Part shown: in pieces, positions 1 to 64,000 of the stretch | Numbering within the stretch: position 1 is the stretch's first letter | Layout of the letters: each line of letters starts with the position of its first letter | Origin: a virus | Taxonomy: Duplodnaviria; Caudoviricetes | Direction: 5' to 3' (one strand) | IMG/VR virus record: IMGVR_UViG_3300036985_004505 | Span: 785-64,784 of that record | Length of the DNA: 64,000 nt | Position numbers and translations under genes: made by a program | Notes under the pieces: generated by a model | What the model was told of the DNA's origin: nothing | Databases searched by the model: none | What the model saw: the letters and a program-made list of their open reading frames with translations, nothing else

Positions 1-2
1 AG

Positions 3-203
3 GGTTATAAAATTAAAAGTAAACCCATTGAATTTACGGCAATAGACAGAAAAAACAAACGTATTGATTGGTTTGATTTTAGTGCAAAAAAACAAGGGTA
101 CGCTGGGGCTATCGTAAAACAAGGTATTGATAGGTATTATATGTATAGCAACGCCCAAGTTGTTCAAAGTACATTAATTAGCACGACAGAGTTTTTTAAG
201 TAG
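3..203 (+). CDS. 3' end of a hypothetical protein truncated by the window edge
   Basis: Frame 3 is open from base 3 (GYKIKSKPIEF...STTEFFK) to TAG at 201-203. Confidence 0.55.
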   Translation, partial: GYKIKSKPIEFTAIDRKNKRIDWFDFSAKKQGYAGAIVKQGIDRYYMYSNAQVVQSTLISTTEFFK

Positions 204-273
204 TTTTTTTTACCCTATTTTTATATAGATTTTCCACTTTTTTTACCCTTATTTTCACCCTTTAGGTATGAAG

Positions 274-435
274 TTATTAACACTTTTAATATCTTTTTAA
301 CACGATTTGTAATTAGTATTAACAAGTTATTAAATGTGGTTGCTTATTATAAATTAATTATGTATGAAAGGCGTTAGAATAATACCATACAAAAAAAGAA
401 CTATAATAGCTACTATTTATATAACTTGTTAATAA
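274..435. promoter_or_regulatory. cluster of TTATTAACA-like boxes in an AT-rich intergenic region (possible origin or operator region)
   Basis: TTATTAACA 274-282, TTTTTAACA 294-302, GTATTAACA 316-324, and the inverted copy TGTTAATAA 427-435. Confidence 0.45.
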
Positions 436-504
436 CTTTTTAAGTAAGTGGGATAAGGGGTTTGGGTGTTTTTTTGTTCCTTGTTATTTACGATTAAAAA
501 TAAA

Positions 505-535
505 TTTGGTGGTGTTTATTTAGTTTGTACATTTG
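505..535 (+). promoter_or_regulatory. Bacteroidota-type sigma70 promoter
   Basis: TTTG at 505-508, a 19-nt spacer, then TACATTTG at 528-535 (TAnnTTTG), upstream of the ORF at 564. Confidence 0.75.
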
Positions 536-563
536 TGTATTATTAATTTAAAAACATAAAAAT

Positions 564-788
564 ATGGCAATCAAGCAATCATCAGAAGTAAGACTTCAAA
601 TTGACCTACGAGGTCCGCAAGGCAACGCATTCTATTTATTAGGAACGGCTGAGTCTTATGCAAAACAATTAGGGTACACGAAAGAAAAGCGTACCGAGTT
701 AATTAACGAAATGCAAAGTAGTGATTACGCAAACCTTATTGAAGTGTTTGATATGCACTTTGGCGATTTTGTTGATTTAATTAAATAA
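564..788 (+). CDS. hypothetical phage protein
   Basis: 74 aa ORF with an IDLRGPQGNAF motif and an A-rich leader, directly after a promoter. Confidence 0.75.
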   Translation: MAIKQSSEVRLQIDLRGPQGNAFYLLGTAESYAKQLGYTKEKRTELINEMQSSDYANLIEVFDMHFGDFVDLIK

Positions 789-807
789 CCCTTTAAATAT
801 AAACGAT

Positions 808-1020
808 ATGGCACAATTTATAGAACTTGAAAGTTTAAGTAATGGTAGTAGCATCATTATAAATGTTAATCACATAGGTCATTTTTACGAAATAGAGGCT
901 AAAAAATCTGACTTTAACCCACAACCTCACCACACAAAAGTTGGCGTGACAACGCATAATAACGGAGGTTTTGAAGTGGTAGAAACTATACAAGAAATAT
1001 TAAAACTAATTAATAACTAA
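808..1020 (+). CDS. hypothetical protein
   Basis: 70 aa ORF in a tight co-directional run. Confidence 0.65.
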   Translation: MAQFIELESLSNGSSIIINVNHIGHFYEIEAKKSDFNPQPHHTKVGVTTHNNGGFEVVETIQEILKLINN

Positions 1021-1024
1021 AATT

Positions 1025-1333
1025 ATGGAAAAAGAAAGGGTAGGCAAAGGGTACACAATAGATGATTTAGTAAAAATAGGCGACCAATTACACGATAGTT
1101 CAAGTGCAATAGTGCTTACACTCGTTAAGCATAATGACGGCACTTGCACAAGTCTTGGAAGTGCAACTGGTACTAATAAAGATTTAACTATGTTGATTAT
1201 ACAAGTATTAGAAAACAGCCCCGAACTTGAGTCGCTTTTTTACGAGGCATTAGTGCTTAAGAAAATGCAAACATTCAGCAAACTAATAGACCAATTTAAA
1301 AACAATACTAATACAGACACTAACGAAAATTAA
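1025..1333 (+). CDS. hypothetical protein
   Basis: 102 aa ORF with operon-like spacing. Confidence 0.65.
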   Translation: MEKERVGKGYTIDDLVKIGDQLHDSSSAIVLTLVKHNDGTCTSLGSATGTNKDLTMLIIQVLENSPELESLFYEALVLKKMQTFSKLIDQFKNNTNTDTNEN

Positions 1334-1345
1334 AAAACAACCACA

Positions 1346-1552
1346 ATGGAAAATTTCACAAAATACTCAGATGACTTTTTACTTAAAACAATTCTTTACA
1401 ATGAGGAAGATAATAACGAGTACTCATATTGCTTATTACATAATGATTTCCTTAGGCTAATTAAATACGTTATAACGAAATACATTTACAATGACGCCCA
1501 ATATGAGTATTTAAAACAATCATTTGAAAAAGATTCTAAATACTTAAATTAA
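1346..1552 (+). CDS. hypothetical protein
   Basis: 68 aa ORF with operon-like spacing. Confidence 0.6.
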   Translation: MENFTKYSDDFLLKTILYNEEDNNEYSYCLLHNDFLRLIKYVITKYIYNDAQYEYLKQSFEKDSKYLN

Positions 1553-1553
1553 T

Positions 1554-1817
1554 ATGGCAAAGAAAATTCAAACCACCGAAAAAGAATTAGCGTCAGTTTA
1601 CTTTACGTTATCTAATATGGCACTACTTCATTTAGTTCAAAACAACCGCAACCTTATAAGCGAGTACCAAATAATTAATAGCATAGTTTGGTCAGAAACA
1701 GATTGTGGTATAGAAGAAGAGTTAGATTATTGGCGTAAAGAAGTTAATAAAGCCGTAGAGGGTAGTTACGTTTATGATGAGTGGCAAAAGCAACGTGAAA
1801 ATTATATAATCAATTAA
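1554..1817 (+). CDS. hypothetical protein
   Basis: 87 aa ORF starting 1 nt after the previous stop. Confidence 0.65.
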   Translation: MAKKIQTTEKELASVYFTLSNMALLHLVQNNRNLISEYQIINSIVWSETDCGIEEELDYWRKEVNKAVEGSYVYDEWQKQRENYIIN

Positions 1818-1851
1818 TACAAATCAAATAAAAACCAAAAAACAAGAAAGT

Positions 1852-2877
1852 ATGAAACAAGGAAAAACAATTCAGGAATTGGCAGTTGAAATTCAACGTC
1901 AGCAAGATGCAAAAAGAGATTTTTTAATCTCAACAGACAAAATCAAGGCATTCGTAAATAATGACCACGTTGAAATTGGCTTTGGTATTAAAGATAACGA
2001 TGAGGAACTATTTACCGCACCATTAACACGCAACGGACACAAGCAATTAGGCGGTTTTTGTGATATCCCTAAAAAGTATTACGATATGATGTTGGCTCAT
2101 CCAAGTTTACTTGCCACTAATTTACAACACTGGTTAGAAAGAAGTAGCGGTAAACGTATGGTGCGTAGTTTAGATGGAAACGTAAGGGCGTTTTTAAGTG
2201 ATTCATATCGTAGGTTAGATAATTATGATTTAGCCCAAAATGTTTTACCTATGTTACTTGAGGCAGAGGCTCAAATAGAAAGTTGTGAAATAACAGATTC
2301 TAAGTTGTACATTAAGGCAATAACGCATAAAGTTCAAGCCGAAGTAAAAACTGGAGATATTGTTAGTGCTGGAATTATTATAAGCAATAGCGAAACTGGT
2401 CACGGAAGTTTAAGTGTTAAACCGCTTATTTACCGCCTCGTATGTAAAAATGGAGCGGTTGTAGATGACTATGCAATGCGTAAATACCACGCTGGTAAGC
2501 ATACGGATATGGACCAAATAGAATTTAGTAATGAAACCATTAAGGCAGATGATAAAGCGTTTTGGTTAAAGGTGCGTGATTTAGTTAAGTTTAGTTTAAA
2601 TGAAACTACATTTGAAAAAATAGTTGAAAGTATGCGTGAAAGTACCCAACGTAAAATAGAGGAGCCTACAAAAGCAATTGAATTAATTACAAAGAAGTTT
2701 AATTTAGGCGATGCAGAACAACGAGATGTTTTAACACACTTAATACAAGGTGCTGATTTAACAAGTTGGGGTTTAGGAAATGCGGTTACTCGTATGGCAC
2801 AAGATGTATCAAGCTACGATAGAAGTACAGAGTTGGAAACAATCGGCTACCAAATTATGCAACAAAATTGGAACTAA
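1852..2877 (+). CDS. DUF932/DUF945-family phage/plasmid protein
   Basis: Motifs RAFLSDSY and ISNSETGHGS...YRLVCKNG typical of DUF932. Confidence 0.8.
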   Translation: MKQGKTIQELAVEIQRQQDAKRDFLISTDKIKAFVNNDHVEIGFGIKDNDEELFTAPLTRNGHKQLGGFCDIPKKYYDMMLAHPSLLATNLQHWLERSSGKRMVRSLDGNVRAFLSDSYRRLDNYDLAQNVLPMLLEAEAQIESCEITDSKLYIKAITHKVQAEVKTGDIVSAGIIISNSETGHGSLSVKPLIYRLVCKNGAVVDDYAMRKYHAGKHTDMDQIEFSNETIKADDKAFWLKVRDLVKFSLNETTFEKIVESMRESTQRKIEEPTKAIELITKKFNLGDAEQRDVLTHLIQGADLTSWGLGNAVTRMAQDVSSYDRSTELETIGYQIMQQNWN

Positions 2878-2930
2878 AACGTACCAAGATATAACAAGAG
2901 TAACGCTTAATGAGGGCGTTATAATTGTGG

Positions 2931-2969
2931 AGGGGGGTAGTGGTGTGGTTGCTACGAACCCCCCTTTTT
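2931..2969 (+). terminator. probable intrinsic terminator
   Basis: AGGGGGGT...ACCCCCCT stem followed by a T-run, downstream of the DUF932 gene. Confidence 0.6.
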
Positions 2970-3007
2970 AAGTTATTAACATACACAAATGTATAACGCT
3001 AAATTTG

Positions 3008-3015
3008 TATATTTG
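3008..3015 (+). promoter_or_regulatory. Bacteroidota -7 promoter box
   Basis: TATATTTG upstream of the ORF at 3039, with TTATTAACA at 2973-2981. Confidence 0.6.
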
Positions 3016-3038
3016 CCTAACAAAAAAAATAAATAAGT

Positions 3039-3422
3039 ATGACAAGAATCAATGTTGGCATTCCGCCAAGCGAACTAACTACAAAGCACCTTATAGCAGA
3101 ACATAGGGAAATAGTACGCATACCGAACTGCGTAGCAAAAGGAAAGTTTAACCTTAAAGACCAACCGAGCACCTTTACTTTAGGCAAAGGACACGTCAAG
3201 TTTTTTTATACAAGGTTAGCGTACTTAAAAAAAAGGTACGAGGAAATATACGAAAATTGCTTACAAAGAGGTTACAATGTCAGTTACTATGGGGGTGCGT
3301 GGGATAACGTGCCTTTACAATTAATGAACGATTACCAACCAACCGCTAATGATGTGGAAATAATTAAACAAAGAATAACCGAAAAATTAACCCCTAAAGC
3401 ACAAACCAATGCAATTATTTGA
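3039..3422 (+). CDS. denV: pyrimidine-dimer DNA glycosylase (T4 endonuclease V-like)
   Basis: MTRIN N-terminus, HLIAEHREIVRI and FTLGKGHVKFFY match T4 DenV hallmarks. Confidence 0.9.
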   Translation: MTRINVGIPPSELTTKHLIAEHREIVRIPNCVAKGKFNLKDQPSTFTLGKGHVKFFYTRLAYLKKRYEEIYENCLQRGYNVSYYGGAWDNVPLQLMNDYQPTANDVEIIKQRITEKLTPKAQTNAII

Positions 3423-3660
3423 AGATGATTGGGGCGTAGACAATAGTCCGCCCGATAACACAGAAATTACAACAACAATCCTTTATTTTAGTAAAGAGGA
3501 ACTCGCCAAGTTTAAGTCGTTGTGCAAAGTCGGTATTAAAACAATGTACGGCAATGATGCACAAACGAAAGGTAATTTAAGCGATTTTTTATTAACCATT
3601 TTAGAAAACAACTATGCAAACATACACGCTGAAAAAAACAATGACAACTCAGCAAGTTGA
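3409..3660 (+). CDS. small protein overlapping the first TET/JBP gene, possible accessory factor
   Basis: 83 aa, overlaps both neighbouring genes. The function is inferred from position only. Confidence 0.6.
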   Translation: MQLFEDDWGVDNSPPDNTEITTTILYFSKEELAKFKSLCKVGIKTMYGNDAQTKGNLSDFLLTILENNYANIHAEKNNDNSAS

Positions 3661-4480
3661 GAAGTTAAAGGCAACCTATTTAGATGACAATAGTTACGAT
3701 ATGTTAATTGACCACGATTGCGATGGTTATAGTACGGCTGGTGAATTATTGTTTAAGTTTCGTAAAAACGTAATACCAATGGATATATTAGAGGTTGGTT
3801 ATAACGCTTTTAAAGATAGTATAGCACTAACCGATGGGCGTGGCACTGCAAGTGGTGGAAACCATTTAAGAGTACGCAAAGATGGTACTATATCTAACAT
3901 AAGCATAAGTAATAAAGTTTATAGTGGAAATGTAGGCTATATGGATGCTGGTGCTATGGTGCATTATTGTAGAAGAACCGCATTTGCTCGTGACCACTTT
4001 GAAAAGTTTACGCAAGGCGTACCATTTGTAGAATTTGTTGATGCTAAATATAAAGAACTTTGCCCCGAACACCACGCAAAACAAATGGCTATCGCAAACG
4101 GCACGAACACAAACTATCGTATAGGTAAAACTTCATTTACAACAGTCACTGTTAATAGGAATTTTCAAACTGCGGTACACCAAGACGCTGGCGATTTTCC
4201 TCAAGGTTTTGGCAACCTTTGTGTGTATAGGAAAGGTCATTATGATGGTAGCTATTTTGTGTTACCCGAATATCGTGTAGCTATTGATTTACATAGCACA
4301 GATTTACTATTTGCAGATGTACATAAATGGCACGGAAACACACCTTTTAGAGAGTGTAGCGAAGATTATATGCGTATAGCCTTTGTAATGTATTATAGGG
4401 AGTATATGTACCTCTGCAAACAACCAAGAGAGGAATTACAAGCAATTAAACAAAGTTCAACTGGGTATTTAAAACTATAA
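3614..4480 (+). CDS. TET/JBP-family 2OG-Fe(II) DNA base dioxygenase, copy 1
   Basis: FTTVTVNRNFQTAVHQDAGD (HxD), DVHKWHGN (distal His), R..FVMYYRE. Confidence 0.85.
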   Translation: MQTYTLKKTMTTQQVEKLKATYLDDNSYDMLIDHDCDGYSTAGELLFKFRKNVIPMDILEVGYNAFKDSIALTDGRGTASGGNHLRVRKDGTISNISISNKVYSGNVGYMDAGAMVHYCRRTAFARDHFEKFTQGVPFVEFVDAKYKELCPEHHAKQMAIANGTNTNYRIGKTSFTTVTVNRNFQTAVHQDAGDFPQGFGNLCVYRKGHYDGSYFVLPEYRVAIDLHSTDLLFADVHKWHGNTPFRECSEDYMRIAFVMYYREYMYLCKQPREELQAIKQSSTGYLKL

Positions 4481-4492
4481 AAAAAGGCAAAA

Positions 4493-4714
4493 ATGGAAAC
4501 TACAAATTACTACGGAACAAACAAAGAAATGGATATCTATGAAGATATACAAATGGGCTTTACGCAAGATGAAGAAGGTGACGAGTTATGCCAAATATTG
4601 TTTAATTCTAATCAAGATATAGAAAGTATATTGAACAAATGTGAGCATAGTGGAACATACTCGCAAGATGAATTAACCTTATTTGTTCAAACTGTTAGAG
4701 AGCAAGGTATATAA
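4493..4714 (+). CDS. small acidic hypothetical protein between the two dioxygenases
   Basis: 73 aa ORF flanked by the 16-bp direct repeat TTTAAAACTATAAAAA. Confidence 0.6.
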   Translation: METTNYYGTNKEMDIYEDIQMGFTQDEEGDELCQILFNSNQDIESILNKCEHSGTYSQDELTLFVQTVREQGI

Positions 4715-4734
4715 ACAAATTTAAAACTATAAAA

Positions 4735-5610
4735 ATGGAAACACTTAGGTTAAAAACTTTAATGACGCCTAAAAAAGCGGAAACATTAAAAGCAAAGTTT
4801 CTTGACGATAATTGCTATGATACTTTAATTACACAAGATTGCGATGCTTACGACATTAACGGCAATATGCTGTTTAGGTTTCGTAAAAATGTTATACCTT
4901 ACGAATTGCTTAAAAGCGGTTACGATGCGTTTAAAGGTGCAATTAAAAAATCTCACGGAAGAGGTTTGGCATCAGGCGAATATATAAACCCAATTAAAAA
5001 AGATGGTACAATATCTAAATTTGACATTTCCCCAACTGTCGATAGTGGCAATGTAGGTTTTTTAGATGGGCGTCCAGGAATTGGTATTACTGCGGTATGT
5101 AGGAAAACGGCATTTGCACAAGAGTACTTTGAAAAATACAAGCAAGGTATCCCTTTTGTAAATTGTATAGATAATTACTACCAAGCATTATGCCCTGGAC
5201 ATTATAAAAGACAGATAGCCATTGCAAACGGCACGAACGCTAATTATAGGATAGGTAAAACCGCCTTTACAACAGTGACTGTTAATAAAAACTTCCAAAC
5301 CGCAGTTCACCAAGATGGAGGTGATTACGCCGATGGTTTCGGTAATTTGTGCGTTTATAGGGAGGGCAACTACGATGGTTGTTATTTTGTATTACCTGAA
5401 TATAGGGTTGCTATTGATTTACAAAATTGCGATATGTTGTTTACCGATGTACATAAGTGGCACGGAAACTCACCATTTAAAAATACAAGCGAAGATTATT
5501 TAAGGGTATCTTTTGTTATGTATTATAGGGAAATGATGTATAAATGTAGGCAACCTATTGATGAGTTAGCAAATATGAAACAAAGAGCAACTGGTTATTT
5601 AACACTTTAA
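4735..5610 (+). CDS. TET/JBP-family 2OG-Fe(II) DNA base dioxygenase, copy 2
   Basis: Collinear paralog of 3614-4480, with TAVHQDGGD and DVHKWHGN intact. Confidence 0.85.
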   Translation: METLRLKTLMTPKKAETLKAKFLDDNCYDTLITQDCDAYDINGNMLFRFRKNVIPYELLKSGYDAFKGAIKKSHGRGLASGEYINPIKKDGTISKFDISPTVDSGNVGFLDGRPGIGITAVCRKTAFAQEYFEKYKQGIPFVNCIDNYYQALCPGHYKRQIAIANGTNANYRIGKTAFTTVTVNKNFQTAVHQDGGDYADGFGNLCVYREGNYDGCYFVLPEYRVAIDLQNCDMLFTDVHKWHGNSPFKNTSEDYLRVSFVMYYREMMYKCRQPIDELANMKQRATGYLTL

Positions 5611-5619
5611 AAAAACAAT

Positions 5620-6138
5620 ATGGAAAATAAGTATTTAATTATAGGTGGGTGCGGTGTTGGTAAAACTTGGATAATGAAAAGTATTATAAAGCATCTAAAC
5701 CTTACAGAAAGCGGTGCGGTAGGCTTATTACAATTTACAACAAACGGCAAGGTAATAGTAACTGGAAAGTACGATGGAAGTGTATTTGAGGGTAGCGATA
5801 AATTAAGTATGGCGGTTATGCGTGATGTTGGTGCTTTTTTAGAACAACATAAAAACACGCTTACTTTTTTTGAGGGCGATAGGTTTACCAACGGCAACTT
5901 CATAAAAATTGCAAACCCGATAATATTAAAAGTTAGCGGTGATGGTAAAGCTGGTAGAGAACAAAGGGGTACGCAACAAAGCAATAGTCAAATAGTGGCA
6001 ATAAGGACAAGGGTAAGCAACATACAATACGACTATTCGTTTGAAGATAGCCAACAATGTTACGATTTTATTCTAAACATTTTAAATGGAGAAGTGCCAC
6101 AAAGGAAAATTAAACCAACACAAGAAAGTTTATTCTAA
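5620..6138 (+). CDS. P-loop nucleotide kinase of the type linked to phage base-modification loci
   Basis: Walker A GGCGVGKT, plus GKY...EGSDKLS, FEGDRF and RG.QQ motifs, adjacent to the TET/JBP genes. Confidence 0.75.
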   Translation: MENKYLIIGGCGVGKTWIMKSIIKHLNLTESGAVGLLQFTTNGKVIVTGKYDGSVFEGSDKLSMAVMRDVGAFLEQHKNTLTFFEGDRFTNGNFIKIANPIILKVSGDGKAGREQRGTQQSNSQIVAIRTRVSNIQYDYSFEDSQQCYDFILNILNGEVPQRKIKPTQESLF

Positions 6139-6731
6139 TGCTAACAATAATAAACCTATATACGATAAATAAAATATTTACAGAGGTGGCAACAATTAAA
6201 TTGTGTACAAACGCAAAGATGCTTTATCTAAATTGCTTAACGCACCACTTTAAAGATAAAAAACCTATGGTGGTGAATGCCGTAGCTTTTGATTTATTTA
6301 TTAGTGAAATACCGCAATACGAGAAGTACCAACGCTTATTTGAAGAATTACACAAAGCCGAGTTAGTCATTATAAGGTACGATGCCGTAGGTTTTGTAAA
6401 CGTGTGGGGCAAATATATAGATAGGTCGCAACTTGAAAAAGTAGGTGCTGATACTTATGTAGCTGGTTTTCAATTTCAGGGCGTAAACGCTTTTATAGAT
6501 GAAATGCGTAAAAGTGCAAGTTTATACGAGTTATGCCAAATGAAACACAAAATAAGTTTAAGGCAAGTTGAATCACTTTTGGAGTTGTTTTATAAAGAGC
6601 AAATTAGTATATCTAAGACGTATAACGGATATAGCGATTGTGCCAAGCATTTTATAAATTGGATACCCAACAATACGAGTAAAGCACCGCAAGAAAATGT
6701 AAAATCAAAAAGCAAACTATTAGGCGAATAA
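6138..6731 (+). CDS. putative replication initiator-like protein
   Basis: 197 aa with a C-terminal KHFINWI motif, upstream of SSB and DnaB. Weak inference. Confidence 0.45.
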   Translation: MLTIINLYTINKIFTEVATIKLCTNAKMLYLNCLTHHFKDKKPMVVNAVAFDLFISEIPQYEKYQRLFEELHKAELVIIRYDAVGFVNVWGKYIDRSQLEKVGADTYVAGFQFQGVNAFIDEMRKSASLYELCQMKHKISLRQVESLLELFYKEQISISKTYNGYSDCAKHFINWIPNNTSKAPQENVKSKSKLLGE

Positions 6732-6740
6732 TTAACACAA

Positions 6741-6944
6741 ATGTATAACAATATGGAAACGTACAAAGAACAAGTATTAAGCGAGTCATTACACCAAATG
6801 GCTGAAAGCGTTGCTCAACTGGAAACTGAAAACACCAAACTGAAAAAAGATATTGATAAACTGGTAGCTGAAATAACAATAGCTAATAAATTTATAATAT
6901 CACAAAAAGAGTATTACGAAAAATTAACCAATAAAAACCAATAA
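6741..6944 (+). CDS. small coiled-coil protein
   Basis: Heptad pattern over 67 aa. Confidence 0.6.
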   Translation: MYNNMETYKEQVLSESLHQMAESVAQLETENTKLKKDIDKLVAEITIANKFIISQKEYYEKLTNKNQ

Positions 6945-6946
6945 TT

Positions 6947-7186
6947 ATGACACCAAAAGAAAAAGCAAAACAATTAGTAGATAAATTTTATCAAACAACT
7001 CCTAATGAATGTTGGATTAATCAACCATTAGAATTTAAAGAAGAATATAAAGCCTGGGAACAATCTAAACAATGTGCTTTAATAGCAGTTGATGAACTTA
7101 TAAAAGAGCAAACAATGTGGCAAAACGGAGAGGTAAACCCAGTTTTATATTGGCAAGAAGTTAAACAAGAAATAAATAATTTATAA
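6947..7186 (+). CDS. hypothetical phage protein (MTPKEKA family)
   Basis: MTPKEKA...ALIAVDE...YWQEVKQEI, similar to the ORF at 9638-9877. Confidence 0.7.
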   Translation: MTPKEKAKQLVDKFYQTTPNECWINQPLEFKEEYKAWEQSKQCALIAVDELIKEQTMWQNGEVNPVLYWQEVKQEINNL

Positions 7187-7204
7187 ACCCTAAAAAACAA
7201 AAAA

Positions 7205-7777
7205 ATGAAACACTCAATTATCTTAAAAGTAGGCGAAAATTTAATTTACCAATTTTCACCACAAGCCAAGCCTTTAGCAGAACAATCTTCATCGACAGTA
7301 GAATTTAACAGAGCCTTGCCCGAGTGGGAGCAAACCGCTAAAAGCTATTTAGTTAAAAGCGAAGACATACTTGATTTACAAGCCTTTTTAACGCAAGATG
7401 GGATTACAACAAAGGGCATACCAGTACCTTATGAGGATATGCTAATTTACGCAGATGGCTTAAAAAATTATGCCAAGTATAATAAAGGGGGGCAAAACAA
7501 TGGAATACAAGTTGTAGACTTAAAACCAAAAGTTAAACCGCAAGTACACGCAGAAAATACACCTATGCCACAATCGGTTAGTAGGGAGCATAGATTTTTT
7601 ATTGAAGTTGCTATTGACGATGAAAATGGCGAACCTTACATTATTTTTAAAAATGATGCACCGCCAAATAGTATGGAGGCTAAAATAATGAAGTCCTTTA
7701 TTTTAAAGGCAAAGAAAGATAGCGGTATTGAGATTAAGCAAGGCGAATTAGATACAATTAAAATTGTATTAGGTTAA
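7205..7777 (+). CDS. hypothetical protein
   Basis: 190 aa ORF with an A-rich leader. Confidence 0.7.
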   Translation: MKHSIILKVGENLIYQFSPQAKPLAEQSSSTVEFNRALPEWEQTAKSYLVKSEDILDLQAFLTQDGITTKGIPVPYEDMLIYADGLKNYAKYNKGGQNNGIQVVDLKPKVKPQVHAENTPMPQSVSREHRFFIEVAIDDENGEPYIIFKNDAPPNSMEAKIMKSFILKAKKDSGIEIKQGELDTIKIVLG

Positions 7778-7785
7778 TAAATAAA

Positions 7786-7816
7786 TTTGCATATAACAAA
7801 CAATTTTGTACATTTG
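7786..7816 (+). promoter_or_regulatory. Bacteroidota-type promoter for the SSB-dnaB operon
   Basis: TTTG at 7786-7789, a 19-nt spacer, then TACATTTG at 7809-7816. Confidence 0.75.
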
Positions 7817-7846
7817 TGCAATAGTAATAATTTAAAAAAAATAAGT

Positions 7847-8128
7847 ATGAACGTAGAATTAAAAGGCACTGTAAAAGTAATTTTCACAGAAAAACAAATC
7901 ACTGACAATTTCTCAAAAAAGGAAATAGTTGTAACAATTGACGAGGATGGCAATTATCCACAAGACATTATTATTCAGGCAACCAACACGCACATTGACA
8001 AACTGAAAGACGTACAAGTGGGTAACAAGGTAATCGTAAAGTGTAACCTAAAAGGAAACGCAACAAAAGACGGCAAGTATTTTAACCAACTGAACTTATG
8101 GGAAATAGAAAACAAGACAAACCAATAG
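7847..8128 (+). CDS. DUF3127-like OB-fold single-stranded DNA-binding protein
   Basis: ELKGTVKVI...FSKKEIVV...YPQ.I...YFNQLNLWEIE. The true start is the ATG at 7847, downstream of the promoter. Confidence 0.75.
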   Translation: MNVELKGTVKVIFTEKQITDNFSKKEIVVTIDEDGNYPQDIIIQATNTHIDKLKDVQVGNKVIVKCNLKGNATKDGKYFNQLNLWEIENKTNQ

Positions 8129-9627
8129 ACGTTTTTGTTGAGGGTAGGTTGCAACCACAAGCCATAGATTTAGAAGAGGCTATTTTAGGTGCTTGTATGT
8201 TGGAGTATGAGGCTATCGGTATGGTTGTAGGCATACTAACAGCCGAAACCTTTTACAAGCCAGCAAATGTCATAATTTATGGTGCTATTTGTGATTTGTA
8301 CAAAAACTCAAACCCTATTGATATTTTAACAGTCTGCCAAAAATTAAAATCTTTAGGCAAACTTGATGAAGTAGGCGGTGCGTTTTATGTTAGTAGCCTT
8401 ACAAATAGGGTTGCTGGTTCTTCAAACATTGAGTACCACGCAAGAATTGTTGTGCAATACTATTTAAAGCGTAGGTTAATAGAAATAGGGCATAATAGCA
8501 TACGAGAGGCTTATGATATGGAATCTGATGTTTTTGAGGTTTACCAACAAAACGTGCAAAAACTTGAAGGCTCGCTTACTTCTGTTATGAAGTACGAAGT
8601 TAGCGATATTGCCACTATCCACAATAGCGTTTTAGCAGAAAGTATGAGTGTTGCTATTAGCGGTGCAAAATCAGGCGTTACAACTGGCTTTAGAAACCTT
8701 GATAACTTTACTAATGGTTGGCAAAAAAGCGACTTAGTTATCGTTGCTGGGCGTCCAGGGATGGGCAAGTCTGTTTGTGCTTTGGCTTTTGCTTTAAACC
8801 CAGCGTTAAGGGAAAACATACCAACCGCAATATTTAGCTTAGAAATGTCCAAGGAACAAGTTGTAGGCAGAGCACAAAGTAATTTAAGCGGTATAAATTC
8901 AAGCACAATTATTAAAAAGCAATTAAGTGTAGAAGAGGTTAATACCATAGAGCAAAGGTGCAAGGATTTAAACACCGCCCCAATTTATATAGACGATACC
9001 CCAGCTATGACTGTTATGGAATTAAAAGGTAAGGCAAGAAAGTTGGTGCGTGATAAAGGGGTAAGGCTTATAGTTATTGATTATTTGCAATTAATGGTTG
9101 CAGATGTTGGCAAGGGTAGTAGGGAGCAAGAAATAAGCAAAATAAGTCAAGGGTTAAAAGCACTTGCAAAAGAACTTAACGTGCCTATTATAGCGTTGAG
9201 CCAATTAAGTAGGGCAGTAGAGGCGAGGGGTGGCGATAAAAAACCGCTATTAAGCGACTTGCGTGAAAGTGGTAGTATTGAGCAAGATGCCGATATGGTT
9301 ATATTTTGTTACCGCCCCGAGTATTATAGCATAGATAGTTATGAAATAGGTGGGGAAACTCTTGGTTGTGATGGTTTAATGTGCCTTATAGTTGCAAAGC
9401 ATCGTGCTGGTAGTTTAGGTGAGTTGCGTATGGGTTTCAATGGCGACCTAACAAAATTAGAAAATTACGATACGTTTATGGAAAATAAGCGTATGGCAAA
9501 CAACCCTTATTCGCAACAAACACCAATGCCAAAAATACAAGAGAATACACAATTTTTAGAGCAACCCAATATACCAGTTATTGATTATAACGATAACGAT
9601 AATGATTACGACGATGTACCATTTTAA
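8098..9627 (+). CDS. dnaB: replicative DNA helicase
   Basis: PQAIDLEEAILG N-domain, AGRPGMGKS Walker A, FSLEM, VIDYLQL, LSQLSR, SDLRESGSIEQDAD. Confidence 0.97.
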   Translation: MGNRKQDKPIDVFVEGRLQPQAIDLEEAILGACMLEYEAIGMVVGILTAETFYKPANVIIYGAICDLYKNSNPIDILTVCQKLKSLGKLDEVGGAFYVSSLTNRVAGSSNIEYHARIVVQYYLKRRLIEIGHNSIREAYDMESDVFEVYQQNVQKLEGSLTSVMKYEVSDIATIHNSVLAESMSVAISGAKSGVTTGFRNLDNFTNGWQKSDLVIVAGRPGMGKSVCALAFALNPALRENIPTAIFSLEMSKEQVVGRAQSNLSGINSSTIIKKQLSVEEVNTIEQRCKDLNTAPIYIDDTPAMTVMELKGKARKLVRDKGVRLIVIDYLQLMVADVGKGSREQEISKISQGLKALAKELNVPIIALSQLSRAVEARGGDKKPLLSDLRESGSIEQDADMVIFCYRPEYYSIDSYEIGGETLGCDGLMCLIVAKHRAGSLGELRMGFNGDLTKLENYDTFMENKRMANNPYSQQTPMPKIQENTQFLEQPNIPVIDYNDNDNDYDDVPF

Positions 9628-9637
9628 AACAACTATT

Positions 9638-9877
9638 ATGCAACAAGAAATAACACCATTTTTTAAGGCACAAGAAATATTTTTAATGTTTTTTGAACAA
9701 ATACCCGATTACGTTGATAGGGTTACAGCAGAGGTAATTGCTAAAGAAAACGCACTAAACTCAGTAAGGTTAATGCTTGACGAACTTAACCCACGATGTT
9801 GGGGTAGCGAAATCGAAAAAGCGATAACAAGATACAATTATTATACAGAAGTAGAAGACCAATTACAATTATTATGA
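9638..9877 (+). CDS. hypothetical protein (paralog of 6947-7186)
   Basis: TPFFKAQEI...AKENALNSV...YYTEVEDQL. The likely start is ATG 9638. Confidence 0.6.
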   Translation: MQQEITPFFKAQEIFLMFFEQIPDYVDRVTAEVIAKENALNSVRLMLDELNPRCWGSEIEKAITRYNYYTEVEDQLQLL

Positions 9878-10134
9878 AAAAACCAAAACCAAAAACAAAA
9901 ATGTTTGGCAACCGCATTAAACTTATCCTAAAAGAAAAAGGAATGAGTCCACAAGAGTTAGCCGATTTAACCGAAACAACACCGAGTCATATTTCAAGGA
10001 TTATAAATGGGCAAAGGCGTTGTATAAGTTTACCTATCGCAATTAAAATTTCGTTAGCATTGAACACGCCAGTTGAGGAAGTGTTTATTTACAAAAAAGA
10101 AGTTTTAAGCAAAGAAGTGCTTGACGAAGAGTAG
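9874..10134 (+). CDS. XRE/Cro-family HTH transcriptional regulator
   Basis: GMSPQELADL...HISRIINGQR...AIKISLALNTPVEEVF. Confidence 0.88.
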   Translation: MKKPKPKTKMFGNRIKLILKEKGMSPQELADLTETTPSHISRIINGQRRCISLPIAIKISLALNTPVEEVFIYKKEVLSKEVLDEE

Positions 10135-10184
10135 TTAAAGTGCCTAAAATAAAGGTTTACAGCTATTGTTAATAAATATTATTG

Positions 10185-10192
10185 TACGTTTG
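10185..10192 (+). promoter_or_regulatory. Bacteroidota -7 promoter box
   Basis: TACGTTTG upstream of the exonuclease gene, with TGTTAATAA at 10167-10175. Confidence 0.55.
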
Positions 10193-10248
10193 TGCAATGT
10201 ATTAAAATAATAGTTATATTTACAAAACTAACATAAAAATATGCGAAA

Positions 10249-11334
10249 ATGGATTACAAAGAACTAAGAAAAAAAGGAATAAAAGAACTCAAAGCACAAG
10301 TAAAAGAATTGTACGTTGGGCACGCTGACTTAATAAAAGAAATTGTTGAGGGTAACACTAAACGACAAATTGTAAAAAACGCACTTGCCACATTAATTAT
10401 GGAAAAAGCGTATATGTATAACGAAAGCCAAGAATTAACGGCAACACAAACAACGACCATAGTTGATTATAGTAAACCCAAACCAGAAATAGAGTATGTT
10501 AAAGATACCTTTGAGGAATACCTCGGTAAAAAAACACATATATCTGCATCTAACATTAAAAACTTTTTACACTCACCACGCTATTATTATTATAAGGCTT
10601 TTGAGGAAGTAAGGCAACCAAATAAAGATAGCGAAAGACATTTTCCTATTGGTAGTGCGGTACACGAAGTAATATTAGAGCCTGAATTGTTTAAAAGCAA
10701 TTACGTTATTGCACCAAAGTTTGATATGCGTACAAAATTAGGCAAAGACTCTTACGCTGAATTTGTAGAAAACTCAAAAGGCAAAACAATTTTATTTGAG
10801 GACGAGTATGAAATGGCGATTAAAATGGGTTTAAGTGCAAGTGGTAACGATACATTTGTAGATTTAATTAAAGATAGCTACCGAGAATTAAGTTGCTATA
10901 CTATTGACGAAAAAACTGGGTTGCCTTTGCGTATGCGACCTGATAGTTTTTCTAAAACCAAAAGCACCATAACCGATATAAAAACGTGTAGGGAAAGTAG
11001 TCCAAGCAAGTTTAAATGGGATGTTAGGAGTTTTGGTTACGCAATTAGTTCCGCCTTTTATATGGACTTCTTAAAGCGTGAGAACTATGTATTTTGTGCC
11101 ATAGAAAAAGCACCCCCTTATGAAACCGCCCTATACGTTTTAGATGACGAAATGGTAGAGTATGGTCGTAGCCAATACCGAATGGCGTTAGATTTAATGA
11201 AGTGGTCTATGGATAATAATTATTGGTGTAGCTATAACGAGTTTGAGATACTAAAAGAGTGTTACGAACTTGGCAATTTAGATGAGTTTTTTGCAATTAA
11301 AAATGCAAGTGAAAAAATAACAATATTAAAGTAA
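10249..11334 (+). CDS. RecE/exonuclease VIII-like PD-(D/E)XK nuclease (DUF3799-like)
   Basis: ISASNIK, GSAVHEVILEP, RMRPD, DIKT, FCAIEKAPPY. Confidence 0.85.
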   Translation: MDYKELRKKGIKELKAQVKELYVGHADLIKEIVEGNTKRQIVKNALATLIMEKAYMYNESQELTATQTTTIVDYSKPKPEIEYVKDTFEEYLGKKTHISASNIKNFLHSPRYYYYKAFEEVRQPNKDSERHFPIGSAVHEVILEPELFKSNYVIAPKFDMRTKLGKDSYAEFVENSKGKTILFEDEYEMAIKMGLSASGNDTFVDLIKDSYRELSCYTIDEKTGLPLRMRPDSFSKTKSTITDIKTCRESSPSKFKWDVRSFGYAISSAFYMDFLKRENYVFCAIEKAPPYETALYVLDDEMVEYGRSQYRMALDLMKWSMDNNYWCSYNEFEILKECYELGNLDEFFAIKNASEKITILK

Positions 11335-11338
11335 TAAA

Positions 11339-11680
11339 ATGAGCGAGAAATTAGAATTAGTAAAAAAATGCACCTTTGCAAAAATGCCGAATTTAAGGCA
11401 ACACGATTGGGACGATATGTTAGAAAGTGATGGGTATGTTACTTTTTTAAGCGGTATAGAAAACGCAATGGATAGGCACTTATTAATGAATTATAAAAAA
11501 TTCCACCAATTCCTAAAAGGTAATTATAGGGAAAAAGCAAATGGTTATGACGAGTGGATTGATTTAAAAAGGGGTGTTATAGTAAGTACAGAACGTGTTT
11601 TATTAGCATACAACGAATACAATGCGTACAAAGAAAGGCAACCAAAACACTTTGAGGATGATGGTGCTTATGCCGATTAA
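11339..11680 (+). CDS. hypothetical protein
   Basis: 113 aa ORF. Confidence 0.6.
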   Translation: MSEKLELVKKCTFAKMPNLRQHDWDDMLESDGYVTFLSGIENAMDRHLLMNYKKFHQFLKGNYREKANGYDEWIDLKRGVIVSTERVLLAYNEYNAYKERQPKHFEDDGAYAD

Positions 11681-11699
11681 CGAATTAAAATATACAAAA

Positions 11700-11942
11700 A
11701 TGGAATTTGAAGAACAAATAACAGATGTAAAATTGGTGATAGATACAACACCAAGAGTTTATGTAAAATGGACTAATACCGAAGAAGGAAGAGATAATAG
11801 TGATTGTTATGAACGAATTGTAATTGGAGAAACTGTAATTTACATGAACACTTACAATAGAAATTCATCAGTTATTTGTGGTCATCCATTTTGGGATAAA
11901 CTTGAAAAGGTGTACAATGTTGCGTTGGCAAAGCAAACTTGA
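11700..11942 (+). CDS. hypothetical protein in a cassette-like insert
   Basis: Likely start ATG 11700, followed immediately by an attC-like palindrome. Confidence 0.55.
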   Translation: MEFEEQITDVKLVIDTTPRVYVKWTNTEEGRDNSDCYERIVIGETVIYMNTYNRNSSVICGHPFWDKLEKVYNVALAKQT

Positions 11943-11997
11943 AGCTAACGGACGAGTATTTGCGCTCGTTTTAATGGCGCAAATACTGTGTTAGCTT
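11942..11997. repeat. attC-like imperfect palindrome
   Basis: AAGCTAAC-ggacg-AGTATTTGCGC-loop-GCGCAAATACT-gt-GTTAGCTT. Confidence 0.6.
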
Positions 11998-12053
11998 TAG
12001 TTGCCTTGCGTAGGCTTTTGAAAATGAATATTAACAATTAAAAACAATAGAAA

Positions 12054-12227
12054 ATGTATAAAGTAGATTTAAAAACACTAAACGAAATAACGGCAACGCT
12101 TGACGCTTTCCTTGATAAAAGTTACTACGCACATACTGGTAGCGAAGTTATAAATGCGATAAAGTTAAGGGCAAAAGCAAGAAAATTAAGCCAAAAGATT
12201 AAAGACGAGTACACTAAAATAAAATAA
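12054..12227 (+). CDS. small hypothetical protein (57 aa, absent from the ORF track)
   Basis: MYKVDLKTLNEITATLDAF...EYTKIK* fills the intergenic gap and has an A-rich leader. Confidence 0.55.
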   Translation: MYKVDLKTLNEITATLDAFLDKSYYAHTGSEVINAIKLRAKARKLSQKIKDEYTKIK

Positions 12228-12248
12228 AAACCAAAAACAAAAATCAGT

Positions 12249-12878
12249 ATGAAAAAACCGCTAACAAATCAAGAGGCGAGGGTTGTGCAATACCTTGTTA
12301 ATCGCCAAAAAATCGCAACAGAAAACATTGCAAGGGTAACTGGAGGCACTTACAAGCAAGGTGCTAACCTATTATTAAGAATGGAAAAAGAGGGTACACT
12401 CGTAAAATTAAAAAGGGGCGTTTACTCTTTACGCAACAAGGAAACAATAGCCTTGCAATCAGAAATTAAGTTTAGAAAACCACGAGTTACTAAAGAAAAA
12501 AAACAAGTATCACCCGAAATTTTGGCAAGGCTAAAACGTATGCGTGATATTAGGGAAAGAAACCGCCAAGAACGTATAATACAAGCGGAAGAAAAAAAGC
12601 TGAATGCAAGTCGTACATTGGTAGGGTACAAACTTATCAAACAATACCCACACAGCCCTTATGAAATAGGTGATAATTTTGACACAATTGATAGTGGCGA
12701 TTATACCCTTTACGAAATGTACCCTGAATTGTGGCAACCAATTTACAAGGTTATAAAACCTGAACCAAAACCATTAACCGATGAGCAAAACGCTCTACTA
12801 AAAGAGGCAACTGAATATGTAGCGGTAGCGATGGGTTTAATTAAAAAAATTGAAAGTTTAAATAATACAAACAACTAA
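12249..12878 (+). CDS. putative winged-HTH DNA-binding protein
   Basis: N-terminal LTNQEARVVQYL...LLRMEKEGTLVKLKRGVY. Confidence 0.55.
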   Translation: MKKPLTNQEARVVQYLVNRQKIATENIARVTGGTYKQGANLLLRMEKEGTLVKLKRGVYSLRNKETIALQSEIKFRKPRVTKEKKQVSPEILARLKRMRDIRERNRQERIIQAEEKKLNASRTLVGYKLIKQYPHSPYEIGDNFDTIDSGDYTLYEMYPELWQPIYKVIKPEPKPLTDEQNALLKEATEYVAVAMGLIKKIESLNNTNN

Positions 12879-12890
12879 AAACAAAAAAAG

Positions 12891-13757
12891 ATGAACGTAG
12901 AACAAGAAGAAGGAGTGGTAATACAAGAAGTACAAGGTATGGACGTAGTTTACCAACAAGACAAAGCAACAATAGATATGCAAATATCTACCGCTAAAGC
13001 GTACCCACGCAACATTAAACGTGCTACCGAAAATAGCATAACAGTAGTAACAATGGATACCGATACGGCATCTACTTGTACCTATGCGGTTCCTCGTGGC
13101 GGAAAACAAATTACTGGTCCATCAATACATTTAGCAAAAATACTCGCACAATTTTGGGGTAACTTGCGTATTGAGGCAAAAGTAATTAATATTGATGCAA
13201 AGCATATTACGAGCCAAGCCGTTGCATACGACCTTGAAAATAACCTTGCAATTAAGGTTGAAGTAAAGCGTAGTATTACGGGAAAGTATGGTAGGTTTAA
13301 TGACGATATGATTACCGTGACTGGCAACGCTGGAAATAGTATTGCTATGCGTAATGCTATTTTATCGGTTATACCAAGAGCGGTTGTTGATAAGGTTTAT
13401 AACGAGGCAAAGAAAACCATAACTGGTGATATTAGCGATGCCACTAAATTAATGGCTAAACGTAAAAAGGTTTTAGACCAATTTAAAGACGTTTACAATG
13501 TTACGGAGGCTGAGGTATTAAAATCTATTGGCAAAGCATCTATAGACCATATAGACGCCGACAACCTTGTAACCTTAATTGGTATTGGTCAGGCTATTAA
13601 AGATGGAGATACAACCATTGAGGAGGCTTTTAAAAGTAAGGTTAAGGATAAAACCACAACCGCAACGGCAACGGCTAACGTAGAGCCAATAGAAATTAAA
13701 GAAACCCAAGCGTTAAAGGATAAGAAAAAACCCAATAGCGAGTTGCCACTTAACTAA
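12891..13757 (+). CDS. putative ssDNA-annealing recombinase
   Basis: AKAYPRN...YAVPRGGKQITGPSIHLA..LAQFWGN motif, lying near the RecE-like nuclease. The function is inferred. Confidence 0.55.
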   Translation: MNVEQEEGVVIQEVQGMDVVYQQDKATIDMQISTAKAYPRNIKRATENSITVVTMDTDTASTCTYAVPRGGKQITGPSIHLAKILAQFWGNLRIEAKVINIDAKHITSQAVAYDLENNLAIKVEVKRSITGKYGRFNDDMITVTGNAGNSIAMRNAILSVIPRAVVDKVYNEAKKTITGDISDATKLMAKRKKVLDQFKDVYNVTEAEVLKSIGKASIDHIDADNLVTLIGIGQAIKDGDTTIEEAFKSKVKDKTTTATATANVEPIEIKETQALKDKKKPNSELPLN

Positions 13758-13765
13758 CAAAATTT

Positions 13766-13802
13766 AGGGTGTGTCTTATCAACTTAAGATGCACCCTTTT
13801 TT
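13766..13802 (+). terminator. intrinsic terminator
   Basis: AGGGTGTGTCTT-loop-AAGATGCACCCT followed by a T-run. Confidence 0.75.
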
Positions 13803-13814
13803 AAAACAAGACTA

Positions 13815-14111
13815 ATGAAAAAATTACAGATTATAGCACTATTTACCCTTACAATAGGGTGGTTTCCTTTTATGTGGATAGCAGTTTGGGGTAGTTGGAA
13901 TAGAGAATATGCAGTATGGATATTGTGTTTAGGTATAATCCTATGTATATCCTCTGCACTTATCTTGGCACAAGTATTAACTCAAAAAGCATTATGGCTT
14001 AACCAAGAGGAACTTGATAAAGAAATAGAAAAGTTTAGAAATGCCAAAGCAAAGTATGAAAAGGCTACTCTTGAACTTGTAAAAATGCAACAACTAAACA
14101 AACAAGACTAA
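13815..14111 (+). CDS. small membrane protein
   Basis: Two hydrophobic segments, ends LNKQD. Confidence 0.65.
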   Translation: MKKLQIIALFTLTIGWFPFMWIAVWGSWNREYAVWILCLGIILCISSALILAQVLTQKALWLNQEELDKEIEKFRNAKAKYEKATLELVKMQQLNKQD

Positions 14112-14112
14112 T

Positions 14113-14370
14113 ATGAAAACAAAAGAAGAAATAGAACAGTTAGCTAATGAATATGCAAAGCAATTTGATTATGCAGAAGATAGCAGTCCATTTTTGGATT
14201 ATATTGAAGGCTATGAACAATGCCAAGAAGATATGGCTGATAAGAAATATACTTTAGAAGATATGTTTAAAGTATGGTTAAGATGTAGAATTCATAGCGA
14301 TGAACAACAATTATCTTATGAAAAAGAATTATTTAATAATTTTATCAACTCACTAAACAAACAAAACTAA
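14113..14370 (+). CDS. hypothetical protein
   Basis: Shares CxxDMADKKYT and INSLNKQ with 14823-15083. Confidence 0.65.
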   Translation: MKTKEEIEQLANEYAKQFDYAEDSSPFLDYIEGYEQCQEDMADKKYTLEDMFKVWLRCRIHSDEQQLSYEKELFNNFINSLNKQN

Positions 14371-14371
14371 T

Positions 14372-14581
14372 ATGAAACTAAAAAATGTAGTTAATACTCA
14401 AAAAGCATTAGCAAATTTAAAAGATGCTATTGAATTAGAAATGTGTCATCTTGATATTGCTGAAAGGTCAGAATATATAGAGTATTTTGAAGAAATTGAA
14501 AAGGCAATAATTGTTGTTCAAGATAAATTTTTCAGAGATTGGATTTACAATAACCAATTAACTAAAAACAAACAAGACTAA
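14372..14581 (+). CDS. hypothetical protein
   Basis: Bounded by junction repeats, ends NKQD. Confidence 0.6.
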   Translation: MKLKNVVNTQKALANLKDAIELEMCHLDIAERSEYIEYFEEIEKAIIVVQDKFFRDWIYNNQLTKNKQD

Positions 14582-14582
14582 T

Positions 14583-14816
14583 ATGGAAAATACAAGAAAA
14601 ATACAATTAGAAAATGCAGGAGTAATTGAAGTTTTTGAAGTGCTTAATAAAACAGGTGCTGAAACTGGTGATTTAATATTTGACCAAACAGAAACTAAAT
14701 TTCATCCTGTTTACAGATTAGGAAATACAAATATCTGTTTTGAGGAATATTTTCAAGCTAATATTCACAAAGTAGTAGGCTCATCTCGACTAAAAGATAA
14801 TTTACCCTTTAAATAA
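14583..14816 (+). CDS. hypothetical protein
   Basis: 77 aa, starts within a junction repeat. Confidence 0.6.
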   Translation: MENTRKIQLENAGVIEVFEVLNKTGAETGDLIFDQTETKFHPVYRLGNTNICFEEYFQANIHKVVGSSRLKDNLPFK

Positions 14817-14822
14817 AACAAT

Positions 14823-15083
14823 ATGACAACAGATAGAATTAAAGAAATACAAGAAAAAACTGCATATCCAAATAGTGTAAGTGTTCAACAAGCCTTATTG
14901 CAAGTATGGAATGAATGTGAGCAAGATATGGCTGATAAGAAATACACAGAGGAAGATATTAGAAAAGTTATTGATGAAACAATAAAGGCTTGTAACATTT
15001 CTCAAAAGGAATTTTATGGAGATTTAGAAATTGATACTGATAAAATTATTAACTCACTAAACAAACAAGACAATGAAAAATAA
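14823..15083 (+). CDS. hypothetical protein
   Basis: Shares a paralogous segment with 14113-14370. Confidence 0.6.
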   Translation: MTTDRIKEIQEKTAYPNSVSVQQALLQVWNECEQDMADKKYTEEDIRKVIDETIKACNISQKEFYGDLEIDTDKIINSLNKQDNEK

Positions 15084-15261
15084 AATTTTAGCACTATTGA
15101 TTTCTTTAGGTAGCATATCGCTATTCTTAGGGTTGTTTCTGTTACTAATTATCTTTCCTGAAATGTGTGGGTATTATGCTGGTGCATCTATGCTTTTTTT
15201 AATATATCAAGGTTATAAATTTTGGCTACAAAAACTAAATCGTAAAAATAAAAAAGACTAA
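15073..15261 (+). CDS. small membrane protein
   Basis: Two hydrophobic helices. Confidence 0.6.
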   Translation: MKNKILALLISLGSISLFLGLFLLLIIFPEMCGYYAGASMLFLIYQGYKFWLQKLNRKNKKD

Positions 15262-15262
15262 T

Positions 15263-15409
15263 ATGAGAAAGATAATGTACTATGCTTGGATAGGTTTCTG
15301 GATAACACTTGGGTTGCCTATTGTTATGCTTATAATTGTAGCAATATGGTTTCAAGATAAATGGCATAAATTAAATTGTAAAAAATGTAAACTAAACAAA
15401 CAAGACTAA
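15263..15409 (+). CDS. small membrane protein (48 aa, absent from the ORF track)
   Basis: MRKIMYYAWIGFWITLGLPIVMLIIVAIWF...LNKQD*, bounded by junction repeats. Confidence 0.6.
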   Translation: MRKIMYYAWIGFWITLGLPIVMLIIVAIWFQDKWHKLNCKKCKLNKQD

Positions 15410-15410
15410 T

Positions 15411-15665
15411 ATGAAAAACCACACAAAAGTTTATATGCAACATTTTAATTATGCTGGTGACGAGTTTATACCTTGCGAATGTTGTAGTGCAAAGGCGGTA
15501 GATATACACCATATACACGCAAGGGGGATGGGCGGTAGCAAAAGTAAAGACGATATAGAAAACTTAATGGCGGTTTGTAGAACGTGCCACACAAAATATG
15601 GGGATGCACCCCAACATTTAGATTACCTCATAAAAAGACATAAAATAGCTTTAAATAAAATATGA
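15411..15665 (+). CDS. HNH endonuclease
   Basis: CECC...DIHHI..RGMGG...NLMAVCRTCH. Confidence 0.85.
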   Translation: MKNHTKVYMQHFNYAGDEFIPCECCSAKAVDIHHIHARGMGGSKSKDDIENLMAVCRTCHTKYGDAPQHLDYLIKRHKIALNKI

Positions 15666-15976
15666 TGGAAAACATAGTAGAAATTAACAACTGCAAACAT
15701 TATTTAATCAACCAAGATGGTAGTAACAAACCATATTTTTTTGATACCGCATTTATGGTAGAGCGTGATTACGATATTAACCACCCTTTTGGTGAAGTGT
15801 ACCGCCCAAAACACGTTATAGACACTCCAATACGTTTTGTAAGGCAAATGGACAATAGTGCGTTTATATTTAAAACAACCGAGTGGAACGTACAAGGAAA
15901 CCCCTTTGCGTTTAAAAAATATACAGAGGAGTTTTATGTACTAAAAAAAATATTAAAAGTAATATTCAATGGCTAA
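15662..15976 (+). CDS. hypothetical protein
   Basis: 104 aa, overlaps both neighbours. Confidence 0.6.
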   Translation: MMENIVEINNCKHYLINQDGSNKPYFFDTAFMVERDYDINHPFGEVYRPKHVIDTPIRFVRQMDNSAFIFKTTEWNVQGNPFAFKKYTEEFYVLKKILKVIFNG

Positions 15977-16463
15977 AAGGGTTCAAAATAGTTTGGGGCA
16001 AGTAGTTGTAAACGATGGCTCGGTGCTTAATATACCAACTACAAAATATGAACTTGACAATACGAGGGCGTACATTATTTTTGATGTCGTGCCAATGGGT
16101 GCGGTAAGAATGACAAAAAGTGATACTTGGAAACTTAACCCAAACCACACAGACCCAAACAAACGCCAACGCCCAGCGGTAACAAAATATTTTGCTTTTA
16201 AAACCTTGTTGCAATTACAAGCTAAAAGCATTAATTTTACGCTCGGGAAGTGTATTGATGCAGTTTACCTTGTACCAATGCCTGATAGTTGGAGTAAAAA
16301 GAAAAAAGATAGTATGAATGGTATGCCTTGCGAAACAAAACCCGACACCGATAATATTACCAAAGCCGTTAAAGACACATTGCGTAAAGAAGATGGTGAT
16401 ATTTGGTGGGAAAAAGCCGAAAAACGATGGGCGTACAAGGGTAGTATAATAATTTTTAAATAA
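15969..16463 (+). CDS. rusA: RusA-family Holliday junction resolvase
   Basis: PMPDSWSKKKK...KPDTDNITKAVKD.L..ED. Confidence 0.85.
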   Translation: MAKRVQNSLGQVVVNDGSVLNIPTTKYELDNTRAYIIFDVVPMGAVRMTKSDTWKLNPNHTDPNKRQRPAVTKYFAFKTLLQLQAKSINFTLGKCIDAVYLVPMPDSWSKKKKDSMNGMPCETKPDTDNITKAVKDTLRKEDGDIWWEKAEKRWAYKGSIIIFK

Positions 16464-16482
16464 CAACAAAAAACAAATAAGT

Positions 16483-16740
16483 ATGGAATATACAGATTAC
16501 AAAAAAATAGAAAAAGAAGTTTTACAATTTAAAACAAAGTACACTAATGGTTTTATTGGTTCTGAAATTACAGAACTTTTAGAAAAACTCAACATTAACG
16601 AAAAAAGGTTCAACAAGGCTATGGGTGTAAACACTTGTATAATTATTGATGGGCAAATTATAACTTACCACACAGACATTATTAAAGGTATTGTATGTGC
16701 CATTGAAGATAGGGGGCAAAACATACTTGAGTGGGATTAA
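16483..16740 (+). CDS. hypothetical protein
   Basis: 85 aa ORF starting in a junction repeat. Confidence 0.65.
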   Translation: MEYTDYKKIEKEVLQFKTKYTNGFIGSEITELLEKLNINEKRFNKAMGVNTCIIIDGQIITYHTDIIKGIVCAIEDRGQNILEWD

Positions 16741-17040
16741 AAACTAACCAATAAAAACAAATAAGTATGAAAGTGCCAAGAAAACTTAAAAAGAAAGCCA
16801 AAAGAAGTTTAGAACTTGCTTACAAATGTAAGATAACAATAAGGCTGGTTAGTGTTGAAAATGGGATTAGACATTGGGAGTATAAAGAAATTAAAAATTT
16901 TAAAAACAAATAAGTATGAAACAGAATGATATTTTAGGTTGTATAATGTTGCTATCAATAGCATTTATGGGATTTGCCGTAGCGGTCATATACACAATTT
17001 TTGATTATTTGAAAGACAAAATCAATAAAAACAAATAACT

Positions 17041-17301
17041 ATGGAAAAAAACAAAGACAATGGTTGTATTAAAATGTTAGTAAGCCTTATTGAGTCACAT
17101 AAAAAAGTTAAATCTTGGAATGTGGATAACGACAACAACACACTTGTAATTAAGTTAGAAGAAGAACTTGGGGTTTATGATATTGACGTTTTCAATCACT
17201 TTTTAGGCGACCTAAACGAAGAAGATGTGTTTGAAACTAACGCTAAATTTGACCACAAAAAAGATTATACAACCATTTTTACTAAACTAAAAAACAAATA
17301 G
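17041..17301 (+). CDS. hypothetical protein
   Basis: 86 aa ORF bounded by junction repeats. Confidence 0.6.
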   Translation: MEKNKDNGCIKMLVSLIESHKKVKSWNVDNDNNTLVIKLEEELGVYDIDVFNHFLGDLNEEDVFETNAKFDHKKDYTTIFTKLKNK

Positions 17302-17639
17302 GTATGGACAGTGTAGAAAAAATAAAGTTTCTTCCTATGGGCGTAAAATACCTAAAGAAAAAGAAAAAGAATAAAACCAAAAAAAAGAAAATGCCTAAAA
17401 TTTTTTATGGCTATAATACAAATAAATAACCAGTTATAACCAGTTACTTTTAACCAATAAAAACAAATAATTATGGACACAACAATTTTACAAGAATTTA
17501 TAGTAGAATTAAAACAAATTGAGGGTAATATGAATAACTCAGCCTTTGTGCCATCTTTGAGAAAAGACCAAGTGTGGATAATAAATGAAATTATAAAAAT
17601 GGCAGAACAAAAAGTATTAACAACTAAAAAAAAATAAAA

Positions 17640-17831
17640 ATGGAAAACATAGAATATTATATGGTACACGTTGTCGGTAAACAAAGCCCTATTAAATTAC
17701 ATAGTAACCAATTATCAGCAGAATTAGAGGCTGAAAGACTTGCAAAGTCAGAAAGAAGGGAAGTGATTGTATTTAAAGCAATATCAAAATTTGAACTAAA
17801 AGATGTAATAAGAATAGATTTAACAAAATAA
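17640..17831 (+). CDS. hypothetical protein
   Basis: 63 aa with a H....AELEAERLA motif. Confidence 0.65.
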   Translation: MENIEYYMVHVVGKQSPIKLHSNQLSAELEAERLAKSERREVIVFKAISKFELKDVIRIDLTK

Positions 17832-17833
17832 AT

Positions 17834-18127
17834 ATGAAAGAAACGATTTACATTAGTGGTAAAATTACTGGGCTTGACTTTAACGATGCCTACAAAACAT
17901 TTTTGGACGCACAAATTAAATACGAAAGTGTTGGCTTTGAGGTTATAAACCCTATGCGTATAAACCACGACCACGATGGTAGTTGGGAAAGCTATATGAG
18001 GGCAGATTTAAAGGCTATGATGGGTTGTACACATATTTATATGCTAAAGGGTTGGCATACGAGTAGAGGGGCTAATATAGAGTATAATTTAGCAAGGGAA
18101 TTAAATTTAATTGTAGTGTTTGAATAA
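17834..18127 (+). CDS. DUF4406 (nucleoside deoxyribosyltransferase-like) protein
   Basis: IYISGKITG...VINP...YMRADL..M..C..IYMLKGW..SRGANIE. Confidence 0.85.
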   Translation: MKETIYISGKITGLDFNDAYKTFLDAQIKYESVGFEVINPMRINHDHDGSWESYMRADLKAMMGCTHIYMLKGWHTSRGANIEYNLARELNLIVVFE

Positions 18128-18275
18128 AATGCAATGCGACTCAATGCCTAAAGTTAATATGCGAAGAAGAAGTATGTCAGCGACTTTTGGTGTTGTAAAT
18201 TCTATGAAACCACTCCTTTTAATACTTTCGGGTGGCGGAGAAAACGGTCAAATTGCTAAATTATAAATAAAGAAT

Positions 18276-18593
18276 ATGAGCACAAGTAACAAACATTTAT
18301 ACCATTGCCTTGATGTAATGAAAGCCGACAACAATTTATCGGAGGAAACTAAAATTATAATGTTCGTAGAGTACGCAAGGTTAGTCGTTGCAGAAACAGT
18401 GCCTACGAATTGGGTAAAGTATAATTGGAATGATGTTGAAAGCCGACCAAAAGAATATGGTAGATATGAAGTTTACCGCAAAAGTTGTAAAAAGCAACAC
18501 TATGAAGTTTGGAATGGTATGGGTTGGGCATCTAATAATAACGACATTACCCACTACCGACAAATTAAACCCCCAAGAACCGAATTGTACTAA
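18276..18593 (+). CDS. hypothetical protein (DUF551-like C-terminus)
   Basis: NWVK...RPKEYGRY...WNG..W...ITHY. Confidence 0.55.
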   Translation: MSTSNKHLYHCLDVMKADNNLSEETKIIMFVEYARLVVAETVPTNWVKYNWNDVESRPKEYGRYEVYRKSCKKQHYEVWNGMGWASNNNDITHYRQIKPPRTELY

Positions 18594-18674
18594 AACAAAT
18601 GAATTAAATATTTGCACAAATATACAAGTGTAGAAATAATTTAATTTTCAGTTGTTTATCATTTAAAAGTTTTA

Positions 18675-18682
18675 TACCTTTG
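18675..18682 (+). promoter_or_regulatory. Bacteroidota -7 promoter box
   Basis: TACCTTTG ending 18 nt before the ATG at 18700. Confidence 0.6.
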
Positions 18683-18699
18683 GTTTTTAAAAAAATTGA

Positions 18700-21174
18700 A
18701 TGGCGACAACTAATGGAAAAGATGGTGGCTTACTAAAGGGCAAACGCCACTACGATAAGAATGGCAAACCTCTCGGTGGAATTAAAGCGGTTGTTTCAGA
18801 CACTGGACAAGCGGTTGAGTTGGAGGGCGGTGAGGTTATTATTAATAGAGAGGCAAGTAAAAAACATTGGAAAGAACTTAGTAGGATTAACCAAAGTGCT
18901 GGCAATGGTGTACCAATCTTGCCACCAGATAGCGTTGAATCAAATACAGATGAGTATAAATTAGGCGGTAGAACTATTGAGTTTAACCCTAACCACTTAC
19001 CAAATAAGTGGGTTTATGAATACGCTAAAAATATTAAAGATAAATACCCAAAAGTTTGGGACTTAGGGGGCAACCAATTCGGTAATGAGGCTTTTAAAAA
19101 CCTTGAACGTGCTTTAAAGCGTGGTTATTGGACAGATAACGAGGAGTGGATGTATGTTAAGTGGCAAAGTTTTAATGCAAGGCATAAAGGCGACATTAGG
19201 ATTGCTGGTATTATCGCAAATTTAAAATGGCTTAACAAAGTAGAAAAAGGTTGGGGTTATATGAAAAACCTTATTGAAAATGAAATTGCTAAAAAATACC
19301 CTAAAAACACTGGTTGGAAATTTAAAAAAGGCGGTGAGCTTGCAAAAGGTATTAAGTCAGAGCAAGAGCATAAAGGCACGTTAGAAAAACTTTATAAGCA
19401 TAAAATAACGCCAAGCCAAGCACCAACATATATTGCAAAAGACCACTTAAAAGAAGATAAAAAATACTACACCAAGCTAAACAAAATGGAAAAAAAGTTT
19501 ACTAATGGTGGCAATTTACAAAAAGCTGGTTTAGGCTCATTAAAAGTTGGCGACAAGGGTACATTTAAAAACCAACAAGTAGAGATAGTACAAATTACAG
19601 ACGATAGGATATACTTTAAACAAGGCAATGATACACTTTATAGGGGTATAGAACGCTTTGCTACACGCTGGAAAGATAGCGGTGGGGGTAAAGCAAAGCC
19701 GAACACTAAAGCAACTCCAGAATTTAGGCAAGGGCAATATGTAAGGAACATTGGCTCAACAAGATTATTTAAAATTACTGCTATTGTAGAAGATACAAAA
19801 ACCAATAGCGGTTTTAAATATAAAATAGCATCTGTATTAACTGACCAAGACGAGCCCGACTTTATACCGCAAAACCAATTACTTGACGCTTTAGCTAAAC
19901 ATAACTTGCCGTTTATTGAGGCTGACACCATAGTAAACGAGTACAACCAAGATATGACCATAGTTAAAATTGATGAACAGAATGGCGGTCTTATTAAGTT
20001 TAAAGACGACAACCAACAAGTAGTTAAGTATAATGGGGCTGATTATTGGCACACATCAGATGTATTATGGAATTTACAAGTTGGTGCTTGGAAACTACAT
20101 AAAACTGGAGTGGTAAAACCAAAGGCGTTGCCTCAACAACCAACATTAGATTTAAATTTAGGTTTTGCTATTAACACACCTACTGGGCAAAAGTCAAAAC
20201 TCACATATTTGCAACAAGGTTTAGTTCGCACCGATGCTTTTAAAAAGTATTTTGGTGATTGGGAAAAATCGGCAAAAGATTACACCGCAGATGGTTTTAA
20301 AAACTTTGATACACACTACAAAGGCGTATCCAAAGTAATTGATTTAGTAACACTTGAGCCACGCCTTATGTACCACGGAACAATGACAGAAAAAGAGTTT
20401 TATGTTTTTGATGCAAGTCGTAAAAACAAAGGTAGACCTTATTCTTATTTTGCACAAAACATAGAGTACTCGCAACATTTTACGCAAAGTTCACAACGTA
20501 ACAAAGGCACAGAGGAGGTTTTATATAAATGCTTTTTAAGGGTTCTAAAGCCTTTTAATGCAATAGGAACAAACTTTGAGGCTAAAAAAGAAGAGTATGG
20601 TTGGTGGGTTAGTGTTATTTCACTTACAATAACGCAAGATAAATACACTATAAACTATACAACCGAGCAATTAGAAAAAACAATTAAAGCGGTAGAAAGC
20701 CAAATAGGTGCGTACATTAAAGAAATTTGCGGTGGTAATGGAATGTTGGCACAACCTTTTTGGATATTTATGGCTCGTGATAAAAAAAGTACGTTTAAAG
20801 CATTTTTAATGTCTTACGATTACGATGGTATAAACTATGCCGAAAACTATACCGAGCCTTACGATGTTAATAACCCATCAGAGTACACAATGGCGGTAAC
20901 GCTTTTTGATAGCGACCAAATTAAATTAGGGGATGGTAGGAATTTAGATTTTGACAAAATGAATCCAGATATACGCTACGAAGAGGGGGGCAACTTGCAC
21001 CAACAAGAAAAAACGCACCAACCTGAATTAGATAAAAAGCATAAATTAGGCAAGGCGTTATTCGGTGATAAATACCAATACGAAGATGGCGGTAATTTAA
21101 TAGCACACCCAACGCACCATTTAAGCGAGGAAAGGGCTTACGTAGACGATATAATAGCTAAAATGAAAAAATAA
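18700..21174 (+). CDS. polyvalent-type multidomain protein with DUF5661-like and ADP-ribosyltransferase-like regions
   Basis: ELEGGEVIIN N-motif, EQEH...IAKDHLKED..YYTKL, and VRTDAFKKYFGDWE...EPRLMYHGT...YSYF. Confidence 0.65.
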   Translation: MATTNGKDGGLLKGKRHYDKNGKPLGGIKAVVSDTGQAVELEGGEVIINREASKKHWKELSRINQSAGNGVPILPPDSVESNTDEYKLGGRTIEFNPNHLPNKWVYEYAKNIKDKYPKVWDLGGNQFGNEAFKNLERALKRGYWTDNEEWMYVKWQSFNARHKGDIRIAGIIANLKWLNKVEKGWGYMKNLIENEIAKKYPKNTGWKFKKGGELAKGIKSEQEHKGTLEKLYKHKITPSQAPTYIAKDHLKEDKKYYTKLNKMEKKFTNGGNLQKAGLGSLKVGDKGTFKNQQVEIVQITDDRIYFKQGNDTLYRGIERFATRWKDSGGGKAKPNTKATPEFRQGQYVRNIGSTRLFKITAIVEDTKTNSGFKYKIASVLTDQDEPDFIPQNQLLDALAKHNLPFIEADTIVNEYNQDMTIVKIDEQNGGLIKFKDDNQQVVKYNGADYWHTSDVLWNLQVGAWKLHKTGVVKPKALPQQPTLDLNLGFAINTPTGQKSKLTYLQQGLVRTDAFKKYFGDWEKSAKDYTADGFKNFDTHYKGVSKVIDLVTLEPRLMYHGTMTEKEFYVFDASRKNKGRPYSYFAQNIEYSQHFTQSSQRNKGTEEVLYKCFLRVLKPFNAIGTNFEAKKEEYGWWVSVISLTITQDKYTINYTTEQLEKTIKAVESQIGAYIKEICGGNGMLAQPFWIFMARDKKSTFKAFLMSYDYDGINYAENYTEPYDVNNPSEYTMAVTLFDSDQIKLGDGRNLDFDKMNPDIRYEEGGNLHQQEKTHQPELDKKHKLGKALFGDKYQYEDGGNLIAHPTHHLSEERAYVDDIIAKMKK

Positions 21175-21175
21175 A

Positions 21176-21919
21176 ATGGCAAAAAAAACAACAAAAAGCT
21201 ACATAAAAAAATTTGATGAGTTCTCAATATCTATGTGTGATTTTTTATCAAACTACGAGGATTTAACTTATTACGAGGCAATGCTTTTGGTTGCAACACC
21301 TAAAAGCCAACTAATATTAGATGAGCGTTGCGTTGGTGACAATGGCACTATGGGGTACTTGCAAGATACCGCTAACCTTTTACTTGAAGATGGTTTTGAA
21401 ACGCCTTATGAAATAGGTGATAATTTTGATAATTCAAAAGGTGGCGATTTAAGGAATATTGTAAATATAGATGAAAAGTATATTTATTTTGACACCGAAA
21501 AATCAAGGGCAAGGGGCATAAAGGCTTTTAAGTACAATAGAGGCACTTTTGATAGGTATATTGATGCTGGGGTTATAGTTATTAAAAAGCAAACCCAACA
21601 ACAACCAAACGAATACGCTAACAATACGCAAGATGAACTTAAACAACTAATAAAAGCATTTACATACCTTGCACAAAAGGGTGATAAAGAGGCACAAGAA
21701 GAATTAATAATTTTACAAAAACTAACAACAGAAAACCCTAAATTTAAAACTGGCGACAATGTTGTTGTTTACGATACAAGCGGTACTAAGGCGATATACA
21801 ACGCAGAAATAAAATTTATTGATAAAGATGGCTATGCTCGTTTAGTAACAGATACTGGCTTCGTTATAAGTAAAGTAATAACAAATGAAAGCAAAGATGT
21901 TAAATTAAAAACAAAATAA
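21176..21919 (+). CDS. hypothetical protein with SH3/KOW-like modules
   Basis: YEIGDNF and FKTGDNV strand motifs. Confidence 0.6.
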   Translation: MAKKTTKSYIKKFDEFSISMCDFLSNYEDLTYYEAMLLVATPKSQLILDERCVGDNGTMGYLQDTANLLLEDGFETPYEIGDNFDNSKGGDLRNIVNIDEKYIYFDTEKSRARGIKAFKYNRGTFDRYIDAGVIVIKKQTQQQPNEYANNTQDELKQLIKAFTYLAQKGDKEAQEELIILQKLTTENPKFKTGDNVVVYDTSGTKAIYNAEIKFIDKDGYARLVTDTGFVISKVITNESKDVKLKTK

Positions 21920-21929
21920 TAAAATAAAA

Positions 21930-23351
21930 ATGACAAAAACAGAGTTAGAAACAAAGTTAGCCGATTTAAAATTAGCACTTTCAATAGCCAAACCAAAAAT
22001 GAAAGCGTCTTTAGAAAAAGAAATTAAAGATACCGAAAACGAGTTGGCAAATTTAAGCGTTACACCCACACAAAGTAACCCAGACTTCTTAGCAACTGTA
22101 TTGGGTACTATTGCAACCCAAATGGGAAGTGGAAAAGGTAGTGGGGTAGATTCACCACAAGTCCGTGCAATTATTAAAGATTATTTAGGCAAGGATAAAG
22201 TTCAATTAAACGAACTTGACCAAAAGATTTTGGATGAAATTAAACGTAACCAAATGATTACTTTGGAACTTCCAGGGTATGCCAAAAAACTTGAAGTGGG
22301 TACAGAACAAACTGACATTCCTAATTTTTGGGAAATTGTTGATGATATTTTAGCGGGAAACAATGTTTACTTAATCGGCGAGGCTGGTGGCGGTAAAACA
22401 TATACGGCAGAACAAATATCTGCAATTATTGGGCGTAAAGCGGTTACATTAAACTGCTCACAATATACAAGTCCATTAGAAATTTTGGGCGGTCAGTCAA
22501 TTGATGGTTTTAAAGAGGGTAAACTAATTGATTGTTGGAAAAATGGTAAAATATTAATTATGGATGAAATGCCAAAATTAGACCCAAACACCGCTGGTTT
22601 ATTTAATGACGCACTTGCTAAAAGCACCAAAACAAAAACAAACGCACAATCAAAAATTAATAGTGCAAATACAGATGAGCCACCTATTGAAAGGCATAGT
22701 GATTTTGGTATTATTGCCACTGGAAATATTTACCCAAACACCGCACCGCCCGAGCAATATCGTGGTAACAACCAACAAGATTTATCTTTATTAGACCGCT
22801 TTAGTGGTAGTGTTTATTATACAGAGTTTAATGAGCCTTTAGACCAAAAGATGTGTCGCTTTGAATTCCTTTATAAATTTTTGGTTGGTAACTACCACGA
22901 GTACATAAGAGCAAAACAAAATAACGGCACAATGCCAACACCAAGAGGGTTAAGAACTATTATTGAAGATAACAATATGAAAAACCTTGCCCTTGTTAGT
23001 TATCGTACCGAAGTTAGCTTTAGGGTTGCTTTTGAATACGAGTTGGTAAGAGCCATTGCTCGTAAAGAGGGTAAAGATGTACAAGTTATAGGTAAAACCC
23101 TTGCCAAGACATTTGAAAGCTATATGGTAGCGTTTAGAAGTAATAGGGATACTTACAATACCCTAATTACACAGACTGGTTACACGCCAAGCTACATACA
23201 AAATTTAGTAGATGATGCCATTGAAGAAATTACTTCAGGCGAGGCTGGGTTTAAAGCGTCTTTAACTACAAAAGCAAGAGAAACCGCAAACCCAATTTAT
23301 ACAACGTACAAAGATTTTTTAGTTAGCGAACAAGCAAAAGTAAACCCATAA
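21930..23351 (+). CDS. MoxR/CbbQ/CobS-like AAA+ ATPase
   Basis: GEAGGGKT Walker A, ILIMDE Walker B, IATGN sensor 1, LLDRF arginine finger. Confidence 0.85.
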   Translation: MTKTELETKLADLKLALSIAKPKMKASLEKEIKDTENELANLSVTPTQSNPDFLATVLGTIATQMGSGKGSGVDSPQVRAIIKDYLGKDKVQLNELDQKILDEIKRNQMITLELPGYAKKLEVGTEQTDIPNFWEIVDDILAGNNVYLIGEAGGGKTYTAEQISAIIGRKAVTLNCSQYTSPLEILGGQSIDGFKEGKLIDCWKNGKILIMDEMPKLDPNTAGLFNDALAKSTKTKTNAQSKINSANTDEPPIERHSDFGIIATGNIYPNTAPPEQYRGNNQQDLSLLDRFSGSVYYTEFNEPLDQKMCRFEFLYKFLVGNYHEYIRAKQNNGTMPTPRGLRTIIEDNNMKNLALVSYRTEVSFRVAFEYELVRAIARKEGKDVQVIGKTLAKTFESYMVAFRSNRDTYNTLITQTGYTPSYIQNLVDDAIEEITSGEAGFKASLTTKARETANPIYTTYKDFLVSEQAKVNP

Positions 23352-24844
23352 TGCAAATACAAGACCCCTCATATTACAAAAGAAAGGAGTTGGACGCCGA
23401 TAGAACCGCTTTTTATTTTGATGGTACTACCGACTATAATAGGTTTATAGCAGAAGTAGAGGCAAACGCTATGGCAGACAACAGAAGTAATGCAAGGCGT
23501 GGTTTTGAAATGCTAAACGACACGAATTATGTACCAAATATTATTCGTAGGAATGGTGCATCTAAATACGGCACAACCGATGCAAGTTTGGTTACTAATG
23601 CAATTAGCGGATATTTATTCAATAACGAGTTAGATACCTTTATTCAAAATGTAAGGGATAGGACTGTTAATGTTGATATTGTTGATATTGACCAAGTTAA
23701 AAGCATAAAGTTTACCGAAATGGAAATTGGTATTTTTAGCTTTGATTTAGCATCTTTGGGGTTAATTCCCGTAATGGAGTATTATAGCCCTTTGCTAAAA
23801 AAAATAGTTAGTGGAAACTTTGTATTTGCACATAAAGACGCTAACAACAAACCCCTAAAAGACGCTAATGGCAAGACTATGTTTTACCATATATTTGTAG
23901 CCGAGATACCAAGACACGTTGTTGAATTTGATGGCGGTAAAAATGGCTATTATAGTGATATTTTAAAAAGGGTTGTGGAAAAAGAAAATTTAATTTTTAA
24001 CCAAACCACAAACCAATTTATTTACCCACAAACGCCCGAAATACCGCAACACGATGTTGTGCAACAACAGAAATTAGATGCAAACGGCAAGAAAAAATGG
24101 TCTACAACTTGGAAAAAATCATTTATACATATCCCAAAAGTTAATAAACCACTACCTCGTATTGATATTATTGTGGCAAGTAGTTTTAGTTGGGGCGTAA
24201 ATGCCGAAAGCGAAATGATTTATAGTAGTATGTCGGCAATAGCACTTGCAGAGAAATTAAGCAAAGCAAATGTAAATTACAGAATAATAGTTGCATACCC
24301 TTTGGAAACAAGCGGTAACGGAAGTACGAAACAAATATATAGCTATGTAGTTGCAAAAAAAGATGGCGAGGCTTTAGATAAAAATAAAATAGCCGTTTTA
24401 ATGAGTGATGGTAGGCAATTCCGTTACAACCAATTTAAAGGTTTTTACGCAACCCAATACGATGCAGATTTTGACTCAAGAATAAGTGTTGATGGCATAG
24501 GGCAACCAATTAACGATAGCTTATTTGTAGACAAGCAAACCGAAAACGAGGGTAGTGGCGACAAATATATAATCCGTAACCTTGATGATTTAAGCCAAAG
24601 CACAAGGTATTCTGATGAATACGATACACCGCAAGATGCCGTTGTAGACATTAAAGCAAACGGATGGAATATTGATAGGGCGAAAATTGCTTATATGGAC
24701 TATTTAGCAACATCAATAAGCCCTGAAGATGTAAGGGCATCTAAAAATTGGGATAGCAAAATTTTATTTAGCGGTGCATTAACAGAAGACCAAGCCACTA
24801 ACCAATACGAAAGTGCAATTAGAAAAATATCAAACTTAACATAA
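23351..24844 (+). CDS. putative vWA-like partner of the MoxR ATPase
   Basis: Translationally coupled to the ATPase. Has a beta-alpha core IDIIVASSFSWGV...ALAEKLSKANVNYRIIV. MoxR ATPases typically pair with vWA proteins. Confidence 0.55.
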   Translation: MQIQDPSYYKRKELDADRTAFYFDGTTDYNRFIAEVEANAMADNRSNARRGFEMLNDTNYVPNIIRRNGASKYGTTDASLVTNAISGYLFNNELDTFIQNVRDRTVNVDIVDIDQVKSIKFTEMEIGIFSFDLASLGLIPVMEYYSPLLKKIVSGNFVFAHKDANNKPLKDANGKTMFYHIFVAEIPRHVVEFDGGKNGYYSDILKRVVEKENLIFNQTTNQFIYPQTPEIPQHDVVQQQKLDANGKKKWSTTWKKSFIHIPKVNKPLPRIDIIVASSFSWGVNAESEMIYSSMSAIALAEKLSKANVNYRIIVAYPLETSGNGSTKQIYSYVVAKKDGEALDKNKIAVLMSDGRQFRYNQFKGFYATQYDADFDSRISVDGIGQPINDSLFVDKQTENEGSGDKYIIRNLDDLSQSTRYSDEYDTPQDAVVDIKANGWNIDRAKIAYMDYLATSISPEDVRASKNWDSKILFSGALTEDQATNQYESAIRKISNLT

Positions 24845-24848
24845 CATT

Positions 24849-25163
24849 ATGGTAGAGGTAACGCAAAAGCAAAAGGAAAAAATTGAAATGTACCAAAAGC
24901 AATTTGAGGAAAACATTGCCGAGTACGAAAATTGGGGAAGTCAGCAAGATTGCCGTTTTGGTATTTATGTTAGCGAAAAACCTGAGGATAAAAACGTAAC
25001 GATTGTTATGATTACTATTACTGGCATAAGCGATACCTACCAAACATATAAGGCAATAAATAACATTATGGTTGAACCCGATGGTGAAAGTTGCAAATTA
25101 ACCGATATTTACCCAAAAGAGTACGTTTTGGACTACATAGAAACATTAAAAAAAATAAATTAA
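24849..25163 (+). CDS. hypothetical protein
   Basis: 104 aa ORF. Confidence 0.65.
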   Translation: MVEVTQKQKEKIEMYQKQFEENIAEYENWGSQQDCRFGIYVSEKPEDKNVTIVMITITGISDTYQTYKAINNIMVEPDGESCKLTDIYPKEYVLDYIETLKKIN

Positions 25164-26582
25164 ATGGGAAAACTATTAACCATACTTGGAATAACAGACC
25201 AAAGTAACTTAACGGAAGATGTTTTAACTGCCGAAAATTTAATTATCGGTATGCAATATATTTACGAAAACTCACCTGAAAGCGAGCAAAAGGAATCGTT
25301 AGCAATAGCAATAGCCGAAACTATACGTTTAACTTTGCAACAAATTAAAGGGTTGCCACTTACACCGCCACAAGCACCGCAAGTTTTTAGCAATAAACCG
25401 AGAATTTTAACCGAAGTAGAAATGGCGGTCATTTATGGTTTAGCTTGGCGTACCGAAGTTGCTTTAGACAATAAAAACGAAATAGCAACTTGGGTTAGTC
25501 CAGCGATGGATAAATATTTTGGTAATGAACTTACACAAAAACAAATTGACGATTTAGGCACAAGGGATATGGCAGATGTAGATTTAAATTTTGTGATTAG
25601 CCTTTATATGACAACACTTAACCCTAAATTTAACAACCAACAAAGCACCCCAACACCCCCACCGCAAACCATTGTACAAGTTGGTGATATTTTTAAACAC
25701 GCAACCGAAACAAAACACCCCCCTTATTATGTTGTTAATATACAAAACGACAAAGTTACTATTGCGTGGACTAAAAACTCTATGGTAAGGCAAGTTGATT
25801 ACGATTTGCAAGATGTTATAGATTATATTGATAATGGCAATTGGATAAGAGTTAATAACCAACAAGCCACGCCAAAATTTAAGGTAGGGGATTGGGTTAT
25901 TTCAAGTTATAAAATGATTGGTAGGATTACCGATTGTGAGGGTACAGCACCAAATTTTACTTACGATGGCGTTAAATTTAACGGCACAACTGCGTTTGCT
26001 ATGATACCTGAAAACTTACTACAAAAAGTAGATTTGGCTGATTATATGGATTCTTTTAACGTAAAAGCTGGAAACATTTTTAAGTCAAAAAACGGAGGCA
26101 ATTTCATAAGAATTTTGGAAACCACTAAAGATAAAATTGTTACGTTAAGTTCAGATAATGAAGGTAATATAACTGAATTTAATATAGACGAATTTATTGT
26201 ATTACTTGAAAGCGATGTTATTAATTATGTAAAAGATGGTGATAGACCACTTTATAAAGTTGGCGATGTTGTAACTTGGGGTAGCGACCTTAGAGATATG
26301 ACAATAACAAGCATACAAGTTGATGGGGATGGTGGTTGGTTTTATGTTGGGGATATGGAAAATGGCAAAGAAGACGGTACTTTTGAAGGTATGTTATGGC
26401 TATCTACAAAAAAAACATTACCTCAACCAACAAAACCAACCGCAAAAAAAGGCACACGCCAAAGTCCACAAACGAGTGCAAACGATGTAAAAGAGGGTAC
26501 TAAAATGAAAGGTATTGACGGCAATATGTGGGTATCTAAAAAAACAAGTGCTGGGTATAAGCAATGGAAAAAAATAAAATAA
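25164..26582 (+). CDS. protein with tandem SH3/KOW-like modules and a basic C-terminal domain
   Basis: Repeated QVGDI/KVGDW/KAGNI/KVGDV, and a C-terminal RQSP..SA...G.DGNMW...KQWKK. Confidence 0.65.
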   Translation: MGKLLTILGITDQSNLTEDVLTAENLIIGMQYIYENSPESEQKESLAIAIAETIRLTLQQIKGLPLTPPQAPQVFSNKPRILTEVEMAVIYGLAWRTEVALDNKNEIATWVSPAMDKYFGNELTQKQIDDLGTRDMADVDLNFVISLYMTTLNPKFNNQQSTPTPPPQTIVQVGDIFKHATETKHPPYYVVNIQNDKVTIAWTKNSMVRQVDYDLQDVIDYIDNGNWIRVNNQQATPKFKVGDWVISSYKMIGRITDCEGTAPNFTYDGVKFNGTTAFAMIPENLLQKVDLADYMDSFNVKAGNIFKSKNGGNFIRILETTKDKIVTLSSDNEGNITEFNIDEFIVLLESDVINYVKDGDRPLYKVGDVVTWGSDLRDMTITSIQVDGDGGWFYVGDMENGKEDGTFEGMLWLSTKKTLPQPTKPTAKKGTRQSPQTSANDVKEGTKMKGIDGNMWVSKKTSAGYKQWKKIK

Positions 26583-28786
26583 TGGAAAAAGAAACTTATT
26601 GCGTAGTTGTCGTACAATTCGACAACGGAGTTAAACGTACAACCGAAGTAATGCCTAAAGAACTTGCTACCCAATGGGTGCATAAATACGGAGGTAGGGC
26701 AGAAAATTGTGAAGTGTTTGAGTGTACGCCCGATGGTGAGCATTTACGCAAGTTAGCAACTCCAAAAATGGAACTTGGCGGTGGCGTAGAGCCAATTAAA
26801 AACGCTAAAGGTGAATATGCTTTATACCCTGAGAGCCCGACTAAAAAAAGTATGGGATTGCTTTTAGAGTATGGCGGCACTATGACAACAAGTGACGATG
26901 TGTCGGCTCCAATTTTAGGGGGTACAATGGGTAGCAGTATGCGTGATGGCGGTAATGTTGGTTCAGATTGGCAAGTTATGTTTGAATCAAGAAGTGGTAG
27001 CGGTAAAGTTTCAAGTGTAATTGTACAAGCATCAAATTTAGCAGAGGCAAAAAGTAAAGGCTGGGTAAAAAGTGGGTTAGATAAAAAATACTTTGCGTTT
27101 TTAACCGCTTACGAAAAAAAGGAATTTGGGGGCAACACTAATTCAAAAAAAAACGATAATGACGACATAAGCCAATATTATGATATGGAATTTGCGTTGG
27201 GTGGCGGTGTGCCAAACCAAAAGCAAATTGATATTATAACAAAAAAAATTGGGTTAAGCGTAGACAACGCTGATTATTTAATTAAACAAAGCCCTAAATT
27301 TGCCGTATGGTTCGCTGATATGATTGTAAAAGATGAGGCGAAAAACTACACAATAGGCTCAACGGCAAATGTAAATATAGATGGTTTTCAAGGTACTATT
27401 GAAATTAAAACTGAAAAAGACGCAAAAGAAATTACACTAAAAAGGCTTAATGTTACCAGTAGTTATATTAGGGTTAATTATAATTATGGTATAAGGCAAG
27501 TGCTTGATTGGTTAATGCACCCTTTAACACCAAAACAAAATTTAAGAGAATTAAGTTTTGCAGATGCCATACAAAAATCAGTAGAATTTCATAAAGAATT
27601 ACAAGCATTAGGGGGTGATATAAATTTTGTAGAAGATTCAGAAAACGAAATTATAAAGCGTTACCCATTAACAGAAGAGGGGGTTGAATATTATTGGGTT
27701 GGCATACCAAGTGGGTATTGTGATATAGAAAGTAAAAGGATGGGGCATTGCGGTAGAACTGGTCACGGAGGGTTAATATCTTTACGCTCTATTAAGCCAT
27801 ACGGCAAAGGTCATACAATTAACGATAGCCACGTTACAATAGCTTATGACGAGGACGATAACTTGTTTTACCAAGTTAAAGGCAAGAAAAACCAAAAGCC
27901 AGCAGAAAAATACCACCCTTACATTTATGACTTAATTAAAACCCTTGCAAGTGACCCCGACCATTTATTTAAAGGGTTCGGTAGCGAGTATGCCTCAAAT
28001 GAGGATTACGGCTTTGATGATATGTCGGTGGAGCAAATAGAAGAACTTAACGAAATAAACAAATACATTTTTTATGGTTTTTCTGGGCAATTAGTTCTTT
28101 ATAAAGCAGGACTAATTGAGGAAAAACCAATAACGGAATTTATAATAGAAAAAAGTGCAACCTATGTAGACGATTTGCTAAGGGTTGATAGGTATTTGGG
28201 GAGGAATAGGTTTGTAGCAGATATTTTAGAGGGTGACTTGTCAGCATTCTTTTTTGATGGAAGTTGGGGTTATTACCGAGAAAACATTAAAGATTGCCTT
28301 GAAAACCTAAATGCAGACAACGAGCAAAGGGTAGTAGATGAGGTAATGCGTTTAACTAACCATAAGCTACAAGAGGTGCTTTCTAATGGCGTTTACAATT
28401 ATTTAATAGGCAACGTAGAGGGGTTTCACGAAGACGAGTTTGACGAAATAAAAATGGCTTTGGCAAACGCACACGTTTCAGCAGAAGAAACCGAGTATTT
28501 ACGCCACTATAACATTAAATTAAAAGATGCTTTAGATAATTTAGGGGTTATTAAAAAATTAAATTACGAGGGCGTTATAATAGAAATAGACCTATCTGAT
28601 TTACTTTCAAACCAACAAATTAGTACATATATGAAGGGTTTGGGTAGTGAGGAACTTGCCGATGTGTTTTGGGGGGCGGTAGAAGATGGTAGCATTGATT
28701 TGCCTAATTTTTATATAGACGAACAATATACCGCTTACGCTGAACGTAAAGATGTAAATATATATTTTGCCAGTGAAAGTTTTTAA
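26564..28786 (+). CDS. polyvalent-type protein with a PcfJ-like domain
   Basis: AIQKSVEFHKEL...ESKRMGHCG...QVKGKKNQKP, with a GG-rich N-terminal region. Confidence 0.55.
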   Translation: MEKNKIMEKETYCVVVVQFDNGVKRTTEVMPKELATQWVHKYGGRAENCEVFECTPDGEHLRKLATPKMELGGGVEPIKNAKGEYALYPESPTKKSMGLLLEYGGTMTTSDDVSAPILGGTMGSSMRDGGNVGSDWQVMFESRSGSGKVSSVIVQASNLAEAKSKGWVKSGLDKKYFAFLTAYEKKEFGGNTNSKKNDNDDISQYYDMEFALGGGVPNQKQIDIITKKIGLSVDNADYLIKQSPKFAVWFADMIVKDEAKNYTIGSTANVNIDGFQGTIEIKTEKDAKEITLKRLNVTSSYIRVNYNYGIRQVLDWLMHPLTPKQNLRELSFADAIQKSVEFHKELQALGGDINFVEDSENEIIKRYPLTEEGVEYYWVGIPSGYCDIESKRMGHCGRTGHGGLISLRSIKPYGKGHTINDSHVTIAYDEDDNLFYQVKGKKNQKPAEKYHPYIYDLIKTLASDPDHLFKGFGSEYASNEDYGFDDMSVEQIEELNEINKYIFYGFSGQLVLYKAGLIEEKPITEFIIEKSATYVDDLLRVDRYLGRNRFVADILEGDLSAFFFDGSWGYYRENIKDCLENLNADNEQRVVDEVMRLTNHKLQEVLSNGVYNYLIGNVEGFHEDEFDEIKMALANAHVSAEETEYLRHYNIKLKDALDNLGVIKKLNYEGVIIEIDLSDLLSNQQISTYMKGLGSEELADVFWGAVEDGSIDLPNFYIDEQYTAYAERKDVNIYFASESF

Positions 28787-28816
28787 TGTATCGGGCAACA
28801 AAAAAATAATTATAAT

Positions 28817-28845
28817 TGTACAAAAAAATGAATTACATTTGTACT
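28817..28845 (+). promoter_or_regulatory. promoter with paired TGTAC(A) boxes
   Basis: TGTACA at 28817 and TGTAC at 28840 (23 nt apart), overlapping TACATTTG at 28834-28841. Confidence 0.6.
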
Positions 28846-28865
28846 AAACTTAAAAACAAATAAAT

Positions 28866-29510
28866 ATGGAATTACAATATGAAAACGCATTAGAGGAATA
28901 CAACCTTACTGTTGCTGATTTATCGGAACACGCAAAAATAGGTATTGAAAACATTAATAGTGTTCTTAAAGGGGTTAATATGCTCCAAAAAAGTGGCAAA
29001 CAAGTTAGTGATAAAACCATTAGCAAAATTGAGGCTATGGATAAGTGGGTTTATTATGAAATACTTGACCAAGTAAAAGGCTCTGAAGACAATGTTGATG
29101 AGTTGCCTTACGAGGATGACGAGGTGCTTGAAGAGGCTGAGTTGTATGCCGAGCAACAAGAAGATGAGGAAGAGGAAGAGGAAGAGGAGGGTAGCGAGGA
29201 TGAGCTTTATAAAAAGTACCTTGAAACAGATGAGGAGTATTTTGAGGAAAGTTTAGAAGAAAAGGAAGTGGTTAAACCAACTAACGAAGTGCAAAATGAC
29301 ACAAGGGGTGCGTTAATTGACAAAGAATTAGAGGTTGCCTACAAAAATGGTAAAACAACAATAACACTTGAGGAACTTAAAGCAATAAGCAAAACCGCAC
29401 ACAACGTAATTTTTACCAATTACGAGGAAAGTGGTGATAACGGCATAGAAACAAGTTATTACACGCTAATTGAAACAGATGACGAGGTATTTACATTAAC
29501 AAAAAAATAA
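28866..29510 (+). CDS. highly acidic hypothetical protein
   Basis: 214 aa with a poly-Glu tract. Confidence 0.75.
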   Translation: MELQYENALEEYNLTVADLSEHAKIGIENINSVLKGVNMLQKSGKQVSDKTISKIEAMDKWVYYEILDQVKGSEDNVDELPYEDDEVLEEAELYAEQQEDEEEEEEEEGSEDELYKKYLETDEEYFEESLEEKEVVKPTNEVQNDTRGALIDKELEVAYKNGKTTITLEELKAISKTAHNVIFTNYEESGDNGIETSYYTLIETDDEVFTLTKK

Positions 29511-29512
29511 TT

Positions 29513-29671
29513 ATGATTACAAAATTTGACACAACAAGTACTGGAAGTGCAACTAAAGGCGGTAATGGTCTTTTATACCTTATTGGCGGTGCAATAGTTT
29601 TATATTTAGGGTATAGATATATTATTAAGCCACAAATGGAAGAAAATAAAAAACAACAAGAGCAAAAATGA
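29513..29671 (+). CDS. small single-pass membrane protein (52 aa, absent from the ORF track)
   Basis: MITKFDTTSTGSATKGGNGLLYLIGGAIVLYLGYRYIIKP...*, with an ATGA overlap into the next gene. Confidence 0.7.
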   Translation: MITKFDTTSTGSATKGGNGLLYLIGGAIVLYLGYRYIIKPQMEENKKQQEQK

Positions 29672-29874
29672 CGGTAGATGAAAGGCAACAAAAAGCAATC
29701 AACATAGCACTTGTAGGGATTGGTCTTATTGGTGTTATTGTCAGCGTTTTAGTGTATTTAGATAATAAAAAACACGCTAAAATAAAGGAGGAAGTAACCT
29801 TGCTTGACAAAGAAATAAAGGTGCTTGACTTAGCACTTAAAAAACAGAAAGTACAAGAAAACGGACTTGCTTAG
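29668..29874 (+). CDS. small membrane protein with a coiled coil
   Basis: N-terminal TM helix followed by heptads. Confidence 0.7.
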   Translation: MTVDERQQKAINIALVGIGLIGVIVSVLVYLDNKKHAKIKEEVTLLDKEIKVLDLALKKQKVQENGLA

Positions 29875-29975
29875 TTTATTAACAAGCCTATGTTTGTAAC
29901 TTTTTTAGTAACGAATAGTTTGGCTTTAAATTATTATTGTACGTTTGTGTAAAATTAACCCAAAAAACAATAAGT

Positions 29976-30332
29976 ATGATAACAAATTTCGAAGACGAAA
30001 CTCAGAATTTATCTGACAAGGAACTTGCAATAGTACCATCAATAGTAAAGGCATTCCGCAAGTACACAAAAGAAAACCCAATTAAATCACCCGAAATTGT
30101 AACAAGGTATAACGCTGGCATTAAAAAAGGCGATGTTATTTTAAACGGAGTGCGTTTAAGAAAAATCGTAAACCATATACGTTCGTATGGTATGCTACCC
30201 TTAATAGCTACGAGCAAAGGGTATTATGTAAGCTACGATAAAGAGGAAATAAAACTACAAATAACATCTTTGCGTGAACGTGCCAATTCTATTGAAAATT
30301 GTGCTATTGGTTTGCAAGAGTTTCTTAAATAA
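29976..30332 (+). CDS. winged-HTH phage protein
   Basis: LRKIVNHIR...PLIATSKGYY...EEI. Start at ATG 29976, after TACGTTTG. Confidence 0.65.
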   Translation: MITNFEDETQNLSDKELAIVPSIVKAFRKYTKENPIKSPEIVTRYNAGIKKGDVILNGVRLRKIVNHIRSYGMLPLIATSKGYYVSYDKEEIKLQITSLRERANSIENCAIGLQEFLK

Positions 30333-30624
30333 CATTATCTATTTGCAATACGTTGGCGGTAGTGTACCAACGACCAATTTTGAACCTACTTGTTAGGTAA
30401 AATATTAAATTTACTTTAGTCCCCACTGGATGCTTATCTTTTATAGTATCATAGTGGGGTTTTTTTATGGCAAAGTTTATAAACCTCGGGTTTTCGTGAC
30501 CTACATTAAGCGTTATAGAACACCAATTATCACCATCGTTACTTTCGTGTACAACTCCTTTTATTGTATTAAAGTTTAATTGCTTTTCATTTCTATTAAA
30601 AGGCAACGCTATATTATTATCCAT
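30325..30624 (-). CDS. OB-fold protein (DUF3127/SSB-like)
   Basis: IKGVV...PVGTKV.LIFYLTSR...RWYT. A TAACTTTG box lies upstream on the minus strand. Confidence 0.55.
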   Translation of the reverse strand: MDNNIALPFNRNEKQLNFNTIKGVVHESNDGDNWCSITLNVGHENPRFINFAIKKPHYDTIKDKHPVGTKVNLIFYLTSRFKIGRWYTTANVLQIDNVI

Positions 30625-30689
30625 ATCTTTGTTTTAATTCAGAAAGCAAAGTTAATAAATTAATCACTTCTTTTAATGAAATCCTTTTT

Positions 30690-30718
30690 TGTACAAAAAA
30701 AATGATTACTTTTGTACA
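30690..30718 (+). promoter_or_regulatory. promoter with paired TGTACA boxes
   Basis: TGTACA at 30690 and 30713 (23 nt apart) overlapping TACTTTTG, a near-copy of 28817-28845. Confidence 0.6.
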
Positions 30719-30742
30719 ATGACATTACAAGGCACATAAAAT

Positions 30743-31204
30743 ATGACGGAAAAAGCTGAAATAATTTCGTTGTTAAAAAACTTACAAGTTAGCCTCAAAA
30801 AGTACACTATAAAAGAACTTAACAAGGCAATGAATAAAGTTTTAGATGAGGAAGGGTTTTATGAAAAAGTAAAAGAAGACCAAGTCGCTTTAGTTTTTCA
30901 GGTAGTATGTAACCAATACAATATTAGCCGACAACAATTAATTTATAGCAAAGCAAAGGGTGAAGTTAGACAAGCGAAAATGATTACTTATTGCTTATTA
31001 CATTTTCAACTTGAATTACCAATAAGGTATATAGCAAAAAGGCTCTTTTATCTAAAGTGGCATAACAACGTGGGGATAGCAATTAAGTACCACAATAACC
31101 TAAACCCCCAAGTTAAGCCTGATAAGGAATTTATAGCTAAATTAGATGCCGTAAAACAACAAGTCGCAACGCAATTAACAACAATAAAAACAGAAAAAAT
31201 ATGA
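30743..31204 (+). CDS. stand-alone DnaA domain IV-like HTH protein
   Basis: VCNQYNISRQQLI.SK.KGEV.QAKMI..CLL....LP.RYIA...HNNV. Confidence 0.6.
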   Translation: MTEKAEIISLLKNLQVSLKKYTIKELNKAMNKVLDEEGFYEKVKEDQVALVFQVVCNQYNISRQQLIYSKAKGEVRQAKMITYCLLHFQLELPIRYIAKRLFYLKWHNNVGIAIKYHNNLNPQVKPDKEFIAKLDAVKQQVATQLTTIKTEKI

Positions 31205-32274
31205 AAGTTTATTTAAAAAGGGGTGCATTAAATTATAAAGAAAAAAGACTGGTTTCGGCTATTGAAAAAGCATTAGAAGAAAAAATAGCAAAAGAGCCTG
31301 AACTTGCCCAACAATTTGACCCAGCAAGAAATTTTGAGGAATTAAAGGCTTTATTTGACGAGCATTGTGTTACCGATACAGAATTTATTGAAGTACCAAA
31401 CGATAAAAAAGATGGTGGCGAAACAACCCACGAGGAGTTCCGTAAAAGCATAGAGGATACTATTGAAAAACCAGCACCCGAAAAAGCGTCAGAGCCAAAA
31501 ACATTTATCGACCCTTTTAATGATGCCGAGCCTATTGTTCGTGATTATGTACAAAGCGGTGGGTTAAAAGAAGATGGCGAACAACAAAGTACGCAAACAG
31601 AATTTGCAGAACCAACAACCCAAAAAGGTGCGTTTGAAATGCCATCTTCAGAGGACGAAAAAGGTTCGGGTGGCAAGTCTGAAAAAACAAAAAAACCTGA
31701 ACCATCAAAACCAATTAACCCGAAATTTGACGATATGTCAGATAGCAAGAAAAAACGTAGCACAAAGCGTTTTGCTAAAGTTATTATTGAGGGGGTTTGT
31801 TTACTTGCCGAAAAAGGTTGTATTTGGTGGACTACAAAAGATATTACCGAAGATAAACTTGCCCAATACGAAATAGATGGTGATATGGACTTGGGTATTT
31901 TACTTACCCTTGATGATGGGCAACAAGCAACTGTTAGAGAATGGTTTGCACAAAAAGTAAACGACACGCAAACTTTATTTAAAGTTTCCGAGACTGACAA
32001 AAACGACCTTATTGATAGCTTGTACGAAGTTATGCTTGAGAAAGGGGTTGCACCAACACCGATGCAAGAATTAATTATAAATGCGGTTAAAACATTTGTG
32101 CTTGATATGGGGTTAAAAGCGTTTGGGTTAAGTGCTCAAATTAATAACGTATTAGGGCAACTTAGGTCAATGAAAGCAAACACAACGGAATCTGATTTTG
32201 AGGATGAGGCAGACTTTGAAAACCCAGCTACCCAACAAGAAGAAGTAACTGAACTTGGATTAACAACAACTTAA
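31201..32274 (+). CDS. acidic protein preceding the packaging ATPase
   Basis: 357 aa, directly upstream of the ATPase. Function unknown. Confidence 0.75.
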   Translation: MKVYLKRGALNYKEKRLVSAIEKALEEKIAKEPELAQQFDPARNFEELKALFDEHCVTDTEFIEVPNDKKDGGETTHEEFRKSIEDTIEKPAPEKASEPKTFIDPFNDAEPIVRDYVQSGGLKEDGEQQSTQTEFAEPTTQKGAFEMPSSEDEKGSGGKSEKTKKPEPSKPINPKFDDMSDSKKKRSTKRFAKVIIEGVCLLAEKGCIWWTTKDITEDKLAQYEIDGDMDLGILLTLDDGQQATVREWFAQKVNDTQTLFKVSETDKNDLIDSLYEVMLEKGVAPTPMQELIINAVKTFVLDMGLKAFGLSAQINNVLGQLRSMKANTTESDFEDEADFENPATQQEEVTELGLTTT

Positions 32275-32279
32275 AAACT

Positions 32280-33107
32280 ATGGCAAAAGCAACAAGAGAG
32301 GCTGGTATGATGGCTTGTACTGGCGTGCAAGGGGTGGGTAAAACCTATCAAAATATGCACATTATTAAGGAGTACGTTAAAGATAAAGCTAAAACGCAAG
32401 TAAGGGGGCGTAAATGCTTAATTTTTGATACAAATGGTGAATACACCGCAGAGCAATTTGCGAGAAACGATATTCCAAACTTTACAATTAAAACTATTGC
32501 CGTTGGCGATATTGAAAATTGGTGCAAAACAGACGTGGCTGAGTGCCGTAGAGTTGATGCTAAAAACTTGGGTATTAGAGAAAAAAAGGATTGTGTGGAG
32601 TACATCTTAAAGGTCTACAAAAATGGTATGCTTGTTTTAGAGGATATTAACACCTACATTTTATCCGTAACTTTTATGGAGGAAATTGTAGGGGGTTTGG
32701 TAAATTTAAGGCACAGAGCGGTAGACGTTTTAATTAGCTACCAAAGTTTACGCCCAGTAGAGCCTCGTATTTGGCAAAATAGCCGTTGGGTGCGTATGCA
32801 CTATCAAGCCGATAATGTAATGGATATTAAGGGCAAAGTAACAAATGTGACGTTATTTAAAATTGCTCAGTTATTGGTAAACAAAAAGTATTTTGATGGT
32901 GATAAGCGGTTTTTTGTTTATATACACAACTTTGCAAACAAAATACAAGGAAACTTTAAGTTAGAAGAATTTGAAGAGGCTTGTAGGCAATACCTTAGTT
33001 CTAATAAAAAATACATTAGGGAATTTAAGGAAATAAATAATTGCGATATAGACGAGGCAACCGATGGTTTAGTAGAACAATATGTACATCAATATTATCA
33101 AGAATAA
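32280..33107 (+). CDS. FtsK/HerA-superfamily (A32/P9-like) genome-packaging ATPase
   Basis: GVQGVGKT Walker A, IFDTNGEY, LVLED Walker B, and RH...ISYQ arginine-finger/Gln motif. 275 aa with no terminase nuclease domain. Confidence 0.75.
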   Translation: MAKATREAGMMACTGVQGVGKTYQNMHIIKEYVKDKAKTQVRGRKCLIFDTNGEYTAEQFARNDIPNFTIKTIAVGDIENWCKTDVAECRRVDAKNLGIREKKDCVEYILKVYKNGMLVLEDINTYILSVTFMEEIVGGLVNLRHRAVDVLISYQSLRPVEPRIWQNSRWVRMHYQADNVMDIKGKVTNVTLFKIAQLLVNKKYFDGDKRFFVYIHNFANKIQGNFKLEEFEEACRQYLSSNKKYIREFKEINNCDIDEATDGLVEQYVHQYYQE

Positions 33108-33319
33108 TGGGAACTATATTTTACATTTGGAACATATTACTAATAGTTAGCGTAGTGTTGCTATTTTTAAGAAACGATTGGCGTGAAATGTTTAACGATT
33201 TAATGACAGAATTATTTACACCAAATATTTTGATGTTTTTTGTTGCGTTATTTGTGGTTTACATTTTCTTGCCCCTTACAATACCATACTCTATAAAAAA
33301 CATATTGAGGATAAAATGA
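33107..33319 (+). CDS. small membrane protein
   Basis: Starts MGTIF after the ATPase stop, two TM helices. Confidence 0.65.
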   Translation: MGTIFYIWNILLIVSVVLLFLRNDWREMFNDLMTELFTPNILMFFVALFVVYIFLPLTIPYSIKNILRIK

Positions 33320-33522
33320 TAATACACATAAAAAACATAACGGCAGAGCACTTGGTTATTAAACACTTCCTTTGCGGTATTGGTTTAAAAAACTACCTTG
33401 TAAATAAAGACACCTACACAATACCTGATGCCACAGAACAACAATATCAAGAAATTGTTGATTTAGCAAAAGAACTTGGGGCGGTAAATAAAGTAATATT
33501 TGTTAAAAAAAATGGACTATAA
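33316..33522 (+). CDS. hypothetical protein
   Basis: 68 aa, overlapping start. Confidence 0.6.
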   Translation: MIIHIKNITAEHLVIKHFLCGIGLKNYLVNKDTYTIPDATEQQYQEIVDLAKELGAVNKVIFVKKNGL

Positions 33523-33524
33523 TT

Positions 33525-33782
33525 ATGGAAGAAATTAAAAAAGAAATGGAAAACGAATTAGCCGAATTAAAAAAAGAATTGGCTATGTGCGAAAAAGAAA
33601 TTGCAAAACGAAACGATAAGCAAAAAGATTACCTTTTAGAAAAATTAGACATATTGAGCGATATTGCATCAGTACAAGAGGAATTAGAATTGCTTGAAAA
33701 CTTGCCTACACAAGAGCAAACACAAGAAAAACCTAAAGAAGAACCAATACAAGAAGAGCCTAAAGAAAATACAAACCAATAA
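33525..33782 (+). CDS. acidic coiled-coil protein
   Basis: Heptad repeats. Confidence 0.65.
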   Translation: MEEIKKEMENELAELKKELAMCEKEIAKRNDKQKDYLLEKLDILSDIASVQEELELLENLPTQEQTQEKPKEEPIQEEPKENTNQ

Positions 33783-33797
33783 AAAAAACAAATAAAT

Positions 33798-34283
33798 ATG
33801 GAAATCGTAAAAAATGAAGTAGGCGTAAAGCCAAGTGCTGGATTGTTAGAAAATTCAATGTACTTAAAAATTAGCCGTAGCAAAGTTGAAAACTTAGAAA
33901 AAATGATTGAATTGCTTAACAAACGCAAGGATATTATTGTTTCTGCAGAGGATAAATTAAACGACTTTGAGAACAACGAAAGGGCAATTTTGTTGCACAA
34001 AACAGATTATGAGTTAGCTAAACACCACACGACATTAATCGGTATTAAAAATGAGGCTAAAGGGTACACCGAAAAAGCAACAGAAATACTTGAGGAAATG
34101 GATAACAAATGGAACGAAGTTATGGCAAAGGCAAAAAAAGATGCGGTGCGTAGAAAAGACATAAGCACAGTGCTTGAATCTGTAAGTGAGGAACAACTTA
34201 ACGGCAACATTGATTTAAAAATAAACCACTACTTGCAATTAAAGAGTATGGTTTATAATACTGGTACGTTAAAAAAAGCGTAA
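33798..34283 (+). CDS. helical/coiled-coil protein
   Basis: 161 aa, resembles the next ORF. Confidence 0.7.
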   Translation: MEIVKNEVGVKPSAGLLENSMYLKISRSKVENLEKMIELLNKRKDIIVSAEDKLNDFENNERAILLHKTDYELAKHHTTLIGIKNEAKGYTEKATEILEEMDNKWNEVMAKAKKDAVRRKDISTVLESVSEEQLNGNIDLKINHYLQLKSMVYNTGTLKKA

Positions 34284-34727
34284 ATGCTTAATAAAAGCGA
34301 AACATATAACCACGAACTATTTATTTTACAAGACCATTGCATATTCTTAAAAAACTATGCAATGGCTTTGCGAAAGAGGGTTGTATTGGTGCGTGATGGT
34401 TTTGCCTTAAAAACCGAATACGAAAAAAACGAAGTTGATGTTATTGCTTATGAAACGCTTGTAAAAATTAACACTACCGAAAAAAAAATACAACAATTAC
34501 AATTAGAGTACACGCATAAGCTAAATGCTTATTTTACCGAATTAGAGGAACTTTACCAACAGTTTGAGGCAACATTAGAGTTAGCCAAAAAAATGCAAAC
34601 AGAAGACATTAAGATAAAGCATATTTTGTACCACGCAAGGTGGAAACAAATAAATGATAACATAACCGAAAAAATAGCGTTTTACAAAGATTTAAAAACG
34701 GCACTATCAAATTTTGAAATAACATAA
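34284..34727 (+). CDS. helical/coiled-coil protein, probable paralog of 33798-34283
   Basis: Similar length and pattern (KINHYLQLK versus KIAFYKDLK). Confidence 0.65.
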   Translation: MLNKSETYNHELFILQDHCIFLKNYAMALRKRVVLVRDGFALKTEYEKNEVDVIAYETLVKINTTEKKIQQLQLEYTHKLNAYFTELEELYQQFEATLELAKKMQTEDIKIKHILYHARWKQINDNITEKIAFYKDLKTALSNFEIT

Positions 34728-34738
34728 TAAATTTAATT

Positions 34739-35071
34739 ATGAGCAAAATACTTAACAACCATTCGGCATTTAATAAATGGCAAGTTTCAAGTGGGTTTAA
34801 GCAAAACAACGTGCCTAAAATTGATAAATACATCTATATAAAAAAATACACAAAAAGTTTAAAAGCAAATTTATCATATTCTATAAAGGAATTAATTGTA
34901 AAAGATATAAACTCACAAAAGGGTATAGTGCTTATAGGTTATGATAATATTGACGAAATGATTAACGGCATACCAGCCTTAAAAGATAGTAAAGCAATAA
35001 AGTTTCAAGAATTACGCAAAAGGGATTTGCTTGAGGCTTTTAGGTATTTACATAAACTAACATACGGCTAA
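34739..35071 (+). CDS. hypothetical protein
   Basis: 110 aa basic ORF. Confidence 0.6.
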   Translation: MSKILNNHSAFNKWQVSSGFKQNNVPKIDKYIYIKKYTKSLKANLSYSIKELIVKDINSQKGIVLIGYDNIDEMINGIPALKDSKAIKFQELRKRDLLEAFRYLHKLTYG

Positions 35072-35841
35072 TGAAAAAAGTATCAATTTGCTATATTGCA
35101 AAAAATGATTATTGGAGTTCCGTTTATAGCTTTGAGCGTAGCGGTTTTTCCGTTGTAGAAGATGTTGGCGAGTATGTTATTAAAGATGCATCAACAAAAT
35201 ACATTAAAGTTGTGGGCAATGTTGAGGTTGAGTTATTAGTAGCTTTTACCCCAAAAACAGATTGGCGTTTAAAAGATTATTTTAGCAAATTAACCCTATT
35301 AACAATAGATTTTGAAATAGAGGTAAATGATGCGGTTGCCTACAATGGTTTATTTAAAAAAGCTACTAACGATTACATTTGCATACTTAATGATAATGTT
35401 TTTTTACAAGAACATTGGCTAACAGAACTTATATACTATTACGAAAACATCCACAATAGCGGAGTTGTAAGCATTTGTGATAATTTTTGCGGTGTAAAAT
35501 TTTTACCGCTATTAACCACCGAAAAAGAAACATTCCAAAACGTGTTCTTGCCCGATAATAATATGGTGCATAACAATAGCGTTTGTATTTTCTTAAAAGA
35601 ATATTTATATTACATAGGTTGCTTTGATGAAAGCATTGAACTTTACGGCAATGAGTTAAATCAGCTCCAGTTCCGTTTTACGTCGATGGGTTACAATAAT
35701 TACTACATACCAAATCAAAGTTGTTTAGTGCTTAAAGAAAACCAAAAAATAAACTATGAAAACCTTGAAGTAGGCAATAATAATTTACAAAAAACTATTG
35801 CTGAAATGAGGAAAATAAAGAATTATTACATACCTCTTTAA
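35071..35841 (+). CDS. GT-A (family 2-like) glycosyltransferase
   Basis: KVSICYIAKN, AYNGLFKKATNDYICILNDNV..WL, IGCFDE....YG.E. Confidence 0.65.
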   Translation: MKKVSICYIAKNDYWSSVYSFERSGFSVVEDVGEYVIKDASTKYIKVVGNVEVELLVAFTPKTDWRLKDYFSKLTLLTIDFEIEVNDAVAYNGLFKKATNDYICILNDNVFLQEHWLTELIYYYENIHNSGVVSICDNFCGVKFLPLLTTEKETFQNVFLPDNNMVHNNSVCIFLKEYLYYIGCFDESIELYGNELNQLQFRFTSMGYNNYYIPNQSCLVLKENQKINYENLEVGNNNLQKTIAEMRKIKNYYIPL

Positions 35842-35850
35842 CAAATTATT

Positions 35851-35961
35851 TGTACATTTTTGTACACGTTAAACCCCCCACAATATTGAGTTTAAGCAAT
35901 TTTGTTACACTTCTGTACAAATTAAAGATTATGTTTTATAAAATAGGTTTGTATAAATTTG
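35851..35961 (+). promoter_or_regulatory. promoter region of the capsid operon with TGTACA boxes
   Basis: TGTACA at 35851, 35861 and 35914, and TAAATTTG at 35954-35961. Confidence 0.55.
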
Positions 35962-36000
35962 TGTTCAATTAATTATTGTTTAACCTAAAATCTAAGAAAA

Positions 36001-36126
36001 ATGTTTTCATCTGAAAGTTTAAAAAAAGCTGGTATGACGCTTGTAATCGTAATGGTTGCTTTAGCAGTTCATCAAAAGTTTGTTGCTCCTATGCTTGTAA
36101 AAAAAGCTACGACTCCAACTAAATAA
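36001..36126 (+). CDS. small membrane protein (41 aa, absent from the ORF track)
   Basis: MFSSESLKKAGMTLVIVMVALAVHQKFVAPMLVKKATTPTK*, the first gene after the promoter. Confidence 0.7.
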   Translation: MFSSESLKKAGMTLVIVMVALAVHQKFVAPMLVKKATTPTK

Positions 36127-36282
36127 GAGTACGCAAGAATCGGGTTTTCTTCTTTCGTGCTTTTTTTTGCTATTGCCGTATATGGTAAGTGTGCATAGAA
36201 AACAAGGAAATAAAGTTATACATAACTGATGCCCAAAAAAAAGACAATTAAATAAATTATTAACAACCTTAATTCATAAAAA

Positions 36283-37050
36283 ATGAACTCAAAAGAAAAA
36301 GAATTGCTTAACGCAATTAACGGCACTGAGCGTATGTCAGGATTTGACTCTTACGCAGACGGTGATGATTCGTTCTTTGACGATAGCGACTTTGATGGCG
36401 ACTATGCGTTCGATGGCGACCAAATGTCTTACGCAGACGATATGTCTTACGCAGGAGGCAGTAGAGCACAAGCGGTTTCTGACCCTTATGTTATTCAATA
36501 CGACAATACGGCATTAGTTCCAGTAACGGCTATCCTTTTTGGATACAACGATTACTTTAATCAGCCGAATTTCGGTAACCCAGTATTAACAATTATTACC
36601 AACTTACAAACTGGTACTATCGCTGGTTATGGTCGTATGATTGCACAATCAAATAACAAGTTTTTTAAACTTGGTAAATGGCGTTTCCAATGTTCAACTC
36701 CAGCTCAGTTACAAATTACATTAAACATCAATCACGTTGATGCCAATGGTAAAACGTACACTTCGCCTTTGAACTTGTCAATTATGCGTGATGCTTATCA
36801 GCAACAACCTGATATTATCGATGTAACTAAACCAGTTACTATTGATGGTAACACGTTTATCACATTTACATTGTTAGCTGGTTCGGTATTTACAATTTCA
36901 ATGTTCCCAGTATCTGTTATTTCAGGTAAGGCTAAGTTGAATGGTGGTGCATCGTTAAATTCTGCAAGAGCACCTCGCTTGAGCGGTAAAAATGTTGCCC
37001 CAGTAATTATCCAAACTACGCAAGACGTAAAGGGTATCTCTGGACGCTAA
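36283..37050 (+). CDS. candidate major capsid protein (single jelly-roll-like)
   Basis: Acidic N-terminal extension plus a beta-strand-rich domain of about 150 aa. Codon usage looks like that of a highly expressed gene. Has its own terminator and a paralog at 42018. Confidence 0.55.
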   Translation: MNSKEKELLNAINGTERMSGFDSYADGDDSFFDDSDFDGDYAFDGDQMSYADDMSYAGGSRAQAVSDPYVIQYDNTALVPVTAILFGYNDYFNQPNFGNPVLTIITNLQTGTIAGYGRMIAQSNNKFFKLGKWRFQCSTPAQLQITLNINHVDANGKTYTSPLNLSIMRDAYQQQPDIIDVTKPVTIDGNTFITFTLLAGSVFTISMFPVSVISGKAKLNGGASLNSARAPRLSGKNVAPVIIQTTQDVKGISGR

Positions 37051-37070
37051 TTAGTTTTCAAGACTACTAT

Positions 37071-37108
37071 AAAAGAGGTGTGTGTATATTGCACACACCT
37101 TTTTTTTT
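37071..37108 (+). terminator. intrinsic terminator after the capsid candidate
   Basis: AGGTGTGTG-loop-CACACACCT followed by a T-run. Confidence 0.85.
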
Positions 37109-37128
37109 AACCTTTAAAAAACTAACAA

Positions 37129-37641
37129 GTGGCACGAAACAAAAACAAAACATATAAAACCCTATTATCCGTATTAGCTAATGGCAGTACAGAACAAGCA
37201 AGGGATTTATTAACAAGACATTCGGGCGGTGATGCCCAAGACGTAAAAGACCTTGAAATTAAACTTGCAAGGGTTTACGCCACATCATCAAATAAAAAAG
37301 ATATTGAGCGTGAGTTTGCTCAAATACACCCACACAAAGATTTTATTTTAAAATACGTTACCGCAAAAGAGGAAATTAAACCCCTTGAGGCAATACACGA
37401 CCAAGTGGTAAAGCCAATAGAAAATAGCGGTACTAAAAAAATGGTTATGGTACACGATGGTTATGCAAATGCAGATGGTTGTGAACAAACTTGCGGTTGC
37501 CCTAAATGTATGGGTTATTCAAATGCAAGTGGCGAACAACCGCAAAGCGTAGATAAAGGCAACCAAAACATAATGGTACTTGGAATAGTAAGCGTAGTAG
37601 CAATTTTAGGAATGGTACTTTACATAAATAAAAATAAATAG
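37129..37641 (+). CDS. C-terminally anchored virion membrane protein
   Basis: C-terminal TM, motifs YANADG and YSNASG. Confidence 0.7.
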   Translation: MARNKNKTYKTLLSVLANGSTEQARDLLTRHSGGDAQDVKDLEIKLARVYATSSNKKDIEREFAQIHPHKDFILKYVTAKEEIKPLEAIHDQVVKPIENSGTKKMVMVHDGYANADGCEQTCGCPKCMGYSNASGEQPQSVDKGNQNIMVLGIVSVVAILGMVLYINKNK

Positions 37642-37643
37642 AT

Positions 37644-38186
37644 ATGGGGATTGAAATTAAAATGGGCGAACCAATTGATGTAAGGCAAGAAGATAATACA
37701 ACGCTTGGTGAAGAGGTAAAAGTTATTGCCAATGCTAATGTATTAAAAGCAAATAAAGAGCATAAGAACTTTACAGAAACCGAAGAAGTTATCCCAGTAG
37801 GTACTACTTTATATGGTAGGACTATTATGGTTGATGGTTTACGCAGAGGGCAACCTTTTAAATATAGGTTGTTTAGTACAAACGATAAAAAAATTATACA
37901 CTTAAATAAAATAGAACCAATGAGAACAACAGAAGTATCCTTAGGGGCAGATGCCAAACAATCGCCGACAGTAGTAGATATGGCAAGACCAAAATTAAAC
38001 TTAACAAAGTGGACTATTGGCGGTGCATTAGCTGGTGCTGGTGCTGGATATTATTATTCAGCTAAAATGAAAAATATGGACAAAAAGAAAGTTATGATTT
38101 ACTCTATCGTGGGTTTAGTAGCTGGCTTTTATATTGGCAAGGCGATTGAAAAACGCAGACCAGTTAAAATTACACCAAGCAAATAA
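37644..38186 (+). CDS. membrane protein (SH3-like N-domain plus two Gly-rich TMs)
   Basis: IGGALAGAGAG and IVGLVAG helices, same architecture as 40091-40561. Confidence 0.7.
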   Translation: MGIEIKMGEPIDVRQEDNTTLGEEVKVIANANVLKANKEHKNFTETEEVIPVGTTLYGRTIMVDGLRRGQPFKYRLFSTNDKKIIHLNKIEPMRTTEVSLGADAKQSPTVVDMARPKLNLTKWTIGGALAGAGAGYYYSAKMKNMDKKKVMIYSIVGLVAGFYIGKAIEKRRPVKITPSK

Positions 38187-38204
38187 TTAAAAAAATAAAC
38201 AACT

Positions 38205-39431
38205 ATGGAACCAACAATAGTAACATTGTCGCCTTCATCTTCACCAATTAGCGTATCTTACGAAGAGGCTTTTGGCGAATATTCTGAATTAAGAGGTCGT
38301 GGTCGTGAACGCAGAAGAAAAAGACGCCAAGAAAGGCGTATGAAACGTATTCGTGATAGACAAGAAAGAAAACGAGCAAGGCAAGAAATGAGAGCCGAGC
38401 AACAAGAATCTCGTCAATTAAGAAAAGATAAACGCAAAAGCCGTAAAGTTGCTCGTAAAGCGATGGGCGAAGATGAGGAGTCTGAGGGGCAAGAGGGCTC
38501 AGGAGAAGATAGCGGAAGTGGTAGCAATGATGGTGGCGGTAGCGGAGCACAGAGTGATGATGGTGGTGGAGCACCAACGCCAACTGATGATGGCGGTGGA
38601 AATAATGGCGGTTACACTGGTGACGGTCCTGCAGAAGGGGAGTATCAAACAACCCAAGATGGCGATATGCAATCAGGTGATGAAGAGGCGGTAGACCAAG
38701 AGCAAGGTGAATCTGACGAAGAAAGCGGTTTTACTGGAGAGTTAGGCTTTGATGGTGTTATTGCAATGAGCCCTGAAGATGCCCAATGGGATGAGTACTT
38801 TAGTTCAGCTGAGGGTAAAAAAGCTATTAACCCCTTAGTTAAAAAACTTGCTTTACTTATTGAAAAAGAAAAACACTTTATAAGTGGTTTAAATAAAAAA
38901 CTTGAGAAGTTTAGCCGTTCTAAAATGAAAGGTTCGGGTAGAGCGGTTGCTATGTTAAGAAAAAGGTTAGCCCACCATACCTCAAGGTTAAAAAGGATGG
39001 AAATGCAACTTGCAAGATACTCACGTTTCGATGGTGATTATAGCGAGGCTCGTGGCGGTAGAAGAGGTGTTGCTCGTAAAAAAGCTGAAGTTAGACGTGC
39101 TAAAAAAGAGGCTCGTAAATTGCGTAAACAAGCTATCCGTAGCCGTAAACGTGGCACAGATGTTGATTCTGAGTTACAACCTGAATTTAGCGAACAAAGA
39201 ATCGAAGTGGGTGCAGAAGAAAGCAACTTTAGTGGCACTGGCTTAATTGGTTTAGATGAGCAATATGATATTGACGCACCTGAAACACGCAAGTTTGATT
39301 TAAAATTTTCTAATGTAGAGGGCGATGAGGCTAAAAAGAAAAAACGCAAAAAAATAATTATCGGTGTTTCTATTGGCATAGCGGTTGGCGTTTTAGCTAT
39401 CGTGTTAATTAAAAAATTCGGAAAAAAATAA
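38205..39431 (+). CDS. tail-anchored protein with alternating Arg/Lys-rich and acidic blocks (possible DNA-condensing core protein)
   Basis: RGRGRERRRKRRQERR block, acidic Gly-rich linker, C-terminal TM. Confidence 0.7.
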   Translation: MEPTIVTLSPSSSPISVSYEEAFGEYSELRGRGRERRRKRRQERRMKRIRDRQERKRARQEMRAEQQESRQLRKDKRKSRKVARKAMGEDEESEGQEGSGEDSGSGSNDGGGSGAQSDDGGGAPTPTDDGGGNNGGYTGDGPAEGEYQTTQDGDMQSGDEEAVDQEQGESDEESGFTGELGFDGVIAMSPEDAQWDEYFSSAEGKKAINPLVKKLALLIEKEKHFISGLNKKLEKFSRSKMKGSGRAVAMLRKRLAHHTSRLKRMEMQLARYSRFDGDYSEARGGRRGVARKKAEVRRAKKEARKLRKQAIRSRKRGTDVDSELQPEFSEQRIEVGAEESNFSGTGLIGLDEQYDIDAPETRKFDLKFSNVEGDEAKKKKRKKIIIGVSIGIAVGVLAIVLIKKFGKK

Positions 39432-39432
39432 A

Positions 39433-40089
39433 ATGGATAATAACTTCCACACTGAACTATCAAAGTATGTAAAAGCTAAAGATAACGAAAATGCCACTCG
39501 TGTAATTTTAAACGAGTTGGCAACTTCGCTTATTAAAGATAAAGAAAACTTCGTTGAGGTTTTGCGTAGTGCTGGGGTTAGCGTTTCTAATAATGACAAC
39601 GATGCTGATTTAATTGATAAGTTTGTAAAAAATGCACCAACTAACAAAGGGTTAATATTAGGGGCGTCATTACTTATTAACCACCGCAACCAATCAATTA
39701 ATTTTGATGGGGAAAGTGAAATAAGTGATGCTGGGGTTAAGGCAACCTACAAAGAACTTGACGAATATTTTAATTGTTGTGGCGAGGAGCATTCAAACGT
39801 AGCAGCCGCAATCGCTGGAATATTAAAGGGGGGTGTTGATTTAACTAATAAACTTGTTGAGGGTAAACAAAAAAAACAATTTGGTGTTAGTGACGCTTTA
39901 GCTAAACAACAAGATGCTCGTAAACAAATGATGCAAAATGTTATTGCCTCAAAACAAAAAGAAACTGACGAAAAGAATGCGAATGCAAGAAAGCAAAAAA
40001 AAATACTAATTATTGCTGGGGCAAGTGTTGTAGGTTTAGTTTTAATTATAGGGTTAGTAATGGTACTTAAAACAAATAAAGGAAAATAA
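39433..40089 (+). CDS. C-terminally anchored virion membrane protein
   Basis: C-terminal TM, INFDG motif. Confidence 0.7.
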   Translation: MDNNFHTELSKYVKAKDNENATRVILNELATSLIKDKENFVEVLRSAGVSVSNNDNDADLIDKFVKNAPTNKGLILGASLLINHRNQSINFDGESEISDAGVKATYKELDEYFNCCGEEHSNVAAAIAGILKGGVDLTNKLVEGKQKKQFGVSDALAKQQDARKQMMQNVIASKQKETDEKNANARKQKKILIIAGASVVGLVLIIGLVMVLKTNKGK

Positions 40090-40090
40090 A

Positions 40091-40561
40091 ATGGATTTTG
40101 TAGCAACAACAGATTTTGCAACGCCTTATGTAATTGCCACTGGGCAACCGCATAAACCAACGCAAATCTGTAAAAAACAATTTAAAAAGGGTGATATTAT
40201 AACTGGTGAGGTTAAGACTGTTAAAGGCAAACCGAGTTTTGTTTTACATAAAGGGGTGATGGTTATTCCATTTAGTTGCGTTAAACAAGTTGTTGTAAAA
40301 GACATCGTTGTAAGTAATTTAGATGGCACTTCTGATGCGGTAGCAAAAACAAACCCAAAAGTAGAAATGAAAGTTATTAAAACGGCTGACCAAAAAAATA
40401 GAGATTATTTCGGTGGCGTGTTGATTGGTGGTGCTTTGGGTTTTGGTGCGGTTATTTTAGCAGAAAAACAAGAGTGGTTAGCACCTGATAAAAAAAATAA
40501 AATGTATGGTATTGTTGTTGGTGCTATTATAGGCATATACTACATATATAAAAAAAAATAA
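40091..40561 (+). CDS. membrane protein (SH3-like N-domain plus two TMs)
   Basis: FKKGDII and SNLDG motifs, two Gly-rich TMs. Confidence 0.7.
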   Translation: MDFVATTDFATPYVIATGQPHKPTQICKKQFKKGDIITGEVKTVKGKPSFVLHKGVMVIPFSCVKQVVVKDIVVSNLDGTSDAVAKTNPKVEMKVIKTADQKNRDYFGGVLIGGALGFGAVILAEKQEWLAPDKKNKMYGIVVGAIIGIYYIYKKK

Positions 40562-40577
40562 TTTAAAATAAAGCATT

Positions 40578-41216
40578 ATGATAGTTAAAACAATAAACCC
40601 AGTAACAATTAACCGAAAAAGAATTAGTAAGCCAAGCGAATATTTAAGTGCTAATGGCGAAGATGAATTTTATGGTTTTGATGCAAACGGCAAACCTCAA
40701 ACTAAAGATGAAACAAAACAATTTCAAAATTGGTTAGATAGCAAATACCCAACGTGGTTAAATGGCGGTAAATTAAATGGAGGTACTGGTTATGGCACTT
40801 TTGGACCATCTACAACTAAAGCGTGGGGTACTTATGGCTCTGAGTTTGCAAAAACTTTAAACACTGGTACGCCAAGTGCAACACCAACGGCTGAACCCAC
40901 AAAAGATGAGGCTATTGCAAAAGCTAAATTAGGTCAAATTTGGGACAAAAACAAAGGCTGGATAACAAGCGATAAATCAAAAGAAGTTTTAAAAGTTTTA
41001 TTGGCTGGTGGTAGTGTAATGGATGCCATAAATAGTTTATTAGGCGGTGGTTCTGGTGGCGGAACAACTAATGATACAACAACAACAACAACAACGACAA
41101 CAGAAACTACAAAAGATGGTTTAAGCAAAAACGCTAAAATTGGTATTGCGGTAGGTGTCGTAGCGTTATTTGGTATAATCATTTATGCAGTAACTCGCCC
41201 AAAAACAAATAACTAA
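40578..41216 (+). CDS. tail-anchored protein with a peptidoglycan-binding-like domain
   Basis: FQNWLD...GTFGPSTTKAW, a Thr linker, and a GLSKNAKIGIAVG anchor. Confidence 0.65.
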   Translation: MIVKTINPVTINRKRISKPSEYLSANGEDEFYGFDANGKPQTKDETKQFQNWLDSKYPTWLNGGKLNGGTGYGTFGPSTTKAWGTYGSEFAKTLNTGTPSATPTAEPTKDEAIAKAKLGQIWDKNKGWITSDKSKEVLKVLLAGGSVMDAINSLLGGGSGGGTTNDTTTTTTTTTETTKDGLSKNAKIGIAVGVVALFGIIIYAVTRPKTNN

Positions 41217-42013
41217 TGGGATTCCCTATGCAAAAAGCGTACGAAAGCAACAACCGAAAAATGAGTTTGCACATAACTATTGTGTGCAAAGGAACTAAAA
41301 ACTTTCGTGTTTGGGCAGAAGAATTAGGCAAGAAAGATAGTAAATATGCTGATAGGGTAATTAATGTTACTAATAGCCGTACAATTCATTTTAATTTCCC
41401 AGTTAGCCCAAAAATGCTTTTTATTGGGTGCTTAAACGTGCAAAACATTAACGATAAAGATTTTGAGGTAACTATAAAAGAGGAGCCTTTAAAAACTTAC
41501 AATATTGTTATGGATAACGACACAAAAGATTTTGTTCAAATGGCAATTAATGTTAGTCAGACTATTGGCTTTGCACCGCCTCCACAAAACGGAATATTAT
41601 ACCAAACGCCTGACGCAAAGTTTAACATTAAAAACGTGCCAATGATAACCGATAAAATGAGCGGTCAAGTAATTGGTACACCAGCAAGAATTGGTCACAG
41701 TACTGGTCTTATAGAAGTGGCTTATGCAAGGTTTAAACAATATACAATACCTATGCGTTTGGCTATCCTTTTACACGAATATAGCCACAAATATAGAAAC
41801 CCAAAAATTGGATTGAAAATTAGCAATGAATTTGGAGCTGACATAAATGGTTTGTATATTTACCTCGGCATAGGTTTCTCAAAAGTTGATGCAATTTGTG
41901 TGTTTGCGGAAGTGTTTTTAAAAGCACAAACAGATGGCAATATGCAACGTATGAGGAAAATACAAGATTATATACAAAGGTTTGAAAATCAAGAGTACGC
42001 ACAAATAATGTAA
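41216..42013 (+). CDS. zincin-like metalloprotease
   Basis: ILLHEYSH (HExxH) followed by NEFGAD. Confidence 0.7.
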   Translation: MGFPMQKAYESNNRKMSLHITIVCKGTKNFRVWAEELGKKDSKYADRVINVTNSRTIHFNFPVSPKMLFIGCLNVQNINDKDFEVTIKEEPLKTYNIVMDNDTKDFVQMAINVSQTIGFAPPPQNGILYQTPDAKFNIKNVPMITDKMSGQVIGTPARIGHSTGLIEVAYARFKQYTIPMRLAILLHEYSHKYRNPKIGLKISNEFGADINGLYIYLGIGFSKVDAICVFAEVFLKAQTDGNMQRMRKIQDYIQRFENQEYAQIM

Positions 42014-42017
42014 AAAA

Positions 42018-42956
42018 ATGCAAGAACCAAACAATATATTTACAAGCGAGTCAGATTACCAACAATCAATAAATGGTAGTTATGACGATTTGTACGCAGA
42101 AGAGGAGTTTGGAAATGCCGATGGTGAAACGTATTTTGACGAAAACGATTTAAGTGATATTGATTTTAGCGATTTTAAAGGCAAGGATTTTAAAAGCAAA
42201 TTAAGAAAAGTTCATAAAACTTTAGCTAAAAAGAAAGTTGCTAAACCGCTTGATAAAGATTTCGTTGTAACAAAACGTGCAACATTATACGGAAAAAAAG
42301 GCGGTAGTGCTGAGGGTTTAAACACTAAGCGTATTATCGTGCCAAACACCCAAAAAGTAATTGTAGAGGGCGTAGATAAGTTTATTTTAGGTGACGATAA
42401 GTGTGGTATTAAAAATATTGGTTACTACAAGTGTAAGAAATTAAAAGAATTAATACTTACCATAAACAACAATTCTGCGGTAGATTTTAATTTAAACTTT
42501 TTTGACCCGAGTATGCCGTTAGATTATTTGTTTTCAACAAGCGGTAATTTAAACAACAAAATTCAGGTCGCTGGGGGCGTAGTTAGTTATTCAGATGTAT
42601 TGTTTAATATCCTTGCCAACCCTATGCACATTATTAATGCGAAATTTACGTTTGCAGGACCGACATACCAACAACAAATTAATCAGCCGTTAATTTTCAC
42701 AAACAAATCTGCGGTTGGTGAACAAAAAATAGAGCCTTTGCAATTACAATTACAAATTGATAATATGCAAGTTGCCAACGATATTGTGTTTTTTGAACTT
42801 GATAAACTTGGCAGACCATTTATCCCAAATGGAATGGATATCATTAAATACAGAGTTTTGGCTGGAAATACAATTACATTTGCTTTTTATTATAGGCAAA
42901 AAGACATTAGAAAATTATTTTACGAAGAGGCACGAAACGATAAAAAATTATTATAG
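42018..42956 (+). CDS. second capsid-protein candidate, paralog of 36283-37050
   Basis: The C-terminal domain aligns by eye with 36283-37050 (Q...L....G....PL....D..Q..DI....[DN]G...I...LAG). Acidic N-extension with FGNADG. Confidence 0.55.
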   Translation: MQEPNNIFTSESDYQQSINGSYDDLYAEEEFGNADGETYFDENDLSDIDFSDFKGKDFKSKLRKVHKTLAKKKVAKPLDKDFVVTKRATLYGKKGGSAEGLNTKRIIVPNTQKVIVEGVDKFILGDDKCGIKNIGYYKCKKLKELILTINNNSAVDFNLNFFDPSMPLDYLFSTSGNLNNKIQVAGGVVSYSDVLFNILANPMHIINAKFTFAGPTYQQQINQPLIFTNKSAVGEQKIEPLQLQLQIDNMQVANDIVFFELDKLGRPFIPNGMDIIKYRVLAGNTITFAFYYRQKDIRKLFYEEARNDKKLL

Positions 42957-42959
42957 TAA

Positions 42960-44228
42960 ATGAGTTTATTTGAACAAAAATATCCTAATAACATTAGAAC
43001 CATAATTGGTTTAATAAATATCCCATTCCAAGACGATTCAGTTTTAGAGTGCGATACCACGTTAAGCCCAGTTGCAATACAATTAATAGGCATACCAGCA
43101 AACGCTTGGAGTACTCAATATAAGTTATATATCGTTGACAAAAGCAATAACGCATCTGTAAATAACATTGTAATTAGTGCGCCTATTGGTTATAAAATTA
43201 ATGGAGCATTAAGCGTAACGATTAACGCAAATGGTGGCTCATATTTAATTCGTGTAGCAAGTAACACAAACTATGTAGGTCAATATAGCGCTGGAGGTGG
43301 GGGTATAACTACCCTTACAGTTACAGATACGTCAACAATAGATTTAACTTTAACGCCTATTGCTGGTGGCTATAATTTACAAGCTAATTTAATATTAGCC
43401 GATTATCTGTTTGCGGTTAAAAATTTAACAGACCCAAATGTTTTATATTGTAGAACTACAAAATCTATTCCGCTAACTTTACAAAAATATGAAAACCCTT
43501 TTCAATCAATAACAGACAACTCTATATTTACGGCATACGATACTAAATCAGAGTTTGGAGGTTTAGTTGGCGCATTTGATTTATTAACTGGTACATTTAC
43601 AGCACCTACTACTGGCTTATATTCAATACAAACACAGATAGGATATGCTTTAAATATAAATCCGTATATAAATACTTTTGATAACGGAACAGTTAATTCA
43701 AATGGTCAATATTGGATGCTAAATTATGTTGAATTATATAGAGTTATAGATTTTTTACGAGACCCAGCTACATTGCTTTCTCCTCCGGCAATCGGAGATA
43801 GATATATTGTAGGAACACCAGCTACGGGAGTTTTTTTAGGACAAGAAAATAATATAGCCGAGTGGAATGGAGTCGCTTGGATTTTCAGTCCTCCAATATC
43901 AAATAACATTACTCAAAATTTTATTTTTGTAATTACTGGAAGTCAATCATTAACTTGGAACGGCACGTCTTGGGTTGCATTTATAGAAAACTTATTAAGT
44001 ATTGGTAGTTTTTCAATAGCACAATATTTAGTTGGTAGCGGTCTTCTGTCTGTTGGTATTAAAACAATATCAATGAGTTCAAGCCAATTATATATAACAA
44101 CCTTAGCAATATTTAGATTAAATGCTTTTAGTCCAGTTAAAGTTGTTTACACTAATAACACAGATTTACCTATGTATGGTAACGTAAATAGTAATGTAAT
44201 TTTTAGAGTACAAAAATTATCAAATTAA
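42960..44228 (+). CDS. spike/receptor-binding-like protein with a DUF2793-like insert
   Basis: Beta-rich, with GTFTAPTTGLY and PPAIGDRYIVGTPATG.F.GQENNIAEWNG.AW. N-domain shared with 45434 and 50939. Confidence 0.55.
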   Translation: MSLFEQKYPNNIRTIIGLINIPFQDDSVLECDTTLSPVAIQLIGIPANAWSTQYKLYIVDKSNNASVNNIVISAPIGYKINGALSVTINANGGSYLIRVASNTNYVGQYSAGGGGITTLTVTDTSTIDLTLTPIAGGYNLQANLILADYLFAVKNLTDPNVLYCRTTKSIPLTLQKYENPFQSITDNSIFTAYDTKSEFGGLVGAFDLLTGTFTAPTTGLYSIQTQIGYALNINPYINTFDNGTVNSNGQYWMLNYVELYRVIDFLRDPATLLSPPAIGDRYIVGTPATGVFLGQENNIAEWNGVAWIFSPPISNNITQNFIFVITGSQSLTWNGTSWVAFIENLLSIGSFSIAQYLVGSGLLSVGIKTISMSSSQLYITTLAIFRLNAFSPVKVVYTNNTDLPMYGNVNSNVIFRVQKLSN

Positions 44229-44233
44229 AAAAA

Positions 44234-44428
44234 ATGGAAAATAACAAAAAAATAGCATTAGGATTTGTGGTTGCTGGAACTGTAATGTATTTTGCAACAA
44301 AAGAAGAACCTAAAAAAACGCCTCAACAACTTTCGGCTGGAGACGATATGAGTTTAAGAACAATAGCAAAAGTTTTGTTTATCGGTGGCGCAATATCTTT
44401 AGTATATCAAACATTTATAAAAAAATAA
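44234..44428 (+). CDS. small membrane protein
   Basis: Two TM segments. Confidence 0.65.
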   Translation: MENNKKIALGFVVAGTVMYFATKEEPKKTPQQLSAGDDMSLRTIAKVLFIGGAISLVYQTFIKK

Positions 44429-44432
44429 TAAA

Positions 44433-44873
44433 ATGGGAATATTAACTGGCAAAGCAGACGTTATAGCAACTATGCCTCCTTTCAATAGTAAAGCAGAAAA
44501 TTGGATTCAATGGCACAAAGATTTAAAAAGTAATTTTGGAAATAAAGTTGCTAACGGAATATGGCTAAAAGCGTGGCGATTAAGAGGAAATTCAGATTGT
44601 AATACGTCTGAACTAAGAACTTATATGAAAAAACAAGGCGTAACGATTGATGCAAGTGGATGGGATAAATTTACCGATGCAACCTCAAGCGGTTTATCTA
44701 CGTTGTTTCAAATGAGCGCTACATCAAGTTTAATTATAACTGGAACATTAGTAGGTTTAACAGTTTATATTATTTACAAAGTATTAAAAAACCCAGATAG
44801 TGCTAAAAATGTAGTTATGATGGCTACGCCACAAGGGAGAGTGGCATCAATGGTAGGAGGGCTAAAAAAATGA
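44433..44873 (+). CDS. membrane protein
   Basis: Trp-rich N-domain plus a TM helix. Confidence 0.7.
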   Translation: MGILTGKADVIATMPPFNSKAENWIQWHKDLKSNFGNKVANGIWLKAWRLRGNSDCNTSELRTYMKKQGVTIDASGWDKFTDATSSGLSTLFQMSATSSLIITGTLVGLTVYIIYKVLKNPDSAKNVVMMATPQGRVASMVGGLKK

Positions 44874-45418
44874 AACTAACTAAAGGACAAATAGGCGGAA
44901 TTGTTGCTGGAGTTGTAGCAATATCTTTAATTACATTCGTTGTAATTCGCAGAAACAAAAACAAAAAGTTAATCAAAGAAATTAACGATATTTTGGATTC
45001 CAAAGTGCCAGACCCTAACAAGTCTGGTTCGCAAGTTATTTTGACACAAGCGCAATTAGGCACTTTACCGAATGGTAATTTCCCTTTAAAAATAGGGGAT
45101 AAAAATAAAAAAGTGTACGATGTGCAAATGGCTTTAAACAGAAAGTTTGGTAGCGGAATTGATGCAGATGGAAAGTACGGAGAAAGCACTTTTCAATCAA
45201 TGTGTTCAAACGTCTGGAATAAAGGCTTTGGAAGTTCATATTATGGTTCGTGTTTTAATGTAAATTTAACCTCAGCACCTACAAGGAGAATGATTACACA
45301 AACGGATTGGGCTAATTTACAAAAGTCAGCAAACTTTGATGGTGTCGGTGGCACTTCTGTTAGTAGTGATTATATGAATAACGTAATGGGTGAGCCGATA
45401 GTCGGTTTAGATATTTAA
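44870..45418 (+). CDS. membrane-anchored protein with a peptidoglycan-binding-like domain
   Basis: N-terminal TM, LKIGDKNKKVYDVQMALN...IDADGKYGEST, and an ANFDG motif. Confidence 0.7.
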   Translation: MKLTKGQIGGIVAGVVAISLITFVVIRRNKNKKLIKEINDILDSKVPDPNKSGSQVILTQAQLGTLPNGNFPLKIGDKNKKVYDVQMALNRKFGSGIDADGKYGESTFQSMCSNVWNKGFGSSYYGSCFNVNLTSAPTRRMITQTDWANLQKSANFDGVGGTSVSSDYMNNVMGEPIVGLDI

Positions 45419-45433
45419 CAATTAAAAAAAACA

Positions 45434-45919
45434 ATGGCAACAGAAATAAACGCAGACAATCGTGGTGAGGTTTTACCAATAGCTGAAAAAACTATACAAA
45501 TAAATTTACAAGGTGCAATCCCCCCAATTAAGGGTGGTGGAATATACGAGTTGGTAGCTAACCAACCTGGAGCCATAAATACAGTCATAATTAGGGTTGA
45601 ATTATCGGTAATAGATAAGGGCAACCCAGTGTATATAGTATTGCCAGCTACTACTAATTATTCAGATGGTGTAAGCCCAATTATTTATGTTATAGATAAT
45701 AATTTTACGGCAACCTCTTCGCAAATAATAGTAGGAACAAGAGCGGTTTTAAAAGAAGAGAATAACGATTACATAAATGGTGGCGATAGGGTTACTATGA
45801 ATGTTGATGGTGGAAATATTTGTGTACAATGTATAACAAGAGGCGTTTATATTGCAAGTGGCACTATTGATAATGGTGGTTTAGTTGCAGGAGTAGACGT
45901 GCCATTAGAGGCAAAATAA
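45434..45919 (+). CDS. beta-rich structural protein (vertex/spike base-like)
   Basis: IVLP...IYVIDNNFTATSSQI.V...D.ING resembles the N-domains of 42960 and 50939. Confidence 0.6.
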   Translation: MATEINADNRGEVLPIAEKTIQINLQGAIPPIKGGGIYELVANQPGAINTVIIRVELSVIDKGNPVYIVLPATTNYSDGVSPIIYVIDNNFTATSSQIIVGTRAVLKEENNDYINGGDRVTMNVDGGNICVQCITRGVYIASGTIDNGGLVAGVDVPLEAK

Positions 45920-45955
45920 AAACAAAAATAAATTAACAATTAAAAATAAAAAAAA

Positions 45956-46177
45956 ATGAAAGAGCAAATCGCAAAAATTAAAACAAACCCAGTAGGTACT
46001 GGTGTTGGTGCAGTAGGTGGTTATTTAATCGCTACAAAAGTATTAAAAACTGAAAAATTGTGGATGACTATTGCCGTTGCGGTAGTTGGAGGCGTTGTAG
46101 GTGCAATGGTACAAGCTAATATGAAAGCTAAAAAAGGTATGCCAACCGCATCAACAGTTACCGCTCCAGTAAAGTAA
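45956..46177 (+). CDS. small membrane protein
   Basis: Two Gly-rich TMs. Confidence 0.75.
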   Translation: MKEQIAKIKTNPVGTGVGAVGGYLIATKVLKTEKLWMTIAVAVVGGVVGAMVQANMKAKKGMPTASTVTAPVK

Positions 46178-46202
46178 TTTAAACATTAAAAAAAAGAACC
46201 AA

Positions 46203-46718
46203 ATGAAAGTAGAACCAAAAAAATCACGTACAGGACTTATCGTAGTTATAAGTAGCTTATTAGTGATTGGTGGGGTTGTCGGTTATATTTTTTGGAAAAA
46301 GGCAAAAGATAAAAAAGACGAACAAGCCAAAAAAGACGCAGAGGCAAAAAGAATAGCTGAAGAACAAGCAAAAGGGGGCGGTGGCTCAACTGATAGCGGT
46401 GGAAACACTTCGGGTGGTTCAACTGGAGGTGGTGGAAACACTGGCGGTAGCACTACCACATTAAGTAATTTTGAATTACTTCAAAAAAACTTAAACGCAA
46501 AAGCGGATAAAAACGGACTTGTTTTTGTTAAGTTTAATGGCAACAAAAATTCAGCTACATTTTTTAACAATAATCGTTTTTCAATAAATGTTGTTGGGCA
46601 AGGTGGCTATTTAAAGAAAGGCTCTTATTCAAATGGTGGTTTAACTTTAACTGTTGATGGTGCTACGCCTATATCAAGTAGTAGTGTTTGGGGAAATTTA
46701 TTAACCGCTTTAAAATAA
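46203..46718 (+). CDS. N-anchored membrane protein with a Gly/Ser linker
   Basis: TM helix, linker, then a beta domain. Confidence 0.7.
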   Translation: MKVEPKKSRTGLIVVISSLLVIGGVVGYIFWKKAKDKKDEQAKKDAEAKRIAEEQAKGGGGSTDSGGNTSGGSTGGGGNTGGSTTTLSNFELLQKNLNAKADKNGLVFVKFNGNKNSATFFNNNRFSINVVGQGGYLKKGSYSNGGLTLTVDGATPISSSSVWGNLLTALK

Positions 46719-46724
46719 TATTTA

Positions 46725-47453
46725 ATGGCGGTAGATAAAAATAAATTCAAAACTGTTACCCAATTTGTTATAGATAAGTTAGAGGGTGGTTACTATAACC
46801 CATCGTGGCATAGTGTAGGCGACTCTCGTTATTCTGCAAGTGGGGAAACTATGTTTGGAATTGACCGCAAGGCTGGAGGCAAGATAAATGACACAACGGC
46901 TGGTAAAGAGTTTTGGGGAATTATAGATAAAGCCAAAACCCCTCAAACGTGGAAGTGGAACTATAAAGGTGGGGCATTAGCACCACAATTAAAAGACCTT
47001 GTTGTTGATATTATGTACCCAGTTTACGAACGTAACGCTAAAAATTATTTAACGGCTCAAGCAAAGGCTATTGTAGATAGTGATAGCCGTTTGTTGTTCC
47101 ATTTTATTTATGGCTCTTGGAATGGTGCTGGTTGGTTTAAAAAATTTGCTACCGATATGAATAAAGCGGTAGCAAGTGGCATAACTGACCCCGATAAATT
47201 ATCGCAAGTCGCCCTTGATTCAAGAACTAAAGAAGGGTTAAAAGAGGGTAGTTCGCCAAATTCATTGATTGCACAAGGCGGTAGAAAAATAGCAACTTTG
47301 TTTGGAACATTAAAAGACGCCACAATATCTACTGCAAAAGCAACAGAAGAAGTGGTAAAAAAAAACCCTTTACCAATCGCAATAATGACAAGCCTACTAT
47401 TAGTTAGTGGGTACTTTTTATATACTTACGGAATTAAAAATAAAATAAAATAA
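46725..47453 (+). CDS. membrane-anchored lysozyme-like (GH108-like) virion protein
   Basis: LEGGY...D....GETMFGI catalytic motif and a C-terminal TM. Confidence 0.65.
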   Translation: MAVDKNKFKTVTQFVIDKLEGGYYNPSWHSVGDSRYSASGETMFGIDRKAGGKINDTTAGKEFWGIIDKAKTPQTWKWNYKGGALAPQLKDLVVDIMYPVYERNAKNYLTAQAKAIVDSDSRLLFHFIYGSWNGAGWFKKFATDMNKAVASGITDPDKLSQVALDSRTKEGLKEGSSPNSLIAQGGRKIATLFGTLKDATISTAKATEEVVKKNPLPIAIMTSLLLVSGYFLYTYGIKNKIK

Positions 47454-47454
47454 A

Positions 47455-47985
47455 ATGGAATCAGAATTAGGTAATGAGTTTATGAATGCCGATGGTATTA
47501 TAAACTACGAAGTAGCCAACGGACTGCAAAATATTGGCAACCAATATAACGAAAATTATATGTCGGCAAATGGCAATGATGAGTACTATAATGCCGATAA
47601 TGATAATGATGATTTTTACAACGCAGACGGCGATGACGATTATTACAATGCTGGTGGGTTGTTTAAAAACTTTCGTAAAAACCAAAAAATACGCCAAAAA
47701 AGACGTTCTGATAGGGCTAAATCAAAAGAAGAGGCACGGAAAACGAAGGCTCAAGCAAAATTAGTCCAAGCAGAATCACAAAAAGAATCTGCAAAACAGA
47801 TGGGTAAAGGTGCTGAGGCTGATTTAGAGTTGGCAAAATCACTTGGCAAAAACGCTGAACAACCAACTGAAAAAGGGTTAAGTAAGGGTATGAAAATTGG
47901 TATTGCCGTTGGGGTTGTACTTATTTTAGGTGTTGTCGGGTTTATTGTTTATAAAAAAATGGGTGCTAAAAAAGTAGGAAAATGA
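47455..47985 (+). CDS. tail-anchored protein: acidic NADG-repeat N-terminus plus basic block
   Basis: FMNADG, YMSANG, YYNADN, FYNADG, YYNAGG, and a KGLSKGMKIGIAVG anchor. Confidence 0.75.
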   Translation: MESELGNEFMNADGIINYEVANGLQNIGNQYNENYMSANGNDEYYNADNDNDDFYNADGDDDYYNAGGLFKNFRKNQKIRQKRRSDRAKSKEEARKTKAQAKLVQAESQKESAKQMGKGAEADLELAKSLGKNAEQPTEKGLSKGMKIGIAVGVVLILGVVGFIVYKKMGAKKVGK

Positions 47986-49247
47986 AAATAACAACAAGTT
48001 ATCCAGTAGTAATTAATGGGGTTGATAAAACGCCCGATTTATATTATGATAGTGCCGATGGTGAATTTTCGGAGGCACGAGGTAGAAAAAGGGGTCTTGG
48101 TAAAAAAATTAAGGCTAAACGTACTTCTAAAGTAAGGCAAGTGCCGTTAAAAAGACCTAATCGCCCAGTTAGTTTAAAAGGTACAAGGGTTATAACTTTG
48201 GGTACAAAACAAAACAATGTGTTAAAAGCACTTGACCGCCCCGAGTTTTATAATGCTGACGGCAATGACGAATATTACGATGCTGATGGTGGCGGTTTAA
48301 AAGTTTTTACAACCTATCCAGTAACCATAAATAAAAATAGAATTAGCCCTACCGATTATTTTTTAAACGCTGATGGCGAGGAGTACTTGCCGTTTGACGG
48401 ACAAACAGAATTATTGGGTTTTCGTGACGAATTAGGTGAAGAATATTTTTGCGGTATAGATGGTGAAGAGTTTTATAATGCTAAAGGCGAAAAACTAAAA
48501 GGTTTCTTTAAAAAAGTAGGTGGCGGTGTTGTTAAGGCTGGTAAGTTTATTGGCAAGGTTGCTAAAAAAGTTGGTAGAGCGATTGTTAAAGCGTCTAAAA
48601 GCGTTGTTAAAGGCGTAAAAACGGCTGGAGGGAAAGTTAAGGCTGGTGCAAAAAAATTAATACACCACAAAACACCAGAAGAAAAAGCAAAATCTAAAGG
48701 CGATAGGGATAAAAAACGTGCCGATAGAGTAAAAGAGCATAACGATAAAAAAGCTAAAAGGGATAAGGAAATTGCTGATGCAAAAGCAAAAGGGCAAACG
48801 CCCCCACCACCTTTACCCCCTTTACCACCACAAACCCCACAAGAAAAAGAGGAGGAGTTAAAATTAACGCAAACAGAAAAAAAAGTAGGGCAAAGTGCAG
48901 ATACTGGAGGAGATGTTTTTACCAAAGAATTACCACCAGCAACACCAAATACACCACCCGAAAATGTTGTTGATGTAAATGGTGTTAAATACGATGCAAC
49001 CGATATACCAAAAGGCAAAGAGATTGTTGAAACAATTGATGAAAGTGGCAAAAAAATAGCTGGGGTTGAGTTTAAGCCTGAAGAGGTTGTAGCCGTTACA
49101 GGAAAAGATGGCAACATTGAATATTACACTCCAGATGCACAAGGTATGAGTAAGGGTTTAAAAATTGCCCTTGTTGTTGGCGGTGCGGTTGTACTTTTGG
49201 CGGTAGCTTATTTTATATTTAGACCTAAAGGCAAAACATCTTCATAA
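47982..49247 (+). CDS. tail-anchored protein with NADG repeats, a basic amphipathic block and a Pro-rich linker
   Basis: Multiple [NS]ADG motifs and a QGMSKGLKIALVVGG anchor. Confidence 0.75.
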   Translation: MKITTSYPVVINGVDKTPDLYYDSADGEFSEARGRKRGLGKKIKAKRTSKVRQVPLKRPNRPVSLKGTRVITLGTKQNNVLKALDRPEFYNADGNDEYYDADGGGLKVFTTYPVTINKNRISPTDYFLNADGEEYLPFDGQTELLGFRDELGEEYFCGIDGEEFYNAKGEKLKGFFKKVGGGVVKAGKFIGKVAKKVGRAIVKASKSVVKGVKTAGGKVKAGAKKLIHHKTPEEKAKSKGDRDKKRADRVKEHNDKKAKRDKEIADAKAKGQTPPPPLPPLPPQTPQEKEEELKLTQTEKKVGQSADTGGDVFTKELPPATPNTPPENVVDVNGVKYDATDIPKGKEIVETIDESGKKIAGVEFKPEEVVAVTGKDGNIEYYTPDAQGMSKGLKIALVVGGAVVLLAVAYFIFRPKGKTSS

Positions 49248-49292
49248 AATAATAAAAATAAATTAATAACTTTACACTTAAAAACAAAAAAA

Positions 49293-49961
49293 ATGGCACT
49301 ATCAAAAAAATTAGACAAAATGTACAAAGCCATCGGGAAAGGTGAGCGTACAAGCAAAACATTTGCAACTATCCGTATGACTGACGGCAGAACTTTTAAA
49401 CGTAAAAATGCTAACCAATATGGCGATGCCGAGGGTGGTAATGATTATGTTGAAAATCGTGTTAATCGTACTGACCTTTACCCAAAGGATGCTCGTAAAA
49501 AAATTATGGAGACTGGTGGTGGCGTTGGTAGAAGTGGGTGGGCAAAAGCTACCGACAAAATGTACAAAGCGATTGGCAAGGGCGAACGTACAAGTAGTAC
49601 ATTTGCAACTATACGCAAAACAGATGGCACTTCTTTTAAACGCAGAAACGCTAACCAATATGGTAACGCTGAGGGTGGCAACGACTACGTTGAAAATCGT
49701 GTAAACCGCACCGATGCTTACCCAAATGATAAGCGTAAAAAAGTAATGGCGAATGGTGGTGGTTTAGCAAACACGACTGAAAGTACTCCAGCTAACGATA
49801 ATATGAGCTTTAGAAGTGGCGGTAAAATGCCAGCTAAGAAAAAAGCTACAAAAAAAACACCATTACAAGTTTACAAAAAAGAGCAACACGATGCTATGTT
49901 TAATAGTGAATATGGGCAAGGTGGTACAATGGAGTGCTGTTACACTATCGGTGGGCTTTAA
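49293..49961 (+). CDS. basic protein with a tandem internal duplication
   Basis: Two copies of DKMYKAIGKGERTS...NANQYG.AEGGNDYVENRVNRTD, ends YTIGGL. Confidence 0.8.
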   Translation: MALSKKLDKMYKAIGKGERTSKTFATIRMTDGRTFKRKNANQYGDAEGGNDYVENRVNRTDLYPKDARKKIMETGGGVGRSGWAKATDKMYKAIGKGERTSSTFATIRKTDGTSFKRRNANQYGNAEGGNDYVENRVNRTDAYPNDKRKKVMANGGGLANTTESTPANDNMSFRSGGKMPAKKKATKKTPLQVYKKEQHDAMFNSEYGQGGTMECCYTIGGL

Positions 49962-49967
49962 TAGGTT

Positions 49968-50141
49968 ATGATAAAAAAAGAGTACACAGATAGCGAAAAA
50001 CTTGACCACATTCATAGGCAAATGCGTAGAATGGAAGTAAGTACCCACATACAAACTGGAATTGCCATAATCGGCTTTTTAGCTTTGGTTGGATTAATTC
50101 AAATAGCTGGAAAATTAAAAGGTAAAAAATTATTAGAATGA
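49968..50141 (+). CDS. small membrane protein (57 aa, absent from the ORF track)
   Basis: MIKKEYTDSEKLDH...GIAIIGFLALVGLIQIAGKLKGKKLLE*, with an ATGA overlap. Confidence 0.65.
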   Translation: MIKKEYTDSEKLDHIHRQMRRMEVSTHIQTGIAIIGFLALVGLIQIAGKLKGKKLLE

Positions 50142-50644
50142 AACCAGAAGTAAAAAAATGGCTTATTGTAGGGGGGTTGGGTGTTATTAGCGTGGCACTT
50201 GCAATGGGGTATTTACAATATCGTAAGTTGATGAATTATACAGTGAAGTTGGGCGGTGCTAAATTTAAACAAGTAACGGCAAAAGTTTTTAACTTTGATT
50301 TGTTTATAAAATTTACTAACAACTCTGACGTAAATTTCGTAATAAGTGGGCAAGAATACAAGGTTTATTTAAACGATAAATTTGTTACTAAAATAAGCAA
50401 CTCAAACGAAGTAAATATATTGCCAAAAGCTACCAATGTAATACCAATAAATGTTGATTTTAACCCAACAGAAGTGCTTAATTTAATTGGTAGCAACTTT
50501 GCAAATATATTATTAAGCCCTGAAACTATTAAGATAAAAGTAGACGGGAAATTAAATGCAAAATTATACGGCTTTACAAAGGGCATTCCGTTTGTGTTTG
50601 AAAAAAATTTAAAAGATTTAATGGCATCTAAAAAAGAGGCTTAA
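50138..50644 (+). CDS. LEA_2/WHy-domain membrane protein
   Basis: N-terminal TM, then FTNNSDVNFVI....YKVYLND...I.P......IPI. Confidence 0.7.
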   Translation: MKPEVKKWLIVGGLGVISVALAMGYLQYRKLMNYTVKLGGAKFKQVTAKVFNFDLFIKFTNNSDVNFVISGQEYKVYLNDKFVTKISNSNEVNILPKATNVIPINVDFNPTEVLNLIGSNFANILLSPETIKIKVDGKLNAKLYGFTKGIPFVFEKNLKDLMASKKEA

Positions 50645-50704
50645 TTCGTTGGCAAGTAGATAAAAAAAGTTATTTTTGTAACTTAACAATTTAAACAAAA
50701 AAAT

Positions 50705-50932
50705 ATGGGATTATTAGATGGGTTATTTGACAAAGAAAAAATGGTTAGTGATACTATTAAAGGTTGCCTGGAGGAAGTAGCAATAGAATTAGGTTGCACA
50801 CACCAAGAATTATTTATTATGATTAAACCAACAAATGACGAAATGGATTTTAAATGTTGGGTATATAAAATAGTAGAAAGCAACCCTAAAATAATTAGGG
50901 AAATACCGCTAAAAGAAATATTAGGAGATTAA
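50705..50932 (+). CDS. hypothetical protein
   Basis: 75 aa ORF. Confidence 0.65.
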   Translation: MGLLDGLFDKEKMVSDTIKGCLEEVAIELGCTHQELFIMIKPTNDEMDFKCWVYKIVESNPKIIREIPLKEILGD

Positions 50933-50938
50933 AATAAA

Positions 50939-53833
50939 ATGGGAGCAAATAGGACTGAAATATTTAACGTAACACGCCTAACTGCGCCAGTTACTTATGT
51001 TGTAAAAAGTGCGGATGATATGATTGATGTAGATACATCTTCAGGTGGGTTGACTACTATTTACATTCCAAACATAGTCCAAAATGGCTTAAATTTAGTT
51101 GGTAAAACTTACACTATTAACGATGTTAGTAACAATGCGAGTGTTGGAAATATAACAATTATATGTTTAAACGGCGACACTATTAACAACTTTCCAGCCC
51201 TTACTTTAAGTACCGATGGCATTAGTGCCAATATTATACAAGTTGACCGCACACGTTATTTAGCAACGACTAATATAGCTGGAGGCACTTCTTCTGTTTT
51301 ATTAATACCAATTACATACGCTCAACTTGTTAGCCTTATTGGTTCTGGTGGCTTAATTGCTGGTCAAAAATACCTATTAACAGATTACGAAACTATTTAC
51401 GACCAACCCGATTACGATAGTTTAGGAAACCCTAAAGCCGTTGTAAATACAAATACTGGAGCGGTTGAGCCTTTAATTTTAGAGGCGGTATCAAGCACCG
51501 ATATTTCAAGCGTTGTTCAATCAACAATTTACCCAAGTGATTTAATTGAATATAATTGGAATTTTCAAAATACAGAATATAGCGGAAAGCCAGCAAAGGG
51601 CTTTATTACAGGCCGAACTATACCAGTTGGAAATACATTAAGTAATTTTTTAAGAACGCCTTACGATTTAAGAGCAGTAGTTTTTAAAAGGTATTTCAAT
51701 CCTATTAACGGCAATTTCAATATTGTAAACGATAATGGTTTAGCATCAGTAAATAATTTGCCTACTTTCGGTAATGGTTGCTATAACATTTACTTAGACG
51801 ATAATATTTTACCAACAACTCCTCAACCATTTTTATTGACTAATAATGTTTTTGGTAAGAATTGTAAAAATATTAAAACTGGGTATCAATTTGTGGGTAA
51901 CAGTATTGGTGTTGATTGCGATAATATGAGTTTTGGAGATACTTGTCGTTATAATATATTAAACAACAAGGCATCTAATAATATTATATGTAATAACTTT
52001 TCTTTTAATGTAATATCTGATAGTTTTTCAAACAACCAAATAGCTAATGGTTTTTTGCAAAACGAAATAGGCAATAGGTTTATTTTAAACGAAATTGGGG
52101 GTAATTTCGCTTATAATGTAATAACAAAAGGTTTTGATAATAATATTATTGGGGATAATTTTCAAAATAATATAATTTCGGATGATTTTAAGCAAAACCA
52201 TATAGGAGAAAACTTTAATTTTAACACAAATATTGATAAAAATTTTATTAGTAATGTAATTGGAAATGATTTTGCTAATAATTTTCCTATTGGTGTTAAT
52301 TTTAATTATAACCATATTGGCGATGGTTTTGCAAATAACGAAATAGGGAATTATTTTGGTTCTATCAATAATACAATTACTATTGTTCCAGTTGGCAACA
52401 TAATCGGTAACTTTTTTAATGGCAATTTAATAGGAGATAATTTTTACGGAAACAATATTCAAAATTTCTTTCAATCAAACACAATAAGTAGCATTTTTGC
52501 ATCTAATAAAATCGGAAATGGTTTTAGGGACAACGATACTACTGGCGAGTTTGAAAGCAACCAGATAGGCGATATATTTCGTTTTAACACGCCTATTGGA
52601 GCAAAGTTCAACAACAATAACATAGGCGATAGGTTTTTTCAAAATTCAAATATTGGTGGCAATTTTGATTCAAACCAAATAGGAAATTATTTTACCTTAA
52701 ATACAAATATTGGAAGTGGTTTTGTTCGCAACGTAATTGGTAATGATTTTAAAAATAATTCTGCTATTGGACAAGACTTTGTAGCTAATCATATAGGAAA
52801 TCATTTTCAAAACAATAACATAGGCGATAATTTTGGTGGCGATGGTAGAGAACAATATGGCAACATAATAGGCAACTTTTTCCAAGAAAACACTATATCA
52901 AGCGATGGGTTTTTTAGCAATAATATTGGCAATTATTTTTCTGCAAATGTAATAGGTGGTAATTTTGATAACAACTTAATTCAGAATAACTTTACAAATA
53001 ATACAACTTTAGGTGGTTTTTCCAGCAATCGAATAGGTAATAGCTTTATCGGTAATATCAATATAGATAATGGCTTTACATCAAATGATATAGGCGATAG
53101 ATTTGAAAATAACGATACTATTGGAATAGCTTTTCAAAACAATGTAATTGGCAATTTATTTACTGGAAACACTAATATAGGCACAAGTTTTACTGGCAAT
53201 AAAATCGGTTATTTTTTTACTAACAACACTAACATAGGAGATAACTTTTCAAACAATGTTATTTTAAATAGTTTTGTAAATAATATAAACATAGGAATAG
53301 GTTTTACAAGTAATAAAATAGCCTCTGATTTTATTGGCAACGCTATTGCTGATTCGTTTAGCAATAATACAATTAACGATTATTTTGATGGAAATACAAT
53401 AGGCATAGGTTTTAACTCAAACGAAATAGGTCTTAGTTTTCAAGCCAATGTTATATCAACCTCATATAATACTAATATAATTAAAGACAATTTTGTCGGT
53501 AACACTATTGGCACGAACTTTTATCAAAACGATATTAAAACTAATTTTCAAGGAAATGGCATAGGGGATATGTTTAATAATAATATAATAGGTAATAGTT
53601 TTGTAAGTAACATAAATATTGGCAACAATTTTCAATTAAACAATATAGTGACAGCCATTGTAGGTTACGATTTTAGCCTTGCTACTTATGTATATGGAGG
53701 CTATACAAAAAACATATTTTTAGCCGTTGATAGTGCCACATCAATAACAACTGATTATTTAGAATATTTTGATACAAACCCTATGTTTATAGGTTCTCCA
53801 AAATGGGTATATATAACACCAATTAATTCATAA
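50939..53833 (+). CDS. long spike/fibre-like protein with NxIG beta-solenoid repeats
   Basis: Dozens of roughly 11-aa F..N.IG repeats, and an ITYAQL..LI....L..GQKY..TDY head domain. Confidence 0.7.
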   Translation: MGANRTEIFNVTRLTAPVTYVVKSADDMIDVDTSSGGLTTIYIPNIVQNGLNLVGKTYTINDVSNNASVGNITIICLNGDTINNFPALTLSTDGISANIIQVDRTRYLATTNIAGGTSSVLLIPITYAQLVSLIGSGGLIAGQKYLLTDYETIYDQPDYDSLGNPKAVVNTNTGAVEPLILEAVSSTDISSVVQSTIYPSDLIEYNWNFQNTEYSGKPAKGFITGRTIPVGNTLSNFLRTPYDLRAVVFKRYFNPINGNFNIVNDNGLASVNNLPTFGNGCYNIYLDDNILPTTPQPFLLTNNVFGKNCKNIKTGYQFVGNSIGVDCDNMSFGDTCRYNILNNKASNNIICNNFSFNVISDSFSNNQIANGFLQNEIGNRFILNEIGGNFAYNVITKGFDNNIIGDNFQNNIISDDFKQNHIGENFNFNTNIDKNFISNVIGNDFANNFPIGVNFNYNHIGDGFANNEIGNYFGSINNTITIVPVGNIIGNFFNGNLIGDNFYGNNIQNFFQSNTISSIFASNKIGNGFRDNDTTGEFESNQIGDIFRFNTPIGAKFNNNNIGDRFFQNSNIGGNFDSNQIGNYFTLNTNIGSGFVRNVIGNDFKNNSAIGQDFVANHIGNHFQNNNIGDNFGGDGREQYGNIIGNFFQENTISSDGFFSNNIGNYFSANVIGGNFDNNLIQNNFTNNTTLGGFSSNRIGNSFIGNINIDNGFTSNDIGDRFENNDTIGIAFQNNVIGNLFTGNTNIGTSFTGNKIGYFFTNNTNIGDNFSNNVILNSFVNNINIGIGFTSNKIASDFIGNAIADSFSNNTINDYFDGNTIGIGFNSNEIGLSFQANVISTSYNTNIIKDNFVGNTIGTNFYQNDIKTNFQGNGIGDMFNNNIIGNSFVSNINIGNNFQLNNIVTAIVGYDFSLATYVYGGYTKNIFLAVDSATSITTDYLEYFDTNPMFIGSPKWVYITPINS

Positions 53834-53843
53834 AACAACCAAA

Positions 53844-54179
53844 ATGAACACAGAACATTTAGCATTAGAAAAACACTTAAAAAAATCAACAATTACAAGT
53901 AATTTAGTAAGCGTTTTTATAGCATTATTAACGGCATTAAGCGTTGGTTATGGTTTTTACTACAATACTAACAACACGCTTGATAGCCACACGATACAAA
54001 TTAAAGAGGTTAAAACAGACGTTGAAAGTTTAAAAGATGCCGTAAATAATTCGGCAATTTTTCAAGGTGCAACTGGAGAACAAATTAAAGCGGTTGAGGT
54101 ACAAGTAAACGATGTTAAAGCATCACAAATTCGTATTGAGGAAAAACTTGATAGATTAATTTTAAGGGCAACAAAATGA
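53844..54179 (+). CDS. TM plus coiled-coil protein (holin/hemolysin-like)
   Basis: Single TM, then heptads ending RIEEKLDRL. Confidence 0.55.
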   Translation: MNTEHLALEKHLKKSTITSNLVSVFIALLTALSVGYGFYYNTNNTLDSHTIQIKEVKTDVESLKDAVNNSAIFQGATGEQIKAVEVQVNDVKASQIRIEEKLDRLILRATK

Positions 54180-54484
54180 TAGTAAAAACAGATAACCCAG
54201 TAATATATTCCAACGCTTTTGGCGATGGTGCTTTGCGTGATAAATTTAAAGGCTTTATTGAAAAAGCTAAAGGCTCTGGTGGTTTAATGGACAAGGCTAA
54301 AGGCTTACTTGGGGGTTTAGGCGGAGGCGGTCAACAACAACAGCAACAAGCTACTTTACCACCACCACCACCACCGAAACCAAAAGGGATGAGTAAAAAC
54401 CTTAAAATCGGCTTAATTGTTGGCGGTAGTATTTTGGTGCTTGGCATTATTGCCGTTATAATTATAAAATCAAAAAACAAATGA
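54176..54484 (+). CDS. tail-anchored membrane protein
   Basis: MIVKTDNPVIYSNAFG N-motif and a KGMSKNLKIGLIVGG anchor. Confidence 0.75.
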   Translation: MIVKTDNPVIYSNAFGDGALRDKFKGFIEKAKGSGGLMDKAKGLLGGLGGGGQQQQQQATLPPPPPPKPKGMSKNLKIGLIVGGSILVLGIIAVIIIKSKNK

Positions 54485-54753
54485 GTTTAGAAACAAAAAA
54501 AATATGGTCGAGTAGTGTAACCAACGGCACGTTAATTATAGACGAAAATTATGGCTTTTCTGTAATTTCTGTAATTTTACAAAGCGGTACTGGAACTATT
54601 GAGGGTAACTTAACAACTATTAACGGCATACCATCTACACCAATAGCATTAACCATTGGTCAGGCGGTAACAATTGATACTGGAAGTGCTCAATTAATAC
54701 AAGACTATTTAAAAATAACAACAACTGGAACAGTGTTAATTTTAGCAAGATAA
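54481..54753 (+). CDS. small beta-rich structural protein
   Basis: 90 aa, all-beta pattern. Confidence 0.65.
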   Translation: MSLETKKIWSSSVTNGTLIIDENYGFSVISVILQSGTGTIEGNLTTINGIPSTPIALTIGQAVTIDTGSAQLIQDYLKITTTGTVLILAR

Positions 54754-54757
54754 AAAT

Positions 54758-55921
54758 ATGTCATATCAAGGCGGTAAAAAAGATGCAGAATTTGTAAAGT
54801 CAGTAGACTACCCAATTTCGTTAGAAAGGGTAAATGATGTAAAAGAGTATTTAGAAACAAAAAACATTCACCAAAGTTGGCAAGTAATGTTTGAAGATGC
54901 TAAACACACAAAGCGTTTTACGGATATTCCGTGGAGTGTTTTGCGTATGATAGTAGTGGTTTACCACCACGATAAAGGCAAGGTAAGTTCGCAAGAAATA
55001 CTTAACGCTATTAGAAGTATGCACTTTAGCGTACCTTTGAATAAAAAAGGGGCAAACATAAAAAGCAACACGTCATATATAAAAAACGATAAAATTTTTA
55101 TAAATGGTAAATCACACGAATTTCTTATTGGCGACGATGGTGATATTGTTGAGGATTGGTTAAGAAAAAAAAGTAGTGCAAAAATGGTTGTAAAAAAACT
55201 GCGTGAAGTGGCAACCGCAAGAAGTAATTATGGTGGTGTTGAAAGACCAAAAAGTTTAAGGAGTATTGCTGATTTTATTGAAAAAAATTCAGTTAAACAA
55301 GCCAAAAACGGAGCAAACATTGGTAGTAATAACGAAAATGCTGAAATGGTATTAAACAACAATAAGCAAATTGCACACCACACTAAAGAACTTGCAAGTG
55401 CCGTAAAAGGTAAACAAGTGCCAGCGTGGGTAGTTGCAAAAGTTAATCGTTCGGCAAGTGATTTATCAGATGCTACACATTATTTAGATGGCGTTAATTC
55501 AAAATATGGTAAAGGCTCTACTATTAAAAATGATGATACGTCAGAAATAGAATGGAGATTAGGCTATCAAGTTGACGGTGTTTGGAAAAGAGAATACTAT
55601 AATAGTGAGAGTGAGGTACAAAAGCGTATTAAATTACTTAAAAGTGGTGAATTAAAAGGGGTATTTACAAAAATAAAAGCAATAGAAATATTTGGTGATA
55701 AAACATTATACGCTAAAGGTTCTACTATAAAAGGTTTGCCAAAAATAACCAAGAATGAATTATATCAAGGGGTATTGCGTGATAGTTTATCTTCAAAAAA
55801 AGTTTGGGAAAGAAACGATGTGATGGAAAGTTTTATAAATGAAATAAAAAAACAAAACATTAAATACGCTAATGGTGGTAGTGTAGGCACAACATTTATT
55901 TACGAAATAGGAGGTTTATAA
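54758..55921 (+). CDS. multidomain protein with xxxG[GSA] linkers
   Basis: VPAWVVAKV helical domain, YGKGST/YAKGST/YANGG linkers, ends YEIGGL. Confidence 0.7.
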   Translation: MSYQGGKKDAEFVKSVDYPISLERVNDVKEYLETKNIHQSWQVMFEDAKHTKRFTDIPWSVLRMIVVVYHHDKGKVSSQEILNAIRSMHFSVPLNKKGANIKSNTSYIKNDKIFINGKSHEFLIGDDGDIVEDWLRKKSSAKMVVKKLREVATARSNYGGVERPKSLRSIADFIEKNSVKQAKNGANIGSNNENAEMVLNNNKQIAHHTKELASAVKGKQVPAWVVAKVNRSASDLSDATHYLDGVNSKYGKGSTIKNDDTSEIEWRLGYQVDGVWKREYYNSESEVQKRIKLLKSGELKGVFTKIKAIEIFGDKTLYAKGSTIKGLPKITKNELYQGVLRDSLSSKKVWERNDVMESFINEIKKQNIKYANGGSVGTTFIYEIGGL

Positions 55922-55939
55922 TAACTAAAATATAAAAAA

Positions 55940-56182
55940 ATGACAAAGTTTACAAAAGGACAAGCGGTTAAATTTTTACGAAATGCCGTAACAAAATCAG
56001 ATTCAACTATTGTTAGTGCGGTAGTTACCTTACCTGAAAATGTACCAACAGAATTAGGGCAATCTTACATTATTGAACACGGATTAGGCTGGGCTCCAAA
56101 CCCTTTAAGGGTAAAAAGTTTTGAATTAAATGCTGATAAGAAATATTTATTTGTTAGCGAAAAAGAATTAACCTTAATCTAA
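55940..56182 (+). CDS. small SH3-like protein
   Basis: KFTKGQAV...FVSEKEL. Confidence 0.6.
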   Translation: MTKFTKGQAVKFLRNAVTKSDSTIVSAVVTLPENVPTELGQSYIIEHGLGWAPNPLRVKSFELNADKKYLFVSEKELTLI

Positions 56183-56187
56183 AAAAA

Positions 56188-57495
56188 ATGTTTGGTTTCG
56201 ACTCATATAATCAATTAACAAACGCTGGTTTAAACTATGTTGGAACTTGGAACGCATCGACTAATATACCTTTGCTTACAAGCGGAGTTGGTACACAAGG
56301 CGACTATTACATAGTAAATGTTGGTGGCAATACTAACTTAGATGGAGTAAACGATTGGAGCGTTGGCGATTGGGCTATATTCAACGGCACTACTTGGCAA
56401 AAAATAGATAATAGCGGAATAAGTTATCAAGGTAACTGGGATGCCTTAACTAATAACCCTTTTTTACAAAGTAGCGTTGGTTTTGATGGACATTTTTATA
56501 TTGTTAATGTTGCTGGTAGTACAAATTTAAACGGCATTACATCGTGGAATATAGGGGATTGGGCTATATTTACCTCTGGCGTTTGGTTAAAAATAGACAA
56601 TTCAAGCGGTCTTAATACTATTGTAACAGATAATGCAACAATAATAGGTAACGGCACGTTAGCAACCCCTTTAGAAGTAGGTGCTTTAAATAATTCGGCA
56701 AATGATAAGTTTATGGTTTTTGGCTCAAGTCAATGGGGTACAGTTGCACCATTAACAAATTTATTAAATGGTCAAACGGCAAATGGTTTCGCTTTTTTTA
56801 CCGATGGCGGTAGCAAAGTAGTTGATGGAACAACACCCTATGATGAGTATTTTATTTACGCTGGTAGAACAATAACTTTAACTGGTACGTCTGGTAGTGC
56901 AAACATAAACATTTTAGGCACTAATTATTTAGCAACTTTTACAACCAACCTTACAACTACCGCAAATAATTTTGTTACCGCTTATCAAGCTACTTTATTA
57001 GCTTTAGGCATACAAGTTTATGCAAATTTAGGAGTTTTAAAGTTTGGTAGAAAGTCAGATAGTTTAGGTGGTTCGGCAGTTTTATCAGCTATTACAATTA
57101 CTAATGTTATAGCAAATCTTAGCGGAACTTTAGGGGTTGTAACAAACGACCATACTGTTATACCATATTTAGGGCGACCTTATGAAAATTTAAGATTAAA
57201 TCACACTATTAGAGTTAATTTTAATATTGGTTTAGGGAATACTCAAACGCTATCTTTACAATTACTCAGATGGCAAGACGATTCAATTATTGGTTCAGTT
57301 ATAGCAGTTGATAGAAATAATGATATAACTGGAGTACAAGAAGTTTTTAATTCATATACTGCTAATGCTAACGACCCATTTGTTACTGGCGGTTTTTACT
57401 TTGCTTTAGTTAATAATACTGGTGTAACGATTGGTATATTAGGCAACGCTGGAATATTAATACAAACAACTTACCAAAAACTATGTAATTTCTAA
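56188..57495 (+). CDS. fibre/receptor-binding-like protein with a duplicated Trp-rich module
   Basis: Two copies of Y.G.W.A.TN.P.L.S.VG..G..YIVNV.G.TNL.G...W..GDWAIF....W.KIDN. Confidence 0.65.
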   Translation: MFGFDSYNQLTNAGLNYVGTWNASTNIPLLTSGVGTQGDYYIVNVGGNTNLDGVNDWSVGDWAIFNGTTWQKIDNSGISYQGNWDALTNNPFLQSSVGFDGHFYIVNVAGSTNLNGITSWNIGDWAIFTSGVWLKIDNSSGLNTIVTDNATIIGNGTLATPLEVGALNNSANDKFMVFGSSQWGTVAPLTNLLNGQTANGFAFFTDGGSKVVDGTTPYDEYFIYAGRTITLTGTSGSANINILGTNYLATFTTNLTTTANNFVTAYQATLLALGIQVYANLGVLKFGRKSDSLGGSAVLSAITITNVIANLSGTLGVVTNDHTVIPYLGRPYENLRLNHTIRVNFNIGLGNTQTLSLQLLRWQDDSIIGSVIAVDRNNDITGVQEVFNSYTANANDPFVTGGFYFALVNNTGVTIGILGNAGILIQTTYQKLCNF

Positions 57496-57498
57496 AAT

Positions 57499-57708
57499 AT
57501 GAAAAAAATCATTAAAAACTATTATGCTCCAACGCCAAAAAAGTGGCGTAAAATAGGGGATATGTTATTGGCTTTAAGTTTGTATGCACAAACGCAAGAG
57601 GCTTTTACAGTACATACTAAATTAATGACTGGAGTTGCCATTGTTGGCTTAGTAGGTAAATTTTTGACTAACTTTTTTACAGAAGAACCCCAAAATGATA
57701 AAGCCTAA
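57499..57708 (+). CDS. putative holin
   Basis: PTPKKWRKIGD N-terminus and two hydrophobic segments, directly before the endolysin. Confidence 0.6.
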   Translation: MKKIIKNYYAPTPKKWRKIGDMLLALSLYAQTQEAFTVHTKLMTGVAIVGLVGKFLTNFFTEEPQNDKA

Positions 57709-58300
57709 TTGGTTATATGATAATAGGTACTTTATTGGCGGTGGATTAACCCTTGCCGTAATTGGTGTAACCTTGTACTTGAACCGCAAAAAAGTAGAAA
57801 AATTAAGTAGTGATGTTATGGAGTATGCAAAAAATAAAGTTTGGGATTTAACCTCTGAAAATAAAATAAATACATTGCACCCAAAAATAAGGGATAAGGC
57901 AAGGGAATTTATTAATCGTGTAGAAAAAGAATTGGGTATTAAGTTGCGTGTAACAAGTGGGTTTAGAACTTATGCTGAGCAAGATAAACTATATGCACAA
58001 GGCAGAACCGCTCCAGGGAGTATTGTTACTAAAGCAAAGGGCGGTCAATCAAACCACAATTTCGGTACTGCTTTTGATGTAGTGCCTATTGTAAATGGAA
58101 GTGCCGATTGGAAAACAACCGCAGATACGTGGAATAAAATTGCAAAAGTGGGCAAGGAAATTGGTTTTAGTTGGGGTGGTGATTGGCAAACATTTACCGA
58201 TAAGCCACATTTTGAAATGCAATTTGGTAACAGTTTAGCACAATTACGGAAAAAATACGAAAGTGGGCAAAAAGATGGTGAATATGTAAAATTAGCATAA
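57695..58300 (+). CDS. M15 (L-Ala-D-Glu type) peptidase endolysin with an N-terminal TM
   Basis: SGFRTYAEQDKLYAQGRT, SNHNFGTAFD, WGGDW, DKPHFE. Confidence 0.9.
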   Translation: MIKPNWLYDNRYFIGGGLTLAVIGVTLYLNRKKVEKLSSDVMEYAKNKVWDLTSENKINTLHPKIRDKAREFINRVEKELGIKLRVTSGFRTYAEQDKLYAQGRTAPGSIVTKAKGGQSNHNFGTAFDVVPIVNGSADWKTTADTWNKIAKVGKEIGFSWGGDWQTFTDKPHFEMQFGNSLAQLRKKYESGQKDGEYVKLA

Positions 58301-58308
58301 AAATAAAA

Positions 58309-58680
58309 ATGGAACATTCAACGGCAGTATTAAAACTTTGGCAAAAATTATTTAACGCAAATGACTTGCGTATTGTAAACACTTATAGTGACGATGCGGT
58401 ATTTTTAGGCACGTTTGCCAAAACTATCAAAAAAGGTAGGGGTGCAATTTCACCTTATTTTGTTGGCTTGTTTAAAAAGGAAAATTTAAAGGTAGATTTT
58501 ACTAATGAAATTTATGTAAACGATATTGAGGATGGGTACATTATTTCGGGTATTTACATTTTTAGTTATACCGAAAGCGGTGAAAATAAAAAAGTAAGGG
58601 CAAGGTATTCTTTTACTATTCAATATATAGGCGGTAAGCCTTTTATTATTAACCAACATTCATCAATAGTTCCTGAATGA
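58309..58680 (+). CDS. NTF2/SnoaL-like protein
   Basis: YSDDAVFLGT...I..YF...SGIY.F...ARYSF...I..HSS. Confidence 0.75.
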   Translation: MEHSTAVLKLWQKLFNANDLRIVNTYSDDAVFLGTFAKTIKKGRGAISPYFVGLFKKENLKVDFTNEIYVNDIEDGYIISGIYIFSYTESGENKKVRARYSFTIQYIGGKPFIINQHSSIVPE

Positions 58681-59015
58681 TTTTAGGTAAAAAAGATATT
58701 GTAATTATTGTTTTGTGTATTTTATTATTGATTGTTGGGTATATTGCCTACCAACCTGAGCCGATTAACGGATATGATGCAATATTAACCGCTGAAGTAA
58801 ATAGGTTAAATGGCTTAAATGAACAAGCGGTTGCCTTAATACAAGAGCGTGATGCAAAAATAGATAAATTTACCTTGCAAATAGATAGTTTACAAAAACT
58901 TAAACCAAAAATACAAATTGAATATGTTTCCAAGTACAAAGAAATTAACGATGCCAATGCTAATAGCGTTGCTAATGAATTTAAACGCATTTTCGCAAAC
59001 GCTGGTATTAAATAA
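58677..59015 (+). CDS. i-spanin-like protein
   Basis: N-terminal TM plus a coiled coil, within the lysis cassette. Confidence 0.55.
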   Translation: MILGKKDIVIIVLCILLLIVGYIAYQPEPINGYDAILTAEVNRLNGLNEQAVALIQERDAKIDKFTLQIDSLQKLKPKIQIEYVSKYKEINDANANSVANEFKRIFANAGIK

Positions 59016-59358
59016 AAAAGATACAACTATCTGCTTTAGCATAAACCAAGCGAAATACTTACTAAAAGAGCAGTATAAATTGCAAGAGTGCCAAGCGTTA
59101 TTGAACATTTGTGAAACCCAAAAAACGCTTTTAGATAGCGTAATTGCAAACCAACGGCTAAACGCCAATAATTTAAAAAGCGTTATCTTTAACCAAAAAA
59201 CGCTAATTTCTTATAAGGACTTAGAAATAACCTCGTGTAATGACAAAATTGCCTACGAACAAAAAAAAGTTCGTAAGCAAAAAGTTTATAAGTGGCTCGC
59301 TATTGGGGGCGGTTGTTTGCTGAGCGGATATTTAGGGTATAAGTACCTAACTAAATAA
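58918..59358 (+). CDS. spanin partner-like protein
   Basis: Overlaps the previous gene. Signal-like N-terminus, coiled coil, C-terminal TM. Confidence 0.5.
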   Translation: MNMFPSTKKLTMPMLIALLMNLNAFSQTLVLNKKDTTICFSINQAKYLLKEQYKLQECQALLNICETQKTLLDSVIANQRLNANNLKSVIFNQKTLISYKDLEITSCNDKIAYEQKKVRKQKVYKWLAIGGGCLLSGYLGYKYLTK

Positions 59359-59495
59359 AATAGCAATCGTCATCGCCTTCCTCGTCATCTTCCGATGCCT
59401 TTTTACCCCAATACCATAATACCAATATAGCGGTAAAAAAAAGGAATAGAATAGTGCGTAGAGGGTGCTCGTTAATAAGGTTAATTATTTGCATA

Positions 59496-60149
59496 TTATT
59501 TTTTGTCTAAAATTTGTTCTATTATGTTTGGCTCGCCATCAGTGTTTATGGTGTTTAAAAGGGTTTTTTCTTCATCTATAATTTTATTTTTTTCAATTAT
59601 AAATAACCCAGTATTTGTATGGGTATGCCTTTCGGGTGCGGTTTGGTAAAAACTTTCTAAAAACTTTTCAAACTCTAAAACTTGTTTATCGCTAAAGTTT
59701 GATAAAACGATGCCTCGGCTATCGGGTAATTTGAAAGAATCGCAAATATCCAAATTTATGTAATGGTAATTTTCATTAATTTTACCATCAAGCCTAACAA
59801 GGTCAGTTTGTAGCTCAATATTTTTACCTAACGATTGTATATCCATACGAGTTTCCCTATCGGTTTCTAATAGGTTACTTATACACTTTAAACAATGTAA
59901 CACAGTAGCGTGGTCATATTGCATCTGCCGACCTATATACAACAATGTAGCTTTCGGTAATAATTTTCGCATAAAGTAAACGCTGGCTTGTTTCATTTTA
60001 ATTACTTGCCGTTTCCTACTTTTGCTTTGATAAGCCGTAAGCGGTAATTCATAATAGCTTGATACGAGTGTTTTTACAAGGTCGCATATTTGGTTTGAGT
60101 AAGCCTCTTTCTGACACATTGCCTCAATTGATGGTTTTTCTTGTTTCAT
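59496..60149 (-). CDS. stand-alone DnaA domain IV-like HTH protein
   Basis: SKSRKRQV...KQ..VYFMR......L..IG....YDHATVLH is the DnaA C-terminal signature. Confidence 0.8.
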   Translation of the reverse strand: MKQEKPSIEAMCQKEAYSNQICDLVKTLVSSYYELPLTAYQSKSRKRQVIKMKQASVYFMRKLLPKATLLYIGRQMQYDHATVLHCLKCISNLLETDRETRMDIQSLGKNIELQTDLVRLDGKINENYHYINLDICDSFKLPDSRGIVLSNFSDKQVLEFEKFLESFYQTAPERHTHTNTGLFIIEKNKIIDEEKTLLNTINTDGEPNIIEQILDKK

Positions 60150-60400
60150 TATTCTTGTTGGTTATGTAGGTTATCTAAACAATCTGACTCTATAGAGCCA
60201 AAATCAAAATTTTCTTTATCAAGCATTTCTGTAATATTAACGCCTTGCCACGAAACTTCGTGTATTTCAAATTCAGGTGGTTCGGGTGGGTCTCCTGGGT
60301 CGCCATTTGCTCTGTAAAAACTTCCTGGACTACCCTTATCGTATGTACCCTCTACCTCTACTTCTATTTCAAGGTATAATTTCACTGTTACTTTTGTCAT
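60149..60400 (-). CDS. hypothetical phage protein
   Basis: GDPGDPPEPPEFEI motif. Confidence 0.7.
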   Translation of the reverse strand: MTKVTVKLYLEIEVEVEGTYDKGSPGSFYRANGDPGDPPEPPEFEIHEVSWQGVNITEMLDKENFDFGSIESDCLDNLHNQQE

Positions 60401-60405
60401 ATTTA

Positions 60406-60645
60406 TTAGTTGTTGGTTACTGAATTTATTAATATTTTTCTTGCTTTTGAAAACCCTTCTTTTCGGTTTAATTTCAGTTGGTTAATTTCGGCTATTATTT
60501 TAAGTGCATCAATCACGTAGCAGATTGGCGAATTTTTCAGGTTGCTTTGTATGGCGGTTGCTATTAAGCAGTTTTCTAAACTCGGATAAATTGATTCTTG
60601 TGGGTGGTACTCCTTATAAAATACCACAATTTTTTTATGGCTCAT
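60406..60645 (-). CDS. hypothetical protein
   Basis: 79 aa, with a TAACTTTG box upstream on the minus strand. Confidence 0.55.
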   Translation of the reverse strand: MSHKKIVVFYKEYHPQESIYPSLENCLIATAIQSNLKNSPICYVIDALKIIAEINQLKLNRKEGFSKARKILINSVTNN

Positions 60646-60677
60646 CTTAGTTGTTTTTAAGCAAAGTTAATAAAAAG

Positions 60678-61049
60678 TTAGGAACTACACTCGCACCAAT
60701 TTAAAGTACCCTTAGAAACGCTTATTTTAGTTTCATTTACGCTACCTACTAAGCGGATGGTTAAACTAAGTGCTATGGTGTTTTCGGGTGTAATATCATT
60801 CGTAAAGCTAATGAACTTGGTGCGTTTTGGTGTGTACTTTCGTAGCACGTTTTTAACATACTTTTGGTAGTCGCTAAATAACTCGTAATGTTGCTCTTCT
60901 ATCCACCTATCGTGAATAAATAGTAGTAGGCTACCCAAAGATTTTTTATCACCCTTGTTAAGTAGCTTTGTTATGGTTTGTGCGGTTGTTTCTATTTGCA
61001 TTTTTAGTCGGTTTAGAAGTGTTATTAAACGCAAAAGAGGGGTTTGCAC
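60678..61049 (-). CDS. hypothetical protein
   Basis: ORF. The true start may be the internal MQIETT. Confidence 0.55.
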   Translation of the reverse strand: MQTPLLRLITLLNRLKMQIETTAQTITKLLNKGDKKSLGSLLLFIHDRWIEEQHYELFSDYQKYVKNVLRKYTPKRTKFISFTNDITPENTIALSLTIRLVGSVNETKISVSKGTLNWCECSS

Positions 61050-61072
61050 CCCCCTTTGTTATTGCGGTGTTC

Positions 61073-61429
61073 TTATTGCTTGTATTGTGGTAGTTTTTCT
61101 ATACGTTCATCAAGCAAGTTAAATAGTTGGTCAATGTAAACATCGTTGATGGTTTCTTTAATAACCCCCTTTGTGCTTGTAAGGTAAACATCAAACAAAT
61201 CAAGACCATTTAAAACGATATAAACGCACCCCTTATGGTAGTGTCCGTTCACTTTAAATTTAAACGCTTTGTCTTTGTAGTTAGAAAAGTTGGTTGCACC
61301 CCACGACCAAAATAGGTAGGTGTGCATACGAAAGTAGTCAAGGATTTCATTGCAATTAAACTCCCTTGTAGTTTTCGTGATTTCTTCAATGTTAATTGTG
61401 TTGGCGGTTGGTGTGGTTGTTTGTTTCAT
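61073..61429 (-). CDS. hypothetical Bacteroidota phage protein
   Basis: FWSWGA...FKVNG..HKG.VYI.L...DLF.V...IDQL...D..IE. Start re-assigned to ATG 61429. Confidence 0.7.
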   Translation of the reverse strand: MKQTTTPTANTINIEEITKTTREFNCNEILDYFRMHTYLFWSWGATNFSNYKDKAFKFKVNGHYHKGCVYIVLNGLDLFDVYLTSTKGVIKETINDVYIDQLFNLLDERIEKLPQYKQ

Positions 61430-61520
61430 ATTGTTATGTTTTTTGAAGTGATTTTTAGACGATTTAAGCGGATTAAAAAGGGGATACATACTTGTACCCC
61501 CCTTTGTGTGTTTAGGTGTT

Positions 61521-61859
61521 CTATTCCTCGGTTTCAAGCGTTTCAATAAACTCCTTAACTTCATACCATACATCGTCAAATATGCTATCGGTATCAAAGT
61601 TAAAATCGCTTATTTCAATTTCGTTACCATTACGGATATCAAACTCAAAGCCATCGCAAATATTATCTTTATCAATGTTTTCAATAGCATTTCGTATGTT
61701 ACGCTTTAACCCATCAAGTTGCGTTTGGGTTATTTTAACGCTTGTATCATCAATATCAGCAAGTACCCTAAGCACATCTTCTTTGGTGTACATAGTTGCG
61801 TATTGGTTAGTGTCCGTTACAATTTTAACGATTTCTGAAAGGGGTTTTTTTGTGTTCAT
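61521..61859 (-). CDS. acidic hypothetical protein
   Basis: 112 aa ORF. Confidence 0.65.
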   Translation of the reverse strand: MNTKKPLSEIVKIVTDTNQYATMYTKEDVLRVLADIDDTSVKITQTQLDGLKRNIRNAIENIDKDNICDGFEFDIRNGNEIEISDFNFDTDSIFDDVWYEVKEFIETLETEE

Positions 61860-61884
61860 TTTTTTATGTTTTAGGGGTTAATTT

Positions 61885-62073
61885 TTAGTTGGTTTTTTCA
61901 ATAATTGTTAGGTTCATTTGTTCCGCTACATAGTTGATATGTTTGCTTGTTGTTGCACCCCACCATCCTAAACGTGTAAGGGTTTTATCGGTGCGATTAA
62001 TGGTTGCAACGTGTGTAGTGTAGCTGATAACTTTATCACCTTGTATTGTTAAATTTTGCTTGTACTTATCCAT
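61885..62073 (-). CDS. hypothetical phage protein
   Basis: SYTTHVA.I...W..TTSKHINY motif. Confidence 0.7.
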   Translation of the reverse strand: MDKYKQNLTIQGDKVISYTTHVATINRTDKTLTRLGWWGATTSKHINYVAEQMNLTIIEKTN

Positions 62074-62164
62074 TTTAAAATTGTTTTTGAAGTGATTTTT
62101 AGACGATTTAAAGAACTTAAAAGGAGCAAGGGTGTTATACCCTCACTCCTCGTGGTTTGGTGTG

Positions 62165-62788
62165 TTACGCTTTAGCTTTAGCGGTTGCTTTCACCTTTGC
62201 GGTTGGTGTGCTTGGTGTGGGTGTTGTTGGTGCGGTTGGTGTGGGTGTTACTACCTTTACTTCCTTCACATTTGCGGTTGGTATCGGTGCTGGTTTCGGC
62301 TTTTCAGCTACCCCTATTTTCGTTAGCTTGTAAGTGTATGTACTTCGTACGTTTTCAGTTGGTTTACCCATTGCATCGTACAAGTACATTCTTAGTCTAC
62401 TTTTACCACTACTCTTCACAATTCGTAACCTAAACACTTCTCCCGTTACTATTTCAGCCTCCTCGTTTACAAAGGTACATACATCACCTATGCTTATACC
62501 GAAGTGGTTGCTTTCATCAACCTTTTGCTTTGTGGTGGTAGTGGTGGTCGTTTTAATAGGTGTGGGTGTTGGTATTGGTGTAGTGTTCGCCTTTACAATT
62601 TTCATCGCTTGTTCTAAGGGTGTTTGTGTGGGTGTTGGTGTGGGTGTTGCATTCGCTTTTGCAATGTCCTCTTGTGCTTTCAACTTCGCAAGGTAGTTGG
62701 GTGAGAATTGCGGTTGAGCTTTTACGCTTGTTTGTGTGTTAGCGTTTGTGTTTGTGTTTGCTGGTGTTGTTGTGGTTGATTTTTTCAT
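62165..62788 (-). CDS. Thr/Pro-rich early protein
   Basis: Start re-assigned to ATG 62788, downstream of a TACATTTG box on the minus strand. Confidence 0.65.
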   Translation of the reverse strand: MKKSTTTTPANTNTNANTQTSVKAQPQFSPNYLAKLKAQEDIAKANATPTPTPTQTPLEQAMKIVKANTTPIPTPTPIKTTTTTTTKQKVDESNHFGISIGDVCTFVNEEAEIVTGEVFRLRIVKSSGKSRLRMYLYDAMGKPTENVRSTYTYKLTKIGVAEKPKPAPIPTANVKEVKVVTPTPTAPTTPTPSTPTAKVKATAKAKA

Positions 62789-62969
62789 TTTTTTTTTGGT
62801 TTTTTGGTTTATAATTTTTCTGATTAATTTTGGATTGCATTTTGCTTTCCGATGCACAAATGTACAACAATGGTTTGGAACCGCAATGAGTTTGGTTAAA
62901 AAAAAGTTAGTAATTGTATGTAACTCACTGGTAATCAGCACAATAAAATTGAGTTGGTTTGGTAGCTTA

Positions 62970-63260
62970 ACCCCCGATTACCTCCCCTTTTACCCCACCC
63001 CACCCTCTTCATTTTGGTTTCGTTTTGTGTTTGATTTACCCCCCTTTTTTACCCCAACGAACCCCCCTACTTTTACCCCCAAACGAACCCCTACTTTTAC
63101 CGCTACCCTACCCCCCTTATTCACGTGCATCGTTACACAAACATACAACATAAATACGACATATCCTAATACGCACACACATACGAGTAAAACACGCATA
63201 CACGCATCGTAATACGCACACGCACACGCATACACACATTCGGGTACACGCATACGGATA
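62970..63260. repeat. non-coding tract of C-runs and ACACGC/ATACGC-type short repeats
   Basis: Repeated TTTACCCC and AACGAACCCC..TACTTTTACC, followed by tandem CACGCATA/CACGCACA units. Confidence 0.7.
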
Positions 63261-63295
63261 GCGAACCCATATTTTTCTGTTTTAATTTACTAAAT

Positions 63296-63985
63296 TTATT
63301 TACCTATGATTTTAAATATTTCGTCTTTAGTGAACCCTAACTTAGTAAGTTCAATAACCCTATCCATTGTGGCTTGTTTTTCCCTCTCTAAAGCAATTAA
63401 TTTATCGGTTGTGGGTATTGTACTCGGTTGGGTTGGTAAAGTTGGCGTAGAGGGTTGTTTTTGTGCTCCTTGCTCTTGCCTTGCCCCTGGAATTATAACA
63501 TAATCTACATACGTTTTGTTATCGGTTTTTTGTTTACCCTTTTCATCTTCCTCTATTTGGAAGTAAGCCCACGGACTTTCGCTATAATGCACACGAAAAT
63601 ATCGGTAACATTTCTCGTTCCAGAATAACTCCGCCTCATCGCTGTTGCCACTAAACCCAAACTCCTGAAAACCATCGTCAAAACGGAAAGTTATCTCTAC
63701 GTTGTCAAAAATTGGCATCTTTATTTCGTCTAAAAAGTTCCACCACGCAAAGTTTTCACCGCTTGGAAATTTCTTTTTTATGCCGTCATCTACAAAATCC
63801 TTGTATAAAACATCAATATTTTGGGCAACAAACTTTAAGTCGTAACCCTTCGTTTTTTCGCTTAATACAGAGCACTTTTTAGCGAATTCACCCTTTGCCC
63901 ACTTTACATTATGTTCCTTGCCGTAGCTACTCAATATACCCTGAAGTACATTGTATCTATTGGGTTTTCTTGGCGTCTTATTCAC
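63296..63985 (-). CDS. hypothetical protein
   Basis: 229 aa ORF with a GTG start and an A-rich leader. Confidence 0.7.
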   Translation of the reverse strand: MNKTPRKPNRYNVLQGILSSYGKEHNVKWAKGEFAKKCSVLSEKTKGYDLKFVAQNIDVLYKDFVDDGIKKKFPSGENFAWWNFLDEIKMPIFDNVEITFRFDDGFQEFGFSGNSDEAELFWNEKCYRYFRVHYSESPWAYFQIEEDEKGKQKTDNKTYVDYVIIPGARQEQGAQKQPSTPTLPTQPSTIPTTDKLIALEREKQATMDRVIELTKLGFTKDEIFKIIGK

Positions 63986-64000
63986 GCTTTTTTTTGATTT

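What the first reader, a model, noticed from the sequence alone, without database searches (positions are those of the whole stretch)
30743..57495. Virion module of an apparently tailless, membrane-containing large Bacteroidota phage
Seen: a 275-aa FtsK/HerA-type ATPase (32280), two paralogous beta-rich proteins (36283, 42018), about twenty single- or double-pass membrane proteins, a membrane-anchored lysozyme, a LEA_2 protein and spike-like proteins. No recognisable terminase, portal, HK97 capsid, tape measure or tail tube occurs in this 27-kb structural block. Established: FtsK/HerA (P9/A32-like) packaging ATPases with many internal-membrane proteins are hallmarks of jelly-roll viruses such as PRD1, PM2 and the sphaerolipoviruses, whose genomes are much smaller than this window. 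Inference: this is a large (at least 64 kb) tailless virus lineage that carries a tailed-phage-like replication kit (DnaB, RecE-like, RusA).
Basis: partly seen in the sequence, partly recalled or inferred. Interest (0 to 1): 0.92.

Follow-up and report, generated by a model that had tools for sequence, protein, structure and literature searches.

The report
Large tailless-type jelly-roll lake phage
This is the particle-building half of an uncultured lake-water virus of about 65 kb that has jelly-roll coat-type proteins, a small packaging-type ATPase and many membrane proteins but no detectable tailed-phage genes, so it probably belongs to an undescribed, unusually large group of tailless, membrane-lined phages.

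Summary
The block 30743-57495 encodes:
- a 275-aa P-loop ATPase with weak HerA/TrwB-type matches;
- two distantly paralogous proteins (36283, 42018; hhalign 92.8%) whose predicted cores are eight-stranded jelly rolls;
- 16 predicted membrane proteins among 33 ORFs, eight of them C-terminally anchored;
- a conserved HExxH protein;
- a GH108-like lysozyme with a C-terminal anchor (language-model evidence only);
- a LEA_2 protein and three fibre or spike-like proteins.

No terminase, portal, HK97 capsid, tape-measure or tail-tube family matched. I scanned 52 ORFs with Pfam (every ORF of 170 aa or more) and 40 with PHROGs.

The record is one contig of 64,784 bp. Its first 111 bases are the exact reverse complement of a stretch near its right end. 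Contigs from three samples extend and branch there as expected for inverted terminal repeats of at least 0.8 kb. The genome is therefore probably linear and essentially complete, which leaves little room for hidden tail genes.

The two jelly-roll families and the ATPase are very widespread (1099 clusters at 50% identity for 36283). They show no sequence link to PRD1, P23-77 or SSIP-1.

The parts
30743..31204 (+). 153-aa protein with a weak DnaA-domain-IV-type helix-turn-helix. It is the first gene of the conserved block upstream of the ATPase and a candidate DNA-recognition factor for packaging (inferred).
   Evidence: Pfam Bac_DnaA_C E 9.6e-4, below cut-off. Homologues lie just upstream of the ATPase in 10 of 12 related loci.
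31201..32274 (+). 357-aa protein with a long acidic, probably disordered middle part. It always sits directly before the ATPase. Its role is unknown; a packaging or scaffolding accessory is inferred.
   Evidence: No Pfam or PHROGs family. 31-46% identical homologues in 10 of 12 loci.
32280..33107 (+). 275-aa P-loop ATPase and candidate genome-packaging motor. It has no nuclease domain.
   Evidence: Walker A and B are invariant in 12 of 12 homologues. DUF87/HerA matches 10 of 12 members and TrwB 9 of 12, all below cut-off. ESM clusters carry DUF87 17-20% and Zot 13-14%. The family has 1099 hits.
33041..33319 (+). 92-aa protein with two predicted membrane segments that overlaps the end of the ATPase gene. 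It is a positional analogue of the small membrane proteins beside PRD1 P9 (inferred).
   Evidence: Hydropathy scan. Homologues in 4 of 12 loci. PRD1 gene order.
35071..35841 (+). 256-aa protein with a weak glycosyltransferase family 2 match.
   Evidence: Pfam Glycos_transf_2 E 1.8e-4, below cut-off. Homologues in 10 of 12 loci.
36283..37050 (+). Jelly-roll protein 1 (255 aa) and best major-capsid-protein candidate. It has an N-terminal helix, an acidic disordered stretch (residues 19-60) and an eight-stranded jelly-roll core (61-235).
37129..41216 (+). Six consecutive membrane-protein genes: 37129-37641, 37644-38186, 38205-39431, 39433-40089, 40091-40561 and 40578-41216. Five are C-terminally anchored; 40091 has two segments.
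   Evidence: Hydropathy scan. Most have homologues in 10 of 12 loci at 27-49% identity. No Pfam or PHROGs family above threshold.
41216..42013 (+). 265-aa protein with an invariant HExxH...E...D motif. It is a predicted zinc metallopeptidase and candidate virion maturation protease (function inferred).
   Evidence: H187, E188, H191, E205 and D209 are invariant in 8 of 8 homologues, including the distant L012. Only faint Peptidase_M56 and SprT-like matches. No PDB sequence match.
42018..42956 (+). Jelly-roll protein 2 (312 aa), a paralogue of 36283 with a longer N-terminal extension. It is either a second capsid protein or the vertex (penton) protein.
   Evidence: hhalign 92.8%, E 4e-7, 99 columns. 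AF2 pLDDT 57.6, core 60-83. Foldseek and VIA matches to single-jelly-roll coats. 599 homologues.
42960..44228 (+). 422-aa spike or fibre-like protein. It has an N-terminal domain shared with 50939 and 45434, a glycine run, and a DUF2793 region.
   Evidence: DUF2793 5.3e-8. Tail-fibre PHROGs at 4.5e-4 and 2.3e-3. Its N-terminus is 29% identical to 50939 over 126 residues, E 0.003.
44234..46718 (+). Six small genes. Four have predicted membrane segments (44433, 44870, 45956, 46203). 45434 is a beta-rich soluble protein weakly like the spike N-terminal domain.
   Evidence: No family match.
46725..47453 (+). 242-aa GH108-like lysozyme candidate with a hydrophobic C-terminus. It would be a virion-membrane-anchored wall-degrading enzyme (inferred).
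   Evidence: ESM Atlas only: feature scores 0.93/0.89/0.87 to clusters that carry GH108, and TM 0.53-0.58 by structure. No match in Pfam, PHROGs or PDB sequences.
47455..49247 (+). Two C-terminally anchored proteins (176 and 421 aa) rich in the [FY]x[NSDG]A[DNE]G motif.
   Evidence: 3 and 4 motif copies.
50138..50644 (+). 168-aa N-terminally anchored LEA_2 protein.
   Evidence: Pfam LEA_2 E 2e-5, 25.4 bits, equal to the cut-off. Hydropathy scan.
50939..53833 (+). 964-aa repeat protein (N-x-I-G-x-x-F units, probably a beta-helix) with the shared spike N-terminal domain. It is a spike candidate.
   Evidence: Sequence. No Pfam or PHROGs family. N-terminal similarity to 42960.
53844..54484 (+). 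Two small membrane proteins (111 and 102 aa). The second is C-terminally anchored.
56188..57495 (+). 435-aa fibre-like protein with two tandem repeats of about 70 aa that also occur in tail proteins of tailed phages.
   Evidence: phrog_29238 9.3e-25, phrog_31460 'tail protein' 3.8e-18, phrog_13892 'minor tail protein' 7.8e-16.
57695..58300 (+). It marks the lysis end of the late operon.
   Evidence: phrog_2649 endolysin 3.1e-43. Peptidase_M15_4 3.8e-17 and VanY 9.6e-14.
63268..64000 (.). Right copy of the inverted terminal repeat, at least 733 bp in this record. Its inner 111 bases (63268-63378) are the exact reverse complement of genome bases 1-111.

Best explanation
The block is the virion-assembly (late) module of a lytic, uncultured freshwater phage. 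The host is probably in Bacteroidota. The genome is linear, about 65.5 kb, with inverted terminal repeats.

Most likely design (inferred): a tailless icosahedral shell of jelly-roll proteins built over a virus-modified lipid vesicle.

Shown by computation:
- Two paralogous jelly-roll proteins (36283, 42018) belong, with a 275-aa P-loop ATPase (32280) and an HExxH protein (41216), to the set of genes conserved in related contigs.
- 16 of the 33 ORFs are predicted membrane proteins.
- No tailed-phage hallmark family is detectable in what is probably the complete genome.

Inferred mechanism:
- The many C-terminally anchored proteins insert into the host cytoplasmic membrane with their N-terminal parts in the cytoplasm.
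- 36283, alone or together with 42018, polymerises on that patch into pseudo-hexagonal capsomers and pinches off a membrane-lined procapsid.
- 42018 either pairs with 36283 or forms the fivefold vertices. Those vertices would carry the spikes 42960, 50939 and 45434 through their shared N-terminal domain.
- The ATPase, docked at one vertex beside the small two-pass membrane protein 33041, pumps the linear genome in without cutting it. It has no nuclease domain, and a unit-length genome with terminal repeats needs none.
- The HExxH protein may trim the acidic N-terminal leaders that carry the recurrent [FY]x[NSDG]A[DNE]G motif.
- At infection the anchored GH108-like enzyme opens the cell wall.
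- At the end of the cycle the M15 endolysin cassette lyses the cell.
For: Genome scope. The record is one contig of 64,784 bp and the window is bases 785-64784.

Ends.
- Bases 1-111 are the exact reverse complement of 64052-64162.
- In 3 of the 4 runs laid, a separate contig (494, 807 and 715 nt) ends on bases 1-111 and overhangs the left end by 383, 696 and 604 nt. The fourth run, X4, has no cover of bases 1-500.
- Those contigs have higher depth than the neighbouring contig: 15.3 against 9.7-10.9, 20.6 against 17.8, and 12.9 against 6.
- The unique-sequence contig starts at base 82.
- In run X2 a contig branches after base 111 into 30 bases that match window 63238-63267 on the minus strand exactly, next to the inner repeat border.
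- A homologue of the terminal ORF lies at the very end of a related 84-kb record.

Jelly rolls.
- The 36283 model has pLDDT 85.5, and about 98 for the core.
- BFVD gives 49 matches at E<=1e-3, mostly picorna-like or nepovirus coats.
- The two are paralogues: 92.8%, E 4e-7.

Conservation.
- The ATPase and 36283 occur in 12 of 12 related loci.
- 41216 occurs in 9 of 12 and 42018 in 7 of 12. Several of these loci end before those genes.
- 686 and 599 close homologues. 1099 clusters at 50% identity.

No hallmark of tailed phages.
- 52 ORFs scanned with Pfam, including all of 170 aa or more.
- 40 ORFs scanned with PHROGs.
- Phage_portal 0 of 1 in six frames. Terminase_6N 0 of 5 relatives.
- By contrast the replication genes match phage families strongly: phrog_412 at 1.4e-60, phrog_1362 at 1.7e-55.

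Membrane proteins.

ATPase.

Motif: 13 copies in 7 late proteins, 0 in the other proteins, shuffle mean 0.2 and maximum 2 of 500. I wrote the pattern after seeing the sequences.

Host and habitat.
- 5 of 8 MAG contigs that carry the 36283 family are binned as Bacteroidota.
- The holder runs are lake-water and sediment metagenomes.
Against: - The 42018 model is poor (pLDDT 57.6).
- I found no sequence or profile link to the capsid proteins or ATPases of PRD1, P23-77 or SSIP-1. The PDB profile searches for A1, A2 and A4 were also empty of meaningful hits.
- The ATPase matches cover only the Walker A region and stay below the curated cut-offs. Pox_A32 was not among the matches at E<=0.05. I did not model its fold.
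- Some late proteins match PHROGs annotated as tail or connector:
  - 56188: tail protein 3.8e-18, minor tail protein 7.8e-16.
  - 42960: tail fibre 4.5e-4.
  - 25164: tail protein 0.0018.
  - 49293: head-tail adaptor 0.0064, with no single stretch passing.
- CheckV rates the record 57% complete and five relatives 37-61%. IMG/VR found no end repeats.
- Relatives reach 84-111 kb, so genome content varies.
- The ends of five related records and of two MAG contigs showed no inverted repeat.
- The members of the ATPase's and lysozyme's ESM clusters are labelled mostly Uroviricota by automatic taxonomy.
- A membrane, a shell geometry and the absence of a tail cannot be read from sequence.
Confidence: 0.62

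Rival explanations
1. It is a tailed phage (Caudoviricetes), most likely a short-tailed one. Its capsid, portal and terminase would have diverged beyond Pfam and PHROGs recognition. The jelly-roll proteins would be decoration, cement or tail-tip proteins.
For: - Jelly-roll domains do occur in tail and cement proteins of tailed phages. Examples in the match lists are the phicrAss001 muzzle, Sf6 and HS1 needle knobs, KHP40 cement and Pam1.
- 56188, 42960 and 25164 match PHROGs annotated as tail proteins.
- 49293 has a faint head-tail adaptor match.
- The replication genes are of tailed-phage type.
- Automatic taxonomy of related clusters says Uroviricota.
- CheckV rates the record 57% complete.
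- crAss-like phages once looked equally dark (recalled).
Against: - No ORF of 170 aa or more matches a terminase, although that is normally the easiest phage gene to recognise.
- The only packaging-type ATPase is 275 aa and has no nuclease domain.
- Among ORFs of 400 aa or more, only 25164 and 26564 have no assignment, and only 23351 has just a DUF match. They lie among polyvalent-protein and MoxR genes in the early or middle region. In the flanks fetched they had no tblastn match, but those flanks reach only 10 kb.
- There is no long helical tape-measure candidate.
- The genes most conserved across relatives are the ATPase and the two jelly-roll proteins.
- The inverted-repeat ends leave no room for a missing module.
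- Half of the late ORFs are membrane proteins.
Confidence: 0.2
2. It is a tailless jelly-roll virus, but the roles differ from my reading. One possibility is that 36283 and 42018 are vertex or minor proteins and the true major capsid protein is an unrecognised double jelly roll or another fold. Another is that the particle has no internal membrane and the membrane proteins act in the infected cell.
For: - 42018 sits directly before a spike gene, as P31 sits before P5 in PRD1.
- Relatives of 36283 exist with two or three tandem cores.
- The membrane is inferred only from hydropathy.
Against: - 36283 is the most conserved and most widespread late protein, which fits a major shell protein.
- No other late ORF of suitable size had any capsid-family match.
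- The membrane-protein genes are interleaved with the jelly-roll genes in one operon and are conserved in relatives.
Confidence: 0.12
3. It is not a virus. It would be a linear plasmid-like mobile element whose TrwB/HerA-like ATPase, membrane proteins and wall hydrolase form a DNA-transfer apparatus.
For: - Weak TrwB_AAD_bind matches in 9 of 12 ATPase homologues.
- DUF932 and an ART-PolyVal polyvalent protein also occur on conjugative elements (the association is recalled).
- Inverted terminal repeats are typical of linear plasmids (recalled).
Against: - No VirB4-size ATPase, relaxase or other type IV secretion family matched in 52 ORFs.
- An endolysin closes the late operon.
- There are fibre domains shared with phage tail proteins.
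- The conserved core consists of jelly-roll proteins.
- Relatives are filed as viral contigs.
Confidence: 0.03

Closest known systems
Halopanivirales (kingdom Helvetiavirae): Thermus phage P23-77 (Matshushitaviridae), Sphaerolipoviridae, Simuloviridae
   Same: [quoted passage not shown] My source for this is the abstract starts of PMC12643093 and PMC12642351 in the listings, and the P23-77 annotation.
- Sphaerolipoviruses also have linear genomes with inverted terminal repeats.
- The window has two paralogous jelly-roll proteins, a 275-aa ATPase, many membrane proteins and inverted terminal repeats.
   Different: - No sequence or profile similarity to P23-77 VP16, VP17 or ORF13. The best is the ATPase against ORF13: 15.7%, 39 columns, barely above P-loop controls.
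- These capsid proteins are not among the 50 best structural matches.
- The genome is 65 kb against 16-31 kb.
- The ATPase and the two jelly-roll genes are not adjacent. They are 3.2 kb and 5 kb apart, whereas they are contiguous in P23-77.
- The window additionally has a conserved HExxH protein and a family of C-terminally anchored proteins.
- The hosts are mesophilic freshwater bacteria rather than thermophiles or halophiles.
[quoted passage not shown]
   Same: - The review PMC6356626 says it encodes two capsid protein types and has a genome with hardly any database similarity (passages).
- Its host, Salisaeta, is related to Bacteroidota (recalled).
   Different: - No window protein matches any SSIP-1 ORF at E<=1 with phmmer. 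The A1 and A2 profiles find nothing better than E 2.
- SSIP-1 is circular and comes from a hypersaline site.
- The original paper (PMC3344969) is not held, so I could not compare its details.
Tectiviridae (PRD1, PR772)
   Same: - Linear genome with inverted terminal repeats, internal membrane, a small packaging ATPase next to small membrane proteins, a jelly-roll penton followed by a spike gene, and virion-associated wall hydrolases (annotation).
   Different: - No double-jelly-roll capsid protein, protein-primed polymerase or terminal protein was detected here.
- Replication genes are DnaB, RecE-like and RusA.
- The genome is more than four times larger.
- hhalign of the ATPase profile with P9 aligns only the Walker A loop (1.7%).

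Membership tests
Caudoviricetes (tailed phages) | Large terminase (ATPase plus nuclease) | tested here: not met
   No terminase family matched in 52 ORFs by Pfam or 40 by PHROGs. Terminase_6N found nothing in 5 of 5 related records. This is an HMM-level test only; the fold was not tested.
Caudoviricetes (tailed phages) | Portal protein | tested here: not met
   Phage_portal (PF04860) gave 0 matches at E<=0.1 in six frames of the record. The ORF scans found no portal family. Other portal families were tested only through those whole-library ORF scans.
Caudoviricetes (tailed phages) | HK97-fold major capsid protein | tested here: inconclusive
   No capsid family matched by HMM (same calls). Only two ORFs were modelled, and both are jelly rolls. 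The other ORFs were not folded.
Halopanivirales / Helvetiavirae | Two related single-jelly-roll major capsid proteins | tested here: inconclusive
   Two paralogous jelly-roll proteins are present. That they are the major shell proteins, stand upright in the shell and pair with each other is not shown.
Halopanivirales / Helvetiavirae | Detectable homology to VP16/VP17-type capsid proteins | tested here: inconclusive
   hhalign of A3 and A1 against P23-77 VP16 and VP17 gave at most 0.4%. These proteins are not among the 50 rows shown by either structural search. The templates were single sequences, so sensitivity is low.
Halopanivirales / Helvetiavirae | Contiguous ATPase - small MCP - large MCP gene block | tested here: not met
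   The ATPase ends at 33107, 36283 starts 3.2 kb later, and 42018 starts 5 kb after 36283 ends. In P23-77 the three genes span 6740-9389.
FtsK/HerA-superfamily packaging ATPases (PRD1 P9 / A32 type) | Walker A and B motifs plus family-level profile match | tested here: inconclusive
   Both motifs are invariant. DUF87 matches 10 of 12 members and TrwB 9 of 12, but below cut-off and over the N-terminal 75 residues only. Pox_A32 was not among the matches at E<=0.05. The PDB profile search was empty. PRD1 P9 aligns only at Walker A.
Internal-membrane icosahedral viruses in general | Lipid bilayer under the protein shell | not testable with these tools
   The only indirect evidence is that 16 of the 33 late ORFs are predicted membrane proteins.
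Tectiviridae | Double-jelly-roll MCP, protein-primed family B polymerase and terminal protein | tested here: not met
   No polymerase or DJR capsid family matched in any scanned ORF. Inverted terminal repeats are present.
Glycoside hydrolase family 108 (for 46725) | Profile match to PF05838 | tested here: inconclusive
   No Pfam match even at E<=1. The ESM Atlas feature and structure neighbours carry PF05838.

The most novel reading that the evidence does not exclude
These contigs represent a new high-rank group of tailless, membrane-lined bacterial viruses. They would be abundant in lakes and sediments and infect Bacteroidota. Their genomes would be linear, 60 to over 100 kb, with inverted terminal repeats, replicated with a tailed-phage-type kit instead of a protein-primed polymerase. 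Their capsid-protein family also contains natural proteins with two and three tandem jelly-roll cores, so one living family would span the step from single to double jelly-roll capsid proteins. A built-in metalloprotease and a shared peptide motif would point to a maturation pathway not described for such phages.
Probability: 0.35. Interest if true: 0.92.

Novelty: new variant of a known kind. Interest (0 to 1): 0.8.

Why it matters
The cultured ones named in the passages I read come largely from extreme habitats or from plasmid-bearing hosts.

A widespread freshwater lineage of 65 kb or more would:
- raise the size limit for this particle design in prokaryotes;
- show that it can combine with a tailed-phage replication kit;
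- show that many contigs now labelled by default as tailed phages, or rated as half-complete, are something else.

The family of 36283, with single, double and triple cores, could make the long-discussed origin of double-jelly-roll capsid proteins testable with natural sequences.

Practically, 36283 and the ATPase are excellent markers for finding and isolating these viruses.

Tried and rejected
Searches of the phage collection. Megablast of 30743-55000 and tblastn of the ATPase and 36283 gave no match.

PDB sequence or profile searches. The profiles for 42018, the ATPase and 41216, and the single sequence of 46725, gave nothing meaningful.

SSIP-1 as a relative. No similarity was found. Its ORF 29 happens to have the same length as the ATPase, but by eye its printed sequence shows no P-loop and looks like an antirepressor-type protein (my own reading, no search run).

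hhalign of the A2, A3 and A1 profiles against 13 PRD1 and 14 P23-77 proteins plus three P-loop controls from the window. Nothing rose above 15.7%.

Complex prediction of the 36283 and 42018 cores. The result was 'no answer', score 0.00 in two runs, and the controls were not folded. This says nothing either way.

Ends of related contigs. I looked for inverted repeats at the ends of five related IMG/VR records and two MAG contigs and found none. These records may be fragments.
- One MAG contig of 88 kb starts with the homologue of our first unique left-arm gene.
- An 84-kb record ends with the homologue of our terminal ORF.

Genomic context of the tandem-core relatives (P0266, P0303).
- Scans of viral contigs and metagenome contigs confirmed no locus.
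- So I do not know what kind of element carries those genes. Their contigs are 4-107 kb.

The profile search with the ATPase alignment listed only close relatives. 4 of the 120 listed carry DUF87, so it did not reach annotated distant families.

A conjugation-type reading was considered and rejected (see rivals).

Literature. Four searches and passages of PMC5894146 and PMC6356626 showed no description of this lineage.

Full report
WHAT THE RECORD IS. The window is bases 785-64784 of a single-contig virus record of 64,784 bp.
- Genes run on the + strand from 564 to 59358. A short array on the - strand runs from 59496 to the right end.
- GC is 28-40% and there are no tRNA genes.
- The left third holds replication and DNA-modification genes:
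  - DnaB (7.3e-93);
  - a DUF3799/RecE-like exonuclease (phrog_412, 1.4e-60);
  - RusA;
  - two TET/JBP dioxygenases that are 61% identical to each other;
  - DUF932.
- The middle holds an ART-PolyVal polyvalent protein, a MoxR-type AAA_5 ATPase, a DUF7192 protein and two unassigned large ORFs.
An M15 endolysin at 57695 closes the operon.

CHECK OF THE OBSERVATION. Every listed item is at its coordinates.
- ATPase (32280-33107). Walker A (GVQGVGKT) and Walker B (LVLED) are invariant, and further conserved Arg, Gln and His residues are shared by 12 of 12 homologues.
  - Pfam gives only sub-threshold matches to the first 75 residues: DUF87/HerA in 10 of 12 members (best 6.4e-5), TrwB_AAD_bind in 9 of 12 and AAA_22 in 10 of 12.
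  - Its ESM Atlas neighbours are clusters in which 17-20% of members carry DUF87 and 13-14% carry Zot.
- Membrane proteins. A hydropathy scan flags 17 of the 33 ORFs between 33041 and 54481. One of them (36283) is a false call that lies in modelled strands. Eight have a single segment within 12 residues of the C-terminus.
- LEA_2 (50138) scores exactly at the cut-off.
- The 'lysozyme' (46725) has no HMM support. It has GH108-bearing neighbours in the ESM Atlas by features (0.93, 0.89, 0.87) and by predicted structure (TM 0.53-0.58 by query to the clusters where 99-100% of members carry GH108).
- Spike or fibre candidates are 42960 (DUF2793, 5.3e-8), 56188 (phrog_29238, 9.3e-25) and the 964-aa repeat protein 50939.

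THE TWO BETA-RICH PROTEINS ARE PARALOGOUS JELLY ROLLS.
- Paralogy. Direct BLASTP is marginal (E 8e-4). Profiles built from 30 and 55 homologues align with 92.8% probability, E 4e-7, over 99 columns. This maps 36283 residues 111-209 onto 42018 residues 186-292.
- 36283 model. With 137 diverse sequences the AlphaFold model reaches pLDDT 85.5 and about 98 across residues 61-220. It shows an N-terminal helix, a disordered acidic stretch and a beta sandwich of eight main strands with two short helices.

  |---|---|
  | PR772 penton P31 (rmsd 3.2, 99 aligned) | 6.6 |
  | Grapevine fanleaf virus coat | 6.3 |
  | EhV-201 capsid protein | 5.7 |
  | phiCjT23 capsid chain | 5.7 |
  | FLiP MCP | 5.7 |
  | Faustovirus MCP | 5.5 |
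  | PBCV-1 capsid chain | 5.5 |
  | STIV A223 | 5.3 |
  | adenovirus hexon | 5.2 |
  | PRD1 P3 | 4.7 |

- Other searches with the 36283 model.
  - Foldseek against PDB has no match at E<=1e-3. Its best rows are picorna-like and comovirus coats, PRD1 P5, phage needle knobs and CBM16.
  - Against predicted viral structures there are 49 matches at E<=1e-3, mostly picorna-like and nepovirus coat proteins.
- 42018 model. It is weak overall (pLDDT 57.6, core blocks 60-83). It gives the same picture:
  - Physalis mottle virus coat, E 9e-4;
  - potato leafroll virus coat, probability 0.99, TM 0.48 by target;
- Conclusion. Both are jelly rolls of the general viral-coat kind, but the scores are in the range where only the fold class is safe.

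CONSERVATION POINTS TO THESE GENES AS THE CORE.
- Twelve related viral contigs of 19-84 kb were found with the ATPase.
- Within 10 kb on either side:
  - the ATPase (33-76% identity) and 36283 (28-68%) are present in 12 of 12;
  - the HExxH protein 41216 is in 9 of 12;
  - 42018 is in 7 of 12, and several loci end before these last two genes;
  - the two genes upstream of the ATPase and most of the anchored proteins are in 10 of 12.
- The distant locus L012 (ATPase 33% identical) still keeps the 36283 and 41216 homologues.
- Family sizes. 36283 has 686 close homologues and 42018 has 599. An exhaustive profile search finds 1099 clusters at 50% identity with E<=1e-3 and 556 with E<=1e-10. None carries a Pfam domain or an informative name.
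- Contig sizes. The longest contigs of many close homologues cluster at 52-68 kb, with others up to 111 kb and one of 236 kb.

NO TAILED-PHAGE HALLMARKS, AND THE GENOME IS PROBABLY COMPLETE.
- Pfam was run on 52 ORFs, which include all 43 ORFs of 170 aa or more on the coding strands. PHROGs was run on 40 ORFs. No terminase, portal, major capsid, tape-measure, sheath or tube family appeared.
- Six-frame searches found no Phage_portal in the record and no Terminase_6N in five related records of 57-84 kb. Both families ring in control genomes.
- The hits that PHROGs labels tail or connector are:
  - fibre-type domains in 56188, 42960 and 25164;
  - an endolysin domain shared with a tape-measure family;
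  - a faint head-tail adaptor match in 49293 (E 0.0064, no stretch passing on its own).
- Against completeness, CheckV rates the record 57% complete.
- For completeness, the ends tell another story:
  - Bases 1-111 are the exact reverse complement of 64052-64162.
  - When public contigs of four runs were laid on the left 3 kb, three runs behaved alike. One of them may be the source sample; two are lake-water samples from another study.
  - In each of the three, a separate contig of 494, 807 or 715 nt ends on bases 1-111 and hangs 383-696 nt over the left end.
  - Its depth is 1.2- to 2.2-fold that of the neighbouring contig.
  - The unique contig starts at base 82, one k-mer inside the repeat.
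  - In run X2 a further contig leaves base 111 into 30 bases identical to the minus strand of window 63238-63267, which is the sequence just inside the right repeat copy.
- This is the graph signature of an inverted terminal repeat of at least 0.8 kb. The assembler kept it whole at one end and cut it to 111 bases at the other. The repeat contigs differ in length between samples, as expected for fading cover at physical ends rather than a fixed branch.
- The terminal ORF's homologue lies at the extreme end of a related 84-kb record. An 88-kb MAG contig begins with the homologue of our first unique left-arm gene.
- I therefore take the genome as linear, about 65.5 kb, and complete, with perhaps 75-80% confidence. 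The low CheckV figure would then come from larger relatives.

HOW IT MOST LIKELY WORKS. The statement field marks which steps are shown and which are inferred. In short:
- A jelly-roll shell, made of 36283 with or without 42018, assembles on a membrane patch loaded with phage proteins.
- Many of those proteins are C-terminally anchored, so their N-terminal parts would face the shell.
- A nuclease-less ATPase then fills the particle with a unit-length linear genome.
- Supporting details:
  - A two-pass 92-aa membrane protein overlaps the ATPase gene's end. This recalls P20 and P22 near P9 in PRD1.
  - The N-terminal domain of about 120 aa in 42960 is weakly shared with 50939 (29% identity over 126 residues). 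45434 weakly matches a 67-residue stretch of it (24%, E 0.007). This suggests interchangeable spikes on one socket.
  - The invariant HExxH...E...D protein lies next to 42018.
  - The motif [FY]x[NSDG]A[DNE]G occurs 13 times in seven late proteins, never in the other proteins, and at most twice in 500 shuffles. I defined the pattern after reading the sequences.
- Whether the protease cuts at that motif is a guess.

COMPARISON WITH KNOWN GROUPS.
- The closest design is that of the Halopanivirales. P23-77, sphaerolipoviruses and simuloviruses have two single-jelly-roll capsid proteins, an internal membrane and a small ATPase, and some have linear genomes with terminal repeats.
- Membership is not shown:
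  - there is no profile similarity;
  - these proteins are absent from the rows shown by the structural searches;
  - the gene block is not contiguous;
  - the genome is two to four times larger.
- SSIP-1 (43,788 bp) is the nearest in size and host affiliation but shares no detectable sequence.
- PRD1-type tectiviruses share the end structure and several positional analogies. They use a double-jelly-roll protein and protein-primed replication, and neither was detected here.

HOST AND HABITAT.
- Five of eight MAG contigs with the 36283 family are binned as Bacteroidota: Saprospiraceae, Saprospira, Flavobacteriaceae and two unclassified. The others are one Clostridiaceae and two archaeal bins, which may be binning errors.
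- Source names on homologues include Flavobacterium and Chitinophagales.
- Runs holding the left end are lake-water and sediment metagenomes.
- The host phylum is thus plausible but rests on co-binning only.

NOVELTY.
- Four literature searches and passages of two papers gave no description of such a lineage. Supplements and subscription journals could not be checked.
- The scan itself met the lineage before on another genome (e1-6073210) and reached the same reading.
- I class it as a new variant of a known kind: a tailless, membrane-lined jelly-roll virus. If confirmed, its size, replication kit, protease and anchored-protein family set it apart at a high taxonomic rank.

Noticed in passing
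genome bases 1-111 (outside the window) and window 63268-64000: There are inverted terminal repeats of at least 0.8 kb that contain a coding ORF read inward from each end. The genome is therefore probably linear, yet no protein-primed polymerase or terminal protein was detected. The replication genes found are DnaB, RecE-like and RusA, which raises the question of how the ends are replicated (hairpins resolved by RusA, or end patching).
   Followed up: yes
proteins P0266, P0303, P0322, P0376 (two cores) and P0351 (three cores), relatives of window 36283-37050: Some relatives of the jelly-roll protein hold two or three tandem copies of the core in one chain (domain E-values 1e-16 to 1e-35). They look like natural single-to-double jelly-roll fusions. 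Their contigs are 4-107 kb, and I could not fetch their gene neighbourhoods.
   Followed up: partly
window 37129-49961: The motif [FY]x[NSDG]A[DNE]G occurs 13 times in seven late proteins and never in the other proteins (shuffles: mean 0.2, maximum 2 of 500). I wrote the pattern after reading the sequences. Looser variants also occur in the acidic leader of 36283.
   Followed up: partly
window 41216-42013: This conserved protein has an invariant HExxH...E...D motif and no family assignment. It is kept even in the most distant related locus (L012).
   Followed up: partly
window 3614-4480 and 4735-5610: Two tandem TET/JBP-type dioxygenase genes (Pfam 5.7e-24 and 2.2e-23) are 61% identical to each other. 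This implies modified DNA bases.
   Followed up: no
window 18700-28786: This region holds an 824-aa polyvalent protein with an ART-PolyVal domain, a MoxR-type AAA_5 ATPase, a DUF7192 protein and two unassigned ORFs of 472 and 740 aa. The 472-aa ORF is repeat-rich; the 740-aa ORF carries recurrent x-x-G-G linkers. These are the only large proteins left without any assignment.
   Followed up: partly
locus L003 (IMG/VR contig name containing GVMAG) and records G000-G005: One relative is filed as part of a giant-virus metagenome bin. CheckV rates this record and five relatives only 37-61% complete. Automatic cluster taxonomy says Uroviricota. Standard pipelines therefore appear to misplace this lineage.
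   Followed up: no
window 42960-44228, 45434-45919, 50939-53833: 42960 and 50939 share a weakly similar N-terminal domain of about 120 aa followed by a glycine run, and 45434 weakly matches a 67-residue stretch of it. This could be a common socket for alternative spikes.
   Followed up: partly
genome 14858-14903 and 16157-16201 (window 14074-14119 and 15373-15417): A 47-bp direct repeat (89% identity) lies inside the array of very small ORFs.
   Followed up: no

What the first reader, a model, noticed from the sequence alone, without database searches (positions are those of the whole stretch)
36283..54484. Shared [FY]x[NSG][AF]xG ('NADG/FDG') motif across about twelve structural proteins, a candidate maturation cleavage or docking signal
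Seen: SYADG/DFDG/AFDG (36283), YANADG/YSNASG (37129), GFDG/FSSAEG/YSEARG/FSNVEG (38205), INFDG (39433), SNLDG (40091), YLSANG (40578), FGNADG (42018), ANFDG (44870), five copies in 47455, about eight in 47982, and YSNAFG (54176). The motifs lie in low-complexity linkers, often between an acidic leader and a folded or basic region. I did not notice them in the replication genes. A HExxH zincin (41216) sits in the middle of these genes. Inference: a virus-wide proteolytic maturation code, analogous to adenovirus or poxvirus precursor processing, or a short linear motif that binds the capsid interior.
Basis: partly seen in the sequence, partly recalled or inferred. Interest (0 to 1): 0.85.

Follow-up and report, generated by a model that had tools for sequence, protein, structure and literature searches.

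The report
Shared peptide signal in virion proteins
A six-residue peptide motif recurs far above chance in the capsid-type and membrane-anchored proteins of an uncultured, apparently tailless bacterial virus that also carries its own zinc protease, so it is probably a cutting or docking signal for building the particle, though neither cutting nor binding has been shown.

Summary
Observation confirmed. A pattern scan blind to the motif puts Y..A.G first among non-repeat patterns in the late genes: 14 seen, 1.6 expected.

The motif is better written as Phi-(S)-x-[A/F/L/V]-x-G. It lies in acidic segments predicted to be disordered. It keeps its position in orthologs of 10 related viral contigs, and in capsid-family members only 25-35% identical to the window's protein.

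It is common in tail-anchored and soluble late proteins and rare in proteins with an N-terminal anchor. Motif clusters fall at acid-to-basic junctions (15 of 106, against 3.2 for random positions).

ORF 41216 is a credible M48/M78-like gluzincin with invariant HExxH...NExxAD. It is present in all 30 loci found through the capsid gene that have enough downstream sequence.

Interpretation partly supported. I favour a recognition and cleavage signal for this protease (about 0.4) over an uncleaved docking motif (about 0.3). No cleavage or binding is shown, and the one complex prediction gave no verdict. This scan noted the same motif with an HExxH protease earlier on other DNA (e1-5901018). I found no published description.

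The parts
36283..37050 (+). Capsid-type protein 1 (MCP1 candidate, 255 aa). It has an N-terminal helix, an acidic disordered leader with motif copies, and a jelly-roll-like core. Motif copies: MSGFDS 36334-36351, DSYADG 36346-36363, DYAFDG 36400-36417, MSYAGG 36442-36459.
   Evidence: AF2 model: helix 3-18, residues 19-60 with pLDDT below 50, core 61-230 with pLDDT above 90. Structural matches are weak, to viral jelly rolls (best Z 6.4, PR772 6q5u_O). S19 and G59 are among the 16 columns conserved at 90% or more in 48 diverse homologs. Orthologs keep M/F-S-Y/F-A-S/G/D-G just before the core.
37129..37641 (+). Tail-anchored protein (170 aa). YANADG 37462-37479; YSNASG 37516-37533, about 15 aa before the C-terminal membrane helix.
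   Evidence: Orthologs keep xSN[AF]xG-type copies in the Cys-rich linker.
38205..39431 (+). Tail-anchored protein with acidic and basic blocks (408 aa). Copies: YEEAFG 38259-38276, YSELRG 38280-38297, FSSAEG 38799-38816, YSRFDG 39018-39035, YSEARG 39039-39056, FSNVEG 39306-39323.
   Evidence: Orthologs keep the N-terminal FGE[FY]S[EQ][AL]RGRGR, the middle pair and the copy next to the membrane helix. The copies sit at acid-to-basic junctions.
39433..40089 (+). Tail-anchored protein (218 aa). SINFDG 39694-39711.
   Evidence: 10 of 11 orthologs keep x-x-[NGS]-[FA]-x-G at this column.
40091..40561 (+). Membrane protein (156 aa). VSNLDG 40310-40327, between a conserved N-terminal domain and the membrane helices.
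   Evidence: 10 of 11 orthologs keep x-S-[NSAK]-[AFL]-x-G here; one has D in place of G.
40578..41216 (+). Tail-anchored protein (212 aa) with an N-terminal MIVKTINPVTIN strand. YLSANG 40641-40658.
41216..42013 (+). Candidate motif reader (265 aa): N-terminal beta-sandwich (residues 1-93) plus a C-terminal gluzincin domain. HEYSH 41774-41788; NEFGAD (E205, A208, D209) 41825-41842.
   Evidence: H187, E188, H191, E205, A208 and D209 are invariant in 29 sequences. AF2 mean pLDDT is 90.3. VIA-align gives BepA 6sar Z 7.5 over residues 119-259 and 3c37 Z 6.2. The nearest named ESM Atlas clusters carry Peptidase_M48/M78. It has 583 homologs, all unnamed. No Pfam or PHROG hit.
42018..42956 (+). Capsid-type protein 2 (MCP2 candidate, 312 aa). 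Order: acidic leader, motif, basic arm, core. FGNADG 42108-42125; FSDFKG 42165-42182.
   Evidence: D49, F50, S51 and G55 are invariant in 11 orthologs, while the leader varies in length. Weak profile relation to MCP1 (E 1e-4 to 6e-6).
44870..45418 (+). Protein with an N-terminal membrane helix (182 aa). SANFDG 45326-45343. A weak, outlying copy.
   Evidence: This class of protein otherwise has a motif density of 0.24 per 1000 aa.
47455..47985 (+). Tail-anchored protein (176 aa) with five copies in its acidic N-terminal 70 aa, followed by a basic block. Copies: FMNADG 47479-47496, YEVANG 47506-47523, YMSANG 47557-47574, FYNADG 47614-47631, YYNAGG 47641-47658.
   Evidence: Charge changes from -2 to +8 across the last cluster.
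47982..49247 (+). Tail-anchored protein (421 aa) with eight copies in residues 22-169: YDSADG, FSEARG, FYNADG, YYDADG, FLNADG, YLPFDG, FCGIDG, FYNAKG. They span 48045-48488.
   Evidence: The ESM Atlas's own model of this protein has pTM 0.16 and mean pLDDT 0.41, so it is predicted disordered.
49293..49961 (+). Soluble, internally duplicated protein (222 aa). YGDAEG 49419-49436; YGNAEG 49659-49676.
54176..54484 (+). Tail-anchored protein (102 aa) with an N-terminal MIVKTDNPVI strand. YSNAFG 54206-54223.

Best explanation
Phi-(S)-x-[A/F/L/V]-x-G, most often [FYM]-S-N-A-D-G with D/E flanks, is a conserved short linear motif. It sits in disordered, mostly acidic segments of the late proteins that face the cytoplasm and capsid: the N-terminal leaders of the two capsid-type proteins and the cytoplasmic parts of a dozen tail-anchored membrane proteins.

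I commit to this mechanism: the motif is the recognition and cleavage signal of the module's own M48/M78-like zinc protease (ORF 41216). During or after particle assembly the protease would cut acidic leaders away from the capsid cores and from basic arms, and could release some domains from their membrane anchors. Before cleavage the leader plus motif may also act as a targeting tag, as in phage T4 and adenovirus pVI.

Shown here: the motif is real, specific to one side of the membrane, conserved in position, and polarised from acid to basic. The zincin has a complete catalytic signature and always accompanies the capsid gene.

Inferred: that the zincin reads the motif, that cleavage occurs, and where the scissile bond lies.
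For: 1. Enrichment and specificity: 16 late against 1 early hit, with 0 of 1000 shuffles reaching 16. Y..A.G is the top non-repeat pattern in an unbiased scan.

2. Replication in relatives. Downstream of MCP1, with a stricter regex, 9 of 10 related contigs lie above their block-shuffle mean; 6 have 0 of 300 shuffles reaching the observed count, 3 have 2 to 11 of 300, and L016 has no hit. Upstream of MCP1 there are 0 hits in all 10.

3. Conservation of position amid divergent flanks:
- MCP2: D49, F50, S51 and G55 are invariant in 11 orthologs.
- MCP1: S19 and G59 are conserved at 90% or more in 48 homologs that go down to about 25% identity.
- 12 distant MCP1 homologs keep ..FSG[AFM][DN]G and [FY]xxA.G.
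- Distant contigs L031 and L032 (MCP1 33-35% identical) again have a run of tail-anchored proteins with [FY]S[NG]A.G.

4. Protease: HExxH-x13-NExxAD is invariant in 29 sequences. The fold and language-model neighbours are M48/M78. The gene lies 4.7-8.1 kb downstream of MCP1 in 16 of 16 and 12 of 12 loci found through MCP1 that have enough downstream sequence, and in 2 of 2 full records of the distant pair. The 8 loci without it are cut short. The family scans found no other endopeptidase family among the window's proteins (only 25 of 35 families are shown).

5. Polarity: motif clusters sit at acid-to-basic junctions in 15 of 106 cases, against a mean of 3.2 (maximum 10) for random positions in the same proteins (0 of 500 reach 15). 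The reverse order occurs 3 times, against 2.7 by chance. This is the layout of an acidic propeptide that masks a basic arm.

6. In MCP1 the last copy ends 9 residues before the conserved core Pro. A leaderless paralog in a close relative starts 16 residues before that Pro.

7. Half of the copies lie within the first 60 residues, like N-terminal leaders.

8. Sidedness: motif density is 3.84 per 1000 aa in tail-anchored proteins and 1.39 in soluble late proteins, against 0.24 in proteins with an N-terminal anchor and 0.18 in upstream genes.

9. From my own knowledge, the known virus-wide short motifs in structural precursors are protease sites: adenain, poxvirus I7, ASFV pS273R, T4 gp21 and phiKZ gp175. 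The adenovirus passages I read are in PMC3386624.
Against: - No cleavage product, neo-N-terminus or proteomic datum exists for this virus or any relative.
- Many copies are tandem with a modal spacing of 7 residues (18 pairs). That is unnecessary for a cleavage site and typical of multivalent binding motifs.
- Only Gly is near-invariant. The positions that would flank a scissile bond vary (position 3: N 23%; position 5: D 22%).
- The zincin has no Pfam or PHROG hit. Its structural matches (Z 7.5 and 6.2) lie below the level the tool calls safe.
- Nothing shows that the zincin is in the particle or acts on viral proteins. It could act on host or envelope targets.
- Cutting at the copies next to the membrane helix would detach whole ectodomains, which may or may not be intended.
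- The motif-to-zincin link rests on co-occurrence within one clade where both are universal, so it cannot discriminate.
Confidence: 0.4

Rival explanations
1. The motif is an uncleaved docking motif. It binds a repeated site on the inner face of the capsid lattice, or on another common hub such as the beta-sandwich of 41216. Membrane-anchored proteins with one to eight copies would then tie the internal membrane to the shell by avidity, and the capsid leaders would use the same site for contacts between capsomers.
For: - Multi-copy tandem arrays with 7-9 residue spacing in disordered acidic segments.
- Copies next to the membrane helix in 37129 and 38205.
- Restriction to the capsid-facing side of membrane proteins.
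- Some MCP1-family members replace the acidic leader with an N-terminal hydrophobic helix: 7 of the 99 leaders without a motif. This suggests the N-terminus of this capsid fold points at the membrane.
- Precedents, from my own knowledge: encapsulin cargo-loading peptides and the C-terminal tails of scaffolding proteins. Adenovirus pVI binding the hexon cavity is in passages of PMC3386624.
Against: - It does not explain the acid-to-basic polarity.
- It does not explain why a catalytically intact zincin is a universal neighbour.
- No binding partner is identified.
Confidence: 0.3
2. The motif is a cohesive low-complexity element: aromatic, small-residue and Gly segments like LARKS or FG repeats. 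Together with alternating acidic and basic blocks it would form a gel-like matrix, similar to a tegument, between the membrane and the shell, with no dedicated receptor.
For: - The composition (aromatic, S/N, A, G) and the disordered context.
- The block-charge architecture of 38205, 47455 and 47982.
- The motif is present on both sides of the presumed interface: capsid leaders and membrane proteins.
Against: - Strict positional conservation of single copies, such as the invariant D-F-S-x-x-x-G of MCP2, is unusual for generic cohesive repeats.
- The strongly acidic flanks disfavour self-association.
- The idea rests only on resemblance recalled from my own knowledge.
Confidence: 0.12
3. The motif is a calcium-binding turn of the EF-hand or DxDxDG type that bridges acidic leaders to the membrane or to each other.
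For: - The context is rich in Asp, Asn and Gly, and D-G is frequent.
- From my own knowledge, some membrane-containing marine phages depend on calcium.
Against: - Position 1 of the motif is aromatic or Met, not Asp.
- Position 5 is Asp in only 22% of copies and can be R, K, F, S or I.
- The DxDxDG register therefore cannot be fitted.
Confidence: 0.05
4. The motif has no function of its own. The recurrence would reflect shared ancestry of paralogous leaders plus local amino-acid composition.
For: - 40578, 47455, 47982 and 54176 do share N-terminal or pre-anchor signatures and are probably paralogs.
- The segments are compositionally biased.
Against: - 20-aa block shuffles that keep local composition never reach the observed count (0 of 1000).
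- The motif also occurs in proteins with no other detectable similarity to one another: MCP1, MCP2, 37129, 39433, 40091 and 49293.
- Motif columns are the conserved islands in otherwise variable linkers.
Confidence: 0.03

Closest known systems
Adenovirus protease (adenain) and its consensus sites in precursors pIIIa, pVI, pVII, pVIII, pX/mu and pTP
   Same: One short motif with a hydrophobic anchor and an obligatory Gly is shared by many structural and core precursors of a jelly-roll virus. Leaders are removed from basic proteins. pVI both docks in the hexon cavity and is cut. This comes from passages of PMC3386624; the site consensus itself I recall and did not read.
   Different: Adenain is a cysteine protease of a eukaryotic virus. 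Here the candidate is a gluzincin of a bacterial virus. The motif is one residue longer (Phi-x-x-small-x-G), it also occurs in tandem arrays, and no cleavage is shown.
Phage T4 gp21 with capsid-targeting sequences; phiKZ/201phi2-1 head protease (recalled, not read here)
   Same: N-terminal leaders on unrelated virion proteins end in a short consensus that the virion protease cuts. Scaffold-type proteins are chopped at many sites.
   Different: Those are HK97-fold tailed phages with serine (assemblin-type) proteases and sites ending in Glu. This virus shows no terminase, portal or HK97-type gene in the scans run.
M48/M78 minimal gluzincins (BepA/YfgC 6sar; putative peptidase 3c37; ImmA/IrrE-type phage peptidases)
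   Same: HExxH with a downstream NExxAD-type Glu helix. The helical catalytic domain aligns over 116-118 residues (Z 7.5 and 6.2). The nearest named ESM Atlas clusters carry PF01435 or PF06114.
   Different: There is no Pfam hit at E up to 0.01. It is fused to an N-terminal beta-sandwich, the His-to-Glu spacer is only 13 residues, and it lies in a virion module rather than beside a repressor or in the envelope quality-control machinery.
Encapsulin cargo-loading peptides (recalled)
   Same: A short conserved peptide on otherwise unrelated proteins that docks on the inside of a protein shell.
   Different: Those peptides are usually single and terminal and are not cleaved. Here the copies are often internal, tandem and polarised in charge, and the shell proteins carry them too.
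   Same: The same consensus, the same protein classes (capsid-like and membrane proteins) and an embedded zinc protease. It matches the FSGADG form I see in distant MCP1 homologs.
   Different: It lies on other DNA. It is an AI note that I did not re-test on its own sequence.

Membership tests
Gluzincin metallopeptidase, M48/M78-like (for ORF 41216) | HExxH zinc-binding and catalytic motif | tested here: met
   H187, E188 and H191 are invariant in 29 sequences.
Gluzincin metallopeptidase, M48/M78-like (for ORF 41216) | Third zinc ligand Glu on a downstream helix, in an (N)ExxAD/SD-type motif (signature recalled from my own knowledge) | tested here: met
   N204-E205-x-x-A208-D209: E205, A208 and D209 are invariant, on helix 205-218 of the model.
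Gluzincin metallopeptidase, M48/M78-like (for ORF 41216) | Catalytic-domain fold shared with solved M48 peptidases | tested here: inconclusive
   BepA 6sar: Z 7.5, rmsd 4.7, 118 aligned. 3c37: Z 6.2, 116 aligned. Both lie below the tool's safe mark of 8. ESM Atlas TM-scores are 0.56-0.58 to Peptidase_M48/M78 clusters.
Gluzincin metallopeptidase, M48/M78-like (for ORF 41216) | Match to the Pfam model PF01435 or PF06114 | tested here: not met
   No Pfam family at E up to 0.01. No PDB sequence match below E 0.2.
Viral maturation-protease cleavage code (adenain, T4 gp21 type) | One short consensus shared by several structural precursors, placed at leader or domain boundaries | tested here: met
   12 late ORFs carry it. 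Half of the copies lie in the first 60 aa. Copies sit at acid-to-basic junctions and just before the MCP1 core.
Viral maturation-protease cleavage code (adenain, T4 gp21 type) | A protease encoded in the structural module | tested here: met
   41216 lies between the tail-anchored genes and MCP2. It is present in every MCP1-found locus with enough downstream sequence.
Viral maturation-protease cleavage code (adenain, T4 gp21 type) | Demonstrated cleavage at the motif; protease packaged in the particle | not testable with these tools
   No cultured isolate: no match in 50,697 phage records. No proteomic data.
Shell-docking targeting peptide (encapsulin cargo-loading type) | Short conserved peptide on unrelated cargo proteins | tested here: met
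Shell-docking targeting peptide (encapsulin cargo-loading type) | Physical binding to the inner face of the shell protein | not testable with these tools
   Needs binding assays or a particle structure.
EF-hand / DxDxDG calcium-binding loop | Asp/Asn at positions 1, 3 and 5 with Gly at position 6 (definition recalled) | tested here: not met
   With Gly fixed at position 6, position 1 is F, Y or M by definition of the motif, and position 5 is Asp in only 22% of 297 copies.
Bacteroidota general O-glycosylation sequon D-(S/T)-(A/I/L/V/M/T) (definition recalled) | D-S/T-aliphatic tripeptide within the motif | tested here: not met
   Only 1 of the 30 window copies listed (YDSADG) contains it.

The most novel reading that the evidence does not exclude
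These viruses would be the first prokaryotic jelly-roll, membrane-lined viruses with a virus-wide proteolytic maturation programme. It would be run by a metalloprotease rather than the cysteine proteases of adenoviruses, poxviruses and giant viruses. One six-residue code would first target capsid and tail-anchored membrane proteins to the space under the capsid. It would then direct removal of acidic leaders, unmasking basic arms that clamp the shell, membrane and genome together. That would be an independent reinvention of the adenovirus logic in a bacterial virus.
Probability: 0.35. Interest if true: 0.8.

Novelty: new variant of a known kind. Interest (0 to 1): 0.6.

Why it matters
Maturation by a virion protease is treated as a trait that the jelly-roll virus lineage gained in eukaryotic viruses (passages of PMC6260650). 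In the passages of PMC3185693 that I read, PRD1 is described as assembling without a temporary scaffold.

A conserved recognition motif plus an intact gluzincin would extend programmed precursor processing, or at least motif-based targeting, to bacterial tailless viruses. The group is widespread and uncultured: the capsid family holds 786 clusters at 50% identity and the zincin has 583 homologs.

It also gives a simple, testable handle: one peptide and one enzyme. That handle bears on how a 60-100 kb virus couples its shell to an internal membrane.

Practically, the motif marks which unannotated proteins belong to the layer under the capsid.

Tried and rejected
- **Complex prediction**. Chains were the zincin, the MCP1 core, the MCP2 core and residues 1-72 of 47455 as partner. 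The score was 0.00 in both runs, so the result is 'no answer'. The controls were not folded. It says nothing for or against binding.
- **Cultured relatives.** Megablast of 36000-56000, and tblastn of MCP1 and of the zincin, against 50,697 phage records all gave no match.
- **Known families.** Pfam and PHROGs on the structural proteins returned only DUF2793 and tail-fibre-like hits for 42960 and 56188, Peptidase_M15 for 57695, and weak HerA/FtsK hits for 32280.
- **Sequence search of solved structures** with the zincin profile: nothing below E 0.2.
- **Foldseek of the zincin** against PDB and BFVD: only beta-sandwich hits and poor full-length matches to baculovirus enhancins (TM 0.2-0.24), which I do not rely on.
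- **ESM Atlas on 47982, residues 1-180:** no usable hit.
- **Natural experiment that failed.** I wanted to ask whether viruses whose MCP1 lacks the acidic leader also lack the motif and the zincin.
  - Alignments A5 and A6 were too diverse for the search for related loci.
  - The narrower leaderless alignment A8 found nothing in viral contigs or genome contigs.
  - In metagenome contigs A8 returned only leader-bearing close relatives.
  - The only leaderless copy seen in context, L077, is an extra paralog in a close relative on a contig that ends right after it.
- **Rejected on register or count:** calcium loop, O-glycosylation sequon, and a DNA-level repeat. A C-terminal sorting signal of the sortase or exosortase type is also rejected, because only two proteins have the motif near the anchor.
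- **Literature.** Seven full-text searches found no paper on this virus group, on a metalloprotease in a membrane-containing phage, or on this motif. I saw only listings and abstracts for those. I read passages of PMC6260650, PMC3386624 and PMC3185693. Supplementary files were not opened, and none bears on a claim here.

Full report
**Context.** The window is almost all of a 64.8-kb linear IMG/VR virus record.
- Genes run on the + strand to about 59.4 kb.
- The first 36 kb encode replication and DNA-modification functions: DnaB-like helicase, Tet/JBP, RusA, HNH and polyvalent-type proteins.
- From 36.3 kb onward lies a block with no Pfam or PHROG identity apart from fibre-like domains and an M15 peptidase.
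- No terminase, portal or HK97-type family appeared in any scan. ORF 32280 gives weak HerA/FtsK-type hits.
- Most late proteins have a single C-terminal membrane helix.
- Relatives are binned with Bacteroidota MAGs such as Saprospiraceae and Flavobacteriaceae. None is in a collection of 50,697 phage records.
- This agrees with other first-stage notes on the same stretch, which read it as a tailless, membrane-lined virus.

ORF 49293 is a further carrier.
Whole-protein shuffles average 1.6 and 20-residue block shuffles 1.9. Neither reaches 16 in 1000 trials.
- The regex was fitted by eye, so I also scanned every three-residue gapped pattern against local composition. After the patterns produced by the internal repeat of ORF 50939, the strongest late-gene pattern is Y..A.G (14 observed, 1.6 expected, p about 1e-9). 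The early genes have nothing better than p about 5e-6.
- The copies use different synonymous codons, so this is a protein signal.

**What the motif is.**
- From 297 loosely defined copies in the window and 20 related loci, the fixed positions are 1 (F/Y/M), 4 (A, less often F) and 6 (G).
- The free positions have preferences: Ser at 2 (34%, 5-fold over background), Asn at 3 (23%), Asp at 5 (22%), and D/E at positions -2, -1 and +7.
- In ortholog alignments position 4 also takes L, V, I or M. Position 1 can be a non-aromatic residue in some proteins.
- Tandem copies are common, and their modal spacing is 7 residues (18 pairs).
- The motif region of MCP1 is predicted disordered: residues 19-60 have pLDDT below 50, between an N-terminal helix and a confident beta-sandwich core. 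The ESM Atlas model of the eight-copy protein 47982 is also disordered (pLDDT 0.41).

**Conservation.**
- Ten distinct related contigs (zincin 51-64% identical) share the gene order.
- Downstream of MCP1, 9 of 10 lie above their block-shuffle mean with the stricter regex. Six have 0 of 300 shuffles reaching the observed count, three have 2 to 11 of 300, and L016 has no hit. Upstream genes have 0 hits in all ten.
- Position is kept while the flanks drift:
  - MCP1 orthologs all carry M/F-S-Y/F-A-x-G just before the core.
  - MCP2 keeps D-F-S-x-Phi-x-G, with D49, F50, S51 and G55 invariant, behind a leader of very variable length.
  - 40091 keeps x-S-N-[AFL]-x-G in 10 of 11 orthologs.
  - 39433 keeps x-x-N-F-D-G in 10 of 11 orthologs.
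- A profile search with MCP1 found 786 clusters.
- In 48 leader-bearing members, down to about 25% identity, S19 and G59 (both motif residues) are among only 16 columns conserved at 90% or more.
- Twelve distant members all show helix-FSG[AFM][DN]G ... [FY]xxA.G-core.
- Two distant contigs (MCP1 33-35% identical) again have MCP1 followed by a run of tail-anchored proteins carrying [FY]S[NG]A.G.
- Of the 150 best representatives, I could anchor the core in 136. Of these, 37 have a motif in the leader (mean leader charge -7.9) and 99 do not (mean charge +0.1). Seven of the 99 have a hydrophobic N-terminal stretch. The anchoring regex is crude.

**Where it sits.**
- Across the window and 12 related loci, motif density per 1000 aa is:

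| Protein class | Density |
|---|---|
| Upstream or opposite-strand genes | 0.18 |
| Soluble late proteins | 1.39 |
| Tail-anchored proteins | 3.84 |
| Proteins with one N-terminal membrane helix | 0.24 |

- In the last class the bulk of the protein lies on the far side of the membrane. The fibre or spike-like proteins (42960, 50939, 56188) have no real copy. The motif therefore marks polypeptide on the cytoplasmic, capsid-facing side.
- Motif clusters are also polarised. The mean charge of the 20 residues before a cluster is -1.25 and of the 20 after it +1.33.
- 15 of 106 clusters sit at a clear acid-to-basic junction, against a mean of 3.2 (maximum 10) for random positions in the same proteins (0 of 500 reach 15). 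The reverse order occurs 3 times, against 2.7 by chance.
- Examples are MCP2 (-7 to +8), 47455 (-2 to +8), 47982 (0 to +10) and 38205.

**The HExxH gene.**
- ORF 41216 folds with high confidence (pLDDT 90.3) into an N-terminal beta-sandwich (residues 1-93) and a helical domain.
- H187, E188, H191, E205, A208 and D209 are invariant in 29 sequences. This gives HExxH followed 13 residues later by NExxAD, the gluzincin arrangement as I recall it.
- The helical domain aligns with BepA (6sar: Z 7.5, 118 residues) and a putative M48-like peptidase (3c37: Z 6.2). These values are below the tool's comfort level.
- The nearest named ESM Atlas clusters carry Peptidase_M48 or M78 (scores 0.90-0.93; TM 0.56-0.58).
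- Pfam, PHROGs and PDB sequence searches find nothing.
- It has 583 homologs of about 261 aa, all unnamed.
- In loci found through MCP1, not through the zincin, it is present in 16 of 16 and 12 of 12 with enough downstream DNA, and in both full records of the distant pair. The 8 loci without it are truncated. Some loci are duplicates of one contig, so these are not 30 independent cases.
- The family scans found no other endopeptidase family in the window, though one search shows only 25 of 35 families.

**Mechanism.**
- Two readings survive. I favour recognition and cleavage by the zincin (0.4). The reasons are:
  - the enzyme looks active and is a universal neighbour;
  - the motif sits where a propeptide junction would be, namely before the MCP1 core, between acidic leaders and basic arms, and within the first 60 residues in half the cases;
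  - position 4 is hydrophobic, as gluzincin S1' pockets prefer (my own knowledge, weak);
  - every virus-wide motif of this kind that I know of is a protease site.
- A leaderless MCP1 paralog in a close relative starts 16 residues before the conserved core Pro. In the window's MCP1 the last motif Gly lies 9 residues before it.
- Against this reading, tandem heptad copies make little sense as cut sites, only Gly is truly fixed, and nothing shows cutting.
- The docking rival (0.3) explains the multivalency and the copies beside the membrane helix. It does not explain the charge polarity or the enzyme.
- The two could be combined as dock first, then cut, as in T4 and adenovirus pVI.
- A cohesive-matrix reading (0.12), a calcium loop (0.05, register fails) and chance or paralogy (0.03, block shuffles and cross-family conservation argue against) complete the list.

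**Known or new.**
- Seven literature searches found no description of this group, motif or enzyme.
- This scan had already noted the same consensus with an HExxH protease on another genome (e1-5901018). It had also noted a zincin beside a capsid-type gene with aromatic-x-Gly leaders in a Bacteroidota element (e1-5261547). These are unchecked AI notes that agree with my reading, not independent evidence.
- I class the finding as a new variant of a known kind: a targeting and processing code for virion proteins.

**Limits.**
- Gene calls and the early/late border are my own.
- The motif definitions were derived on the same clade on which they were tested.
- Relatives are phylogenetically linked.
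- The assignment of these proteins to the particle rests on gene order and topology, not on proteomics.

Noticed in passing
L077:9962-10552 (+): A close relative (packaging-type ATPase 73% identical) carries an extra 196-aa MCP1-family paralog with no acidic leader. It lies directly after the ATPase gene, and the contig ends soon after. The window has no such copy. It might be a vertex or penton protein.
   Followed up: partly
Proteins P0199, P0216, P0235, P0259, P0167, P0174, P0232, P0251: Some MCP1-family members replace the acidic leader with an N-terminal hydrophobic, membrane-helix-like stretch placed straight before the jelly-roll core. This suggests a capsid-type protein anchored directly in the membrane.
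   Followed up: partly
window 40578-40640, 47982-48044, 48303-48359, 54176-54205: A second shared element lies upstream of the motif: an N-terminal strand M-x-[IV]-x-T-x-x-P-V-x-I-N. It occurs in 40578, 47982 (twice, once internal) and 54176, and 38205 has a MEPTIVTLSP variant. It may be the body of a targeting leader.
   Followed up: partly
window 41130-41160, 47880-47910, 49150-49180, 54380-54410 (approximate): The four tail-anchored proteins 40578, 47455, 47982 and 54176 share the signature G-[LM]-S-K-[GN]-x-K-I-[GA] immediately before the membrane helix. Relatives have G-M-S-T-G-x-K-I. This overlaps another first-stage note.
   Followed up: no
window 50939-53833 (+): A 964-aa protein built of about 40 copies of an N-x-I-G-x-x-F repeat. 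It produces the strongest patterns in the unbiased scan (IG..F: 39 observed against 2.7 expected). It has no Pfam hit and no motif copies. It is probably an external fibre or spike.
   Followed up: no
window 37462-37533 (+): Between the two motif copies of 37129 lies a Cys-rich stretch (C-x3-C-x-C-x2-C). Orthologs expand it into several CxxC pairs. It may be a small zinc-binding knuckle beside the membrane anchor.
   Followed up: no
window 35071-35841 (+): A weak family-2 glycosyltransferase match (E 1.8e-4) lies directly upstream of MCP1 and is syntenic in most relatives. I considered and rejected glycosylation as the role of the motif. The enzyme's target is unknown.
   Followed up: partly
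L035 (record G002, 74663-74842, - strand): The distant relative G002 has a second, partial match to the C-terminal 60 residues of the zincin (E 2e-9) about 47 kb from the full copy.
   Followed up: no
window 49293-49961 and 54758-55921 (+): 49293 is an internal duplication of about 80 residues, and each half carries one motif copy. 49293 and 54758 both end in Y/E-x-I-G-G-L. This was noted by another first-stage entry together with a [FYM]xxGG motif in the polyvalent-type proteins. It could be a second, separate signal.
   Followed up: no

What the first reader, a model, noticed from the sequence alone, without database searches (positions are those of the whole stretch)
36283..42956. Two paralogous single-jelly-roll-like capsid candidates, each with an acidic N-terminal extension
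The C-terminal 150 aa or so of 36283-37050 and 42018-42956 align by eye (PLNLSIMRDAYQQQPDII...IDGNTFITFTLLAG versus PLQLQLQIDNMQVANDIV...PNGMDIIKYRVLAG). The first has high-expression-like codons and its own terminator, which suggests it is the major protein. Established: a pair of single-jelly-roll MCPs is the design of the Thermus P23-77 and haloarchaeal SH1 viruses. Inference: this virus uses a similar design, or a major/minor pair, in a mesophilic Bacteroidota host.
Basis: partly seen in the sequence, partly recalled or inferred. Interest (0 to 1): 0.8.

Follow-up and report, generated by a model that had tools for sequence, protein, structure and literature searches.

The report
Two jelly-roll virion proteins, large phage
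Two distantly related jelly-roll proteins sit in the particle-building gene block of a large, apparently tail-less and membrane-containing phage of freshwater Bacteroidota, and they are the best candidates for its shell proteins, in a virus group nobody seems to have described.

Summary
The proteins from 36283-37050 (P0001, 255 aa) and 42018-42956 (P0002, 312 aa) are true but distant paralogs. Profile comparisons give E 5e-7 to 8e-6. A P0001 profile ranks all 15 P0002 orthologs above 427 unrelated ORFs. A superfamily profile matches P0002 residues 142-310 at E 1e-9. Both have acidic N-terminal extensions.

Both genes lie in a conserved late block. It holds a small HerA/TrwB-like ATPase, an HExxH protein, a spike, about 15 membrane proteins and a lysis cassette. 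No terminase, portal or HK97 capsid match was found in the related records searched (each family in 2 to 9 of 10), one of them 146 kb.

P0001 is the most conserved structural gene. It stands as its own unit, with a terminator kept in 14 of 15 loci. I therefore read P0001 as the major shell protein. P0002 is packed between the HExxH gene and the spike gene, so I read it as a vertex or second shell protein.

A P23-77-like co-major pair is possible but unsupported. The family is large (759 cluster representatives) and includes forms with 2-4 fused domains. No capsid role has been shown experimentally.

The parts
36283..37050 (+). P0001, 255 aa. It has an N-terminal helix and an acidic aromatic extension (aa 1-65), a jelly-roll core (aa 66-213) and a C-terminal tail (aa 214-255) containing the invariant APRLSGKNVAPVII. 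Proposed major shell protein.
   Evidence: AF2 model with high pLDDT over the core. Jelly-roll matches. 686 homologs. 759 representatives of 50%-identity clusters. Present in 15 of 15 related loci at 63% mean identity. Tail invariant in 12 of 12 sequences.
37076..37109 (+). Intrinsic-terminator-like hairpin followed by T9, directly after P0001.
   Evidence: Equivalent hairpin with T-run in 14 of 15 loci, with different stem sequences.
36001..36126 (+). Conserved micro-ORF (41 aa, one membrane segment, motif ..LAVHQKFVAP..) in the gap upstream of P0001. About 155 nt of non-coding leader follow it.
   Evidence: A homologous 33-41 aa ORF lies upstream of the P0001 ortholog in 16 of 16 loci. Sequence.
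42018..42956 (+). P0002, 312 aa. Acidic aa 1-55, basic aa 56-105, jelly-roll domain about aa 142-310. Proposed vertex (penton-base-like) or second shell protein.
   Evidence: Homology to the P0001 superfamily. Low-confidence AF2 model with the same element order and jelly-roll matches. Present in 14 of 15 loci at 47% mean identity.
41216..42013 (+). Conserved 265-aa protein with a beta-rich N-terminal half and an invariant HExxH...E...D motif (H187 E188 H191 E205 D209). Putative zinc metallopeptidase. Its gene ends 5 nt before P0002.
   Evidence: Alignment A5. Present in 14 of 15 loci at 58% identity. Homologs in distant loci at E 1e-68 to 1e-76. No Pfam, PHROG, NCBIfam or PDB match.
42960..44228 (+). 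Spike or fibre candidate with a DUF2793 domain. Starts 4 nt after P0002. Its length varies from 354 to 894 aa among relatives.
   Evidence: Pfam DUF2793 at E 5e-8. PHROG tail-fibre families. Length range.
32280..33107 (+). 275-aa P-loop ATPase (Walker A GVQGVGKT; Walker B LVLED). Candidate genome-packaging ATPase. The most conserved gene of the block.
   Evidence: Pfam DUF87 (HerA) and TrwB in 12 of 15 orthologs, best E 3.6e-7. 67% mean identity in 15 of 15 loci. Alignment A4.
37129..41216 (+). Run of six small proteins with C-terminal membrane anchors. They include a very basic 408-aa protein (38205-39431) and a paralogous pair (37644-38186 and 40091-40561). Candidate internal-membrane proteins.
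   Evidence: ORFs. Hydrophobic segments. 37644 against 40091 by hhalign, E 1.4e-5. Conserved in 8-14 of 15 loci.
44234..49247 (+). Further small membrane proteins. They include a membrane-anchored protein at 46725-47453 whose N-terminus recalls GH108 muramidases (recalled resemblance, no database hit) and proteins rich in [FY]xNADG motifs.
   Evidence: No family hit for 46725.
57695..59358 (+). Lysis cassette that closes the late block: a membrane-anchored endolysin and two small overlapping ORFs placed like spanin genes (58677-59015 has an N-terminal membrane segment).
   Evidence: PHROG endolysin at E 3e-43. ORFs. The spanin reading is inference from position and sequence.

Best explanation
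P0001 and P0002 are ancient paralogs of a large, unannotated family of single jelly-roll proteins. This family is a hallmark of a diverse group of AT-rich dsDNA phages found in freshwater and sediment, probably infecting Bacteroidota.

In these phages the particle is built by a non-HK97 module, consisting of:
- a small FtsK/HerA-type ATPase;
- jelly-roll proteins;
- about 15 small membrane proteins, which suggest an internal membrane;
- spikes or fibres;
- a lysis cassette.

P0001 is the major shell protein. It is universal, it is the most conserved structural gene, and it is made from its own promoter-to-terminator unit. Its disordered acidic N-terminal extension and its invariant C-terminal arm would mediate assembly contacts with neighbouring subunits, with the basic membrane proteins, or with a scaffold. 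They might be trimmed by the HExxH protein.

P0002 is co-transcribed with the HExxH protein and the spike. It is a lower-copy shell component, most likely the vertex base that carries the spike.

Shown: paralogy, jelly-roll fold, gene context, conservation and terminator. Inferred: the capsid role, the major/vertex split, the membrane and the processing.
For: Paralogy.

Fold:
- The P0001 core is predicted with high confidence.
- 33 of 50 entries are virus particle structures for the weaker P0002 model.
- BFVD hits to picorna-like capsids reach E 6e-6.

Context:
- The conserved block ATPase, P0001, membrane proteins, HExxH, P0002, spike is present in 14-15 of 15 loci.
- 16 of 39 late ORFs have hydrophobic segments, against 1 of 43 early ORFs. 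One of the 16 is a P0001 beta strand.
- The late block is bounded by replication genes and by an endolysin.

No match to tailed-phage families in related records:
- Terminase_6N in 0 of 9 records.
- TerL_ATPase and Phage_portal in 0 of 2.
- Phage_capsid in 0 of 4.
- None among all 25 Pfam families hit by 57 ORFs of the 146-kb relative.

Major status of P0001:
- Highest identity among structural genes.
- Flanked by the largest gaps in the block.
- Terminator present in 14 of 15 loci, with differing stems.

P0002 next to the spike: gaps of 5 and 4 nt. The order matches PRD1, where penton P31 precedes spike P5.

Family behaviour fits shell proteins:
- 2-5 paralogs per locus.
- Fused proteins with 2, 3 and 4 domains.
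- In two distant loci the jelly-roll gene abuts the ATPase.
Against: - There is no sequence or profile link to any known capsid protein.
- The P0002 model is poor (pLDDT 55.6).
- All related records are fragments with erratic completeness estimates of 32-89%. A tailed-phage module could therefore lie outside them.
- The PHROG list for the 146-kb relative was cut at 25 of 69 families.
- 56188-57495 hits 'tail protein' PHROGs at E 4e-18. 42960 hits tail-fibre PHROGs. 49293 has a faint 'head-tail adaptor' hit at E 0.006 with no passing stretch.
- The ATPase resembles PRD1 P9 and the P23-77 ATPase only at Walker A (probability 0.7-1.4%, against 55% between those two). It does not match Pox_A32.
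- Codon bias does not mark P0001 as highly expressed.
- 17 of 150 family representatives carry membrane segments. That would also fit a membrane-surface role.
Confidence: 0.55

Rival explanations
1. P0001 and P0002 are two co-major capsid proteins that form mixed pseudo-hexameric capsomers, as VP16/VP17 do in P23-77 and VP4/VP7 in SH1 and HCIV-1.
For: Two universal jelly-roll paralogs of unequal size, 255 and 312 aa. Membrane-rich late block with a small ATPase. The family includes fused two-domain proteins, so two such domains can work side by side.
Against: The genes are 5 kb apart and in different expression contexts. P0001 has its own terminator, while P0002 sits between the HExxH and spike genes. 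In P23-77 the ATPase, VP16 and VP17 genes are clustered. Conservation is unequal, 63% against 47%. The extra length of P0002 is a disordered N-terminal extension, not an inserted tower. There is no profile similarity to VP16/VP17.
Confidence: 0.2
2. The jelly-roll proteins are not lattice formers. They could be membrane-surface or spike-associated proteins. Alternatively, P0001 could be a nucleoplasmin-like acidic oligomeric chaperone or scaffold for the very basic proteins of the block. In either case the true capsid protein is an unrecognised fold or is encoded outside the available contigs, possibly an HK97 module of a jumbo tailed phage.
Against: The late block runs from the ATPase to the lysis cassette and contains no ORF that could plausibly be a portal, terminase or HK97 capsid protein. 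The five ORFs over 400 aa are two low-complexity membrane proteins, two DUF2793-type fibres and a beta-helix repeat protein. No tailed-phage family matched in up to 9 related records. The 'tail' PHROG hits cover a 70-aa DUF2793-like repeat that is also found in the spike. P0001 has the expression layout and conservation expected of a major structural protein.
Confidence: 0.2
3. The resemblance between the two proteins is chance or compositional, and they are unrelated.
For: The pairwise BLASTP signal is weak (E 8e-4, 60 residues).
Against: Two independent profile-profile tests, reciprocal HMM searches and a clean ranking against 427 unrelated ORFs.
Confidence: 0.02

Closest known systems
Halopanivirales (P23-77, IN93, SH1, HCIV-1, SNJ1): membrane-containing tail-less dsDNA viruses with two single jelly-roll major capsid proteins
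   Same: Two single jelly-roll paralogs of unequal size. A small P-loop ATPase in the same block. Many small membrane proteins. Spikes. No HK97-type genes found.
   Different: No sequence or profile similarity. The genes are not adjacent to each other or to the ATPase. The genome is at least 64.8 kb here and at least 146 kb in a relative, against 17,036 bp for P23-77. Abstracts listed give 16-19 kb and about 30 kbp for two families of the order. The putative host is mesophilic Bacteroidota. The expression layout is unequal. The ATPase is not detectably of the same clade.
PRD1-type vertex: penton protein P31 (single jelly roll, 126 aa) with spike P5
Double and triple jelly-roll virion proteins (FLiP and PBCV-1 capsid proteins, STIV A223)
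   Different: The fused forms occur in other lineages, not in this window. They coexist with a separate P0001-like gene (locus L030). The window and its 84-kb relative lack the extra pair, so these forms are accessory. Their fold and role were not modelled.
Nucleoplasmin/nucleophosmin core (pentameric jelly roll with acidic tracts)
   Different: Fold-level likeness only. The tract is N-terminal here. The setting is a viral late block. The family forms tandem fusions and membrane-anchored variants.

Membership tests
Viral-type single jelly-roll fold | Eight-stranded beta sandwich of about 150 residues (two four-stranded sheets) | tested here: met
   P0001 has nine predicted strands between residues 69 and 213, with block pLDDT 74-96. 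The best matches are jelly rolls throughout. For P0002 the model is poor, but the domain is homologous over its whole length. Strand topology was not traced residue by residue.
Halopanivirales-type two-MCP design | Two single jelly-roll capsid genes adjacent to each other and close to the packaging ATPase gene | tested here: not met
   In the window the ATPase ends at 33107, P0001 starts at 36283 and P0002 starts at 42018. In P23-77 the ATPase is at 6740-7414, VP16 at 7983-8504 and VP17 at 8514-9389. In two distant relatives a jelly-roll gene does abut the ATPase.
Halopanivirales-type two-MCP design | Sequence or profile similarity to VP16/VP17-type proteins | tested here: not met
   hhalign of A6 and A2 against P23-77 VP16 and VP17 gives probability 0.2% or less. 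The PDB sequence search found nothing. Single-sequence targets make this an insensitive test.
Halopanivirales-type two-MCP design | Structural similarity to the vertical single beta-barrel capsid proteins | tested here: inconclusive
Halopanivirales-type two-MCP design | The two proteins form heteromers in the capsomer | not testable with these tools
   This needs particle structure or biochemistry. See Tried and rejected for the one modelling attempt.
Halopanivirales-type two-MCP design | Internal lipid membrane | tested here: inconclusive
   16 of 39 late ORFs have hydrophobic segments, against 1 of 43 early ORFs. This is indirect. There are no lipid data.
PRD1-type penton base (for P0002) | Small single jelly-roll protein encoded next to the spike gene, forming pentamers at the vertices | tested here: inconclusive
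FtsK-HerA superfamily packaging ATPase (for 32280-33107) | P-loop ATPase with Walker A and B motifs and similarity to HerA, FtsK or TrwB | tested here: met
   DUF87 (HerA) and TrwB_AAD_bind match 12 of 15 orthologs, best E 3.6e-7, mostly below Pfam's cut-offs. The motifs are invariant.
PRD1 P9 / A32 clade of packaging ATPases | Similarity beyond the P-loop to P9, the P23-77 ATPase or Pox_A32 | tested here: not met
   hhalign probability is 0.7-1.4% and covers Walker A only. The control, P23-77 ATPase against P9, gives 55%. Pox_A32 matched 0 of 5 records. The PDB profile search found nothing.
Tailed phages (HK97-fold capsid, portal, terminase) | Large terminase, portal and HK97-fold capsid genes | tested here: not met
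   PF03237 in 0 of 9 records. PF03354 and PF04860 in 0 of 2. PF05065 in 0 of 4. 22 late ORFs scanned with PHROGs gave only fibre-domain, endolysin and faint hits. All records are fragments, and divergent genes could escape these profiles.
Double jelly-roll capsid viruses (Bamfordvirae) | [quoted passage not shown] | tested here: inconclusive
   Capsid_NCLDV matched 0 of 5 records. No similarity to PRD1 P3. No conserved soluble ORF of suitable size in the block. Bacterial double jelly-roll proteins often escape profiles, and no further folds could be run.

The most novel reading that the evidence does not exclude
These two proteins may mark a previously undescribed lineage of large bacterial viruses. 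Contigs reach 146 kb here, and cluster tables list contigs up to 235 kb. These viruses would build a tail-less, membrane-containing particle from single jelly-roll paralogs that share no detectable sequence similarity with Halopanivirales or with double jelly-roll viruses. Sister lineages show the same domain as adjacent gene pairs and as fused proteins with 2-4 domains. That would be a living series from single to multiple jelly-roll shell proteins, in mesophilic Bacteroidota.
Probability: 0.4. Interest if true: 0.9.

Novelty: new variant of a known kind. Interest (0 to 1): 0.75.

Why it matters
The jelly-roll-capsid phage records fetched here are small: P23-77 is 17 kb and PRD1 is 15 kb. Abstracts listed give 16-19 kb and about 30 kbp for two archaeal virus families.

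If the capsid reading is right, a widespread freshwater group uses jelly-roll shell proteins on genomes several times larger. P0001 has 686 homologs and the family has 759 cluster representatives. The genomes carry DNA-modification, nucleotide-metabolism and anti-defence genes.

That would widen the size range and host range of non-HK97 phages. It would give a new and very large jelly-roll family for tracing how single rolls became double rolls. It would also explain why such contigs are poorly annotated, or carry a giant-virus-type label as the record of L021 does.

The conserved acidic extension, the invariant C-terminal arm and the neighbouring HExxH protein are concrete handles for studying assembly.

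Tried and rejected
Searches that found nothing:
- Pfam, PHROG and NCBIfam scans of both proteins gave no hit.
- tblastn of P0001 and of the ATPase against 50,697 phage records gave no match.
- PDB sequence-profile searches with A1, A2, A4 and A5 gave nothing at E<0.01.
- ESM Atlas for P0002 gave a best score of 0.85, below the usable range, and holds no model. For P0308 it gave no usable hit.
- Foldseek against the PDB gave no hit at E<=1e-3.
- P23-77 VP16/VP17 and the SH1/HCIV-1 capsid proteins do not appear among the 50 entries shown. This does not exclude them.

Attempts without a usable answer:
- Complex prediction with the P0001 core and P0002 120-312 gave no verdict (score 0.01, mark 0.32). 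It is no evidence either way.
- The look-up of sequencing runs listed no RNA holder, so expression could not be read.
- Fused two-domain forms were sought in IMG/VR with P0308 and with alignment A7. Neither found a relative. The metagenome scan then found 42 loci.
- A check for wrap-around between the 84-kb and 146-kb relatives found only collinearity, so completeness is unresolved.
- CheckV completeness values (32-89%) were inconsistent and were not used for genome size.
- L060, L045 and L031 could not be searched as whole records.
- No further folds could be run after the two allowed. The HExxH protein, the ATPase, the fused forms and oligomers were therefore not modelled.

Readings considered and dropped:
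- A conjugative element, suggested by the TrwB-like ATPase, a lysozyme-like protein and DUF932. I dropped it because of the lysis cassette, the phage-type early genes and the absence of a large VirB4-type ATPase among the ORFs seen.
- 35071-35841 as a further paralog. The P0001-core HMM gives E 9.1.

Literature: three full-text searches listed no paper describing this group. Only listings and abstract starts were seen. No paper was read and no supplement was opened, so an existing description cannot be excluded.

Full report
THE OBSERVATION

The two ORFs are as described: 36283-37050 (P0001, 255 aa) and 42018-42956 (P0002, 312 aa).

The relationship becomes firm with profiles:
- Each protein has hundreds of unannotated homologs in metagenomes: 686 and 599 at E<=1e-3.
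- hhalign of alignments built from those homologs gives 84% probability, E 7.6e-6, over 71 columns.
- I built separate alignments from 15 related IMG/VR loci. In an all-against-all test of 14 conserved gene groups (91 pairs), P0001 against P0002 was the best pair not explained by membrane segments: 92.3%, E 5.4e-7, 100 columns.
- An HMM of the P0001 core was searched against 460 ORFs from the window's late region and the 15 loci. It ranked the 16 P0001 orthologs first, then two extra paralogs in one relative, then all 15 P0002 orthologs (E 4e-9 to 0.25). The first of 427 unrelated ORFs followed at E 0.51.
- The same HMM hit 110 of 120 P0002-family proteins at E<1e-3.
- The reverse search hit 126 of 150 P0001-superfamily representatives at E<=10, best 2.5e-7.
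- A superfamily HMM covers P0002 residues 142-310 at E 1.2e-9, and it hit 6 of 6 P0002 orthologs tested at E 2.6e-16 to 2.6e-6.

The two proteins are therefore homologous over the whole domain, not only the last 60 residues.

Both have acidic N-terminal extensions. P0001 residues 1-65 carry 16 D/E and 4 K/R. P0002 residues 1-55 carry 16 D/E and 1 K/R, followed by a basic stretch.

The terminator after P0001 is real as a pattern: a 9-pair stem followed by T9. The claim of expression-type codon use is not borne out. ENC is 46.2, inside the range of 32 genes, and only GC3 is on the high side.

FOLD

With a 48-sequence alignment, AlphaFold2 predicts P0001 residues 66-213 as a beta sandwich with two short helical inserts, at high confidence. 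Residues 13-64 and 215-241 are predicted disordered.
- Foldseek against the PDB gives no hit at E<=1e-3. Its weak list is picornavirus VP3, comovirus, satellite-virus coats, carbohydrate-binding modules and TNF-like proteins.
- BFVD gives picorna-like capsid hits down to E 6e-6, as well as C1q-like heads.
- The P0002 model is poor (pLDDT 55.6). It shows the same order of strands and helices, and 33 of its 50 best entries are virus particle structures.

The fold is thus a jelly roll of the viral, TNF or nucleoplasmin class. It has no close solved relative and no sequence link to the PDB.

WHERE THE GENES SIT

The window is nearly all of a 64,784-base IMG/VR virus record, transcribed almost entirely on one strand.

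The left 30 kb encodes:
- DnaB;
- a PD-(D/E)XK nuclease;
- RusA;
- two Tet/JBP dioxygenases;
- an AAA_5 ATPase;
- a polyvalent protein with an ADP-ribosyltransferase domain.

From 30.7 to 59.4 kb runs a late block:
- two conserved unknown genes;
- a 275-aa P-loop ATPase;
- P0001;
- six membrane-anchored proteins;
- an HExxH protein;
- P0002;
- a DUF2793 spike;
- more small membrane proteins;
- a 964-aa beta-helix-repeat protein;
- a second DUF2793-type fibre;
- an endolysin (PHROG E 3e-43), followed by two small overlapping ORFs placed like spanin genes.

Sixteen of 39 late ORFs have a hydrophobic segment, against 1 of 43 early ORFs. One of the sixteen is a P0001 beta strand.

The ATPase matches HerA (DUF87) and TrwB models in 12 of 15 orthologs (best E 3.6e-7). 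That places it in the FtsK-HerA superfamily. It resembles PRD1 P9 and the P23-77 ATPase only at Walker A, and it does not match Pox_A32.

IS IT A TAILED PHAGE IN DISGUISE?

Twenty-two late ORFs were scanned with PHROGs. Only fibre-domain, endolysin and faint hits appeared.

The five late ORFs over 400 aa are two low-complexity membrane proteins, two DUF2793-type fibres and the repeat protein. None looks like a portal, a terminase or an HK97-fold capsid protein.

Related records total ten, from 48 to 146 kb:
- Terminase_6N matched 0 of 9.
- TerL_ATPase and Phage_portal matched 0 of 2.
- Phage_capsid matched 0 of 4.
- Capsid_NCLDV matched 0 of 5.

The 146-kb relative has uniform GC and 241 ORFs in two divergent arms. 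I scanned its 57 ORFs of 200 aa or more that lie within single fetched stretches. All 25 Pfam families they hit at E<=1e-5 are replication, nucleotide-metabolism, methylase, transposase-type and similar functions. The PHROG list for these ORFs was cut at 25 of 69 families.

Against this reading:
- Every record is a fragment, with completeness estimates from 32 to 89%.
- 56188-57495 hits 'tail protein' PHROGs. The matched part is a 70-aa repeat of the DUF2793 type, which is also present in the spike.
- 49293 has a faint head-tail-adaptor hit (E 0.006).

I put the tail-less reading at about three in four.

WHICH PROTEIN DOES WHAT

Across 15 related loci the best-conserved genes of the block are:

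| Gene | Mean identity | Loci |
|---|---|---|
| ATPase | 67% | 15 of 15 |
| P0001 | 63% | 15 of 15 |
| HExxH protein | 58% | 14 of 15 |
| P0002 | 47% | 14 of 15 |

The spike varies from 354 to 894 aa.

P0001 is set apart from its neighbours. The gap upstream is at least 415 nt in all 16 loci. It holds a conserved 33-41 aa membrane micro-ORF (16 of 16), followed in the window by about 155 nt of leader. A GC-rich hairpin with a T-run lies about 50 nt after the stop in 14 of the 15 loci with downstream sequence. That is 12 of 13 distinct loci. The stem sequences differ, so the structure is kept while the sequence turns over. Elsewhere in the block, genes abut or overlap. This is the layout expected of the most abundantly made protein.

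The P0001 C-terminal arm contains 14 consecutive invariant residues (APRLSGKNVAPVII) in 12 of 12 diverse sequences. It is more conserved than the folded core, yet it is predicted disordered in the monomer. That suggests it binds partners in an assembly.

P0002 starts 5 nt after the HExxH gene and ends 4 nt before the spike gene. PRD1 has the same order, with penton P31 followed by spike P5.

I therefore favour P0001 as the major shell protein and P0002 as a vertex base or second, lower-copy shell protein. The HExxH protein has invariant H187, E188, H191, E205 and D209. It has no family match. It may process the charged extensions, but this is speculation.

THE FAMILY

A profile of the P0001 core found 759 representatives of 50%-identity clusters at E<=1e-3, and 340 at E<=1e-10.

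Among the best 150 representatives:
- 94 have an N-terminal extension of 30 residues or more, and 38 of those are strongly acidic;
- 17 have membrane segments;
- 12 carry the C-terminal arm motif.

Tandem and fused forms:
- Six of the 150 (P0268, P0308, P0311, P0328, P0376, P0382) contain two full copies of the domain when searched with the P0001-core HMM.
- With the superfamily HMM, P0328 shows a third copy, P0353 two copies, and a 655-aa protein in a metagenome locus four matches.
- Five of the fused proteins align end to end at 32-48% identity, so the architecture is real.

Forty-two metagenome loci recovered with these forms are distant members of the same virus group. They have P0001-like genes, HExxH homologs at E 1e-68 to 1e-76 and ATPase homologs, with GC of 0.27-0.47, on contigs up to 123 kb. 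They carry up to five jelly-roll ORFs per locus. In two loci the jelly-roll gene abuts the ATPase gene.

One locus (L030) has a fused two-domain gene upstream of its P0001-like gene. The 146-kb relative and L044 have two adjacent single-domain genes at the same position. The window and its 84-kb relative have neither, so these extras are accessory. P0001 and P0002 remain the universal members.

An exploratory tree (no support values read) places the P0001-type, P0002-type and fused-N-terminal-domain types in separate deep branches.

HOST AND HABITAT

Nine hits in species-representative genomes are all MAG contigs. Six are labelled Bacteroidota, including Saprospiraceae, Saprospira and Flavobacteriaceae. 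Source names include Chitinophagales and Flavobacterium.

Two lake-water runs from one study hold 63-65% of the sampled words of this stretch.

COMPARISON WITH KNOWN SYSTEMS

The element works most like the membrane-containing jelly-roll viruses. It is not a demonstrable member of Halopanivirales:
- gene adjacency is not met;
- profile similarity is not met;
- structural similarity is inconclusive;
- genome size is several times larger.

It is not a demonstrable double jelly-roll virus either, because no such capsid protein was found.

Three literature searches listed no description of such a group. I saw only listings and abstract starts.

VERDICT

The paralogy and the jelly-roll fold are established computationally. 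A shell role is the best-supported reading (about 0.75 in total: 0.55 for a major-plus-vertex pair and 0.2 for a co-major pair). It still lacks any direct evidence.

I rate the finding a new variant of a known kind, with interest 0.75.

Noticed in passing
window 40578-41216, 42018-42956, 47455-47985, 47982-49247 (also by eye in 37129-37641 and 36283-37050): A short acidic-aromatic motif, [FYW]x[NSDG]A[DN]G (for example FYNADG, YLSANG), occurs 9 times in 4 late ORFs. Shuffled proteins give 0.29 on average and 2 at most. Similar motifs sit in the N-terminal extensions of distant P0001-family members. It may be a shared assembly, targeting or cleavage signal.
   Followed up: partly
window 38205-39431 and 47982-49247: A second shared motif, [FY]SE[AL]RG followed by an arginine-rich run, occurs three times in two membrane-anchored late proteins.
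   Followed up: no
window 36001-36126: A 41-aa ORF with one membrane segment and the motif LAVHQKFVAP is conserved upstream of the P0001 gene in 16 of 16 loci. It is too short for the standard ORF list.
   Followed up: partly
window 37644-38186 and 40091-40561: These two membrane-anchored late proteins are paralogs beyond their anchors (hhalign E 1.4e-5 over 110 columns).
   Followed up: no
window 3614-4480 and 4735-5610: Two paralogous Tet/JBP-type 2OG-Fe(II) dioxygenases (Pfam E 6e-24 and 2e-23). They suggest hypermodified DNA bases in this phage.
   Followed up: no
window 18700-21174; L010-L011 (G003 116218-121701, 1827 aa); G001 36003-40607 (1534 aa): Polyvalent-protein-type giant ORFs, with ART-PolyVal and DUF5661 domains in the window copy. 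They are of a kind usually thought to be delivered with the DNA.
   Followed up: no
window 49293-49961 and 54758-55921: The first protein is an internal duplication of a repeat of about 85 aa. Both proteins end in the same C-terminal motif (...IGGL).
   Followed up: no
window 50939-53833: A 964-aa protein made largely of NNxIGNxF-type repeats. It looks like a long beta-helix fibre. It has no family match.
   Followed up: no
L005-L012 (G003, 146,216 bases): The large relative carries three TnpB/IS605 OrfB-type genes, NAPRTase, PRPP synthetase, thymidylate synthase and RNA ligase genes. About 66 kb of small ORFs lie on the opposite strand with no counterpart in the window.
   Followed up: partly
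L021: The record name of this relative (19,393 bases) carries a 'GVMAG' label, so contigs of this group may sit in collections under a giant-virus label. No NCLDV capsid or A32 match was found in five related records.
   Followed up: partly
window 59496-64000: The last 4.5 kb switch to the minus strand and have higher GC (0.35-0.40). 59496-60149 resembles a gene that lies next to DnaB in both relatives. Gene order at this end therefore differs between genomes.
   Followed up: no
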